From NCBI GenBank assembly GCA_032718475.1, contig JAUCBJ010009098.1, forward strand, positions 1 through 57,005: a stretch of DNA of 57,005 nt, in the 5' to 3' direction. This DNA comes from Nemertoderma westbladi (lineage: Eukaryota; Animalia; Xenacoelomorpha). Shown here one piece after another: positions 1-57,005 of the stretch (position 1 is the stretch's first letter; every line of letters begins with the position of its first letter). The position numbers and the translations under genes are program-made. Under the pieces are notes generated by a model. It made no database searches and was not told the DNA's origin. It saw only the letters and a program-made list of their open reading frames with translations.

Positions 1-238
1 TGTTTGATTTATATTATTTGATTGGCTAGCTGTTTGATTTATATTCGTTGATTGGCTAGCTGTTTTATTTATATTCGTTGATTGGCTAGCTGTTTGATTT
101 ATATTCGTTGATTGGCTAGCTGTTTGATTTATATTCTTTGATTGGCTAGCTGTTTAATTTATATTCGTAGATTGGCTAGCTGTTTGATTTATATTTGTTG
201 ATTGGCTAGCTGTTTGATTTATATTCGTTGATTGGCTA
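1..238. repeat. 30-bp tandem repeat, about 8 copies (continues off the window start)
   Basis: Unit tgtttgatttatattcgttgattggctagc. Confidence 0.95.
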
Positions 239-963
239 TTTTATATTCAATGAATGCTGTTTCCATTTTGTGCATGATTTTTATAAAAAAGAGAATTCAG
301 ATAAGAGATCTATATTGTAATAAAGACTGATATTGAAGATTTAAATATTGGATTTTGTGCCTAATCAGATGCCATATTTAGAGGGTACTATATATTACAT
401 TTATTGATTAGTATACTAAGCATTATGTACTATATGAACCTTTTGAAAGAAGAATCACTTTTTAGCATTAAACCATATTGGATATATTCCACAGTGGTAA
501 GGAGTAAAATAAGGAGAACTCTAATTTCCTGATGGTATACATTTTTGGTTAGAGCTACCCATGCCTTTGCTTTCCCAACTTATGTGTCTTTCTTCTGCCA
601 TGACCCATGGTACACAGTACAAAACATAGAATATAAATATTAATAGAAATCAGGCTGCATGCACCACTTATGTAACTTATTTTACAGACTCTAAGTCCTG
701 CCTCCTCTTATGTAACAGTTAATGTTGTAAAAAATACTACACACACAAAATACTACTCACATTAATTACCTTATGTGTGAGAAGTCCATAAAACAGAGCA
801 ATCCAATCCAATAAACGCCCAGACTACAAAACAGAACGAATCTCTTCCCGGTGATCACATCGATTAAAAATCTAATACAGATGTATCACGGTTCCTAAAT
901 GTCCCTGTCAATGTAACCATAGCTACCTCATCAAAATCAATGGTCGTCTTCTGAAACATGGGT

Positions 964-2375
964 CAACAACTGGCTCTCCTTGTCCCGGCATGTCTCAACA
1001 ACTGGCTCTCCTTGTCCCGGCATGTTTCAAGAAATGGCTCTCCTTGTCCCGGCATGTTTCAAGAAATGGCTCTCCTTGTCCCGGCATGTCTCAAGAACTG
1101 GCTCTCCTTGTCCCGGCATGTCTCAAGAACTGGCTCTCCTTGTCCCGGCATGTCTCAAGAACTGGCTCTCCTTGTCCCGGCATGTCTCAAGAACTGGCTC
1201 TCCTTGTCCCGGCATGTCTCAACAACTGGCTCTCCTTGTCCCGACATGTTTCAAGAAATGGCTCTCCTTGTCCCGGCATGTCTCAAGAACTGGCTCTCCT
1301 TGTCCCGGCATGTCTCAAGAACTGGCTCTCCTTGTCCCGGCATGTCTCAACAACTGGCTCTCCTTGTCCCGACATGTCTCAACCCAACAACTGGCTCTCC
1401 TTGTCCCGGCATGTCTCAAGAACTGGCTCTCCTTGTCCCGGCATGTCTCAACAACTGGCTCTCCTTGTCCCGACATGTCTCAACCCAACAACTGGCTCTC
1501 CTTGTCCCGGCATGTCTCAACCCAACAACTGGCTCTCCTTGTCCCGGCATGTCTCAACAACTGGCTCTCCTTGTCCTGGCATGTCTCAAGAACTGGCTCT
1601 CCTTGTCCTGGCATGTCCTAAGAACTGGCTCTCCTTGTCCCGACATGTCTCAACCCAACAACTGGCTCTCCTTGTCCCGGCATGTCTCAACCCAACAACT
1701 GGCTCTCCTTGTCCCAACATGTCTCAACCCAACAACTGGCTCTCCTTGTCCCGGCATGCCTCAACCCAACAACTGGCTCTCCTTGTCCCAACATGTCTCA
1801 ACCCAACAACTGGCTCTCCTTGACCCGGCATGCCTCAACCCAACAACTGGCTCTCCTTGTCCCGGCATGTCTCAACCCAACAACTGGCTCTCCTTGTCCC
1901 GGCATGTCTCAACAACTGGCTCTCCTTGTCCTGGCATGTCTCAACAACTGGCTCTCCTTGTCCCGGCATGTCTCAACAACTGGCTCTCCTTATCCTGGCA
2001 TGTCTCAACAACTGGCTCTCCTTGTCCCGACATGTCTCAACCCAAGAACTGGCTCTCCTTGTCCCGGCATGTCTCAACCCAACAACTGGCTCTCCTTGTC
2101 CCGGCATGCCTCAACCCAACAACTGACTCTCCTTGTCCCGACATGTCTCAACCCAACAACTGGCTCTCCTTGTCCCGGCATGCCTCAACCCAACAACTGA
2201 CTCCCCTTGTCCCGGCATGTCTCAACCCAACAACTGACTCTCCTTGTCTCGGCATGTCTCAACCCAACAACTGGCTCTCCTTGTCCCGGCATGTCTCAAC
2301 AACTGGCTCTCCTTGTTCCAACATGTCTCAACCCAACAACTGGCTCTCCTTGTCCGAGTATGTCTCAACCCAACC
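964..2375. repeat. 32/37-bp minisatellite, about 40 copies
   Basis: Unit aactggctctccttgtcccggcatgtctcaac with an optional 5-nt ccaac insertion. It accounts for all ORFs at 958-2519. Confidence 0.95.
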
Positions 2376-2524
2376 CCAATTGCCATATTTATTTATCCTC
2401 CACAGCAACATATCAGTACCCCACAAGACGAAAACCAACTTGACCATCTCCAACTGCTCTCCAAATTGCAGAGTTTACACCTTAAATTAAATTATACCGG
2501 TACCCAAGGCATAGTGTAGTCCTA

Positions 2525-3790
2525 TTACTCCACTACTACTAGGTTCGTCATGCTGCAATGCAGCTGCATTTTTAAGAATGCTGTGTCGGATGGTCGACAA
2601 AATTGTGCCGCCACTCACCCATGACATTTGCTAGATCATCCGCATCTTCAAGGCCAGTATCCTTAAGATGCGTCTCAAGAAAGTCATGGGCTGTTCACCA
2701 CGGTTATTCAGTCCATGCATGAGGCTGCCAAAGCACAAGATTATGCACTGGCTGGTCCTCACAGCGAAAGCAATGTTCTGCAAAGCGGAGGCGGCGACTT
2801 TGTTCTAGTGTCAAGCTTGGGGGAACCAATGAGATACCTCCAGTTGCAACAGGGAAGACCAGTCATGCCGCGGTAAGGCAGATTTAGTTGTTCTGCTAGG
2901 ACGCAGACTAAGCCTTACCTTGGCCACAATAAGGCGGTGATCACTGGAGAAGGGTCGAAGTGTAAATGCATTACAGTCTTGTATAGAGCTCCTGTATTTC
3001 CTACGAAACCGAATATGGTCTATCTGGGACTTGTGACCACTGGGTCCACTATGAGTCCATAGCTTTCCAGTTCGCTTCTTGAACTGGGTTCCAGCCGAAA
3101 ACAATCCATTTCCAGAGATAAAATGCATTAAATGTTTGAAGTAGTTCCTTCAAACACGCTCGGTCCGGTCGTGTTGTAGAGTTTCTGTAGTTAGGTACAT
3201 TAGGTACCAGAGCCACTGAAGAAGGCCTGTTTAATTGTATTTGTCCACATTTATAATTTTGGGTTGAAATATCTGGCATTTATATAATATAATTACAGCG
3301 GCACCTAAAGATCACTTTATCCTTCCTTTATTAGACTTGCATTAAAGTCTCCCAGGAATGTTAAGAATGCATGCTGATCCACTCCATCAGTAGCTGCTTG
3401 TAGATTGTGGTAGAAATTTTCCACCTCCTCTACTGGGGCAACACTAGTTGGAGAGTAGCACACAATCAGAACCACCTTAGGAAACTTCTTAGCCAGTCTT
3501 CCAGAACATGAGAAGTGGCAACGGATGATGCGGTTAGAGATTTGGTCTATTTTGTCCAATGCTGCATGTGCAGTTGGATTCATCAATAGACCAATTACAC
3601 CATTGCCACTATCATCTGCTGATGCGAGGGCGAGTCGCCAACCGTCCCTTGAATACAAACTGAACAAAGAAAGCTTACTGCCAAGGCAGTCAGTTCAGCT
3701 TGTCGCATTGGGATCCTATTATTCCAAGGCGCCGAATCGCCGAATCAACTTGCCAGCCCAGCCGCTCCAACAAGCACATAGTAGACCTGT
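2525..3790 (-). mobile_element. Degenerate RTE-like LINE: APE endonuclease joined to the 3' end, RT core deleted
   Basis: Endonuclease motifs GNGVIGLL, VCYSPT, LGDFNA, WTH...SQIDHI and SDHRLI, broken by frameshifts. Then RRLRFAEHCFR.EDQPVHNLVLWQP...LKDTGLED and a (TAG)n-like tail near 2530-2542. Confidence 0.88.
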
Positions 3791-3867
3791 TTGAATCTAA
3801 CCCTGATCTTATAGCACTTATTAAAGTTAATTTACCCAGGAAAACCAAATGATCATGATGAATGAAA

Positions 3868-6817
3868 GGCCGATCCAGATTGGATCGGCCATAGCTGAAC
3901 AGCTGGTCGAGCCAGCATCCTGAGATTGGATCGGCCATAGCTGAACAGCTGGTCGAGCACTCAGCATCCGGAGATTGGATCGGCCATAGCTGAACAGCTG
4001 GTCGAGCCAGCATCCGGAGATTGGATCGGACATAGCTGAACAGCTGGTCGAGCCATCATCCTGAGATTGGATCGGCCATAGCTGAACAGCTGGTCGAGCC
4101 AGCCACCGGAGATTGGATCGGCCATAGCTGATCAGCTGGTCGAACAATCAGCATCCGGAGATTAGATCGGCCATAGCTGATCAGCTGGTCGAGCCAGCAT
4201 CCGGAGATTGGATCGGCCATAGCTGAACAGCTGGTCGAGGCAGCAACAGGAGATTGGATCGGCCATAGCTGAACAGCTGGTCGATCCAGCAACCGGAGAT
4301 TGGATCGGCCATAGCTGAACAGCTGGTCGAGGCAGCAACAGGAGATTGGATCGGCCATAGCTGAACAGCTGGTCGAGGCAGCAACAGGAGATTGGATCGG
4401 CCATAGCTGAACAGCTGGTCGAGCACTCAGCATCCGGAGATTGGAACGGCCATAGCTGAACTGCTGGTCGAGCACTCAGCAACCGGAGATTGGAACGGCC
4501 ATAGCTGAACAGCTGGCTGAGCCAGCAACCGGAGATTGAATCGGCCATCGTTGAACAGCTGGTCGAGCCAGCATCCTGAGATTGGATCGGCCATAGCTGA
4601 ACAGCTGGTCGAGCCAGCAACCGGAGATTGGATCGGCCATAGCTGAACAGCTGGCTGAGCCAGCAACCGGAGATTGAATCGGCCATAGCTGAACAGCTGG
4701 TCGAGCACTCAGCATCCGGAGATTGGATCGGCCATAGCTGAACAGCTGGTCGAGCCAGCAACCGGAGATTGAATCGGCCATAGTTGAACAGCTGGTCGAG
4801 CCAGCAACCGGAGATTGGAACGGCCATAGCTGAACAGCTTGTCGAGCCAGCATCCCGAGATTGAATCGGCAATAGCTGAACAGCTGGTCGAGCCAGCAAC
4901 CGGAGATTGGAAGGGCCATAGCTGAACAGCTGGACGAGCCAGCATCCCGAGATTGAATCGGCCATAGCTGAACAGCTGGTCGAGCCAGCATCCGGAGATT
5001 GGATCGGCCATAGCTGAACAGCTGGTCGAGCCAGCAACCGGAGATTGAATCGGCCATAGTTGAACAGCTGGTCGAGCACTCAGCATCCGGAGATTGGATG
5101 GGCCATAGCTGAACAGCTGGCTGAGCCAGCATCGGAGATTGAATCGGCCATAGTTGAACTGCTGGTCGAGCACTCAGCATCCGGAGATTGGAACGGCCAT
5201 AGCTGAACAGCTGGTCGAGCACTCAGCATCCGGAGATTGTATCGGCCATAGCTGAACAGCTGGTCGAGCACTCAGCATCCGGAGATTGAATCGGCCATAG
5301 TTGAACAGCTGGTCGCGCACTCAGCATCCGGAGATTGAATCGGCTATAGTTGAACAGCTGGTCGCGCACTCAGCATCCGGAGATTGGAACGGCCATAGCT
5401 GAACAGCTGGTCGAGCACTCAGCATCCGGAGATAGGATCGGCCATAGCTGAACAGCTGATCGAGCCAGCAACCGGAGATTGAATCGGCCATAGCTGAACA
5501 GCTGGTCGAGCACTCAGCATCCGGAGATTGAATCGGCCATAGTTGAACAGCTGGTCGCGAACTCAGCATCCGGAGATTGAATCGGCCATAGTTGAACAGC
5601 TGGTCGCGCACTCAGCATCCGGAGATTGAATCGGCCATAGCTGAACAGCTGGTCGAGCACTCAGCATCCGGAGATTGGAACGGCCATAGCTGAACAGCTG
5701 GTCGAGCACTCAGCATCCGGAGATTGGATCGGCCATAGCTGAACAGCTGATCGAGCCAGCAACCGGAGATTGAATCGGCCATAGTTGAACAGTTGGTAGA
5801 GCACTTAGCATCTGGAGATTGTATCGGCCATAGCTGAACAGCTGGTCGAGCCAGCAACCGGAGATTGAATCGGCCATAGCTTAACAGCTGATCGAGCCAG
5901 CAACCGGAGATTGGATCGGCCATAGCTGAACAGCTGGTCAAGCCAGCAACCGGAGATTGGAACGGCCATATCTGAACAGCTGGTCGAGCCAGCAACCGGA
6001 AATTGAATCAGCCATAGCTGAACAGCTGGTCGAGCACTCAGCATCCGGAGATTGAATCGGCCATAGTTGAACAGCTGGTCGAGCACTCAGCATCCGGAGA
6101 TTGGAACGGCCATAGCTGAACAGCTGGTCAAGCACTCAGCATCCGGAGATTGGATCGGCCACAGCTGAACAGGTGGTCGAGCACTCAGCATCCCGAGATT
6201 GAATCGGCCATAGCTGAACAGCTGGTCGAGCCAGCATCCGGAGATTGGATCGGCCATAGCTGAACAGCTGGTCGAGCCAGCAACCGGAGATTGAATCGGC
6301 CATAGTTCAACATCTGGTAGAGCACTCAGCATCTGGAGATTGTATCGGTCATAGCTGAACAGCTGGTCGAGCCAGCAACCGGAGACTGAATCGGCCATAG
6401 CTTAACAGCTGGTCGAGCCAGCAACCGGAGAATGGATTGGCCGTAGCTGAACAGCTGGTCGAGCACTCAGCATCTGGAGATTGGATCGGCCATAGTTGAA
6501 CAGTTGGTAGAGCACTCAGCATCTGGAGATTGTATCGGCCATAGCTGAACAGCTGGTCTAGCCAGCAACCGGAGATTGAATCGGCCATAGCTTAACAGCT
6601 GGTCGAGCCAGCAACCGGAGATTGGATCGGCCATAGCTGAACAGCTGGTCGAGCCAGCAACCGGATTGGATCGGCCATAGCTGAACAGCTGGTCGAGGCA
6701 GCAACCGGAGATTGGATCGGCCGTAGCTGAACAGCTGGTCGAGCACTCAGCATCCGGAGATTGGATCGGCCATAGCTGAACAGCTGGTCGAGCACTCATC
6801 ATCTGGAGATTGTATCG
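3868..6817. repeat. 46/49-bp GC-rich minisatellite, about 62 copies
   Basis: Unit gattggatcggccatagctgaacagctggtcgag(c|cact)cagcatccgga. Confidence 0.95.
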
Positions 6818-7944
6818 TTGACCGCACTGAGACAGACGATCTCCAGCTGCGTTGTTGCGGCTGCCTGTAGAGCCGCTTCGTTCTAATTGTAAATTAAAAA
6901 TCATAATTAAATTATTACCAAAAAGAAGTATAATTATTACTATTAACAATATTGTTGAGGATCAGCACTCATCTTATAAATGAAAAAGTAAAATACATTT
7001 TACTGAAATTTAAATAGTGGCAACTATTAGTTTTACAAACGAACATAGAGAGTAAGTGTAAAGAAATTAACGAGAATCCGAACAATGTAAAGTACTTTGA
7101 AAAAATTATAACATTACAAAACGACTTCTGATAAAAATCCGCTTATTGAACTTTTGTTGTAAAAAGTTGTTGTAAAGTGAAATATGTATCGTTGGTGGAA
7201 TTCCTCAACTTAATATAATAGGAATTATGAATGGACACAGAGCTCAACTCCTACAGCACTACTACAATGTAATATGTTGTCTCCTGGGTTTTTATGAGCT
7301 ACAAAACAACAAACTGATTATTAACTGTGTTAAGTAATGATGTAACACAAGCTGATCGTTGTCTGGTTTCCAACACAAATAGACTACACATTAATAGCAA
7401 ATATCCTTAACAAACCCTAATTAATATAATTATTAATATTAACATCCAAATCTGATACAAAACAAAGGCAGATTGGATTTCTACAAAAATATAAAACAAA
7501 ATACATTATTTAGAACGAACAAATTATATTGTATATAATTATCAAACAGTAAGGAAAAACGGAGTCTCTGTAAGATAAAACTGTGAGTGAAGTTTAAGAG
7601 AAACTGCTGCATTACGGGGCCCATAGCAACCAAGTCTATCCGTATTTGAATAAAAATCACAAAATGTGGCCTTTCATAAAAACAATACATTATTGTGTAA
7701 AATGTATTGTAATTAAGTTTTCCAATCCGAGTTGGTTTATTACAAGAGCGATGCGAGTGTTATAAAATGGGGAATGGTGTAAAGGGAATAGGATATTTAT
7801 TTTGCAAGGTGATTTACAGGATGAGCGCAACGAGCACCGGATGAAGTTAGTTGAGTCTGGTGATGTCAATGAAGTATAGTGTTAGTACAGGAATCGAGCT
7901 ACAAAGCCATGAAACTGTAAGGCATTTGCTATCATTCAAGGTTA

Positions 7945-8080
7945 GTTATCTACATAATCACTGCTCTCCGTTGGTGGTGTATTAGTTTATTATGGTTATC
8001 TACATAATCACTGCTCTCCGTTGGTGGTGTATTAGTTTATTATGGTTATCTACATAATCACTGCTCTCCGTTGGTGGTGT
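7945..8080. repeat. 50-bp tandem repeat, about 2.7 copies
   Basis: Unit gttatctacataatcactgctctccgttggtggtgtattagtttattatg. Confidence 0.9.
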
Positions 8081-8137
8081 GACTATTTTTGATTGTTTCT
8101 GGTCACTTTTTGTGATTTTTACCTAAAGTTCCATTCT

Positions 8138-8143
8138 TTTAAT
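8138..8143 (-). promoter_or_regulatory. Possible polyadenylation signal (ATTAAA) of CKAP5
   Basis: ATTAAA on the minus strand immediately downstream of the 26-bp array that follows the stop codon. Motif evidence only. Confidence 0.3.
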
Positions 8144-8159
8144 TATTGATGCTAGTAGC

Positions 8160-9691
8160 CCATTAACTCTGTCCCTGCCTGTGTCCCATTAACTCTGACC
8201 CGCCTGTGACCCACTAAATCTGTCCCCGCCCGAGTCCCATTAACTCTGTCCCCGCCTGTGTCCCATTAACTCTGTCCCCGCCTGTATCCCACTAACTATG
8301 ACCTGCCTGTGTCCCATTAACTCTGTCCCCGCCTGTGCCCCATTAACTCTGTCCCCGCCTGTGTCCACTAATTCTGACCCGCCTGTGTCCCACTAACTCT
8401 GTCCCCGCCTGTGTCCCATTAACTCTGTCCCCGCCTGTGTCCCATTAACTCTGTCCCCGCCTGTGTCCCATTAACTCTGTCCCCGCCTGTGCCCCATTAA
8501 CTCTGTCCCCGCCTGTGTCCACTAATTCTGACCCGCCTGTGTCCCACTAACTCTGTCCCCGCCTGTGTCCCATTAACTCTGTCCCCGCCTGTGTCCCATT
8601 AACTCTGTCCCAGCCTGTGTCCCATTAACTCTGCCCCCGCCTGTGTCCCATTAACTCTGTCCCCGCCTGTGTCCCATTAACTCTGTCCCCGCCTGTGTCC
8701 CACTAATTATGACCTGCCTGTGCCCCATTAACTCTGTCCCCGCCTGTGTCCCACTAATTCTGACCCGCCTGTGCCCCATTAACTCTGTCCCCGCCTGTGT
8801 CCCATTAACTCTGTCCCCGCCTGTGTCCCATTAACTCTGTCCCCGCTTGTGTCCCATTAACTCTGTCCCCGCCTGTGTCCCATTAACTCTGTCCCCGCAT
8901 GTGTCCCACTAATTCTGACCCGCCTGTGTCCCATTAACTCTGTCCCCGCATGTGTCCCGCTAACTCTAACCCCGCCTGTGTCCCATTAACTCTGTCCCCG
9001 CCTGTGTCCCATTAACTCTGTCCCCGCATGTGTCCCTCTAATTCTGACCCGCCTGTGTCCCATTAACTCTATCCCCGCCTGTGTCCCATTAACTCTGTCC
9101 CCGCCTGTGTCCCATTAACTCTGTCCCCGCCTGTGTCCCATTAACTCTGTCCCCGCTTGTGTCCCGCTAACTCTAACCTCGCCTGCGTCCCATTAACTCT
9201 GACCCGCCGTGACCCACTAAATCTGTCCCTGCCCGAGTCCCACTAACTCTGTCCCCGCCTGTGTCCCATTAACTCTGTCCTCGCCTGTGTCCCATTAACT
9301 CTGTCCCCGCCTGTCCCCGCCTGTGTCCCATTAACTCTGTCCCCGCATGTGTCCCACTAATTCTGACCCGCCTGTGTCCCATTAACTCTGTCCCCCCGCC
9401 TGTGTCCCATTAACTCTGTACCCCCGACTGTGTCCCATTAACTCTGTCCTCGCCTGTGTCCCATTAACTCTGTCCCCGCCTGTGTCCCATTAACTCTGTC
9501 CCCGCATGTGTCCCACTAATTCTGACCCGCCTGTGTCCCATTAACTCTGTCCCCGCATGTGTCCCGCTAACTCTAACCCCGCCTGTGTCCCATTAACTCT
9601 GTCCCCGCCTGTGTCCCATTAACTCTGTCCCCGCATGTGTCCCGCTAACTCTAACCCCGCCTGTGTCCCATTAACTCTGTCCCCCCGCCTG
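8160..9691. repeat. 25-26-bp minisatellite derived from the CKAP5 stop-codon region, about 58 copies
   Basis: Plus-strand unit cattaactctgtccccgcctgtgtcc. The terminal copy overlaps the last codons CAG GCG GGG GGA CAG AGT TAA. Confidence 0.95.
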
Positions 9692-10357
9692 TTTTATAAG
9701 CTCCAACCGCCTCTTTAGTTCCCCCATCGATGGGGTTCGGCCTTCCAACGAATCACCCGAATCGCTCCGATCCGTTAATGTTCCAACGATCTCGGTGACC
9801 ACCTCCGGCGGCATCTCATTGGCGGTCTCCGTGGTAACCGGTAGATTGAGCGCCGATCGGAACAACTCGAGTTTCTCCTCGGAAGTCCCGTTCACGGGGA
9901 CGTTGTTGCTCGCGACGCGATCTAACAGAGGCGCCCCCTTGTGGTGGAACTTCCGGATGTACCATAGGCCATTCCGAATAAACTTTCGTTTCTGTTCTGA
10001 GAACTCGGATAGTTTGGCGTCCATATCGTAGTCTGGGTTGGACTGCTTGTACTGATGCAGCGCCAGTAGACCCTGTTTCACGGTATCCTTGTTGCCGATC
10101 TGTTGGAATATAATCTCAACGGGTCCCAATGAACTCGGTATCTTTATGACGTCATCGTTGGCTACTTTAGTGTTGCTACGTCGTTTGATCTCCTTATTAA
10201 GAATCGCCTCGATCTCGCTGTTCTCTCTGTCCTCAATGAGTCCGAGGTGATGCAGGATAGCGCTGCCCTTAACGTCAACCATGTTGTGCAGGAGGGTCTT
10301 TACCGTTCGGAATATGTAATCGTCTTTGGCGCCATGCCAACCTCGCGATGGATGCAC
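9671..10357 (-). CDS. CKAP5: CKAP5 last coding exon (C-terminal tail)
   Basis: Acceptor acttaag|GTG. Translates VHPSRGW...FRTVKTLLH...IFQQIGNKDTVKQGLLALHQYK...ELKRRLELIK...QAGGQS, ending in TAA. Confidence 0.93.
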   Translation of the reverse strand: MHPSRGWHGAKDDYIFRTVKTLLHNMVDVKGSAILHHLGLIEDRENSEIEAILNKEIKRRSNTKVANDDVIKIPSSLGPVEIIFQQIGNKDTVKQGLLALHQYKQSNPDYDMDAKLSEFSEQKRKFIRNGLWYIRKFHHKGAPLLDRVASNNVPVNGTSEEKLELFRSALNLPVTTETANEMPPEVVTEIVGTLTDRSDSGDSLEGRTPSMGELKRRLELIKQAGGQS

Positions 10358-10404
10358 CTTAAGTAAACAAATAATTAAAATAACTAAACAACAACCTGAC
10401 TCTA

Positions 10405-13400
10405 TAGGAACCAGCAGACTTCCAAAAGGACTTCCTTACCTTTAGGAACCAGCAGACTTCTAAAAGGACTTCCTTACCTTTAGGAACCCGTGGACTTCTA
10501 AAAGGACTTCCTTACCTTTAGGTACCCGTGGACTTCCAAAAGGACTTCCTTACCTTTAGGAACCCGTGGAGTTCCAAAAGGACTTCCTTACCTTTAGGAA
10601 CCCGTGGACTTCCAAAAGGACTTCCTTACCTTTAGGAACCCGCGGACTTCCAAAAGGACTTCCTTACCTTTAGGAACCCGCGGACTTCCAAAAGGACTTC
10701 CTTACCTTTAGGAACCCGTGGACTTCCAAAAGGACTTCCTTACCTTTAGGAACCCGCGGACTTCCAAAAGGACTTCCTTACCTTTAGGAACCCGCGGACT
10801 TCCAAAAGGACTTCCTTACCTTTAGGAACCCGTGGACTTCCAAAAAGACTTACTTACCTTTAGGAATCCGTGGACTTCTAAAAGGACTTCCTTATCTTTA
10901 GGAACCCGTGGAGTTCCAAAAGGACTTCCTTACCTTTAGGAACCCGCGGACTTCCAAAAGGACTTCCTTACCTTTAGGTACCCGTGGACTTCCAAAAGGA
11001 CTTCCTTACCTTTAGGAACCCGTGGAGTTCCAAAAGGACTTCCTTACCTTTAGGAACCCGCGGACTTCCAAAAGGACTTCCTTACCTTTAGGAACCCGTG
11101 GACTTCCAAAAAGACTTCCTTACCTTTAGGAACCCGCGGACTTCCAAAAGGACTTCCTTACCTTTAGGAACCCGTGGAGTTCCAAAAGGACTTCCTTACC
11201 TTTAGGAATCCGCGGACTTCCAAAAGGACTTCCTTACCTTTAGGAACCCGTGGACTTCCAAAAGGACTTCCTTACCTTTAGGAACCCGTGGAGTTCCAAA
11301 AGGACTTCCTTACCTTTAGGAACCCGTGGACTTCCAAAAGGACTTCCTTACCTTTAGGAACCCGCGGACTTCCAAAAGGACTTCCTTACCTTTAGGAACC
11401 CGTGGACTTCCAAAAAGACTTACTTACCTTTAGGAATCCGTGGACTTCTAAAAGGACTTCCTTATCTTTAGGAACCCGTGGAGTTCCAAAAGGACTTCCT
11501 TACCTTTAGGAACCCGCGGACTTCCAAAAGGACTTCCTTACCTTTAGGTACCCGTGGACTTCCAAAAGGACTTCCTTACCTTTAGGAACCCGTGGAGTTC
11601 CAAAAGGACTTCCTTACCTTTAGGAACCCGCGGACTTCCAAAAGGACTTCCTTACCTTTAGGAACCCGTGGACTTCCAAAAAGACTTACTTACCTTTAGG
11701 AATCCGTGGACTTCCAAAAGGACTTCCTTACCTTTAGGAACCCGCGGACTTCCAAAAGGACTTCCTTACCTTTAGGAACCCGTGGACTTCCAAAAGGACT
11801 TCCTTACCTTTAGGAATCCGTGGACTTCCAAAAGGACTTCCTTACCTTTAGGAACCCGCGGACTTCCAAAAGGACTTCCTTACCTTTAGGAACCCGCGGA
11901 CTTCCAAAAGGACTTCCTTACCTTTAGGAACCCGTGGACTTCCAAAAGGACTTCCTTACCTTTAGGAACCCGCGGAGTTCCAAAAGGACTTCCTTACCTT
12001 TAGGAACCCGCGGACTTCTAAAAGGACTTCCTTATCTTTAGGAACCCGTGGAGTTCCAAAAGGACTTCCTTACCTTTAGGAACCCGTGGACTTCCAAAAG
12101 GACTTCCTTACCTTTAGGAACCCGCGGACTTCCAAAAGGACTTCCTTACCTTTAGGAACCCGTGGAGTTCCAAAAGGACTTCCTTACCTTTAGGAACCCG
12201 CGGACTTCCAAAAGGACTTCCTTACCTTTAGGAACCCGTGGAGTTCCAAAAGGACTTCCTTACCTTTAGGAACCCGCGGACTTCCAAAAGGACTTCCTTA
12301 CCTTTAGGAACCCGTGGAGTTCCAAAAGGACTTCCTTACCTTTAGGAACCCGTGGACTTCCAAAAGGACTTCCTTACCTTTAGGAACCCGCGGACTTCCA
12401 AAAGGACTTCCTTACCTTTAGGAACCCGTGGACTTCCAAAAGGACTTCCTTACCTTTAGGAACCCGCGGACTTCCAAAAGGACTTCCTTACCTTTAGGTA
12501 CCCGTGGACTTCCAAAAGGACTTCCTTACCTTTAGGAACCCGTGGAGTTCCAAAAGGACTTCCTTACCTTTAGGAACCCGTGGACTTCCAAAAGGACTTC
12601 CTTACCTTTAGGAACCCGCTATCTTCCAAAAGGACTTCCTTACCTTTAGGAACCCGTGGAGTTCCAAAAGGACTTCCTTACCTTTAGGAACCCGTGGACT
12701 TCCAAAAGGACTTCCTTACCTTTAGGAACCCGTGGACTTCCAAAAGGACTTCCTTACCTTTAGGAACCCGTGGACTTCCAAAAGGACTTCCTTACCTTTA
12801 GGAACCCGTGGTCTTCCAAAAGGACTTCCTTACCTTTAGGAACCCGCGGACTTCCAAAAGGACTTCCTTACCTTTAGGAACCCGTGGTCTTCCAAAAGGA
12901 CTTCCTTACCTTTAGGAACCCGCGGACTTCCAAAAGGACTTCCTTACCTTTAGGAACCCGTGGACTTCCAAAAGGACTTCCTTACCTTTAGGAACCCGTG
13001 GACTTCCAAAAGGACTTCCTTACCTTTAGGTACCCGTGGAGTTCCAAAAGGACTTCCTTACCGTCAGGAACCCGTGGACTTCCAAAAGGACTTCCTTACC
13101 TTTAGGTACCCGTGGAGTTCCAAAAGGACTTCCTTACCGTCAGGAACCCGTGGACTTCCAAAAAGACTTCCTTACCTTTAGGAACCCGTGGACTTCCAAA
13201 AGGACTTCCTTACCTTTAGGAACCCGTGGACTTCCAAAAGGACTTCCTTACCTTTAGGAATCCGTGGACTTCCAAAAGGACTTCCTTACCTTTAGGAACC
13301 CGTGGACTTCCAAAAGGACTTCCTTACCTTTAGGAACCCGCGGTCTTCCAAAAGGACTTCCTTACCTTTAGGAATCCGTGGAGTTCCAAAAGGACTTCCT

Positions 13401-16400
13401 TACCTTTAGGAACCCGTGGACTTCCAAAAGGACTTCCTTACCTTTAGGAACCCGTGGACTTCCAAAAGGACTTCCTTACCTTTAGGAACCCGTGGAGTTC
13501 CAAAAGGACTTCCTTACCTTTAGGAATCCGTGGAGTTCCAAAAGGACTTCCTTACCTTTAGGAAACCGTGGACTTCCAAAAGGACTTCCTTACCTTTAGG
13601 AATCCGTGGAGTTCCAAAAGGACTTCCTTACCTTTAGGAAACCGTGGACTTCCAAAAGGACTTCCTTACCTTTAGGAACCCGCGGTCTTCCAAAAGGACT
13701 TCCTTACCTTTAGGAACCCGCGGTCTTCCAAAAGGACTTCCTTACCTTTAGGAATCCGTGGAGTTCCAAAAGGACTTCCTTACCTTTAGGAATCCGTGGA
13801 GTTCCAAAAGGACTTCCTTACCTTTAGGAAACCGTGGACTTCCAAAAGGACTTCCTTACCTTTAGGAATCCGTGGAGTTCCAAAAGGACTTCCTTACCTT
13901 TAGGAAACCGTGGACTTCCAAAAGGACTTCCTTACCTTTAGGAATCCGTGGAGTTCCAAAAGGACTTCCTTACCTTTAGGAAACCGTGGACTTCCAAAAG
14001 GACTTCCTTACCTTTAGGAATCCGTGGAGTTCCAAAAGGACTTCCTTACCTTTAGGAAACCGTGGACTTCCAAAAGGACTTCCTTACCTTTAGGAATCCG
14101 TGGAGTTCCAAAAGGACTTCCTTACCTTTAGGAAACCGTGGACTTCCAAAAGGACTTCCTTACCTTTAGGAATCCGTGGAGTTCCAAAAGGACTTCCTTA
14201 CCTTTAGGAAACCGTGGACTTCCAAAAGGACTTCCTTACCTTTAGGAATCCGTGGAGTTCCAAAAGGACTTCCTTACCTTTAGGAATCCGCGGTCTTCCA
14301 AAAGGACTTCCTTACCTTTAGGAATCCGTGGAGTTCCAAAAGGACTTCCTTACCTTTAGGAAACCGTGGACTTCCAAAAGGACTTCCTTACCTTTAGGAA
14401 TCCGTGGAGTTCCAAAAGGACTTCCTTACCTTTAGGAAACCGTGGACTTCCAAAAGGACTTCCTTACCTTTAGGAACCCGCGGTCTTCCAAAAGGACTTC
14501 CTTACCTTTAGGAACCCGCGGTCTTCCAAAAGGACTTCCTTACCTTTAGGAATCCGTGGAGTTCCAAAAGGACTTCCTTACCTTTAGGAACCCGTGGACT
14601 TCCAAAAGGACTTCCTTACCTTTAGGAACCCGTGGACTTCCAAAAGGACTTCCTTACCTTTAGGAACCCGCGGACTTCCAAAAGGACTTCCTTACCTTTA
14701 GGAACCCGCGGACTTCCAAAAGGACTTCCTTACCTTTAGGTACCCGCGGAGTTCCAAAAGGACTTCCTTACCTTTAGGAACCCGCGGACTTCCAAAAGGA
14801 CTTCCTTACCTTTAGGAACCCGTGGACTTCCAAAAGGACTTCCTTACCTTTAGGAATCCGTGGAGTTCCAAAAGGACTTCCTTACCTTTAGGAAACCGTG
14901 GACTTCCAAAAGGACTTCCTTACCTTTAGGAACCCGCGGTCTTCCAAAAGGACTTCCTTACCTTTAGGAACCCGCGGACTTCCAAAAGGACTTCCTTACC
15001 TTTAGGAACCCGCGGACTTCCAAAAGGACTTCCTTACCTTTAGGAACCCGCGGACTTCCAAAAGGACTTCCTTACCTTTAGGAACCCGCGGACTTCCAAA
15101 AGGACTTCCTTACCTTTAGGAACCCGCGGACTTCCAAAAGGACTTCCTTACCTTTAGGAACCCGCGGACTTCCAAAAGGACTTCCTTACCTTTAGGTACC
15201 CGCGGAGTTCCAAAAGGACTTCCTTACCTTTAGGAACCCGCGGACTTCCAAAAGGACTTCCTTACCTTTAGGAACCCGTGGACTTCCAAAAGGACTTCCT
15301 TACCTTTAGGAATCCGTGGAGTTCCAAAAGGACTTCCTTACCTTTAGGAAACCGTGGACTTCCAAAAGGACTTCCTTACTTTTAGGAACCCGCGGTCTTC
15401 CAAAAGGACTTCCTTACCTTTAGGAACCCGCGGTCTTCCAAAAGGACTTCCTTACCTTTAGGAATCCGTGGAGTTCCAAAAGGACTTCCTTACCTTTAGG
15501 AACCCGTGGACTTCCAAAAGGACTTCCTTACCTTTAGGAACCCGTGGACTTCCAAAAGGACTTCCTTACCTTTAGGAACCCGTGGAGTTCCAAAAGGACT
15601 TCCTTACCTTTAGGAATCCGTGGAGTTCCAAAAGGACTTCCTTACCTTTAGGAAACCGTGGACTTCCAAAAGGACTTCCTTACCTTTAGGAATCCGTGGA
15701 GTTCCAAAAGGACTTCCTTACCTTTAGGAAACCGTGGACTTCCAAAAGGACTTCCTTACCGTCAGGAACCCGTGGACTTCCAAAAGGACTTCCTTACCTT
15801 TAGGAACCCGTGGAGTTCCAAAAGGACTTCCTTACCTTTAGGAACCCGTGGACTTCCAAAAGGACTTCCTTACCTTTAGGAACCCGTGGAGTTCCAAAAG
15901 GACTTCCTTACCTTTAGGAACCCGTGGACTTCCAAAAGAACTTCCTTACCTTTAGGAACCCGTGGAGTTCCAAAAGGACTTCCTTACCTTTAGGAACCCG
16001 TGGACTTCCAAAAGGACTTCCTTACCTTTAGGAACCCGTGGACTTCCAAAAGGACTTCCTTACCTTTAGGAACCCGTGGAGTTCCAAAAGGACTTCCTTA
16101 CCTTTAGGAACCCGCGGACTTCCAAAAGGACTTCCTTACCTTTAGGAACCCGCGGACTTCCAAAAGGACTTCCTTACCTTTAGGAACCCGCGGACTTCCA
16201 AAAGGACTTCCTTACCTTTAGGAACCCGCGGACTTCCAAAAGGACTTCCTTACCTTTAGGAACCCGTGGACTTCCAAAAGGACTTCCTTACCTTTAGGAA
16301 CCCGTGGAGTTCCAAAAGGACTTCCTTACCTTTAGGAATCCGCGGACTTCCAAAAGGACTTCCTTACCTTTAGGAACCCGTGGACTTCCAAAAGGACTTC

Positions 16401-19400
16401 CTTACCTTTAGGAATCCGTGGAGTTCCAAAAGGACTTCCTTACCTTTAGGAACCCGTGGACTTCCAAAAGAACTTCCTTACCTTTAGGAACCCGTGGAGT
16501 TCCAAAAGGACTTCCTTACCTTTAGGAACCCGTGGACTTCCAAAAGGACTTCCTTACCTTTAGGAACCCGTGGACTTCCAAAAGGACTTCCTTACCTTTA
16601 GGAATCCGTGGAGTTCCAAAAGGACTTCCTTACCTTTAGGAACCCGTGGACTTCCAAAAAAACTTCCTTACCTTTAGGAACCCGTGGAGTTCCAAAAGGA
16701 CTTCCTTACCTTTAGGAACCCGTGGACTTCCAAAAGGACTTCCTTACCTTTAGGAACCCGTGGACTTCCAAAAGGACTTCCTTACCTTTAGGAACCCGTG
16801 GAGTTCCAAAAGGACTTCCTTACCTTTAGGAACCCGCGGACTTCCAAAAGGACTTCCTTACCTTTAGGAACCCGCGGACTTCCAAAAGGACTTCCTTACC
16901 TTTAGGAACCCGCGGACTTCCAAAAGGACTTCCTTACCTTTAGGAACCCGCGGACTTCCAAAAGGACTTCCTTACCTTTAGGAACCCGTGGACTTCCAAA
17001 AGGACTTCCTTACCTTTAGGAACCCGTGGAGTTCCAAAAGGACTTCCTTACCTTTAGGAATCCGCGGACTTCCAAAAGGACTTCCTTACCTTTAGGAACC
17101 CGTGGACTTCCAAAAGGACTTCCTTACCTTTAGGAATCCGTGGAGTTCCAAAAGGACTTCCTTACCTTTAGGAATCCGTGGAGTTCCAAAAGGACTTCCT
17201 TACCTTTAGGAACCCGCGGACTTCCAAAAGGACTTTCTTACCTTTAGGAATCCGCGATCTTCCAAAAGGACTTCCTTACCTTTAGGAACCCGCGGACTTC
17301 CAAAAGGACTTCCTTACCTTTAGGAATCCGCGATCTTCCAAAAGGACTTCCTTACCTTTAGGAACCCGCGGACTTCCAAAAGGACTTCCTTACCTTTAGG
17401 AATCCGTGGACTTCCAAAAGGACTTCCTTACCTTTAGGAACCCGCGGACTTCCAAAAGGACTTCCTTACCTTTAGGAATCCGCGGACTTCCAAAAGGACT
17501 TCCTTACCTTTAGGAACCCGTGGAGTTCCAAAAGGACTTCCTTACCTTTAGGAACCCGCGGACTTCCAAAAGGACTTCCTTACCTTTAGGAATCCGTGGA
17601 GTTCCAAAAGGACTTCCTTACCTTTAGGAACCCGCGGATTTCCAAAAGGACTTCCTTACCTTTAGGAACCCGTGGAGTTCCAAAAGGACTTCCTTACCTT
17701 TAGGAACCCGCGGTCTTCCAAAAGGACTTCCTTACCTTTAGGAACCCGTGGACTTCCAAAAGGACTTCCTTACCTTTAGGAACCCGCGGACTTCCAAAAG
17801 GACTTTCTTACCTTTAGGAACCCGCGGATTTCCAAAAGGACTTCCTTACCTTTAGGAACCCGTGGAGTTCCAAAAGGACTTCCTTACCTTTAGGAACCCG
17901 CGGTCTTCCAAAAGGACTTCCTTACCTTTAGGAACCCGCGGATTTCCAAAAGGACTTCCTTACCTTTAGGAACCCGTGGAGTTCCAAAAGGACTTCCTTA
18001 CCTTTAGGAACCCGCGGTCTTCCAAAAGGACTTCCTTACCTTTAGGAACCCGCGGATTTCCAAAAGGACTTCCTTACCTTTAGGAACCCGTGGAGTTCCA
18101 AAAGGACTTCCTTACCTTTAGGAACCCGCGGTCTTCCAAAAGGACTTCCTTACCTTTAGGAACCCGTGGACTTCCAAAAGGACTTCCTTACCTTTAGGAA
18201 TCCGTGGAGTTCCAAAAGGACTTCCTTACCTTTAGGAACCCGCGGACTTCCAAAAGGACTTTCTTACCTTTAGGAATCCGCGATCTTCCAAAAGGACTTC
18301 CTTACCTTTAGGAACCCGCGGACTTCCAAAAGGACTTCCTTACCTTTAGGAATCCGCGATCTTCCAAAAGGACTTCCTTACCTTTAGGAACCCGCGGACT
18401 TCCAAAAGGACTTCCTTACCTTTAGGAATCCGTGGACTTCCAAAAGGACTTCCTTACCTTTAGGAACCCGCGGACTTCCAAAAGGACTTCCTTACCTTTA
18501 GAAATCCGCGGACTTCCAAAAGGACTTCCTTACCTTTAGGAATCCGTGGACTTCCAAAAGGACTTACTTACCTTTAGGAACCCGTGGACTTCCAAAAGGA
18601 CTTCCTTACCTTTAGGAACCCGTGGACTTCCAAAAGGACTTCCTTACCTTTAGGAACCCGCGGACTTCCAAAAGGACATCCTTACCTTTAGGAACCCGTG
18701 GACTTCCAAAAGGACTTCCTTACATTTAGGAACCCGCGGTCTTCCAAAAGGACTTCCTTACCTTTAGGAACCCGCGGACTTCCAAAAGGACTTCCTTACC
18801 TTTAGGAATCCGCGGTCTTCTAAAAGGACTTCCTTACCTTTAGGAACCCGTGGACTTCCAAAAGGACTTCCTTACCTTTAGGAACCCGCGGACTTCCAAA
18901 AGGACTTCCTTACCTTTAGGAACCCGCGGACTTCCAAAAGGACTTCCTTACCTTTAGGAACCCGTGGACTTCCAAAAGGACTTCCTTACCTTTAGGTACC
19001 CGCGGTCTTCCAAAAGGACGTTTTTACCTTTAGGAACCCGCGGTCTTCCAAAAGGACTTTCTTACCTTTAGGAATCCGCGGTCTTCCAAAAGGACTTCCT
19101 TACCTTTAGGAACCCGTGGACTTCCAAAAGGACTTCCTTACCTTTAGGAACCCGCGGACTTCCAAAAGGACTTTCTTACCTTTAGGAATCCGTGGACTTC
19201 CAAAAGGACTTCCTTACCTTTAGGAACCCGTGGACTTCCAAAAGGACTTCCTTACCTTTAGGAACCCGTGGACTTCCAAAAGGACTTCCTTACCTTTAGG
19301 AACCCGTGGACTTCCAAAAGGACTTCCTTACCTTTAGGTACCCGTGGACTTCCAAAAGGACTTCCTTACCTTTAGGAACCCGCGGACTTCCAAAAGGACT

Positions 19401-22400
19401 TCCTTACCTTTAGGAACCCGTGGACTTCCAAAAGGACTTCCTTACCTTTAGGTACCCGTGGACTTCCAAAAGGACTTCCTTACCTTTAGGTACCCGTGGA
19501 CTTCCAAAAGGACTTCCTTACCTTTAGGAATCCGTGGAGTTCCAAAAGGACTTCCTTACCTTTAGGAAACCGTGGACTTCCAAAAGGACTTCCTTACCTT
19601 TAGGAACCCGTGGAGTTCCAAAAGGACTTCCTTACCTTTAGGAATCCGCGGACTTCCAAAAGGACTTCCTTACCTTTAGGAACCCGTGGACTTCCAAAAG
19701 GACTTCCTTACCTTTAGGAATCCGTGGAGTTCCAAAAGGACTTCCTTACCTTTAGGAATCCGTGGAGTTCCAAAAGGAATTCCTTACCTTTAGGAACCCG
19801 TGGACTTCCAAAAGGACTTCCTTACCTTTAGGAACCCGTGGACTTCCAAAAGGACTTCCTTACCTTTAGGTACCCGTGGACTTCCAAAAGGACTTCCTTA
19901 CCTTTAGGAAACCGTGGACTTCCAAAAGGACTTCCTTACCTTTAGGAACCCGTGGAGTTCCAAAAGGACTTCCTTACCTTTAGGAATCCGCGGACTTCCA
20001 AAAGGACTTCCTTACCTTTAGGAACCCGTGGACTTCCAAAAGGACTTCCTTACCTTTAGGAATCCGTGGAGTTCCAAAAGGACTTCCTTACCTTTAGGAA
20101 TCCGTGGAGTTCCAAAAGGACTTCCTTACCTTTAGGAACCCGTGGAGTTCCAAAAGGACTTCCTTACCTTTAGGAACCCGTGGACTTCCAAAAGGACTTC
20201 CTTACCTTTAGGTACCCGTGGACTTCCAAAAGGACTTCCTTACCTTTAGGAACCCGTGGAGTTCCAAAAGGACTTCCTTACCTTTAGGAAACCGTGGACT
20301 TCCAAAAGGACTTCCTTACCTTTAGGAACCCGTGGAGTTCCAAAAGGACTTCCTTACCTTTAGGAATCCGCGGACTTCCAAAAGGACTTCCTTACCTTTA
20401 GGAACCCGTGGACTTCCAAAAGGACTTCCTTACCTTTAGGAACCCGCGGACTTCCAAAAGGACTTCCTTACCTTTAGGAATCCGCGGACTTCCAAAAGGA
20501 CTTCCTTACCTTTAGGAACCCGTGGAGTTCCAAAAGGACTTCCTTACCTTTAGGAATCCGCGATCTTCCAAAAGGACTTCCTTACCTTTAGGAACCCGCG
20601 GACTTCCAAAAGGACTTCCTTACCTTTAGGAATCCGCGATCTTCCAAAAGGACTTCCTTACCTTTAGGAACCCGCGGACTTCCAAAAGGACTTCCTTACC
20701 TTTAGGAATCCGTGGACTTCCAAAAGGACTTCCTTACCTTTAGGAACCCGTGGACTTCCAAAAGGACTTCCTTACCTTTAGGAACCCGTGGACTTCCAAA
20801 AAAACTTCCTTACCTTTAGGAACCCGCGGACTTCCAAAAGGACTTCCTTACCTTTAGGAACCCGCGGAGTTCCAAAAGGACTTCCTTACCTTTAGGAATC
20901 CGCGGACTTCCAAAAGGACTTCCTTACCTTTAGGAACCCGTGGAGTTCCAAAAGGACTTCCTTACCTTTAGGAATCCGCGATCTTCCAAAAGGACTTCCT
21001 TACCTTTAGGAACCCGCGGACTTCCAAAAGGACTTCCTTACCTTTAGGAATCCGCGATCTTCCAAAAGGACTTCCTTACCTTTAGGAACCCGCGGACTTC
21101 CAAAAGGACTTCCTTACCTTTAGGAATCCGTGGACTTCCAAAAGGACTTCCTTACCTTTAGGAAACCGTGGACTTCCAAAAGGACTTCCTTACCTTTAGG
21201 AATCCGTGGACTTCCAAAAGGACTTCCTTACCTTTAGGAACCCGTGGACTTCCAAAAAAACTTCCTTACCTTTAGGAACCCGCGGACTTCCAAAAGGACT
21301 TCCTTACCTTTAGGAACCCGTGGAGTTCCAAAAGGACTTCCTTACCTTTAGGAACCCGCGGTCTTCCAAAAGGACTTCCTTACCTTTAGGAACCCGCGGA
21401 CTTCCAAAAGGACTTCCTTACCTTTAGGAACCCGCGGACTTCCAAAAGGACTTCCTTACCTTTAGGAATCCGTGGACTTCCAAAAGGACTTCCTTACCTT
21501 TAGGAACCCGTGGACTTCCAAAAGGACTTCCTTACCTTTAGGAAACCGTGGACTTCCAAAAGGACTTCCTTACCTTTAGGAACCCGTGGACTTCCAAAAA
21601 GACTTCCTTACCTTTAGGAACCCGTGGACTTCCAAAAGGACTTCCTTACCGTCAGGAACCCGCGGACTTCCAAAAGGACTTCCTTGCCTTTAGGTACCCG
21701 TGGACTTCCAAAAGGACTTCCTTACCTTTAGGAACCCGCGATCTTCCAAAAGGACGTTTTTACCTTTAGGAACCCGCGGTCTTCCAAAAGGACTTCCTTA
21801 CCTTTAGGAACCCGTGGACTTCCAAAAGGACTTCCTTACCTTTAGGAACCCGCGGACTTCCAAAAGGACTTCCTTACCTTTAGGAATCCGTGGACTTCCA
21901 AAAGGACTTCCTTACCTTTAGGAACCCGTGGACTTCCAAAAGGACTTCCTTACCTTTAGGAAACCGTGGACTTCCAAAAGGACTTCCTTACCTTTAGGAA
22001 CCCGTGGACTTCCAAAAAGACTTCCTTACCTTTAGGAACCCGTGGACTTCCAAAAGGACTTCCTTACCGTCAGGAACCCGCGGACTTCCAAAAGGACTTC
22101 CTTGCCTTTAGGTACCCGTGGACTTCCAAAAGGACTTCCTTACCTTTAGGAACCCGCGATCTTCCAAAAGGACGTTTTTACCTTTAGGAACCCGCGGTCT
22201 TCCAAAAGGACTTTCTTACCTTTAGGAATCCGTGGACTTCCAAAAGGACTTCCTTACCTTTAGGAACCCGTGGACTTCCAAAAAGACTTCCTTACCTTTA
22301 GGAACCCGTGGACTTCCAAAAGGACTTCCTTACCTTTAGGAATCCGTGGACTTCCAAAAGGACTTCCTTACCTTTAGGTACCCGTGGACTTCCAAAAGGA

Positions 22401-25400
22401 CTTCCTTACCTTTAGGAACCCGCGGAGTTCCAAAAGGACTTCCTTACCTTTAGGAATCCGCGATCTTCCAAAAGGACTTCCTTACCTTTAGGAACCCGCG
22501 GACTTCCAAAAGGACTTCCTTACCTTTAGGAATCCGTGGACTTCCAAAAGGACTTCCTTACCTTTAGGAAACCGTGGACTTCCAAAAGGACTTCCTTACC
22601 TTTAGGAACCCGTGGACTTCCAAAAAAACTTCCTTACCTTTAGGAACCCGCGGACTTCCAAAAGGACTTCCTTACCTTTAGGAACCCGCGGAGTTCCAAA
22701 AGGACTTCCTTACCTTTAGGAATCCGCGATCTTCCAAAAGGACTTCCTTACCTTTAGGAACCCGCGGTCTTCCAAAAGGACTTCCTTACCTTTAGGAATC
22801 CGCGGACTTCCAAAAAGACTTCCTTACCTTTAGGAACCCGCGATCTTCCAAAAGGACTTTCTTACCTTTAGGAATCCGCGATCTTCCAAAAGGACTTCCT
22901 TACCTTTAGGAACCCGTGGACTTCCAAAAAGACTTCCTTACCTTTAGGAACCCGCGATCTTCCAAAAGGACTTTCTTACCTTTAGGAATCCGCGATCTTC
23001 CAAAAGGACTTCCTTACCTTTAGGAACCCGCGGTCTTCCAAAAGGACTTTCTTACCTTTAGGAATCCGTGGACTTCCAAAAGGACTTCCTTACCTTTAGG
23101 AACCCGTGGACTTCCAAAAAGACTTCCTTACCTTTAGGAGCCCGTGGACTTCCAAAAGGACTTCCTTACCGTCAGGAACCCGCGGACTTCCAAAAGGACT
23201 TCCTTGCCTTTAGGTACCCGTGGACTTCCAAAAGGACTTCCTTACCTTTAGGAACCCGCGATCTTCCAAAAGGACGTTTTTACCTTTAGGAACCCGCGGT
23301 CTTCCAAAAGGACTTTCTTACCTTTAGGAATCCGTGGACTTCCAAAAGGACTTCCTTACCTTTAGGAACCCGCGGACTTCCAAAAGGACTTCCTTACCTT
23401 TAGGAACCCGTGGACTTCCAAAAGGACTTCCTTACCTTTAGGAACCCGCGGTCTTCCAAAAGGACTTCCTTACCTTTAGGAACCCGCGGACTTCCAAAAG
23501 GACTTCCTTACCTTTAGGTACCCGTGGACTTCCAAAAGGACTTCCTTACCTTTAGGAACCCGCGGTCTTCCAAAAGGACTTATTTACCTTTAGGAATCCG
23601 CGGACTTCCAAAAGGACTTCCTTACCTTTAGGTACCCGTGGACTTCCAAAAGGACTTCCTTACCTTTAGGAACCCGTGGACTTCCAAAAGGACTTCCTTA
23701 CCTTTAGGAACCCGTGGACTTCCAAAAGGACTTCCTTACCGTCAGGAACCCGCGGACTTCCAAAAGGACTTCCTTACCGTCAGGAACCCGCGGACTTCCA
23801 AAAGGACTTCCTTACCTTTAGGTACCCGTGGACTTCCAAAAGGACTTCCTTACCTTTAGGAACCCGCGGTCTTCCAAAAGGACTTATTTACCTTTAGGAA
23901 TCCGCGGACTTCCAAAAGGACTTCCTTACCTTTAGGTACCCGTGGACTTCCAAAAGGACTTCCTTACCTTTAGGTACCCGTGGACTTCCAAAAGGACTTC
24001 CTTACCTTTAGGAACCCGCGGTCTTCCAAAAGGACTTATTTACCTTTAGGAATCCGCGGACTTCCAAAAGGACTTCCTTACCTTTAGGTACCCGTGGACT
24101 TCCAAAAGGACTTCCTTACCTTTAGGTACCCGTGGACTTCCAAAAGGACTTCCTTACCTTTAGGAACCCGCGGTCTTCCAAAAGGACTTATTTACCTTTA
24201 GGAATCCGCGGACTTCCAAAAGGACTTCCTTACCTTTAGGTACCCGTGGACTTCCAAAAGGACTTCCTTACCTTTAGGTACCCGCGGACTTCCAAAAGGA
24301 CTTCCTTACCTTTAGGAACCCGCGGTCTTCCAAAAGGACTTATTTACCTTTAGGAATCCGCGGACTTCCAAAAGGACTTCCTTACCTTTAGGTACCCGTG
24401 GACTTCCAAAATGACTTCCTTACCTTTAGGAACCCGCGGTCTTCCAAAAGGACTTATTTACCTTTAGGAATCCGCGGACTTCCAAAAGGACTTCCTTACC
24501 TTTAGGTACCCGTGGACTTCCAAAAGGACTTCCTTACCTTTAGGAACCCGTGGACTTCCAAAAGGACTTCCTTACCTTTAGGAACCCGTGGACTTCCAAA
24601 AGGACTTCCTTACCGTCAGGAACCCGCGGACTTCCAAAAGGACTTCCTTACCGTCAGGAACCCGCGGACTTCCAAAAGGACTTCCTTACCTTTAGGAACC
24701 CGTGGACTTCCAAAAGGACTTCCTTACCTTTAGGAACCCGCGGTCTTCCAAAAGGACTTATTTACCTTTAGGAATCCGCGGACTTCCAAAAGGACTTCCT
24801 TACCTTTAGGTACCCGTGGACTTCCAAAAGGACTTCCTTACCTTTAGGAACCCGTGGAGTTCCAAAAGGACTTCCTTACCTTTAGGAACCCGTGGACTTC
24901 CAAAAGGACTTCCTTACCTTTAGGAACCCGTGGACTTCCAAAAGGACTTCCTTACCGTCAGGAACCCGCGGACTTCCAAAAGGACTTCCTTACCGTCAGG
25001 AACCCGCGGACTTCCAAAAGGACTTCCTTACCGTCAGGAACCCGCGGACTTCCAAAAGGACTTCCTTACCTTTAGGAACCCGTGGACTTCCAAAAGGACT
25101 TCCTTACCTTTAGGAACCCGTGGACTTCCAAAAGGACTTCCTTACCGTCAGGAACCCGCGGACTTCCAAAAGGACTTCCTTACCGTCAGGAACCCGCGGA
25201 CTTCCAAAAGGACTTCCTTACCTTTAGGAACCCGTGGAGTTCCAAAAGGACTTCCTTACCTTTAGGAACCCGTGGACTTCCAAAAGGACTTCCTTACCTT
25301 TAGGAACCCGTGGACTTCCAAAAGGACTTCCTTACCTTTAGGAACCCGTGGACTTCCAAAAGGACTTCCTTACAGTCAGGAACCCGTGGACTTCCAAAAG

Positions 25401-28243
25401 GACTTTCTTACCTTTAGGAACCCGCGGACTTCCAAAAGGACTTTCTTACCTTTAGGAACCCGTGGACTTCCAAAAGGACTTCCTTACCTTTAGGTACCCG
25501 TGGACTTCCAAAAGGACTTCCTTACCTTTAGGAACCCGTGGACTTCCAAAAGGACTTCCTTACCTTTAGGAACCCGTGGACTTCCAAAAGGACTTCCTTA
25601 CCTTTAGGAACCCGCGGACTTCCAAAAAGACTTACTTACCTTTAGGAACCCGCGGACTTCCAAAAGGACTTCCTTACCTTTAGGAACCCGTGGACTTCCA
25701 AAAGGACTTCCTTACCTTTAGGAACCCGTGGACTTCCAAAAGGACTTCCTTACCTTTAGGAACCCGCGGACTTCCAAAAAGACTTACTTACCTTTAGGAA
25801 CCCGCGGACTTCCAAAAGGACTTCCTTACCTTTAGGAACCCGTGGACTTCCAAAAGGACTTCCTTACCTTTAGGAATCCGCGGTCTTCCAAAAGGACTTC
25901 CTTACCTTTAGGAACCCGTGGACTTCCAAAAGGACTTCCTTACCTTTAGGAACCCGCGGACTTCCAAAAGGACTTCCTTACCTTTAGGAACCCGTGGACT
26001 TCCAAAAGGACTTCCTTACCTTTAGGAACCCGCGGTCTTCCAAAAGGACTTCCTTACCTTTAGGTACCCGTGGACTTCCAAAAGGACTTCCTTACCTTTA
26101 GGAACCCGCGGTCTTCCAAAAGGACTTATTTACCTTTAGGAATCCGCGGACTTCCAAAAGGACTTCCTTACCTTTAGGTACCCGTGGACTTCCAAAAGGA
26201 CTTCCTTACCTTTAGGAATCCGCGGTCTTCCAAAAGGACTTCCTTACCTTTAGGTACCCGTGGACTTCCAAAAGGACTTCCTTACCTTTAGGAACCCGCG
26301 GTCTTCCAAAAGGACTTATTTACCTTTAGGAATCCGCGGACTTCCAAAAGGACTTCCTTACCTTTAGGAACCCGCGGTCTTCCAAAAGGACTTCCTTACC
26401 TTTAGGAATCCGCGGTCTTCCAAAAGGACTTCCTTACCTTTAGGAACCCGCTGGCTTCCAAAAGGCTTTCTTACCTTTAGGAACCCGCGGTCTTCCAAAA
26501 GGACTTCCTTACCTTTAGGAATCCGCGGTCTTCCAAAAGGACTTCCTTACCTTTAGGAATCCGCGGTCTTCCAAAAGGACTTCCTTACCTTTAGGAACCC
26601 GCGGTCTTCCAAAAGGACTTCCTTACCTTTAGGAACCCGTGGACTTCCAAAAGGACTTCCTTACCTTTAGGAATCCGTGGACTTCCAAAAGGACTTCCTT
26701 ACCTTTAGGTACCCGTGGACTTCCAAAAGGACTTCCTTACCTTTAGGAACCCGCGGACTTCCAAAAGGACTTCCTTACCTTTAGGAATCCGCGATCTTCC
26801 AAAAGGACTTCCTTACCTTTAGGAACCCGCGGACTTCCAAAAGGACTTCCTTACCTTTAGGAACCCGTGGACTTCCAAAAGGACTTCCTTACCTTTAGGA
26901 ACCCGTGGAGTTCCAAAAGGACTTCCTTACCTTTAGGAATCCGTGGACTTCCAAAAGGACTTCCTTACCTTTAGGAACCCGTGGACTTCCAAAAGGACTT
27001 TCTTACCTTTAGGAATCCGTGGAGTTCCAAAAGGACTTCCTTACCTTTAGGAACCCGCGGACTTCCAAAAGGACTTTCTTACCTTTAGGAATCCGCGATC
27101 TTCCAAAAGGACTTCCTTACCTTTAGGAACCCGCGGACTTCCAAAAGGACTTCCTTACCTTTAGGAATCCGTGGACTTCCAAAAGGACTTCCTTACCTTT
27201 AGGAACCCGTGGACTTCCAAAAAGACTTCCTTACCTTTAGGAATCCGTGGTCTTCCAAAAGGACTTCCTTACCTTTAGGAACCCGTGGAGTTCCAAAAGG
27301 ACTTCCTTACCTTTAGGAATCCGTGGACTTCCAAAAGGACTTCCTTACCTTTAGGAACCCGTGGACTTCCAAAAGGACTTCCTTACCTTTAGGAACCCGC
27401 GGACTTCCAAAAGGACTTCCTTACCTTTAGGAACCCGTGGACTTCCAAAAGGACTTCCTTACCTTTAGGAATCCGCGGTCTTCCAAAAGGACTTCCTTAC
27501 CTTTAGGAACCCGCGGTCTTCCAAAAGGACTTCCTTACCGTCAGGAACCCGTGGACTTCAAAAAGGACTTCCTTACCTTTAGGAACCCGCGGACTTCCAA
27601 AAGGACTTCCTTACATTTAGGAATCCGTGGACTTCCAAAAGGACTTCCTTACCTTTAGGAACCCGCGGCGTTCCAAAAGGACTTCCTTACCTTTAGGAAC
27701 CCGCGGCGTTCCAAAAGGACTTCCTTACCGTCAGGAACCCGTGGACTTCCTTACATTTAGGAACCCGCGGACTTCCAAAAGGACTTCCTTACCTTTAGGA
27801 ACCCGTGGACTTCCAAAAGGACTTCCTTACCTTTAGGAACCCGCGGCGTTCCAAAAGGACTTCCTTACCTTTAGGAACCCGCGGCGTTCCAAAAGGACTT
27901 CCTTACCGTCAGGAACCCGTGGACTTCCAAAAGGACTTCCTTACCTTTAGGAACCCGTGGACTTCCAAAAGGACTTCCTTACCTTTAGGAACCCGTAGAC
28001 TTCCAAAAGGACTTCCTTACCTTTAGGAACCCGTAGACTTCCAAAAGGACTTCCTTACCTTTAGGAACCCGCGGTCTTCCAAAAGGACTTCCTTACCTTT
28101 AGGAACCCGTGGACTTCCAAAAGGACTTCCTTACCTTTAGGAACCCGTGGACTTCCAAAAGGACTTCCTTACCTTTAGGAACCCGTGGACTTCCAAAAGG
28201 ACTTCCTTACCTTTAGGAACCCGTGGACTTCCAAAAGGACTTC
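10405..28243. repeat. 38-bp satellite, about 470 copies, equal to the exon end plus 5' splice site
   Basis: Minus-strand unit GAAGTCCTTTTGGAAGTCCACGGGTTCCTAAAG|GTAAG. The first copy is the end of exon 28211-28335. Confidence 0.97.
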
Positions 28244-28335
28244 ATCCAAATTGAGATCGGAGAAGAAACCATCTGATTTCATCCGTTTCCACAAACATTT
28301 CATAGGTAAGTTGATATGTCGGTCGTCTACCATAT
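28211..28335 (-). CDS. CKAP5: CKAP5 penultimate exon (not in ORF track)
   Basis: Acceptor tttctag|AT and donor AAG|gtaagg; 125 nt. Translates (D)MVDDRHINLPMKCLWKRMKSDGFFSDLNLDEVLLEVHGFLK, with the conserved MKCLW and L..+LL++H.F+K motifs. Confidence 0.92.
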
Positions 28336-28342
28336 CTAGAAA

Positions 28343-30648
28343 TGAAAGTAGACATTAGTGTAACTGAAAGTAGACATTAGTGTCACTGATGATGATGATC
28401 GGCTTGCACTAGGGTGCAGTGCCGGCGGCCCCAGAAACATAGCGCCCCCAGATCTTGCGGTCAGCCATACAATTTCCTAATTCATTCCTGTTCTCAAGTC
28501 CTGTGTCCTTGAGCAGGCGTTTGAGGAAAGTCATTGGCTGTCCACCACGTCTATTCTCGCCAGCAGGCTGCCACAGCACAAGGTTGTGTACAGGTTGATC
28601 CTGCCGGCGGAAACAGTGCCCAGCAAGCATTAGACGGCGTTTCTGCAGGGGGATGCTAGGTCTTGGCAATGAGATGTTACCATATTTATATAACACCTCA
28701 TTGCTTATGTGTGCATCATATGCTATGTTGTGCACCCGGCGAAGCATCCTGGTGTATGTGCCATCCAAGGACCTGGTGTCTTCAGCAGTTAGAGCCCAGC
28801 ATGGGCTGCCATAGAGCAGCACAGGCTCCACTGCTGCACGGAAAAGGCGTACCTTTAAAGAGCATGAGATGTCAGAGCTCTTCCAGATCCTGGATAGCTT
28901 GTGGATTGCGGACCAGGCTTTCCCTTTGCGAATTCGGAGATCTTCATCAGACCTCCGAACCCATGATCCAAGGTAGCAGAAGTCGTTCACATGACTTACC
29001 AGTCCATCCAGCGATTGAATGTTATCCCAATCAATTTTCTGCTGATCTGAATCCATGTTTACTGTCAGAATTTTGGTCTTTGTGCTATTCACAAAGAGGC
29101 CAACACTAGATGCAGCCTCCTCTAAGCTAGATAGCAGCTTCTGTGCTCCTTCTAATGTCTCTGACAGTAAACCAAGGTCATCTGCAAAGTCAAAGTCGGT
29201 TAGATGTTCTGCTGAGGAACCACGTCTACGGCTACCTGATGGTGGAGATATTTCCACCCCATCAGCTTCATGAAGATCGAGTGATGTCCGCAGCACATAG
29301 TCCACCACAATAATGAAGAGGAACGGGGCTAATGTGTCTCCTTGAAGGACACCCCAGAGAACCTCAAATGGGTCTGTGTCTCCATCAGTAGTGGATACAA
29401 AGGTCGTGGAACCGTCATATACTGATCTGATTGCATTAATGATCTCATTGGGGATCCCATATGCCTGAAGAATTTGGAACATGCGTTTCTGTGCTCCTTC
29501 TAATGTCTCTGACAGTAAACCAAGGTCATCTGCAAAGTCAAGGTCGGTTAGATGTTCTGCTGGGGAACCACGTCTACGGCTACCTGATGGTGGAGATATT
29601 TCCACCCCATCAGCTTCATGAAGATCGAGTGATGTCCGCAGCACATAGTCCACCACAATAATGAAGAGGAACGGGGCTAATGTGTCTCCTTGAAGGACAC
29701 CCCAGAGAACCTCAAATGGGTCTGTGTCTCCATCAGTAGTGGATACAAAGGTCGTGGAACCGTCATATACTGATCTGATTGCATTAATGATCTCATTGGG
29801 GATCCCATATGCCTCAAGAATTTGGACCATGCGTGGGCGTGACACGGAATCGAAGGCCTTGAAGAAATCCACAAATATGACAGCCAAATGTCTGTCTTTC
29901 TTTGTAGAAACCTCTTCAATAATCCTTCTAAGTGCCAGAATGGGTTCAAAGGTACCTCTACCTTTTCGAAACCCATTTTGATTCCCACGCAAGAGTCTTT
30001 CTACAGGATCCCTAATGCGATTCAGCATTATTCTGTTGAATAATTTAGCTGCAATTGAGATTAGACTAATTCCACGATATGAACCAAAATAGGAGAGGTT
30101 GCCCTTCTTTGGAACGGGTGTTAGCCGATTAGTCTTCAGTTCTTGTGGTGCAATCTTAGTGCGGTACATTTCTACTAGGATAGGGTGGGCTAGTTGAAGG
30201 CATTCTCTGATCTTAAAGACCTCGGGAGGCACATCATCAACACCAGATGCCCTATTGGTTTTAATGTCATTCGAAGCAGTGTCACTGAAAGTAGACATTA
30301 GTGTCACTGAAAGTAGACATTAGTGTCACTGAAAGTAGACATTAGTGTCACTGAAAGTAGACATTAGTGTCACTGAAAGTAGACATTAGTGTCACTGAAA
30401 GTAGACATTAGTGTAACTGAAAGTATACATTAGTGTAACTGAAAGTAGACATTAGTGTCACTGAAAGTAGACATTAGTGTCACTGAAAGTAGACATTAGT
30501 GTCACTGAAAGTAGACATTAGTGTCACTGAAAGTAGACATTAGTGTCACTGAAAGTAGACATTAGTGTCACTGAAAGTAGACATTAGTGTCACTGAAAGT
30601 AGACATTAGTGTCACTGAAAGTAGACATTAGTGTCACTGAAAGTAGAT
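28343..30648. repeat. 22-bp minisatellite (about 19 copies) split by the LINE insertion
   Basis: Unit agtgtcactgaaagtagacatt at 28343-28389 and 30278-30648. Confidence 0.93.
28390..30277 (-). mobile_element. 5'-truncated RTE-like LINE (reverse transcriptase) with target-site duplication
   Basis: Uninterrupted RT frame: YRGISL, QNGFRKGR, FVDFFKAFDSV, GVLQGDTLAPFLF, DFADD, FCYLGS. (ATC)n 3' tail. agtgtcactga is duplicated at 28379-28389 and 30278-30288. Confidence 0.93.
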
Positions 30649-30694
30649 ATTAATATAAAACGTGTATTTATCTGTAATCGAGCAGGCGACTGAC

Positions 30695-30893
30695 CGGTTT
30701 TGAGTCCGTCAGTGAGGAGTTTTATAAGAACACAGGTGACGTCGGTACAGTGGCAGTTGAGAACCGTGCGGATGAGTATGCAGTTAAAGGAACGAACGAG
30801 TTGGGAAGATTGATCGTCGTTGTTGAGAAAACGAGAATCTGTCATCAGGTTGAAGTAGATCTGTAGACAGTCGCGCAAAACATCCCGGCTGAT
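30695..30893 (-). CDS. CKAP5: CKAP5 exon
   Basis: Acceptor ctatatag|ATC and donor ACC G|gtcagt; 199 nt. Translates ISRDVLRDCLQIYFNLMTDSRF...QLVRSFNCILIRTVL...LLTDGLKT. Confidence 0.88.
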
Positions 30894-30955
30894 CTATATA
30901 GATGGAGATAATATCCAGACAAGTGAAATAATGTTTCTCAAACCTACAACTATAA

Positions 30956-33900
30956 CACTCACCTCTCTATATAAGGAACACCAACCAATCAGCACTCACC
31001 TCTCTATATAAGGAACACCAACCAATCAGCACTCACCTCTCTATATAAGGAACACCAACCAATCAGCACTCACCTCTCTATATAAGGAACACCAACCAAT
31101 CAGCTCTCACCTCTCTATATAAGGAACACCAACCAATCAGCACTCACCTCTCTATATAAGGAACACCAACCAATCAGCACTCACCTCTCTATATAAGGAA
31201 CACCAACCAATCAGCACTCACCTCTCTATATAAGGAACACCAACCAATCAGCACTCACCTCTCTATATAAGGAACACCAACCAATCAGCACTCACCTCTC
31301 TATATAAGGAACACCAACCAATCAGCACTCACCTCTCTATATAAGGAACACCAACCAATCAGCACTCACCTCTCTATATAAGGAACACCAACCAATCAGC
31401 ACTCACCTCTCTATATAAGGAACACCAACCAATCAGCACTCACCTCTCTATATAAGGAACACCAACCAATCAGCACTCACCTCTCTATATAAGGAACACC
31501 AACCAATCAGCACTCACCTCTCTATATAAGGAACACCAACCAATCAGCACTCACCTCTCTATATAAGGAACACCAACCAATCAGCACTCACCTCTCTATA
31601 TAAGGAACACCAACCAATCAGCACTCACCTCTCTATATAAGGAACACCAACCAATCAGCACTCACCTCTCTATATAAGGAACACCAACCAATCAGCACTC
31701 ACCTCTCTATATAAGGAACACCAACCAATCAGCATCACCTCTCTATATAAGGAACACCAACCAATCAGCACTCACCTCTCTATATAAGGAACACCAACCA
31801 ATCAGCATCACCTCTCTATATAAGGAACACCAACCAATCAGCACTCACCTCTCTATATAAGGAACACCAACCAATCAGCACTCACCTCTCTATATAAGGA
31901 ACACCAACCAATCAGCACTCACCTCTCTATATAAGGAACACCAACCAATCAGCACTCACCTCTCTATATAAGGAACACCAACCAATCAGCACTCACCTCT
32001 CTATATAAGGAACACCAACCAATCAGCACTCACCTCTCTATATAAGGAACACCAACCAATCAGCACTCACCTCTCTATATAAGGAACACCAACCAATCAG
32101 CACTCACCTCTCTATATAAGGAACACCAACCAATCAGCACTCACCTCTCTATATAAGGAACACCAACCAATCAGCACTCACCTCTCTATATAAGGAACAC
32201 CAACCAATCAGCACTCACCTCTCTATATAAGGAACACCAACCAATCAGCACTCACCTCTCTATATAAGGAACACCAACCAATCAGCACTCACCTCTCTAT
32301 ATAAGGAACACCAACCAATCAGCACTCACCTCTCTATATAAGGAACACCAACCAATCAGCACTCACCTCTCTATATAAGGAACACCAACCAATCAGCACT
32401 CACCTCTCTATATAAGGAACACCAACCAATCAGCACTCACCTCTCTATATAAGGAACACCAACCAATCAGCACTCACCTCTCTATATAAGGAACACCAAC
32501 CAATCAGCACTCACCTCTCTATATAAGGAACACCAACCAATCAGCACTCACCTCTCTATATAAGGAACACCAACCAATCAGCACTCACCTCTCTATATAA
32601 GGAACACCAACCAATCAGCACTCACCTCTCTATATAAGGAACACCAACCAATCAGCACTCACCTCTCTATATAAGGAACACCAACCAATCAGCACTCACC
32701 TCTCTATATAAGGAACACCAACCAATCAGCACTCACCTCTCTATATAAGGAACACCAACCAATCAGCACTCACCTCTCTATATAAGGAACACCAACCAAT
32801 CAGCACTCACCTCTCTATATAAGGAACACCAACCAATCAGCACTCACCTCTCTATATAAGGAACACCAACCAATCAGCACTCACCTCTCTATATAAGGAA
32901 CACCAACCAATCAGCACTCACCTCTCTATATAAGGAACACCAACCAATCAGCACTCACCTCTCTATATAAGGAACACCAACCAATCAGCACTCACCTCTC
33001 TATATAAGGAACACCAACCAATCAGCACTCACCTCTCTATATAAGGAACACCAACCAATCAGCACTCACCTCTCTATATAAGGAACACCAACCAATCAGC
33101 ACTCACCTCTCTATATAAGGAACACCAACCAATCAGCACTCACCTCTCTATATAAGGAACACCAACCAATCAGCACTCACCTCTCTATATAAGGAACACC
33201 AACCAATCAGCACTCACCTCTCTATATAAGGAACACCAACCAATCAGCACTCACCTCTCTATATAAGGAACACCAACCAATCAGCACTCACCTCTCTATA
33301 TAAGGAACACCAACCAATCAGCACTCACCTCTCTATATAAGGAACACCAACCAATCAGCACTCACCTCTCTATATAAGGAACACCAACCAATCAGCACTC
33401 ACCTCTCTATATAAGGAACACCAACCAATCAGCACTCACCTCTCTATATAAGGAACACCAACCAATCAGCACTCACCTCTCTATATAAGGAACACCAACC
33501 AATCAGCACTCACCTCTCTATATAAGGAACACCAACCAATCAGCACTCACCTCTCTATATAAGGAACACCAACCAATCAGCACTCACCTCTCTATATAAG
33601 GAACACCAACCAATCAGCACTCACCTCTCTATATAAGGAACACCAACCAATCAGCACTCACCTCTCTATATAAGGAACACCAACCAATCAGCACTCACCT
33701 CTCTATATAAGGAACACCAACCAATCAGCACTCACCTCTCTATATAAGGAACACCAACCAATCAGCACTCACCTCTCTATATAAGGAACACCAACCAATC
33801 AGCACTCACCTCTCTATATAAGGAACACCAACCAATCAGCACTCACCTCTCTATATAAGGAACACCAACCAATCAGCACTCACCTCTCTATATAAGGAAC

Positions 33901-36900
33901 ACCAACCAATCAGCACTCACCTCTCTATATAAGGAACACCAACCAATCAGCACTCACCTCTCTATATAAGGAACACCAACCAATCAGCACTCACCTCTCT
34001 ATATAAGGAACACCAACCAATCAGCACTCACCTCTCTATATAAGGAACACCAACCAATCAGCACTCACCTCTCTATATAAGGAACACCAACCAATCAGCA
34101 CTCACCTCTCTATATAAGGAACACCAACCAATCAGCACTCACCTCTCTATATAAGGAACACCAACCAATCAGCACTCACCTCTCTATATAAGGAACACCA
34201 ACCAATCAGCACTCACCTCTCTATATAAGGAACACCAACCAATCAGCACTCACCTCTCTATATAAGGAACACCAACCAATCAGCACTCACCTCTCTATAT
34301 AAGGAACACCAACCAATCAGCACTCACCTCTCTATATAAGGAACACCAACCAATCAGCACTCACCTCTCTATATAAGGAACACCAACCAATCAGCACTCA
34401 CCTCTCTATATAAGGAACACCAACCAATCAGCACTCACCTCTCTATATAAGGAACACCAACCAATCAGCACTCACCTCTCTATATAAGGAACACCAACCA
34501 ATCAGCACTCACCTCTCTATATAAGGAACACCAACCAATCAGCACTCACCTCTCTATATAAGGAACACCAACCAATCAGCACTCACCTCTCTATATAAGG
34601 AACACCAACCAATCAGCACTCACCTCTCTATATAAGGAACACCAACCAATCAGCACTCACCTCTCTATATAAGGAACACCAACCAATCAGCACTCACCTC
34701 TCTATATAAGGAACACCAACCAATCAGCACTCACCTCTCTATATAAGGAACACCAACCAATCAGCACTCACCTCTCTATATAAGGAACACCAACCAATCA
34801 GCACTCACCTCTCTATATAAGGAACACCAACCAATCAGCACTCACCTCTCTATATAAGGAACACCAACCAATCAGCACTCACCTCTCTATATAAGGAACA
34901 CCAACCAATCAGCACTCACCTCTCTATATAAGGAACACCAACCAATCAGCACTCACCTCTCTATATAAGGAACACCAACCAATCAGCACTCACCTCTCTA
35001 TATAAGGAACACCAACCAATCAGCACTCACCTCTCTATATAAGGAACACCAACCAATCAGCACTCACCTCTCTATATAAGGAACACCAACCAATCAGCAC
35101 TCACCTCTCTATATAAGGAACACCAACCAATCAGCACTCACCTCTCTATATAAGGAACACCAACCAATCAGCACTCACCTCTCTATATAAGGAACACCAA
35201 CCAATCAGCACTCACCTCTCTATATAAGGAACACCAACCAATCAGCACTCACCTCTCTATATAAGGAACACCAACCAATCAGCACTCACCTCTCTATATA
35301 AGGAACACCAACCAATCAGCACTCACCTCTCTATATAAGGAACACCAACCAATCAGCACTCACCTCTCTATATAAGGAACACCAACCAATCAGCACTCAC
35401 CTCTCTATATAAGGAACACCAACCAATCAGCACTCACCTCTCTATATAAGGAACACCAACCAATCAGCACTCACCTCTCTATATAAGGAACACCAACCAA
35501 TCAGCACTCACCTCTCTATATAAGGAACACCAACCAATCAGCACTCACCTCTCTATATAAGGAACACCAACCAATCAGCACTCACCTCTCTATATAAGGA
35601 ACACCAACCAATCAGCACTCACCTCTCTATATAAGGAACACCAACCAATCAGCACTCACCTCTCTATATAAGGAACACCAACCAATCAGCACTCACCTCT
35701 CTATATAAGGAACACCAACCAATCAGCACTCACCTCTCTATATAAGGAACACCAACCAATCAGCACTCACCTCTCTATATAAGGAACACCAACCAATCAG
35801 CACTCACCTCTCTATATAAGGAACACCAACCAATCAGCACTCACCTCTCTATATAAGGAACACCAACCAATCAGCACTCACCTCTCTATATAAGGAACAC
35901 CAACCAATCAGCACTCACCTCTCTATATAAGGAACACCAACCAATCAGCACTCACCTCTCTATATAAGGAACACCAACCAATCAGCACTCACCTCTCTAT
36001 ATAAGGAACACCAACCAATCAGCACTCACCTCTCTATATAAGGAACACCAACCAATCAGCACTCACCTCTCTATATAAGGAACACCAACCAATCAGCACT
36101 CACCTCTCTATATAAGGAACACCAACCAATCAGCACTCACCTCTCTATATAAGGAACACCAACCAATCAGCACTCACCTCTCTATATAAGGAACACCAAC
36201 CAATCAGCACTCACCTCTCTATATAAGGAACACCAACCAATCAGCACTCACCTCTCTATATAAGGAACACCAACCAATCAGCACTCACCTCTCTATATAA
36301 GGAACACCAACCAATCAGCACTCACCTCTCTATATAAGGAACACCAACCAATCAGCACTCACCTCTCTATATAAGGAACACCAACCAATCAGCACTCACC
36401 TCTCTATATAAGGAACACCAACCAATCAGCATCACCTCTCTATATAAGGAACACCAACCAATCAGCACTCACCTCTCTATATAAGGAACACCAACCAATC
36501 AGCACTCACCTCTCTATATAAGGAACACCAACCAATCAGCACTCACCTCTCTATATAAGGAACACCAACCAATCAGCACTCACCTCTCTATATAAGGAAC
36601 ACCAACCAATCAGCACTCACCTCTCTATATAAGGAACACCAACCAATCAGCACTCACCTCTCTATATAAGGAACACCAACCAATCAGCACTCACCTCTCT
36701 ATATAAGGAACACCAACCAATCAGCACTCACCTCTCTATATAAGGAACACCAACCAATCAGCACTCACCTCTCTATATAAGGAACACCAACCAATCAGCA
36801 CTCACCTCTCTATATAAGGAACACCAACCAATCAGCACTCACCTCTCTATATAAGGAACACCAACCAATCAGCACTCACCTCTCTATATAAGGAACACCA

Positions 36901-39111
36901 ACCAATCAGCACTCACCTCTCTATATAAGGAACACCAACCAATCAGCACTCACCTCTCTATATAAGGAACACCAACCAATCAGCACTCACCTCTCTATAT
37001 AAGGAACACCAACCAATCAGCACTCACCTCTCTATATAAGGAACACCAACCAATCAGCACTCACCTCTCTATATAAGGAACACCAACCAATCAGCACTCA
37101 CCTCTCTATATAAGGAACACCAACCAATCAGCACTCACCTCTCTATATAAGGAACACCAACCAATCAGCACTCACCTCTCTATATAAGGAACACCAACCA
37201 ATCAGCACTCACCTCTCTATATAAGGAACACCAACCAATCAGCACTCACCTCTCTATATAAGGAACACCAACCAATCAGCACTCACCTCTCTATATAAGG
37301 AACACCAACCAATCAGCACTCACCTCTCTATATAAGGAACACCAACCAATCAGCACTCACCTCTCTATATAAGGAACACCAACCAATCAGCACTCACCTC
37401 TCTATATAAGGAACACCAACCAATCAGCACTCACCTCTCTATATAAGGAACACCAACCAATCAGCACTCACCTCTCTATATCAGGCACACCAACCAATCA
37501 GCACTCACCTCTCTATATAAGGAACACCAACCAATCAGCACTCACCTCTCTATATAAGGAACACCAACCAATCAGCACTCACCTCTCTATATAAGGAACA
37601 CCAACCAATCAGCACTCACCTCTCTATATAAGGAACACCAACCAATCAGCACTCACCTCTCTATATAAGGAACACCAACCAATCAGCACTCACCTCTCTA
37701 TATAAGGAACACCAACCAATCAGCACTCACCTCTCTATATAAGGAACACCAACCAATCAGCACTCACCTCTCTATATAAGGAACACCAACCAATCAGCAC
37801 TCACCTCTCTATATAAGGAACACCAACCAATCAGCACTCACCTCTCTATATAAGGAACACCAACCAATCAGCACTCACCTCTCTATATAAGGAACACCAA
37901 CCAATCAGCACTCACCTCTCTATATAAGGAACACCAACCAATCAGCACTCACCTCTCTATATAAGGAACACCAACCAATCAGCACTCACCTCTCTATATA
38001 AGGAACACCAACCAATCAGCACTCACCTCTCTATATAAGGAACACCAACCAATCAGCACTCACCTCTCTATATAAGGAACACCAACCAATCAGCACTCAC
38101 CTCTCTATATAAGGAACACCAACCAATCAGCACTCACCTCTCTATATAAGGAACACCAACCAATCAGCACTCACCTCTCTATATAAGGAACACCAACCAA
38201 TCAGCACTCACCTCTCTATATAAGGAACACCAACCAATCAGCACTCACCTCTCTATATAAGGAACACCAACCAATCAGCACTCACCTCTCTATATAAGGA
38301 ACACCAACCAATCAGCACTCACCTCTCTATATAAGGAACACCAACCAATCAGCACTCACCTCTCTATATAAGGAACACCAACCAATCAGCACTCACCTCT
38401 CTATATAAGGAACACCAACCAATCAGCACTCACCTCTCTATATAAGGAACACCAACCAATCAGCACTCACCTCTCTATATAAGGAACACCAACCAATCAG
38501 CACTCACCTCTCTATATAAGGAACACCAACCAATCAGCACTCACCTCTCTATATAAGGAACACCAACCAATCAGCACTCACCTCTCTATATAAGGAACAC
38601 CAACCAATCAGCACTCACCTCTCTATATAAGGAACACCAACCAATCAGCACTCACCTCTCTATATAAGGAACACCAACCAATCAGCACTCACCTCTCTAT
38701 ATAAGGAACACCAACCAATCAGCACTCACCTCTCTATATAAGGAACACCAACCAATCAGCACTCACCTCTCTATATAAGGAACACCAACCAATCAGCACT
38801 CACCTCTCTATATAAGGAACACCAACCAATCAGCACTCACCTCTCTATATAAGGAACACCAACCAATCAGCACTCACCTCTCTATATAAGGAACACCAAC
38901 CAATCAGCACTCACCTCTCTATATAAGGAACACCAACCAATCAGCACTCACCTCTCTATATAAGGAACACCAACCAATCAGCACTCACCTCTCTATATAA
39001 GGAACACCAACCAATCAGCACTCACCTCTCTATATAAGGAACACCAACCGATCAGCACTCACCTCTCTATATAAGGAACACCAACCAATCAGCACTCACC
39101 TCTCTATATAA
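30956..39111. repeat. 37-bp satellite, at least 220 near-identical copies, containing a 5' splice site
   Basis: Plus-strand unit acctctctatataaggaacaccaaccaatcagcactc; the minus strand reads ...AGAGAG|GTGAGT... Confidence 0.95.
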
Positions 39112-39211
39112 NNNNNNNNNNNNNNNNNNNNNNNNNNNNNNNNNNNNNNNNNNNNNNNNNNNNNNNNNNNNNNNNNNNNNNNNNNNNNNNNNNNNNNNNN
39201 NNNNNNNNNNN
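39112..39211. other. Assembly gap (100 N)
   Basis: Run of Ns at the junction between the exon and the array. Confidence 0.99.
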
Positions 39212-39536
39212 CTCTTGCCAAGGATTTCTTCTGCATTAGGTTCATTACTGTCCCCAACAAACAACGAATTAATTGGAAACATTCTAACTCCATAGAAGTA
39301 TCTCCTTCCTGATTGGCTGAAGGTTTACCTAATGCCAATTGGAATTGGAAACAAGTCGTCATGAGAAACTTATCCACGTGTTCCTTAAAATCCAAACAAC
39401 GTGATTGGTCGGATATGAGTATGTCGATCTCTGACAGCGCTCCTATCACAGTGTTGCTATCAGTAGATGCGATCTGAGATATTACCGTATCAAACATAGA
39501 TGATTGAGTGCTCGCTTTGGTTAATACCCGGGTATT
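39212..39536 (-). CDS. CKAP5: CKAP5 exon (C-terminal TOG-like region); 3' end truncated by assembly gap
   Basis: Acceptor ttgcag|AAT. Translates ...FDTVISQIASTDSNTVIGALSEID...MNLMQKKSLAR, then runs into Ns; the expected end is AGA GAG|gtgagt. An alternative in-frame acceptor lies at 39605. Confidence 0.85.
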
Positions 39537-39617
39537 CTGCAATGGAATGTTTTGAATTAAATTACAAAAACGGGCAGAAAGCACATTAAAGGAGGCTAAA
39601 GAAAACTAAGGAAGCAC

Positions 39618-42600
39618 ATTAGAACAGAGTGCTTCTAGTGTTGGTGTTTTAGTTTTAATTAGAACTGCTGCTTCTAGTGTTGGTGTTTTAGTTTTAATTA
39701 GAACTGCTGCTTCTAGTGTTGGTGTTTTAGTTTTAATTAGAACTGCTGCTTCTAGTGTTGGTGTTTTAGTTTTAATTAGAACAGGCTGCTTCTAGTGTTG
39801 GTGTTTTAGTTTTAATTAGAACTGCTGCTTCTAGTGTTGGTGTTTTAGTTTTGATTAGAACTGCTGCTTCTAGTGTTGGTGTTTTAGTTTTAATTAGAAC
39901 TGCTGCTTCTAGTGTTGGTGTTTTAGTTTTAATTAGAACTGCTGCTTCTAGTGTTTGTGTTTTAGTTTTAATTAGAACTGCTGCTTCTAGTGTTGGTGTT
40001 TTAGTTTTAATTAGAACTGATGCTTCTAGTGTTGGTGTTTAGTTTTAATTAGAACTGCTGCTTCTAGTGTTGGTGTTTTAGTTTTAATTAGAACTGCTGC
40101 TTCTAGTGTTGGTGTTTTAGTTTTAATTAGAACAGGCTGCTTCTAGTGTTGGTGTTTTAGTTTTAATTAGAACTGCTGCTTCTAGTGTTGGTGTTTTAGT
40201 TTTAATTAGAACAGGCTGCTTCTAGTGTTGGTGTTTTAGTTTTAATTAGAACAGGCTGCTTCTAGTGTTGGTGTTTTAGTTTTAATTAGAACTGCTTCTT
40301 CTAGTGTTGGTGTTTTAGTTTTAATTAGAACTGCTGCTTCTAGTGTTGGTGTTTTAGTTTTAATTAGAACTGCTGCTTCTAGTGTTGGTGTTTTAGTTTT
40401 AATTAGAACTGCTGCTTCTAGTGTTGGTGTTTTAGTTTTAATTAGAACTGCTGCTTCTAGTGTTGGTGTTTTAGTTTTAATTAGAACTGCTGCTTCTAGT
40501 GTTGGTGTTTTAGTTTTAATTAGAACTGCTGCTCCTAGTGTTGGTGTTTTAGTTTTAATTAGAACAGGCTGCTTCCAGTGTTGGTGTTTTAGTTTTAATT
40601 AGAACTGCTGCTTCTAGTGTTGGTGTTTTAGTTTTAATTAGAACTGCTGCTTCTAGTGTTGGTGTTTTAGTTTTAATTAGAACTGCTGCTTCTAGTGTTG
40701 GTGTTTTAGTTTTAATTAGAACTGCTGCTTCTAGTGTTGGTGTTTTAGTTTTAATTAGAACTGCTGCTTCTAGTGTTGGTGTTTTAGTTTTAATTAGAAC
40801 TGCTGCTTCTAGTGTTGGTGTTTTAGTTTTAATTAGAACTGCTGCTTCTAGTGTTGGTGTTTTAGTTTTAATTAGAACTGATGCTTCTAGTGTTGGTGTT
40901 TAGTTTTAATTAGAACTGCTGCTTCTAGTGTTGGTGTTTTAGTTTTAATTAGAACTGCTGCTTCTAGTGTTGGTGTTTTAGTTTTAATTAGAACTGCTGC
41001 TTCTAGTGTTGGTGTTTTAGTTTTAATTAGAACTGCTGCTTCTAGTGTTGGTGTTTTAGTTTTAATTAGAACAGGCTGCTTCTAGTGTTGGTGTTTTAGT
41101 TTTAATTAGAACTGCTGCTTCTAGTGTTGGTGTTTTAGTTTTGATTAGAACTGCTGCTTCTAGTGTTGGTGTTTTAGTTTTAATTAGAACTGCTGCTTCT
41201 AGTGTTGGTGTTTTAGTTTTAATTAGAACTGCTGCTTCTAGTGTTTGTGTTTTAGTTTTAATTAGAACTGCTGCTTCTAGTGTTGGTGTTTTAGTTTTAA
41301 TTAGAACTGATGCTTCTAGTGTTGGTGTTTAGTTTTAATTAGAACTGCTGCTTCTAGTGTTGGTGTTTTAGTTTTAATTAGAACTGCTGCTTCTAGTGTT
41401 GGTGTTTTAGTTTTAATTAGAACAGGCTGCTTCTAGTGTTGGTGTTTTAGTTTTAATTAGAACAGGCTGCTTCTAGTGTTGGTGTTTTAGTTGTAATTAG
41501 AACTGCTGCTTCTAGTGTTGGTGTTGCTGCTTCTAGTGTTGGTGTTTTAGTTTTAATTAGAACTGCTGCTTCTAGTGTTGGTGTTTTAGATTTAATTAGA
41601 ACTGCTGCTTCTAGTGTTGGTGTTTTAGTTTTAATTAGAACTGCTGCTTCTAGTGTTGGTGCTTTAGTTTTAATTAGAACTGCTGCTTCTAGTGTTGGTG
41701 TTTTAGTTTTAATTAGAACTGCTGCTTCTAGTGTTGGTGTTTTAGTTTTAATTAGAACTGCTGCTTCTAGTGTTGGTGTTTTAGTTTTAATTATAACTTC
41801 TGCTTCTAGTGTTGGTGTTTTAGTTTTAATTAGAACTGCTGCTTCTAGTGTTGGTGTTTTAGTTTTAATTAGAACTGCTGCTTCTAGTGTTGGTGTTTTA
41901 GTTTTAATTAGAACAGGCTGCTTCTAGTGTTGGTGTTTTAGTTGTAATTAGAACTGCTGCTTCTAGTGTTGGCGTTGCTGCTTCTAGTGTTGGTGTTTTA
42001 GTTTTAATTAGAACTGCTGCTTCTAGTGTTGGTGTTTTAGTTTTAATTAGAACTGCTGCTTCTAGTGTTGGTGTTTTAGTTTTAATTAGAACTGCTGCTT
42101 CTAGTGTTGGTGTTTTAGTTTTAATTAGAACAGGCTGCTTCTAGTGTTGGTGTTTTAGTTGTAATTAGAACTGCTGCTTCTAGTGTTGGTGTTGCTGCTT
42201 CTAGTGTTGGTGTTTTAGTTTTAATTAGAACTGCTGCTTCTAGTGTTGGTGTTTTAGTTTTAATTAGAACTGCTGCTTCTAGTGTTGGTGTTTTAGTTTT
42301 AATTAGAACTGCTGCTTCTAGTGTTGGTGTTTTAGTTTTAATTAGAACTGCTGCTTCTAGTGTTGGTGTTTTAGTTTTAATTAGAACTGCTGCTTCTAGT
42401 GTTGGTGTTTTAGTTTTAATTAGAACTGCTGCTTCTAGTGTTGGTGTTTTAGTTTTAATTAGAACTGCTGCTTCTAGTGTTGGTGTTTTAGTTTTAATTA
42501 GAACTGCTGCTTCTAGTGTTGGTGTTTTAGTTTTAATTAGAACTGCTGCTTCTAGTGTTGGTGTTTTAGTTTTAATTAGAACTGCTGCTTCTAGTGTTGG

Positions 42601-45600
42601 TGTTTTAGTTTTAATTAGAACTGCTGCTTCTAGTGTTGGTGTTTTAGTTTTAATTAGAACTGCTGCTTCTAGTGTTGGTGTTTTAGTTTTAATTAGAACT
42701 GCTGCTTCTAGTGTTGGTGTTTTAGTTTTAATTAGAACTGCTGCTTCTAGTGTTGGTGTTTTAGTTTTAATTAGAACTGCTGCTTCTAGTGTTGGTGTTT
42801 TAGTTTTGATTAGAACTGCTGCTTCTAGTGTTTGTGTTTTAGTTTTAATTAGAACTGCTGCTTCTAGTGTTGGTGTTTTAGTTTTAATTAGAACTGCTGC
42901 TTCTAGTGTTGGTGTTTTAGTTTTAATTAGAACTGCTTCTTCTAGTGTTGGTGTTTTAGTTTTAATTAGAACTGCTGCTTCTAGTGTTGGTGTTTTAGTT
43001 TTAATTAGAACTGCTTCTTCTAGTGTTGGTGTTTTAGTTTTAATTAGAACTGCTGCTTCTAGTGTTGGTGTTTTAGTTTTAATTAGAACTGCTGCTTCTA
43101 GTGTTGGTGTTTTAGTTTTAATTAGAACTGCTGCTTCTAGTGTTGGTGTTTTAGTTTTAATTAGAACTGCTGCTTCTAGTGTTGGTGTTTTAGTTTTAAT
43201 TAGAACTGCTTCTTCTAGTGTTGGTGTTTTAGTTTTAATTAGAACTGCTGCTTCTAGTGTTGGTGTTTTAGTTTTAATTAGAACTGCTGCTTCTAGTGTT
43301 GGTGTTTTAGTTTTAATTAGAACTGCTGCTTCTAGTGTTGGTGTTTTAGTTTTAATTAGAACTGCTGCTTCTAGTGTTGGTGTTTTAGTTTTAATTAGAA
43401 CTGCTGCTTCTAGTGTTGGTGTTTTAGTTTTAATTAGAACTGCTGCTTCTAGTGTTGGTGTTTTAGTTTTAATTAGAACTGCTGCTTCTAGTGTTGGTGT
43501 TTTAGTTTTAATTAGAACTGATGCTTCTAGTGTTGGTGTTTAGTTTTAATTAGAACTGCTGCTTCTAGTGTTGGTGTTTTAGTTTTAATTAGAACTGCTG
43601 CTTCTAGTGTTGGTGTTTTAGTTTTAATTAGAACAGGCTGCTTCTAGTGTTGGTGTTTTAGTTTTAATTAGAACAGGCTGCTTCTAGTGTTGGTGTTTTA
43701 GTTGTAATTAGAACTGCTGCTTCTAGTGTTGGTGTTGCTGCTTCTAGTGTTGGTGTTTTAGTTTTAATTAGAACTGCTGCTTCTAGTGTTGGTGTTTTAG
43801 ATTTAATTAGAACTGCTGCTTCTAGTGTTGGTGTTTTAGTTTTAATTAGAACTGCTGCTTCTAGTGTTGGTGTTTTAGTTTTAATTAGAACTGCTGCTTC
43901 TAGTGTTGGTGTTTTAGTTTTAATTAGAACTGCTGCTTCTAGTGTTGGTGTTTTAGTTTTAATTAGAACTGCTGCTTCTAGTGTTGGTGTTTTAGTTTTA
44001 ATTAGAACTGCTGCTTCTAGTGTTGGTGTTTTAGTTTTAATTAGAACTGCTGCTTCTAGTGTTGGTGTTTTAGTTTTAATTAGAACTGCTGCTTCTAGTG
44101 TTGGTGTTTTAGTTTTAATTAGAACTGCTGCTTCTAGTGTTGGTGTTTTAGTTTTAATTAGAACTGCTGCTTCTAGTGTTGGTGTTTTAGTTTTAATTAG
44201 AACTGCTGCTTCTAGTGTTGGTGTTTTAGTTTTAATTAGAACTGCTGCTCCTAGTGTTGGTGTTTTAGTTTTAATTAGAACTGCTGCTTCTAGTGTTGGT
44301 GTTTTAGTTTTAATTAGAACTGCTGCTTCTAGTGTTGGTGTTTTAGTTTTAATTAGAACTGCTGCTTCTAGTGTTGGTGTTTTAGTTTTAATTAGAACTG
44401 CTGCTCCTAGTGTTGGTGTTTTAGTTTTAATTAGAACAGGCTGCTTCCAGTGTTGGTGTTTTAGTTTTAATTAGAACTGCTGCTTCTAGTGTTGGTGTTT
44501 TAGTTTTAATTAGAACTGCTGCTTCTAGTGTTGGTGTTTTAGTTTTAATTAGAACTGCTGCTTCTAGTGTTGGTGTTTTAGTTTTAATTAGAACTGCTGC
44601 TTCTAGTGTTGGTGTTTTAGTTTTAATTAGAACTGCTGCTTCTAGTGTTGGTGTTTTAGTTTTAATTAGAACTGCTGCTTCTAGTGTTGGTGTTTTAGTT
44701 TTAATTAGAACTGCTGCTTCTAGTGTTGGTGTTTTAGTTTTAATTAGAACTGATGCTTCTAGTGTTGGTGTTTAGTTTTAATTAGAACTGCTGCTTCTAG
44801 TGTTGGTGTTTTAGTTTTAATTAGAACTGCTGCTTCTAGTGTTGGTGTTTTAGTTTTAATTAGAACAGGCTGCTTCTAGTGTTGGTGTTTTAGTTGTAAT
44901 TAGAACTGCTGCTTCTAGTGTTGGCGTTGCTGCTTCTAGTGTTGGTGTTTTAGTTTTAATTAGAACTGCTGCTTCTAGTGTTGGTGTTTTAGTTTTAATT
45001 AGAACAGGCTGCTTCTAGTGTTGGTGTTTTAGTTGTAATTAGAACTGCTGCTTCTAGTGTTGGTGTTGCTGCTTCTAGTGTTGGTGTTTTAGTTTTAATT
45101 AGAACTGCTGCTTCTAGTGTTGGTGTTTTAGATTTAATTAGAACTGCTGCTTCTAGTGTTGGTGTTTTAGTTTTAATTAGAACTGCTGCTTCTAGTGTTG
45201 GTGTTTTAGTTTTAATTAGAACTGCTGCTTCTAGTGTTGGTGTTTTAGTTTTAATTAGAACTGCTGCTTCTAGTGTTGGTGTTTTAGTTTTAATTAGAAC
45301 TGCTGCTTCTAGTGTTGGTGTTTTAGTTTTAATTAGAACTGCTGCTTCTAGTGTTGGTGTTTTAGTTTTAATTAGAACTGCTGCTTCTAGTGTTGGTGTT
45401 TTAGTTTTAATTAGAACTGCTGCTTCTAGTGTTGGTGTTTTAGTTTTAATTAGAACTGCTGCTTCTAGTGTTGGTGTTTTAGTTTTAATTAGAACTGCTG
45501 CTTCTAGTGTTGGTGTTTTAGTTTTAATTAGAACTGCTGCTTCTAGTGTTGGTGTTTTAGTTTTAATTAGAACTGCTGCTCCTAGTGTTGGTGTTTTAGT

Positions 45601-47237
45601 TTTAATTAGAACTGCTGCTTCTAGTGTTGGTGTTTTAGTTTTAATTAGAACTGCTGCTTCTAGTGTTGGTGTTTTAGTTTTAATTAGAACTGCTGCTTCT
45701 AGTGTTGGTGTTTTAGTTTTAATTAGAACTGCTGCTCCTAGTGTTGGTGTTTTAGTTTTAATTAGAACAGGCTGCTTCCAGTGTTGGTGTTTTAGTTTTA
45801 ATTAGAACTGCTGCTTCTAGTGTTGGTGTTTTAGTTTTAATTAGAACTGCTGCTTCTAGTGTTGGTGTTTTAGTTTTAATTAGAACTGCTGCTTCTAGTG
45901 TTGGTGTTTTAGTTTTAATTAGAACTGCTGCTTCTAGTGTTGGTGTTTTAGTTTTAATTAGAACTGCTGCTTCTAGTGTTGGTGTTTTAGTTTTAATTAG
46001 AACTGCTGCTTCTAGTGTTGGTGTTTTAGTTTTAATTAGAACTGCTGCTTCTAGTGTTGGTGTTTTAGTTTTAATTAGAACTGCTGCTTCTAGTGTTGGT
46101 GTTTTAGTTTTAATTAGAATTGCTGCTTCTAGTGTTGGTGTTTTAGTTTTAATTAGAACTGCTGCTTCTAGTGTTGGTGTTTTAGTTTTAATTAGAACTG
46201 CTGCTTCTAGTGTTGGTGTTTTAGTTTTAATTAGAACTGCTGCTTCTAGTGTTGGTGTTTTAGTTTTAATTAGAACTGCTGCTCCTAGTGTTGGTGTTTT
46301 AGTTTTAATTAGAACTGCTGCTTCTAGTGTTGGTGTTTTAGTTTTAATTAGAACTGCTGCTTCTAGTGTTGGTGTTTTAGTTTTAATTAGAACTGCTGCT
46401 TCTAGTGTTGGTGGTTTAGTTTTAATTAGAACTGCTGCTCCTAGTGTTGGTGTTTTAGTTTTAATTAGAACAGGCTGCTTCTAGTGTTGGTGTTTTAGTT
46501 TTAATTAGAACTGCTGCTTCTAGTGTTGGTGTTTTAGTTTTAATTAGAACTGCTGCTTCTAGTGTTGGTGTTTTAGTTTTAATTAGAACTGCTGCTTCTA
46601 GTGTTGGTGTTTTAGTTTTAATTAGAACTGCTGCTTCTAGTGTTGGTGTTTTAGTTTTAATTAGAACTGCTGCTTCTAGTGTTGGTGTTTTAGTTTTAAT
46701 TAGAACTGCTGCTTCTAGTGTTGGTGTTTTAGTTTTAATTAGAACTGCTGCTTCTAGTGTTGGTGTTTTAGTTTTAATTAGAACTGCTGCTTCTAGTGTT
46801 GGTGTTTTAGTTTTAATTAGAACTGCTGCTTCTAGTGTTGGTGTTTTAGTTTTAATTAGAACTGCTGCTTCTAGTGTTGGTGTTTTAGTTTTAATTAGAA
46901 CTGCTGCTTCTAGTGTTGGTGTTTTAGTTTTAATTAGAACTGCTGCTTCTAGTGTTGGTGTTTTAGTTTTAATTAGAACTGCTGCTTCTAGTGTTGGTGT
47001 TTTAGTTTTAATTAGAACTGATGCTTCTAGTGTTGGTGTTTTAGTTTTAATTAGAACTGCTGCTTCTAGTGTTGGTGTTTTAGTTTTAATTAGAACTGTT
47101 GCTTCTAGTGTTGGTGTTTTAGTTTTAATTAGAACTGCTGCTTCTAGTGTTGGTGTTTTAGTTTTAATTAGAACTGCTGCTTCTAGTGTTGGTATTTTAG
47201 TTTTAATTAGAACTGCTGCTTCTAGTGCTGGTGTTTT
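39618..47237. repeat. 39-bp satellite, about 195 copies
   Basis: Unit ttagaactgctgcttctagtgttggtgttttagttttaa. Confidence 0.96.
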
Positions 47238-47239
47238 TT

Positions 47240-47560
47240 TCCGTGAGGACCAGCCAGTGCAAAATCTTCTGCTTTGGCGACTCATGGATTGAATCCGTAT
47301 GGTGGACAGCCCATGACTTTCGTGAGACGCCTCCTAAAGGACACTGGCCTTGAAGATGCGGATGATCTCGCGAAAGTCATGGGTGATAGGGAGTTGTGGC
47401 AGTGCAACTTTGTTTATAAGCCGTATGGTATTCTTAATGCACACTGAATTGGGGCGGCCAATTGTGGATTCATGGTGGTGGCAAAAATAGTTTTGTTATA
47501 AGCTGGCATATCATCTCAATGTGCAGTTTCAATGCAGCAGGCCGATTATAGTAGTAGTAT
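47240..47560 (+). mobile_element. 3' fragment of an RTE-like LINE
   Basis: Translates REDQPVQNLLLW...GGQPMTFVRRLLKDTGLEDADDLAKVMGDRELW, matching the C-termini of the other two copies. Ends in tagtagtagt. Confidence 0.85.
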
Positions 47561-47581
47561 ATCTATTCTAGCAGCACTCAC

Positions 47582-47743
47582 CTGATTTGGAGGAATTTCT
47601 TTTGAACGGATAGACGGAGGAACAACCTGGTAATCCAACATCTCATCCAATTCTTCCACTAGTCTCTTATCATCTTCGACATCATTAGCGTCATTAGGAA
47701 TATCGAAATTAGACTCAAACTTCTCAATATCCAATGTAAAATG
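47582..47743 (-). CDS. CKAP5: CKAP5 exon
   Basis: Acceptor atttag|CAT and donor CAG|gtgagt; 162 nt. Translates HFTLDIEKFE...LDEMLD...IPPNQ, containing the F-x-L-D motif of the ch-TOG linker. Confidence 0.82.
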
Positions 47744-47889
47744 CTAAATTAAATAAACTATGAAATACTACTAAATGCAAAATGTTTAAATTATTTTAAA
47801 AAATTGTAAACGTGATAATTAATTGATTAACTTTGTCATGACTATACGAGTAATACTTGACAGGGAGTTTGAATAGATAATTAAGAAAC

Positions 47890-47993
47890 CTTTTCAACCG
47901 GTTGGCTTTGCATAGACGGTATCTGCATAGACGATTTTCTACTGCTGGGCGCCGAAATGGATTTATTCATAGTTGTATTAAGTGTCTTAGACC
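47890..47993 (-). CDS. CKAP5: CKAP5 linker exon (not in ORF track)
   Basis: Acceptor atttag|GG and donor AAG|gtttct; 104 nt, open in the required phase (1 to 0): (G)SKTLNTTMNKSISAPSSRKSSMQIPSMQSQPVEK. Supported mainly by phase fit, as the sequence is poorly conserved. Confidence 0.7.
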
Positions 47994-48276
47994 CTAAATA
48001 ATAAAATAATTGTAAACTTATAATTATGAGAATTAAGACTCAATGAATTCAACCAAATAATAAACGATACGGTGAAAGTAAAAACGAATGATGAAGAAAT
48101 TATAGGGAGTACAGGGAGTTGGACGATGATGAGTTGCCAGCCACGGAAACTCAACTTCTGGAATCTCTGACATGGTTGGAATAGGTAAAAAGGTAATATA
48201 GAAGTGCGGTTCTAAATCGGTACTGATTCAATATATGATAAAAACTGCACTGTGTCTTTCGGTTGGAAAAACAAGT

Positions 48277-48404
48277 TGGCGTCAGAGTTGATCGAGAATC
48301 AACTCAGACGCCAGTTAAAAAAGTCGGCAATGACGTCCAGATGGGATCGAACTGGTGACCTCCGGGTTGGAAGTCTGACGCTCTAACCATTCAGCTAGCG
48401 GCTC
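48277..48404 (-). mobile_element. tRNA-derived SINE-like head or tRNA pseudogene, followed by a hairpin
   Basis: Minus strand shows A box TAGCTGAATGG, anticodon-like loop CTTCCAA, B box GTTCGATCC, then T6 and a 16-bp stem. The cloverleaf stems pair poorly. Confidence 0.65.
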
Positions 48405-48712
48405 AGGTAAAAGATAGACCTGGAAATACTATCTGATACCTTGTATGTCCGCAATTTACCTCCTTATGGCATCCCATCTGTCATACCATCTGTCATACCA
48501 TCATCTGCTGCCACTGTGCTCAACCCTACCGTACTTGGTCGTCTTTAACCACTCGCTACAATAAAAGGGTAGTGTATATTAACCATAAACCATCATGGCC
48601 ACAATGACTAATTATAAACTCTAACTACTAATCTAGGCAGGACAATTGTTAAACAAACTGTATTTTTCGATAAATATCATGAAAATAACAACCCCCCCCC
48701 TCACGTACTAAC

Positions 48713-48905
48713 CCGACAGTATTGCAGCTACTTCTGTATCCAGTCTCCCAGCAACCGGCCCCCCCGTTCTATTTAACTGCATCGAGGCCTTTCGCTCTGG
48801 CCGGTCTTCCTTGTTCGCGACTTTAGGGACTTTATTTGATCTCTTTATTCTTTCCTCCAACATTCCCCTATCTTTAGCGGAAAGCTGTCCCACTTGCTTG
48901 TAAAT
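48713..48905 (-). CDS. CKAP5: CKAP5 exon (end of TOG5 plus linker)
   Basis: Acceptor ttttacag|ATT and donor TCG G|gttagt; 193 nt. Translates IYKQVGQLSAKDRGMLEERIKRS... Confidence 0.9.
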
Positions 48906-48946
48906 CTGTAAAATTAGGTGCTGAGAATTAACAATCTCTTGGGGCG

Positions 48947-49415
48947 TTAGACCAGGGATTACGCGGCCGGTAGACCAGGGATTACGCGGCCGGTAGACCA
49001 GGGATTATGCGGCCGGTAGACCAAGGGATTACGCGGCCGGTAGACCAGGGATTACGCGGCCGGTAGACCAGGGATTACGCGGCCGGTAGACCAAGGGATT
49101 ACGCGGCCGGTAGACCAGGGATTACGCGGCCGGTAGACCAGGGATTACGCGGCCGGTAGACCAGGGATTACGCGGCCGGTAGACCAGAGATTACGCGGCC
49201 GGTAGACCAGGGATTACGCGGCCGTTCCGGTAGACCAGGGATCACGCGGCCGGTCCGGTAGACCAGGGATTACGCAGCCGGTTTAACAGGTATTACGCAG
49301 CCGGTCCGGTAGACCAGGGATTACGCGGCCAGTCCGGTAGACCAGGGATTACGCGGCCGTTCCGGTAGACCAGGTATCACGCGGCCGGTCCGGTAGACCA
49401 GGGATTACGCGGCCG
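48947..49415. repeat. 23-27-bp GC-rich minisatellite, about 19 copies
   Basis: Unit ggtagaccagggattacgcggcc. Confidence 0.93.
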
Positions 49416-49948
49416 GAACATGAAGGCGAAACGTGAGCGAGAGGAATGTGACGAACAGAACAGGAACAACATGAGAAACGAGAGCAAGATAGAATAGACA
49501 TGGAGCATGAGAGAGAGAGCAGAGAACAATTAGAGCGAGGGAGGAAGCGAGAGAACAAGTAATAATAGAAAATAATAAAAGGAAAGCGGCAGAGAAAGAG
49601 TATGCTATACAACATGAGATAGCGGGAGAGCAGAGAGAATTATTAGAAATAGAGGAACAACAATCAGATATAGCGCATAGGAATAGAGGCGAACCAACCA
49701 GTAGATAAATTATTACTATGGAAACCCTATTAAAGGGGGTATTAGTACGGTTGATCGACACTAGCCAAACAATCCTGAAATCAGATAGAAACTGATAAAA
49801 ATTGGTACCGGTACCGGCATGCCAGTATTGTGCGCCATCTTGAGGACAATGCGGATAATGTCTTATACTATTAGTATTGTATGTTACTAGAACACTACTA
49901 TTACTCAGTTACTGTATTGGGCCTACTGTCACCGTCATGGATGAATTA

Positions 49949-50146
<198 letters not shown>

Positions 50147-51171
50147 TTAATTTTCATAAAATAATCATTCATTCGTTTCTTTACGGTGGCTGATTTAAAA
50201 GAGCGCAAGTCACAAAATGCCATTTCGGGTAAAACGCAATTAGTGTTGGCCTTCAGATTGTTGGTTTAAAATGTCCGTAAATTACAAATTTTTTATAACC
50301 CTACGCAATTGGGAAATTTTTCTATGTGATTATTTTCACTTTTCATTAATATTTTGACTTCAGGGTAATTTTTGGTACTTACTGTAAGCGGATTCAATTC
50401 CCTGTACTACCAGCGGAAAATGGGGAAAGTGGCTTTTTACCGATTATAGTTTGGAAGGTGACATTACTAATATAATGTCACCTAATAACCAACTTAAGCG
50501 ATACACATTGCCAAGCAGAGTTGAGAGGTCATAAGCCATCTCAAGGGGACAAAGGGGCTAGCGACAAGGGATAGTGGCAACAAGGAGTGCTGAAGGGGAG
50601 ATTAAATAGGTCAGCCAATGATGGGACGGGAAACCATGTGATTGAAGCGCATCCATTGGCCAGGCCACTTAGAGCAGTAAGAGTAACCAATATGTGTTGA
50701 TAATATAACTGTTGAATTAATTGCTTATGATTCAGTTGGTATGTGTAGAGGTGTGGGACCGGAACGGTTTTTAACCGTCGCCATTACCGTGCTATTATAT
50801 TCTGATTGTGCTATTATTATATTCTGACATTACGAACAACTGCCACTAAAACTCAGTTATTCAAACGGCCTTTGGCCTTAGAGTTCAGGTACTATCAGGC
50901 CTTTCAGCAACCCACTGACGCGGCGACTCGTATAATCCAAACAACACACCGGTCGGGATCCATACTGCCAACTCCAGGATCCCATCACACTTACGGTGTT
51001 TTTGCATTATACAACCTGTATGTAAATACATATTTCAAGACACATATTTAAAAAAAAACCGTATGTACGTTTTCATATTATCTATGCGATGAAAAAATAC
51101 CGCAAGTCTTGTTGATAATAACAATGTGTTGGCAAGATGTCATTTTCGAGGTATTTGTTATTATACATTTA

Positions 51172-51460
51172 TAGGAAGGGATCTAGGGGTCTTAACCTCG
51201 ATTGATAAGTTTATTTTACCGAAAATAACTTATCTTTTATTGGCGCAATTGTAGGACTAATCCCATCACATGCGTAGTTTTTACCCGGGTAGTGTACAAA
51301 TTTAGCAAATTTAAAATTAATAAATGCGATTCCTAAATTTGTACACTACCCGGTTAAAAAGTCAATTGCGCCAATAAAAAATATGCGCCAATAAAAGATA
51401 AAGTTTTTTTCTGTAAAATAAACTTATCATTCGAGGTTAAGACCCCTAGATCCCTTCCTA
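51172..51460. mobile_element. MITE / fold-back element
   Basis: About 80-bp imperfect terminal inverted repeats (taggaagggatctaggggtcttaacctcga... and ...tcgaggttaagacccctagatcccttccta) flanked by TA, plus an inner inverted repeat gggtagtgtacaaatttag/ctaaatttgtacactaccc. Confidence 0.88.
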
Positions 51461-51518
51461 TAGCAAGTCTTGTTGACTTACGTTTTTTTTTTTGCATAAA
51501 TTTAAGTAGTTGCGGTCT

Positions 51519-52182
51519 TTTTCAACCAATCAGAAACCTCCTTAATTTAGTTTATTTATTTTTTCAACCAATCAGAAACCTCCTTAATTTAGTTTATTTA
51601 TTTTTTCAACCAATCAGAAACCTCCTTAATTTAGTTTATTTATTTTTTCAACCAATCAGAAACCTCCTTAATTTAGTTTATTTATTTTTTCAACCAATCA
51701 GAAACCTCCTTAATTTAGTTTATTTATTTTTTCAACCAATCAGAAACCTCCGTAATTTAGTTTATTTATTTTTTCAACCAATCAGAAACCTCCTTAATTT
51801 AGTTTTTATATTTTTTCAACCAATCAGAAACCTCCTTAATTTAGTTTATTTATTTTTTCAACCAATCAGAAACCTCCTTAATTTAGTTTATTTATTTTTT
51901 CAACCAATCAGAAACCTCCTTAATTTAGTTTATTTATTTTTTCAACCAATCAGAAACCTCCTTAATTTAGTTTATTTATTTTTTCAACCAATCAGAAACC
52001 TCCTTAATTTAGTTTATTTATTTTTTCAACCAATCAGAAACCTCCTTAATTTAGTTTATTTATTTTTTCAACCAATCAGAAACCTCCGTAATTTAGTTTA
52101 TTTATTTTTTCAACCAATCAGAAACCTCCTTAATTTAGTTTATCTATTTTTTCAACCAATCAGAAACCTCCTTAATTTAGTT
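51519..52182. repeat. 42-bp minisatellite, about 15 copies
   Basis: Unit caaccaatcagaaacctccttaatttagtttatttatttttt. Confidence 0.93.
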
Positions 52183-52421
52183 CATTTTGTTTTTGTTTTC
52201 TTAATCTCCTGAACAACGTAATTTAGTTTATTTTTTCTTAATCACATCACAAAAATTAAATTATGTGGCCTAAATCAGCCACCGTATTTCTTGAAATATT
52301 AACTTAATTTAATATTTGTTTGTCTATTTTACTAAATCCAAGATATTATTTTACTCCAATGTACTTTATTTTACACCTACAAATTCATTGAGTAGATGAA
52401 AAGGTCAGTGCATGAAAAGGT

Positions 52422-54887
52422 CCACATTATAATTACGGATGTAACCTTTACTAATAGGACTGCCACTTTATAAGTACGGATGTAACCTTTACTAATAGGA
52501 CTGCCACTTTATAAGTACGGATGTAACCTTTACTAATAGGACTGCCACTTTATAAGTACGATGTAACCTTTACTAATAGGACTGCCACATTATAAGTACG
52601 GATGTAACCTTTACTAATAGGACTGCCACTTTATAAGTACGGATGTAACCTTTACTAATAGGACTGCCACATTATAAGTACGGATGTAACCTTTACTAAT
52701 AGGACTGCCACTTTATAAGTACGGATGTAACCTTTACTAATAGGACTGCCACTTTATAAGTACGGATGTAACCTTTACTAATAGGACTGCCACTTTATAA
52801 GTACGGATGTAACCTTTACTAATAGGACTGCCACTTTATAAGTACGGATGTAACCTTTACTAATAGGACTGCCACATTATAAGTACGGATGTAACCTTTA
52901 CTAATAGGACTGCCACATTATAAGTACGGATGTAACCTTTACTAATAGGACTGCCACTTTATAAGTACGGATGTAACCTTTACTAATAGGACTGCCACTT
53001 TATAAGTACGGATGTAACCTTTACTAATAGGACTGCCACATTATAAGTACGGATGTAACCTTTACTAATAGGACTGCCACTTTATAAGTACGGATGTAAC
53101 CTTTACTAATAGGACTGCCACATTATAAGTACGGATGTAACCTTTACTAATAGGACTGCCACATTATAAGTACGGATGTAACCTTTACTAATAGGACTGC
53201 CACATTATAATTACGGATGTAACCTTTACTAATAGGACTGCCACATTATAAGTACGGATGTAACCTTTACTAATAGGACTGCCACATTATAAGTACGGAT
53301 GTAACCTTTACTAATAGGACTGCCACATTATAAGTACGGATGTAACCTTTACTAATAGGACTGCCACTTTATAAGTACGATGTAACCTTTACTAATAGGA
53401 CTGCCACATTATAAGTACGGATGTAACCTTTACTAATAGGACTGCCACATTATAAGTACGGATGTAACCTTTACTAATAGGACTGCCACTTTATAAGTAC
53501 GGATGTAACCTTTACTAATAGGACTGCCACTTTATAAGTACGGATGTAACCTTTACTAATAGGACTGCCACATTATAAGTACGGATGTAACCTTTACTAA
53601 TAGGACTGCCACTTTATAAGTACGGATGTAACCTTTACTAATAGGACTGCCACATTATAAGTACGGATGTAACCTTTACTAATAGGACTGCCACTTTATA
53701 AGTACGGATGTAACCTTTACTAATAGGACTGCCACTTTATAAGTACGGATGTAACCTTTACTAATAGGACTGCCACATTATAAGTACGGATGTAACCTTT
53801 ACTAATAGGACTGCCACTTTATAAGTACGGATGTAACCTTTACTAATAGGACTGCCACTTTATAAGTACGGATGTAACCTTTACTAATAGGACTGCCACA
53901 TTATAAGTACGGATGTAACCTTTACTAATAGGACTGCCACATTATAAGTACGGATGTAACCTTTACTAATAGGACTGCCACATTATAAGTACGGATGTAA
54001 CCTTTACTAATAGGACTGCCACTTTATAAGTACGGATGTAACCTTTACTAATAGGACTGCCACATTATAAGTACGGATGTAACCTTTACTAATAGGACTG
54101 CCACTTTATAAGTACGGATGTAACCTTTACTAATAGGACTGCCACATTATAAGTACGGATGTAACCTTTACTAATAGGACTGCCACATTATAAGTACGGA
54201 TGTAACCTTTACTAATAGGACTGCCACTTTATAAGTACGGATGTAACCTTTACTAATAGGACTGCCACATTATAAGTACGGATGTAACCTTTACTAATAG
54301 GACTGCCACTTTATAAGTACGGATGTAACCTTTACTAATAGGACTGCCACTTTATAAGTACGGATGTAACCTTTACTAATAGGACTGCCACTTTATAAGT
54401 ACGGATGTAACCTTTACTAATAGGACTGCCACTTTATAAGTACGGATGTAACCTTTACTAATAGGACTGCCACTTTATAAGTACGGATGTAACCTTTACT
54501 AATAGGACTGCCACTTTATAAGTACGGATGTAACCTTTACTAATAGGACTGCCACTTTATAAGTACGGATGTAACCTTTACTAATAGGACTGCCACTTTA
54601 TAAGTACGGATGTAACCTTTACTAATAGGACTGCCACTTTATAAGTACGGATGTAACCTTTACTAATAGGACTGCCACTTTATAAGTACGGATGTAACCT
54701 TTACTAATAGGACTGCCACATTATAAGTACGGATGTAACCTTTACTAATAGGACTGCCACTTTATAAGTACGGATGTAACCTTTACTAATAGGACTGCCA
54801 CTTTATAAGTACGGATGTAACCTTTACTAATAGGACTGCCACTTTATAAGTACGGATGTAACCTTTACTAATAGGACTGTCACTTTA
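52422..54887. repeat. 41-bp minisatellite, about 60 copies, starting at a splice donor
   Basis: Unit gtacggatgtaacctttactaataggactgccac(t/a)ttataa. Confidence 0.95.
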
Positions 54888-54888
54888 C

Positions 54889-56308
54889 CTATAGAGGGTT
54901 GACAGGCATTGAGTCCGTACTTCTCAATAAGGACTCCGATCTCCTCCAGACACTCGGCCCTGGAACGCGAGTTTTTGCTGCGAACTCCTTCTATAATGTG
55001 TCCGAATAGTTTCCCGTACGGGAATACGCGATGCATCGTTCGGAGCAGACAGCGGACCCGTTTCCGGATCTCGTCCTTAGGATCCCCGATCCGGAGCAGG
55101 AGATACGGCACAAAGCTGTTAACCTCCACGTCCGGCATCCGGTAATTCTCTTCCGATAACATCGCGAATAAATTCTGCAGGAAGTCCAGCGACTTGAGAT
55201 GGATTGAGGTGTTCGTATCGAAGAGTCTGAGTATGAACCACTTGAGTAAGACATCGAGTTGAGCGATACAAGCCGCGCGGTTTGTATCCAAACACTCCTG
55301 AAACATACCGATAGCCAACAGATGGAACTTAAAGTCCGAATGGAAGAGGTTGTGGAACATGGGACGACTAACAACCGCCGCCAACTGATCCTTCAGTATG
55401 TCGATATGTTCGTCCGTCGGCTGTACGAAGTTCCACTTTAGGACCTTGAGATTGGCCTCGTCTTTCACCCGTTTCTCCTTCGCGTTGTTCGTCAGCAACG
55501 TGGGTCCCGATTCCTCTTCCTTCTCGGGTTTCTTCCCGCCCGTCTGCGGCTTCCCTCTCGGTTTCTTCCCGTCGGACTTTCCGGGTTTTGCCGACTCCTC
55601 CGGGGCCTCCACTCGGACTTCCTTCCGGACTTCCTTGGGCTTCCCCGCGGGCCGCAGCTCCGGCGCATTGCCCCGCTGTTTCTCGAGGATCCCGACGACG
55701 ACATCGCGACTCGCGGGTTTCCCGATCTTCCCGGCGAGACGGATCATCTTATCGTAGCCGAGATGCGCGATGAACAGCGGCGCGACGGCGAGCGCGTTGC
55801 GGCGGACGTCCGCGTTCCGATCCTCTAACGCCGAGTACAACGGAGCCACGCAGTTGGTTAGCTCCTCCTTCGGTAGCGACTTGTATTTGCCCATCTTCTG
55901 CTCCAACCAGTTGAGCAGCTCGGCGCGAATGTTCGGGTTGTCTGCGGACAGCGACGAGGAGATCGTGTCGTCCTCCATAAAGGCGGACAGTTTAACGGTC
56001 TCCTCCCAGACGGACATGCAGTTGGTACCGGCTTGTCGGACCGTCACCTTGTTCTCTTTGAGTAAGTTTATAAGACCCTGAAGGAAGTTACCCAGGTAGG
56101 GTTTAGCCTTGGGGCCGATTGCACGAGCTAGGGAGGAACAGATGTTAGTGGCCTGTATGGCGAGCAGTTTGTTGGAGTCTGAGATGCGAGCCTTTAGCGC
56201 GATGGGGAGGTCGCCCAACTCTGGTTGGATTAGCTTATTCTCCTTTAATATTGTCTCAATCTTCTCCATGGCTTCTCCGCGAACTTTCCATTTACTGTCA
56301 CTCATTTC
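54889..56308 (-). CDS. CKAP5: CKAP5 exon, TOG4 and most of TOG5
   Basis: Acceptor ttcctag|GAA ATG and donor ATA G|gtaaag; 1420 nt, phase 0 to 1. HEAT-repeat motifs KWKVRGEA, LEDRNADVR, LKVLKWNF, RLFDTNT, GDPKDEIR, SKNSRSRAECLEEIG. Confidence 0.95.
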
Positions 56309-56681
56309 CTAGGAAAGATAATTGATTGTTACGAATATGTAGTTGTAGCTAGCTAGCTAACCGAATTAAATCTATACCGCCTCCAATAAATAATTGGATA
56401 CTTAAATTCGTTTAAAGTTTAAACAGGATGGGACTTTTCGGGATCAGTATTGCCATATTGGATTAAACTCTTAAGATAAAGTTACATTAAAATTATTTAG
56501 CAATTGATTTTTGGGTGGTTTACTGACATAAAAATTCGATATAATCAAAACATTTCGGTTCTGCTGAAACAATTTATCAGATATTCAACAAATTTACTTC
56601 CTATAATATGTTTCGGGATCGGACTAGTATAAATAGAATCGCTGTATTGAATTTTGAACTAATTAATAGACATTGACTAAC

Positions 56682-56984
56682 ATCTATAACATCCCCAGTT
56701 AGTTTTCCACTGATATCGACTCTCTCCATAATGTCTTCCACCTCGATTTGCACTTCCTCCACATCACTGTCCGCCTCCTGGCGGCTATTCACCGAACCCG
56801 ATCCTGTATCTTTAGTTCCCCGCATTCTCCTAGAGGGCGTCGGCGCCCGAACATCTTTCAGTTTCTCGATTTCCCCGTCTAATAGACTTAATATCGCGGG
56901 TTTTTCCGATTCAAACAACGACCGCAAGGTGGCGCCCAAGTATAGGTAGACGGTGCCGAATAGAGAAATAGAACTCTCGCGAAC
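56682..56984 (-). CDS. CKAP5: CKAP5/XMAP215 internal exon (first in window; end of TOG3 plus linker)
   Basis: Acceptor ttttag|GTT and donor GAT|gttagt; 303 nt. Translates VRESSISLFGTVYLYLGATLRSLFESEKPAILSLLDGEIEKL...VERVDIS-like MERVDISGKL, recognisably ch-TOG. The gene continues beyond the window end. Confidence 0.9.
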
Positions 56985-57005
56985 CTAAAAGATATAAACA
57001 ACAGG

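Follow-up and report, generated by a model that had tools for sequence, protein, structure and literature searches.

The window, that is, the whole stretch of DNA analysed here, comprises 57,005 nucleotides of Nemertoderma westbladi (contig JAUCBJ010009098.1). Its minus strand carries a divergent animal CKAP5, the gene for a microtubule-building protein. Our model has ten exons, with a frame that is open over 1208 codons and aligns with CKAP5 homologues (11 of 120 homologues aligned, five of these shown). In the direction of transcription, the exons are:

56682 to 56984, minus strand: first coding exon inside the window, an open reading frame predicted to stay open in the joined model; the gene start lies upstream of the window.
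54889 to 56308, minus strand: large coding exon with TOG domains, 38-50% identical to named CKAP5/Msps proteins, with Pfam CLASP_N and XMAP215_CLASP_TOG.
50033 to 50139, minus strand: coding exon, open frame in the joined model.
48713 to 48905, minus strand: coding exon, open frame in the joined model.
47890 to 47993, minus strand: predicted coding exon of a variable linker, based on reading frame and splice signals.
47582 to 47743, minus strand: coding exon of a variable linker, predicted, open frame in the joined model.
39212 to 39536, minus strand: coding exon with its last two bases and donor inside an assembly gap; in an X4 contig, two more bases connect 39212 with the next exon.
30695 to 30893, minus strand: coding exon, spliced at both ends in X4; X1 and X2 have DNA contigs across it and its flanks.
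28211 to 28335, minus strand: coding exon whose final 33 bases form the beginning of a 38-bp repeat unit; in X4, exactly 125 letters lie between the flanking exons.
9671 to 10357, minus strand: last coding exon, from its open reading frame and the joined model; the stop codon, 9673-9671, falls within the first unit of a 26-bp array.

An extra exon at 48555-48460 or 48440 was considered and dropped: all four combinations contain stops, and the frame is open without it. The closest proteins share 38-50% identity (best 120 of 327 matches) and at most 49% (150 listed of 1776); no relative above 50% identity was found among these listed matches. Among the best 120 of 327, the protein shows no greater closeness to vertebrates than to other animals. 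The last exon has no protein match among 2310 candidates. Its C-terminal tail counts six residues, and in the 96 of 120 homologues that could be scored it has three to seven (four in 66). GC content per kb ranges from 0.28 to 0.57 over the window. Six-frame reading could not establish a second gene within 1-8100, no tRNA gene was found, and three Rfam matches in 47994-52421 score far below the gathering score and lie on a foldback element.

Most of the window (77%) consists of tandem arrays. TRF recovers every array named by the first-pass annotation, each where it had been placed. Those of CKAP5, with the gap that interrupts them, are:

52422 to 54887, minus strand: 41-bp array, about 60 copies (TRF), beginning one base past the donor G at 54888; the junction comes from a gap-free alignment only.
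51518 to 52194, minus strand: 42-bp array, 16 copies (TRF), mid-intron, 1378 bases from the nearest acceptor; absent from the earlier list.
48948 to 49416, minus strand: 23-bp array, about 19 copies (TRF), ending 42 bases ahead of an acceptor, free of boundary sequence.
39618 to 47237, minus strand: 39-bp array, about 192 copies (TRF), with recurring variant blocks, ending 81 bases ahead of an acceptor, free of boundary sequence.
39112 to 39211, no strand: assembly gap of 100 N at the junction of exon and 37-bp array; the authentic junction lies inside and is visible only through RNA.
30956 to 39111, minus strand: 37-bp array, about 220 copies as assembled (TRF 220.5), 99% matched, adjoining the gap.
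30278 to 30652, minus strand: 22-bp array, 17 copies (TRF), each unit combining a branch-point-like word with a pyrimidine tract and an AG.
28343 to 28389, minus strand: last two 22-bp units (TRF), ending seven bases before the used acceptor (28336).
10405 to 28243, minus strand: 38-bp array, about 470 copies (TRF 469.8), exon end and donor in each unit, followed by 47 bases of unique intron.
8159 to 9684, minus strand: 26-bp array, about 59 copies (TRF), 87% matched, predicted to form nearly the whole read-through 3' UTR, with a polyadenylation-like hexamer at 8143.

Arrays sit in six of the nine CKAP5 introns and cover 37,616 of 43,689 intron bases (86%). Units within an array match each other at 84-99%, and unit GC ranges from 24 to 64%. 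Four further arrays (30, 35, 46 and 50 bp) lie downstream of the gene, where they may still touch boundaries of some other gene. The earlier claim that at least five unrelated arrays begin at or contain a functional boundary of CKAP5 stands as far as the five placements and the unrelatedness of the units are concerned, but it left out the 42-bp array and the four downstream arrays, none of which lies at a CKAP5 boundary. The approximate distances given there for the 39-bp and 23-bp arrays, 80 and 40 nt from acceptors, agree well with those measured. Transposon-derived sequence is interspersed:

28390 to 30277, minus strand: non-LTR retrotransposon (RVT_1), located within the 22-bp array and carrying an internal duplication of 348 bp.
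47238 to 47559, plus strand: 3' part of a non-LTR retrotransposon, directly adjoining the 39-bp array; blastn and tblastn relate it to the LINE at 28390-30277 and to a fragment near 2615-2780, and its right end was set by eye.
51050 to 51492, no strand: foldback or MITE-like element built of nested inverted repeats, with 62-nt arms that are 95% complementary, in the same intron as the 42-bp array.

A LINE remnant also adjoins the downstream 46-bp array. With arrays collapsed and LINEs removed, the six array-bearing introns measure 47, 71, 106, 142, 681 and 1689 bases. Four are tiny, whereas two stay long; for several introns, about 70-200 nt had been proposed before. Among the introns said to be inflated to 2-18 kb by arrays, the 2359-base one with the 22-bp array owes its length to its LINE (1888 bases, 80%) and not to its array.

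These arrays could in principle owe their size to assembly, being small in the real genome and inflated or mis-joined on the contig. The gap of 100 N at the junction of exon and 37-bp array, together with the 99% uniformity of that array, would fit such an artefact, as would the depth of the 26-bp unit in X2, less than twice that of exon (39-43 versus 23.3); moreover, only short-read contigs stand behind the checks of depth and bridging. However, DNA contigs of both X1 and X2, one of which may be the source of the assembly, extend from the last exon into both adjoining arrays. Many variant unit contigs occur at high depth (37 and 71 records), and the 38-bp array holds 61 distinct unit types in non-random order. 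We therefore regard an artefact as very unlikely.

The units differ in what they contain. A copy from the gene is proven for the 38-bp unit alone: it comprises the last 33 coding bases, which are conserved, and five intron bases including the donor. This donor is kept in 435 of 455 split units. The commonest variant, with 92 of the 438 full-length intronic units, equals the exon copy, other variants carry changes that would break the coding sequence, and the last unit is a diverged edge unit with a degenerate donor. The 37-bp unit joins six bases matching the exon end to the donor, which is present in 217 copies. Both units thus contain a 5' splice site, as had been noticed, and they are the only ones to span an exon-intron boundary; the 41-, 42-, 39-, 23- and 22-bp arrays are wholly intronic. 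The 41-bp array had been described as starting at a donor. This is correct for its position, but its common units lack the GT of that adjoining donor. The reading of the 22-bp unit as branch point plus pyrimidine tract can be extended by an AG, of which the array has 18 copies, 13 bases from the branch-point-like A of the unit versus 19 for the used AG. The 26-bp array does lie in the region of the stop codon; its unit may have been copied from the native end of the gene or may have taken its place.

Among the 12 different units, the longest common word has 11 bases, and the longest word matched in the array-masked window has 15, so the arrays are unrelated to each other. Within the window each array is confined to its own site. 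In X2 and X1, contig depth summed over the 38-bp unit exceeds that of the unique exon by a factor of about 560 to 1650. This roughly fits a single array, although depth is not copy number.

These data bear on the proposal that several units are fillers of foreign origin or pieces of transposons, whose insertion duplicated a short target and which were later amplified through this duplication; the boundary words would then be duplicated target. When all 37-bp units are taken out, what remains is a complete GT-AG intron of 69 bases with an overlap of 13-14 bases; taking out all 22-bp units and the LINE leaves an intron of about 64 bases with an overlap of the same size. An 11-base word with a CCAAT core is common to the 37- and 42-bp units, and LINE sequence accompanies three arrays, as a fragment beside the 39-bp array, an element within the 22-bp array and a remnant next to the 46-bp array. 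However, a unit of conserved coding sequence such as that of 38 bp is left unexplained by the proposal. It also sits poorly with the array-masked window, where no unit finds a match beyond 15 bases, and with the depth of the 38-bp unit, which, with the reservation made above, is of the order of one array and not of a genome-wide family. On balance, a foreign origin of several units seems unlikely to us.

Splicing was read from contigs found with exon stretches without whole arrays; the joint across an array is thus not seen directly, and since contigs drop rare variants, minor use of splice-site copies is possible. X4 and X5 have no RNA label on record. We take them for RNA, since in their contigs exons are joined at GT-AG sites and the intron stubs have no coverage. 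At the 38-bp array, X4 and X5 contigs from two studies use the first of about 470 donors; the 125 letters between the flanking exons in X4 match this donor. In one run, X4, the authentic upstream donor of the 37-bp array is used while its downstream copies are unused, and the last AG of the 22-bp array serves as acceptor. Correct splicing was thereby found for three of the six array-bearing introns. X3 gave no contig on the first stretch compared, which is no proof of absence.

At the gene end, an X5 contig reads through the stop into the 26-bp array, and one X4 contig suggests a further intron:

7636 to 9707, minus strand: candidate alternative GT-AG intron; the 28-letter loose end of the contig equals 7607-7634, with one base differing from the window at the joint.

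If used, this candidate intron would remove the stop codon together with the 26-bp and 50-bp arrays.

Whether the arrays prefer boundaries was assessed by placing units in collapsed introns, pooled over all introns or within each array's own intron. The thresholds were set post hoc, and the data are one gene in a window chosen for the pattern. A boundary is touched by four of the seven intronic arrays, where the pooled null expects 0.44-0.77 (P 0.0005-0.004; donor only, P 0.004-0.019). Within own introns and with LINEs removed, 2.35-2.37 of seven are expected (P 0.10-0.11), and for donors 1.9 against three observed (P 0.25); with LINE pieces kept, P is 0.008. Boundary overlap in this gene hence exceeds the pooled null but lies within the own-intron null. 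The latter conditions on the intron and so hides another excess: collapsed introns of at most 150 bases hold four of the seven arrays, with 0.88 expected (P 0.007). The 41-bp array, one base from a donor, has an own-intron chance of about 0.024, as its intron collapses only to 1246-1689 bases.

One could read these figures as seeding biased to processing signals, the duplications being started by lesions or by polymerases that stall at splice sites and at gene ends, as with R-loops, pausing of the polymerase or nucleosome edges. The rejected pooled null would be in agreement with this, as would the position of the 41-bp array, the stop codon in the first 26-bp unit, and contacts with five different signals within a single gene. 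Against it, the LINE-free own-intron null stands, under post hoc thresholds and in a window chosen for the pattern. The 42-bp and the four downstream arrays lie away from CKAP5 boundaries, and the 39- and 23-bp units contain no boundary sequence. A strand bias of the R-loop type, sought in the eight arrays of the gene, is absent: sense GC skew runs from -0.39 to +0.63 without a common direction. Seeding biased to processing signals is, in our judgement, improbable. The boundary association is weaker than first claimed. The idea of a process aimed at boundaries is not supported, given the own-intron null and the arrays elsewhere, and nothing supports a coupling to transcription or splicing. The first-pass annotation had itself cautioned that tiny ancestral introns and selection might suffice, and at P 0.10-0.11 they account for the pattern. 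That the repeats lie so close to exon edges probably follows from the shortness of the introns.

We consider it probable, though by no means certain, that short local duplications were amplified and the resulting arrays spliced away, no boundary-aimed machinery being needed. Ordinary short duplications in a repeat-prone genome or region would likely mark the start. Most arrays end in a partial unit, which points to seeding by replication slippage or microhomology repair, and the blocks of unit variants that recur in the 38- and 39-bp arrays point to amplification by recombination, likely as unequal exchange or template switching. The introns may have measured 50-150 bases before expansion, a length that we have to assume since the matches listed hold no relative above 50% identity; in such introns, a duplication of 22-41 bases often overlaps a boundary. 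Selection would remove duplications that break the frame, and donor copies would be tolerated because the most upstream donor wins, as in human F7. That the arrays are spliced away follows from the transcripts found, in which the donor is the first copy and the acceptor the last. The earlier picture of recurrent local amplification around an intact frame is upheld by the open frame, by the splicing of three introns and by 12 unrelated units, but a local origin is demonstrated for the 38-bp unit only.

This account is favoured by own-intron nulls that are not rejected, by arrays that also lie mid-intron and downstream, and by the same anatomy as described for other animals (PMC12954441, PMC3087553, PMC3902484, PMC1557585). 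The pooled null, the own-intron result with LINEs kept, the excess in tiny introns and the placement of the 41-bp array speak against it, as do ancestral lengths that are assumed and a local origin proven for one unit.

Satellite-enlarged introns have precedents. Those of Drosophila Y fertility genes reportedly reach megabase scale and consist of simple satellites, not copies of their own gene boundaries. There, too, the reading frame is intact, as here (PMC6508621). Loosely related are transposon-driven intron growth under low recombination (PMC12728734) and minisatellites that alter human gene structure (PMC2812944). Duplication and amplification as favoured above would work much like avian sequence stuttering and the lancelet mirages. 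As described by Hron et al. (2026), stuttering expands dot-chromosome introns of ordinary genes by strictly local tandem repeats, with several independent clusters per gene, spans of up to 23.5 kb and intergenic DNA affected too; gerbils are mentioned as well (PMC12954441). CKAP5 resembles these cases in its heavily covered introns and in units that copy an exon edge with its donor (33 coding bases in the 38-bp unit, six in the 37-bp unit), in birds also the acceptor (PMC12954441). The likeness rests on features other than the variation of intron length between individuals, a main feature in birds (PMC12954441). The host here is neither bird nor vertebrate and the units are not high in GC, but the GC-rich dot-chromosome setting is an association and not among the three main features of stuttering (PMC12954441). 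About 470 copies compare with 1-44 exon copies detected in birds, where cases in the supplement may run higher; the stop-codon array, like the 84-99% match of the units, sets CKAP5 apart, although the supplements may hold gene-end cases (PMC12954441).

Mirages, known from lancelet Adh3, globins BflGb6 and BflGb9, troponin C and PGBD5 (PMC3087553, PMC3902484), are boundary-spanning minisatellites; their units measure 10-160 bp, many of them contain splice signals, splicing is normal and the edge units have diverged (PMC3087553). The 38- and 37-bp units share the boundary-spanning design and normal splicing, along with recurring variant blocks and a diverged edge unit, but hundreds of units contrast with the 3-6 reported for BflGb6, no array here copies an acceptor with the exon start, and several lack any boundary (PMC3087553). 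Human donor-spanning VNTRs occur in F7 intron 7 (37 bp) and, as summarised there, in 6-16, CBS, LMNB2 and PDGF (PMC1557585). The first F7 unit spans the exon-intron boundary, identical pseudo-donors follow, and the most upstream donor is used; with four exon and 33 intron bases, this unit is close to our 37-bp unit (PMC1557585). The human examples have 5-25 copies and one array per gene, as opposed to 220-470 copies and six array-bearing introns (PMC1557585). The CKAP5 arrays thus belong to a type of repeat known from lancelets, humans and birds and are an extreme case of it, distinguished by copy number, the stop-codon array and one contig that splices this array out. By exact-word matching, the literature gave no report of invertebrate whole-gene stuttering at such copy number, nor a genome-wide test in which array-boundary enrichment was set against a collapsed-intron null. 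It is a bolder and quite unlikely extension that stuttering is lineage-wide and independent of GC, born preferentially at donors, branch points and stops, and turns introns of 50-150 bases into 8-18 kb by hundreds of copies, and that a gene may gain an intron cutting out its stop-codon array, as the one X4 contig might indicate.

Even if ordinary, the arrays extend sequence stuttering to a distant animal and to DNA that is not GC-rich. They offer a natural test of donor choice, with about 470 near-identical donors in a row of which only the first is seen in transcript contigs of two studies, and they are a warning for annotators, as it is precisely at exon ends that assemblies break on such arrays. 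If a genome-wide bias to processing signals were true, it would link RNA processing to the birthplace of tandem repeats and provide a fast route to changes in intron size and to intron gain.

The window carries the 3' part of a CKAP5/ch-TOG gene on the minus strand. Its large exon matches the Pfam TOG families and shows 38-50% identity to named CKAP5 and mini spindles proteins, with echinoderms and hemichordates ranking first among the matches listed. No relative with more than 50% identity was found among the matches listed, and the lineage is thus that of a divergent animal. Joining 10 exons by their coordinates yields 1208 open codons; an extra candidate exon introduced stops and was discarded. 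Where introns carry arrays, five of six exon junctions lie within gap-free homologue alignment, while the sixth, at the intron with the 39-bp array (arrays are named after their unit length), falls into a variable linker. GC content per kb is about 0.56 in both long exons (54889-56308 and 9671-10357), in contrast to AT-rich short exons and intron remnants.

Array sequence covers 77% of the window. Six of the nine complete introns contain arrays, and 86% of the combined length of all nine is array DNA. All arrays named in the first-pass annotation were recovered by TRF in the places it had reported, and its observation of at least five unrelated arrays at CKAP5 boundaries is confirmed; a mid-intron 42-bp array and four arrays downstream of CKAP5 had been missed. 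The claim that tandem arrays inflated the introns to kilobase scale is supported, but in the 2.4-kb intron 1888 bases come from a retrotransposon. No word longer than 11 bases is common to any two of the 12 different units, and no unit matches the array-masked window over more than 15 bases. The longest word shared between different units, 11 bases with a CCAAT core, occurs in the 37-bp (30956-39111) and 42-bp (51518-52194) units, and the 30-bp unit (1-238) has a similar core on the opposite strand. Judged by sequence, this word could point to a dispersed source.

The 38-bp unit comprises the final 33 coding bases of its exon plus 5 intron bases, and its most frequent variant is identical to the exon copy. 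It is the only unit whose local origin is proven, since it encodes conserved protein. The donor is kept in 435 of 455 split units and has decayed in the unit at the far end; if that unit represents the old donor, the ancestral intron measured about 43 bases, shorter than all array-free CKAP5 introns (146-719 bases). Just 47 unique bases (10358-10404) follow this array. The 37-bp unit overlaps its boundary by 13 bases (6 exon and 7 intron) and has 24 further bases, while the authentic junction of exon and array falls inside a 100-N assembly gap. The donor in the 37-bp unit and that of the preceding intron (47572-47583) have a 12-base word in common, 4 bases longer than the usual donor consensus. 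The 41-bp array begins 1 base past a donor G; the 22-bp unit combines a branch-point-like word with a pyrimidine tract and an AG, and its array stops 7 bases short of the acceptor; the stop codon lies within the first 26-bp unit. The distance from array end to acceptor is 81 bases for the 39-bp array and 42 bases for the 23-bp array, and neither unit holds boundary sequence.

Transposons and neighbouring features of the window
28390-30277, minus strand: non-LTR retrotransposon (LINE, RVT_1) within the 22-bp array, 1888 bases long
2560-3800, minus strand: LINE-related fragment adjoining the 46-bp array
47238-47559, plus strand: LINE-related fragment abutting the 39-bp array
3877-6817: 46/49-bp array, GC-richer unique sequence on both sides, just upstream of the LINE remnant
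51050-51492: foldback/MITE-like element whose inverted repeats are nested, with 62-nt arms (95%) and a 31-nt inner hairpin

Both fragments show 71-85% DNA identity to the LINE, whose RVT_1 frame is still open across 622 codons even though the element contains an internal tandem duplication of 348 bp. The LINE has an 11-base word on either side, which could be a target duplication or merely the 22-bp unit. Some units might be foreign fillers with target duplications: three arrays are in contact with LINE pieces, and once every 37-bp or every 22-bp unit is deleted, a complete intron of about 69 or 64 bases, respectively, remains. We regard such an origin as unlikely. The 46/49-bp array may have expanded within the 5' region of the LINE-related element or in an exon of another gene. 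Putative splice signals occur near both ends of the 35-bp array at 964-2369 (a minus-strand AG about 12 bases away, and plus-strand GT/AG candidates), and these motifs suggest that boundary arrays may also exist in a candidate second gene within 1-8100. The foldback element shares its intron with the 41- and 42-bp arrays. In the 719-base intron, a sequence at 48330-48410 (minus strand) looks tRNA-like by eye, possibly a SINE head; neither ARAGORN nor Rfam gave a call there.

For the chance tests, each array was collapsed to one unit and seven units were placed randomly at positions sparing the acceptor AG (200,000 draws). Four of the seven observed units touch the boundary zone and three a donor. 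Pooled over all nine introns, the expectation is 0.44-0.77 boundary contacts; P is 0.0005 when LINE pieces stay in, 0.002 when they are removed and 0.004 when the foldback element is taken out as well. With units confined to their own introns and LINE pieces removed, 2.35-2.37 contacts are expected (P = 0.10-0.11; donors, P = 0.25), and P is 0.008 with these pieces kept. The two nulls differ on account of four arrays whose introns shrink to 47-142 bases when collapsed, where 0.88 arrays would be expected (P = 0.007). This surplus may have come about through a genuine preference, because flanking DNA was lost as the introns expanded, or because the other introns received insertions later. As the zones were set after the data had been seen, the count omits the stop-codon and downstream arrays, and the window was chosen for its pattern, no P value represents a clean test. 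The proposal of a recurrent process in which boundary DNA is amplified and tiny introns swell is supported in part: recurrent local amplification of tandem repeats does enlarge introns, but an aim at boundaries is not supported, and that duplications are truly seeded at processing signals appears improbable. A coupling to transcription or splicing had also been suggested; across the eight arrays in the gene, GC skew on the sense strand ranges from -0.39 to +0.63 and gives no sign of an R-loop bias.

CKAP5 was found in five coded sequencing runs (X1-X5) from three studies, none recorded as RNA; contigs of X4 and X5 are spliced, and these runs were therefore treated as RNA. In X4, the exon at 39212 is joined to that at 30893, which shows that splicing takes place at the authentic donor concealed by the gap rather than at any of the 217 visible 37-bp copies. 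The same run joins 30695 to 28335 and bypasses 18 unit AGs of the 22-bp array; the unit AG lies 13 bases from the branch-point-like A and the used AG 19, a spacing which may explain the skipping. X4 and X5, from two studies, both splice the 125-base exon onto the last exon and use the first of the 38-bp array's donors to do so. Contigs lose rare variants, and minor use of other copies is compatible with these results.

X1 and X2 look like DNA runs, with contigs that extend from the last exon into both adjoining arrays. The 38-bp unit reaches about 560 to 1650 times exon depth against 470 assembled copies, although depth is no copy number and either run may be the source of the assembly. In X2, the 26-bp unit stays below twice exon depth, which is inconsistent with its 59 copies. 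That assembly inflated the arrays is very doubtful. The X5 contig crosses the stop into the 26-bp array, which has 30-50 times exon depth, and thus the array likely lies in the 3' UTR. A single X4 contig instead exits the exon at 9708 and resumes at about 7635, defining a candidate GT-AG intron at 9707-7636 (minus strand). One base at this joint differs from the window, possibly as an allele. Splicing out this intron would cost the message its stop codon, its conserved last helix and two arrays (26 and 50 bp), and would yield an in-frame, unconserved tail.

Short local duplications, their amplification and tolerance by splicing are the most likely explanation, one we hold to be fairly probable. 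Duplications would occur at any position of a genome or region prone to repeats, would expand via unequal exchange or template switching, as repeated variant blocks suggest, and would persist where the splicing machinery passes over them. A duplication of 22-41 bases would often overlap a boundary if the intron measured 50-150 bases. Donor copies would do no harm, as the choice falls on the most upstream donor, which was demonstrated by mutation for human F7 (PMC1557585).

The closest match is avian sequence stuttering, in which introns are expanded by local tandem repeats; 190 of 5,572 dot-chromosome introns hold copies of an exon edge together with its donor or acceptor, with 1-44 copies and spans up to 23.5 kb (PMC12954441). 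Two of the three main features described there are found in CKAP5, the third being length variation between individuals, and the GC-rich setting of the birds is not shared by this locus. Single-boundary forms appear as lancelet mirages (PMC3087553; PMC3902484), whose tested features are present in the 38- and 37-bp arrays, and as repeats in human F7, 6-16, CBS, LMNB2 and PDGF (PMC1557585). The CKAP5 arrays are an extreme case of an already known phenomenon; what deserves attention is their copy number, the non-vertebrate and non-GC-rich setting, the excess over the pooled null, and a possible new intron around the stop-codon array.

Follow-up and report, generated by a model that had tools for sequence, protein, structure and literature searches.

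The window analyzed here, a stretch of 57,005 nucleotides from Nemertoderma westbladi, carries on its reverse strand a gene that, as judged from its sequence, is CKAP5/XMAP215, which codes for a microtubule polymerase. In this gene, the Pfam domains CLASP_N and XMAP215_CLASP_TOG exceed their cut-offs, the protein matches are named CKAP5 or mini spindles, and the CKAP5 structure PDB 9f4c is matched with an E value of 2.4e-4. The window lacks the 5' part of the gene; the exons that it contains are colinear with full-length CKAP5/XMAP215, the TOG domains being followed by the conserved C-terminal region. Specifically, exon b (54889..56308, 1420 nt) was assigned to the TOG domains by protein and domain matches, whereas exon h (39212..39536, with its last bases hidden in an N gap), exon i (30695..30893), the 125-nt exon j (28211..28335) and exon k (9671..10357), the last coding exon, which encodes 228 aa of the CKAP5 C-terminal region, were placed by homology. 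Contigs additionally support exon k, spliced contigs flank exon j on both sides, and contigs of two runs, X3 and X5, connect exon i with exon j; exons e and f, which have no homology match, are placed by splice signals and reading frame. HMMER retrieved 83 relatives, none of them close, a search with exon b for proteins of similar length yielded 17 proteins with 38-44% identity, and longer proteins were sought with the last exon through a word index, none emerging from 2331 candidates. In a tree of exon b built without sponges, ctenophores, xenacoelomorphs and named spiralians, the sequence is placed next to echinoderms and hemichordates, on a long branch (0.93). An early idea, prompted by a motif, that the host might be a ctenophore gained no support.

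The feature of interest lies near the end of the gene, in the intron downstream of exon j, an internal exon (a correction to an earlier note). A 38-nt minisatellite on the reverse strand (10405..28243) occupies 99.7% of this 17.85-kb intron, the length being that of the assembly; TRF gives a period of 38, 469.8 copies and 94% matches, and unit parsing yields 470 units of 63 types, 467 of which are exactly 38 nt long. As the preliminary description had claimed for some 470 copies, and as both analyses confirm, the unit consists of the final 33 nt of exon j, the codons E-V-L-L-E-V-H-G-F-L-K, followed by the initial five nucleotides of the intron, GTAAG. Copy 1 (28243-28206) is the coding exon end itself and spans the confirmed exon-intron boundary. 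The authentic donor (28205..28213, reverse strand, cut between 28211 and 28210) matches the U2-type consensus at 8 of 9 positions, and its 9-mer from -3 to +6 recurs in 405 exact copies within the intron. The earlier assertion that hundreds of donors share an identical local context thus holds for this 9-mer but fails for the wider surroundings: 93 whole units are identical to copy 1, and the context from -33 to +43 is found in 25 exact stretches. The array is followed by 47 nt of unique, U-rich sequence with the acceptor at 10358; from the last donor copy at 10439, through the degenerate last unit to this acceptor (10358..10439, reverse strand), an intron of only 82 nt would result, which the contigs do not use.

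The organization of the array bears on its history. The same series of 8-13 unit types reappear as blocks, offset by 2-55 units. Counted as distinct alleles per position, the donor core (0.86) and the remainder of the unit (0.90) vary alike, whereas counted by differing copies per position, the donor core appears less variable (6.0 vs 20.4). This lower by-copy variation is driven by a few amplified variants, but the pattern is unlike the erosion of decoys and weighs against the reading favored below. Folding of the RNA of exon j together with four units revealed no unusual structure that would mask the later donors (z = -0.55).

Two lines of evidence define the mature junction. In 116 of the 117 scoring homologs (120 examined), exons j and k follow each other without any gap, and X3 and X5 each have one contig that joins 28211 to 10357 with 0 inserted nucleotides; donor 28210 and acceptor 10358 are thereby confirmed. 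The junction predicted in the preliminary description is thus present, spliced sequences across the intron exist, and the donor used is, as had been stated, the most 5' one, farthest from the acceptor. X3 and X5 are two runs of two studies that are not recorded as RNA; we infer their RNA nature from contigs spliced at two introns, i-j and j-k. A processed retrocopy was considered as a source of the junction and rejected: X5 shares its sample with X1, where the contigs remain unspliced, and the unique flanks of the intron have depth in X1 and none in X3 or X5. In each of the two runs there is a single unbroken spliced contig, and the contigs of both show neither a perfect retained unit nor a loose end at donor 2. 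As far as the assembled contigs show, the gene yields its normal mRNA and does so chiefly with the authentic donor, the one farthest upstream.

Any transcript from a later donor would read an in-frame stop in unit 2 (28175..28177, reverse strand). Read-through beyond donor 1 gives VRKSFWKSTGS-stop, exactly as had been claimed, the stop ending 2 nt before the cut site of donor 2, so that only the most 5' donor yields the full-length protein; the product of a later donor would lose the C-terminal region, that is, the last 228 residues.

The array is one of several in this gene: within the window, tandem repeats make up 88% of the DNA of its introns, and they account for 78% of the whole window. 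The intron between exons h and i is filled by a 37-nt array (30956..39111, reverse strand) with 217 donor-like words, the unit of which is similar to the end of exon h; the match is 9 of 13 positions, a level reached by 0.14% of exon 13-mers in a post hoc comparison, and the real donor of exon h is hidden in the N gap at 39112-39211. A 41-nt array (52422..54887, reverse strand) begins 1 nt into the donor at which intron b-c starts and repeats the donor word from +1 to +6, without the exonic AG, 61 times. In intron i-j (28336..30652, reverse strand), the reverse-transcriptase ORF of a LINE (28409-30319) interrupts an acceptor-like array of 22-nt units, which lies at 30278-30652 and 28343-28389. 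Several other arrays of the gene carry no splice signal. In a test with junction windows, the 37-nt array does not reach significance (p 0.086); the low p values obtained there for the other three arrays, of 22, 38 and 41 nt, are circular, since these windows themselves include array sequence.

Most probably, then, the locus is a splice-donor minisatellite, a piece of exon end and intron start repeated about 470 times, of which the spliced sequences found use the first donor only. The array is likely to have grown through slippage and unequal crossing-over, as suggested by the block duplications of unit variants and by its more diverged 3' end. The spliceosome would probably commit to the first 5' splice site that it meets downstream of the acceptor of exon j itself and ignore the later copies, which is the likely reason why only the first donor is joined to the next exon. 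Under such a first-donor rule, the intron would be removed directly in one step, by analogy with human F7, and the array, one among the many minisatellite expansions that the introns of this gene contain, would be tolerated without having a function. The strict exon definition invoked in the preliminary description is not established, given that the same gene has an internal exon of 1420 nt.

Among the alternatives, the one that fares best, although we regard it as improbable, is that donors 2 and 3 are leaky, possibly in a regulated manner, and produce a minor XMAP215 mRNA without the last 228 residues, the state of the array tuning its dose. Stops within 50-55 nt of a junction usually escape junction-dependent nonsense-mediated decay, and for donors 2 and 3, a mere 2 and 40 nt would separate the stop from the last coding junction downstream of it; moreover, units 2-4 are identical in sequence to copy 1, and the nearest pseudo-sites are used in CBS and 6-16, according to the portion of PMC1557585 considered here. 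X3 also holds two low-depth array contigs, but each carries 2-3 variant letters and hence does not represent units 2-4, X5 has no array contigs at all, and the spliced contig is unbroken in either run. Since contigs lose rare variants, minor use of donors 2-3 would be compatible with these data.

Less probable still is stepwise removal, whereby donor 1 would be joined to an internal unit at its AG and regenerate the same donor, with the cycle repeated until the true acceptor is reached. The AG before the donor position is retained in 444 internal units, so that the AG|GT feature of a donor-regenerating recursive site is present, every step would restore an identical junction, and the mRNA left at the end would match the observed one; the mature junction cannot separate direct from stepwise removal. 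The evidence against it is the composition of the 21 nt that precede the internal AGs, with a mean U of 0.28, G of 0.28 and 0.82 extra AG, as compared to U of 0.38-0.67, G of 0.05-0.10 and 0-1 extra AG in the acceptor windows of the gene itself (ten windows, one of them off by one base and one shortened by the window end). In no internal unit does G fall below 0.19, and the U-rich pyrimidine tract typical of the gene's own acceptors is absent before the internal AGs. Stepwise removal at the AAG|GT junctions, as proposed in the preliminary description, is geometrically feasible but is disfavored by this mismatch; an intron of 18 kb is not known to require recursion. Even jointly, stepwise removal and a tuning of donor 2/3 use by array length, with truncated XMAP215 as the product, are improbable.

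It is very unlikely that the array is an assembly artefact or far shorter than 17.8 kb. The assembly may derive from X1 and X2, and the adjacent array in intron h-i ends at a 100-N gap; against this, the 63 unit types are arranged in ordered higher-order blocks, an X1 contig continues from unique sequence at the acceptor into the array, and contigs with unit variants come from three samples, one of which, X3, carries no flag as an assembly source. The summed contig depth on the units in X1 is some 500-860 times that of the flanking exons, an order of magnitude only, as contig depth is no measure of copy number. Least credible of all is the suggestion that the nascent or excised intron has its own function, as a sponge for U1 snRNP: the 405 strong donor words, together with the 217 donor-like words of intron h-i, could bind U1 transiently, but hundreds of sites on the nascent RNA of one gene are few compared to the U1 pool of the cell, the donor word shows no sign of selection at the allele level, and other large arrays of the same gene carry no donor.

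The interest of the locus lies in what it says about the choice between tandem donors. The published rules disagree: in F7, the most upstream donor wins (PMC1557585, as far as the portion considered here goes), whereas in assays with two strong donors at least 45 nt apart, the intron-proximal site wins (PMC3413131). The present intron is an extreme natural case, with 405 identical strong donors, the last of them 82 nt from the acceptor, and a spliced product that nevertheless uses the farthest one. The 63 unit variants are, in effect, barcodes from which long nascent reads could reveal the donor chosen and distinguish stepwise from direct removal. In practice, gene predictors and short-read aligners can be led astray by arrays of this sort. 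Were the stepwise or tuning reading true, an exon-end minisatellite would be a working splicing part of a spindle gene that is essential, and the lineage would be one in which introns expand through amplification of their own splice sites.

The locus does not demonstrate a new kind of element or a function. Recursive splice sites are AG|GT ratchet points inside long introns, and the giant introns of Drosophila Y genes reportedly reach megabases and are filled with satellite; the intron described here shares with them AG|GT junctions in a long intron made of a tandem repeat, but differs in lacking a pyrimidine tract, in its length of 18 kb and in the origin of the repeat from an exon of the gene itself. 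The array belongs instead to a known kind, the minisatellite that spans an exon-intron boundary, as in the F7-type VNTR and the amphioxus mirages: its first unit spans the real boundary and the donor is reiterated intact. The implication that the arrangement is unprecedented accordingly falls away, the kind being described for F7, CBS, LMNB2 and amphioxus. In the portion of PMC1557585 drawn on here, the 37-bp VNTR of human F7 intron 7 has 5-9 units of 4 exon and 33 intron nucleotides, with pseudo-sites shown to be functional by mutation (Borensztajn et al. 2006), and boundary minisatellites reiterate the donor of CBS IVS13, 6-16, LMNB2 and PDGFA in 10-25 copies. F7, LMNB2 and PDGFA share the geometry and the use of the first donor, the LMNB2 minisatellite covers most of an intron of which only the authentic donor is used, and first-donor preference is thus, as far as this portion goes, the published behavior of the class (PMC1557585). 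CBS and 6-16 differ in also using the two nearest pseudo-sites, which is unseen in the contigs here. The relevant part of PMC10078293 contains nothing on donor-spanning repeats. In amphioxus, which is not the host (41-43% identity to Branchiostoma CKAP5), the mirages in Adh3 and the globins BflGb6 and BflGb9 are described, in the part of PMC3087553 considered, as boundary tandem duplications on the donor and acceptor sides, unstable in length and leaving normal splicing undisturbed; the present gene likewise has both donor-side and acceptor-side arrays. As in F7, unit 1 spans the boundary, identical donors follow every 37-38 nt or so and only the most upstream one is used; unlike in F7, there are 470 units, each with 33 exon and 5 intron nucleotides. 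Judging from these partial accounts, what sets the array apart is its scale alone, 470 copies as compared to 5-25 in the published examples and 3-6 in amphioxus BflGb6.

The open reading frame at 54830-56308 encodes CLASP_N and XMAP215 TOG domains, and, among named relatives, CKAP5/mini spindles proteins match it best (38-50% identity); downstream, exon k matches a solved CKAP5 fragment (PDB 9f4c, E 2.4e-4). With four full-length homologs as tblastn queries, colinear exons were found across the window, and the gene model has ten exons, named a to k, with open frames and GT-AG ends; exons e and f stand in it without homology support, and a 100-N gap conceals the donor of exon h. The exon from which the preliminary description derived the repeat, exon j (28335-28211, minus strand), is thus internal, with exon k (10357-9671, minus strand) as the last coding exon. 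When the two exons were aligned separately to 120 homologs, 117 of which scored on both sides, the end of exon j and the start of exon k abutted with zero gap in 116 of the 117, the remaining one showing a 2-residue offset at the join. The protein sets searched contained no close relative; a tree of exon b, from which several phyla are absent, places it next to echinoderms and hemichordates at the end of a long branch.

The intron between exons j and k is filled by the minisatellite at 10405-28243, to which TRF assigns period 38, 469.8 copies and 94% matches. Its minus-strand parse gives 470 units of 63 types, with 467 measuring exactly 38 nt; the most frequent type (93 copies) has the sequence of copy 1. 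The array claimed in the preliminary description is thus real, and so is the unit, namely, the final 33 nt of the coding exon plus GTAAG, with copy 1 as the exon end itself. The "identical local context" of hundreds of donors, however, applies only to the -3..+6 word of the authentic donor (405 exact intronic copies); the wider context, -33..+43, is matched exactly at only 25 places in the intron. Read-through of this donor (donor 1) reproduces the product described before, 11 residues and a stop, and, since the stop ends 2 nt ahead of the cut site of the next copy (donor 2), use of any later donor truncates the protein. In 18 units, concentrated in the array's 5' third, a linked two-base variant abolishes the AG before the donor and makes a branch-point-like word.

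Is this intron removed? The last exon is present in five sequencing runs (X1-X5) from three studies, none of the five on record as RNA. Assembled contigs were compared on the last exon (X1, X3, X4, X5) and on the donor exon with two units (X1, X2, X3, X5). The X1 and X4 contigs continue unspliced through the acceptor and on into the array. The X3 (1279-nt) and X5 (634-nt) contigs, which come from separate samples and separate studies, end at the acceptor with the copy-1 unit as a loose end, and on the donor exon their loose ends match the first bases of exon k and the last bases of exon i. The junction by which splicing was to be recognized, 28211 to 10357, is found with zero inserted bases in both X3 (600/601) and X5 (503/504), from which we infer that these are RNA libraries. 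Mature splicing of the array intron, with donor 1 to exon k as the dominant product, is thereby verified. Because contigs drop rare forms, those of X3 and X5 show the dominant product only; no perfect retained unit was seen in them. X3 has two further array contigs of low depth (6.5 and 3.9) with variant letters, and X5 has no array contigs.

A duplication across the exon-intron boundary probably seeded the minisatellite, which would then have grown by slippage and unequal exchange. The junction from donor 1 is observed, and the intron is probably removed from this donor in a single step. The final donor copy lies 82 nt from the acceptor, so that pairing across the shortest intron would truncate the protein; the contigs contradict such pairing by showing the opposite product. 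Use of donor 1 despite this nearby competitor would be explained by a scan, or cross-exon commitment, from the acceptor of exon j to the first donor. A hard exon-size cap is unneeded and doubtful here, given the 1420-nt internal exon of this gene. RNA folding revealed no structure singling out donor 1 (z = -0.55). Distinct alleles per position (0.86 in the donor vs 0.90 in the rest of the unit) and differing copies per position (6.0 vs 20.4) show neither purging nor clear maintenance of the donors.

Minor truncated forms from donors 2 and 3 are a live possibility: their stops would lie 2 nt and 40 nt, respectively, upstream of the last coding junction, stops close upstream of the last junction usually escape junction-dependent NMD, and these products are therefore probably beyond its reach. 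Stepwise removal or tunable use of the array appears improbable. Recursive removal, in which each of the 444 internal AGs regenerates the same donor, would produce an identical mRNA, but the sequence around these AGs is not U-rich and G-poor as it is at the gene's own acceptors. Finally, a collapsed or invented repeat is argued against by ordered variant blocks of up to 13 units recurring at a lag of 19, as fits tandem turnover. X1, X2 and X3 all yield unit-variant contigs, and one X1 contig connects the unique acceptor side to array units; X1 and X2 may be the source of the assembly. The summed X1 depth on the units, ~500-860 times exon depth, is not a copy number. The feature is real, though its exact length may differ from the assembled one.

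Of the window, 78% is tandem repeat, and for the gene's intron DNA the share is 88%. Arrays longer than 150 nt occur in 6 of the 9 introns and, in four of these six, are associated with splice sites (38-, 37-, 41- and 22-nt units). The 37-nt array (30956-39211, minus strand, including the 100-N gap) has at least 220 units with 217 donor-like words, and in a post hoc comparison its unit and the final bases of exon h agree at 9/13 nt; the array reaches the gap hiding the real exon h donor and may exceed its assembled length. The 41-nt array begins 1 nt inside a donor, whose +1..+6 word is repeated 61 times, and the acceptor-like 22-nt array of intron i-j is split by a LINE. No significant match to any junction was obtained for the 39-, 42- and 23-nt arrays. 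With four splice-site arrays in one gene, the 38-nt array is the largest case of a gene-wide habit, which probably extends to this genome.

The LINE-type reverse-transcriptase ORF (28409-30319; 636 aa, RVT_1) holds an internal 348-nt tandem duplication, and at its end contig depth is high in 4/4 runs compared. By eye, sequences at 47237-47400 (3' end, intron f-h) and 2600-3700 (endonuclease-like pieces downstream of the gene) look like the same family; ORFs tested at 2814-3694 had no Pfam match. Further large minisatellites, at 964-2369, 3877-6817 and 39618-47237 (32-, 46- and 39-nt units), have no clear splice-site link. The CCAAT-box-like CCAATCA is common to three unrelated arrays (1-238, 30956-39111, 51518-52194), which may reflect chance or a motif favouring array growth. 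At the 3' end of the gene, a 26-nt array (8159-9684, ~59 units) starts within the last codons and extends into the 3' UTR as repeats of the region around the stop codon. Here an X3 contig departs from the last exon at 9707 and resumes in sequence matching 7634-7607; this 9707-7636 jump (minus strand), which a GT-AG intron or a deletion allele could account for, bypasses the 26-nt array as well as the stop codon and would yield a different 30-residue C-terminus, whereas X5 continues unspliced into that array.

The 38-nt array belongs to a known kind of boundary repeat. According to one study (PMC1557585), the human F7 37-bp VNTR is a boundary-spanning donor repeat of like geometry, whose pseudo-donors are functional by mutation, yet the most upstream alone is chosen; the geometry and the choice of the donor lying most upstream are shared here, the mutation test being that of F7. 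Amphioxus "mirages" comprise donor- and acceptor-side arrays with undisturbed splicing (PMC3087553), whereas for strong donors at least 45 nt apart the proximal site is reported to be preferred, contrary to F7 (PMC3413131). Searches of largely open-access literature found no account of hundreds of donors in one array, nor of this locus. CBS, 6-16, LMNB2 and PDGFA have similar boundary repeats of 10-25 copies (PMC1557585) vs the 470 units assembled here; what is unusual is this size, as assembled, and the recurrence of such arrays within one essential gene.
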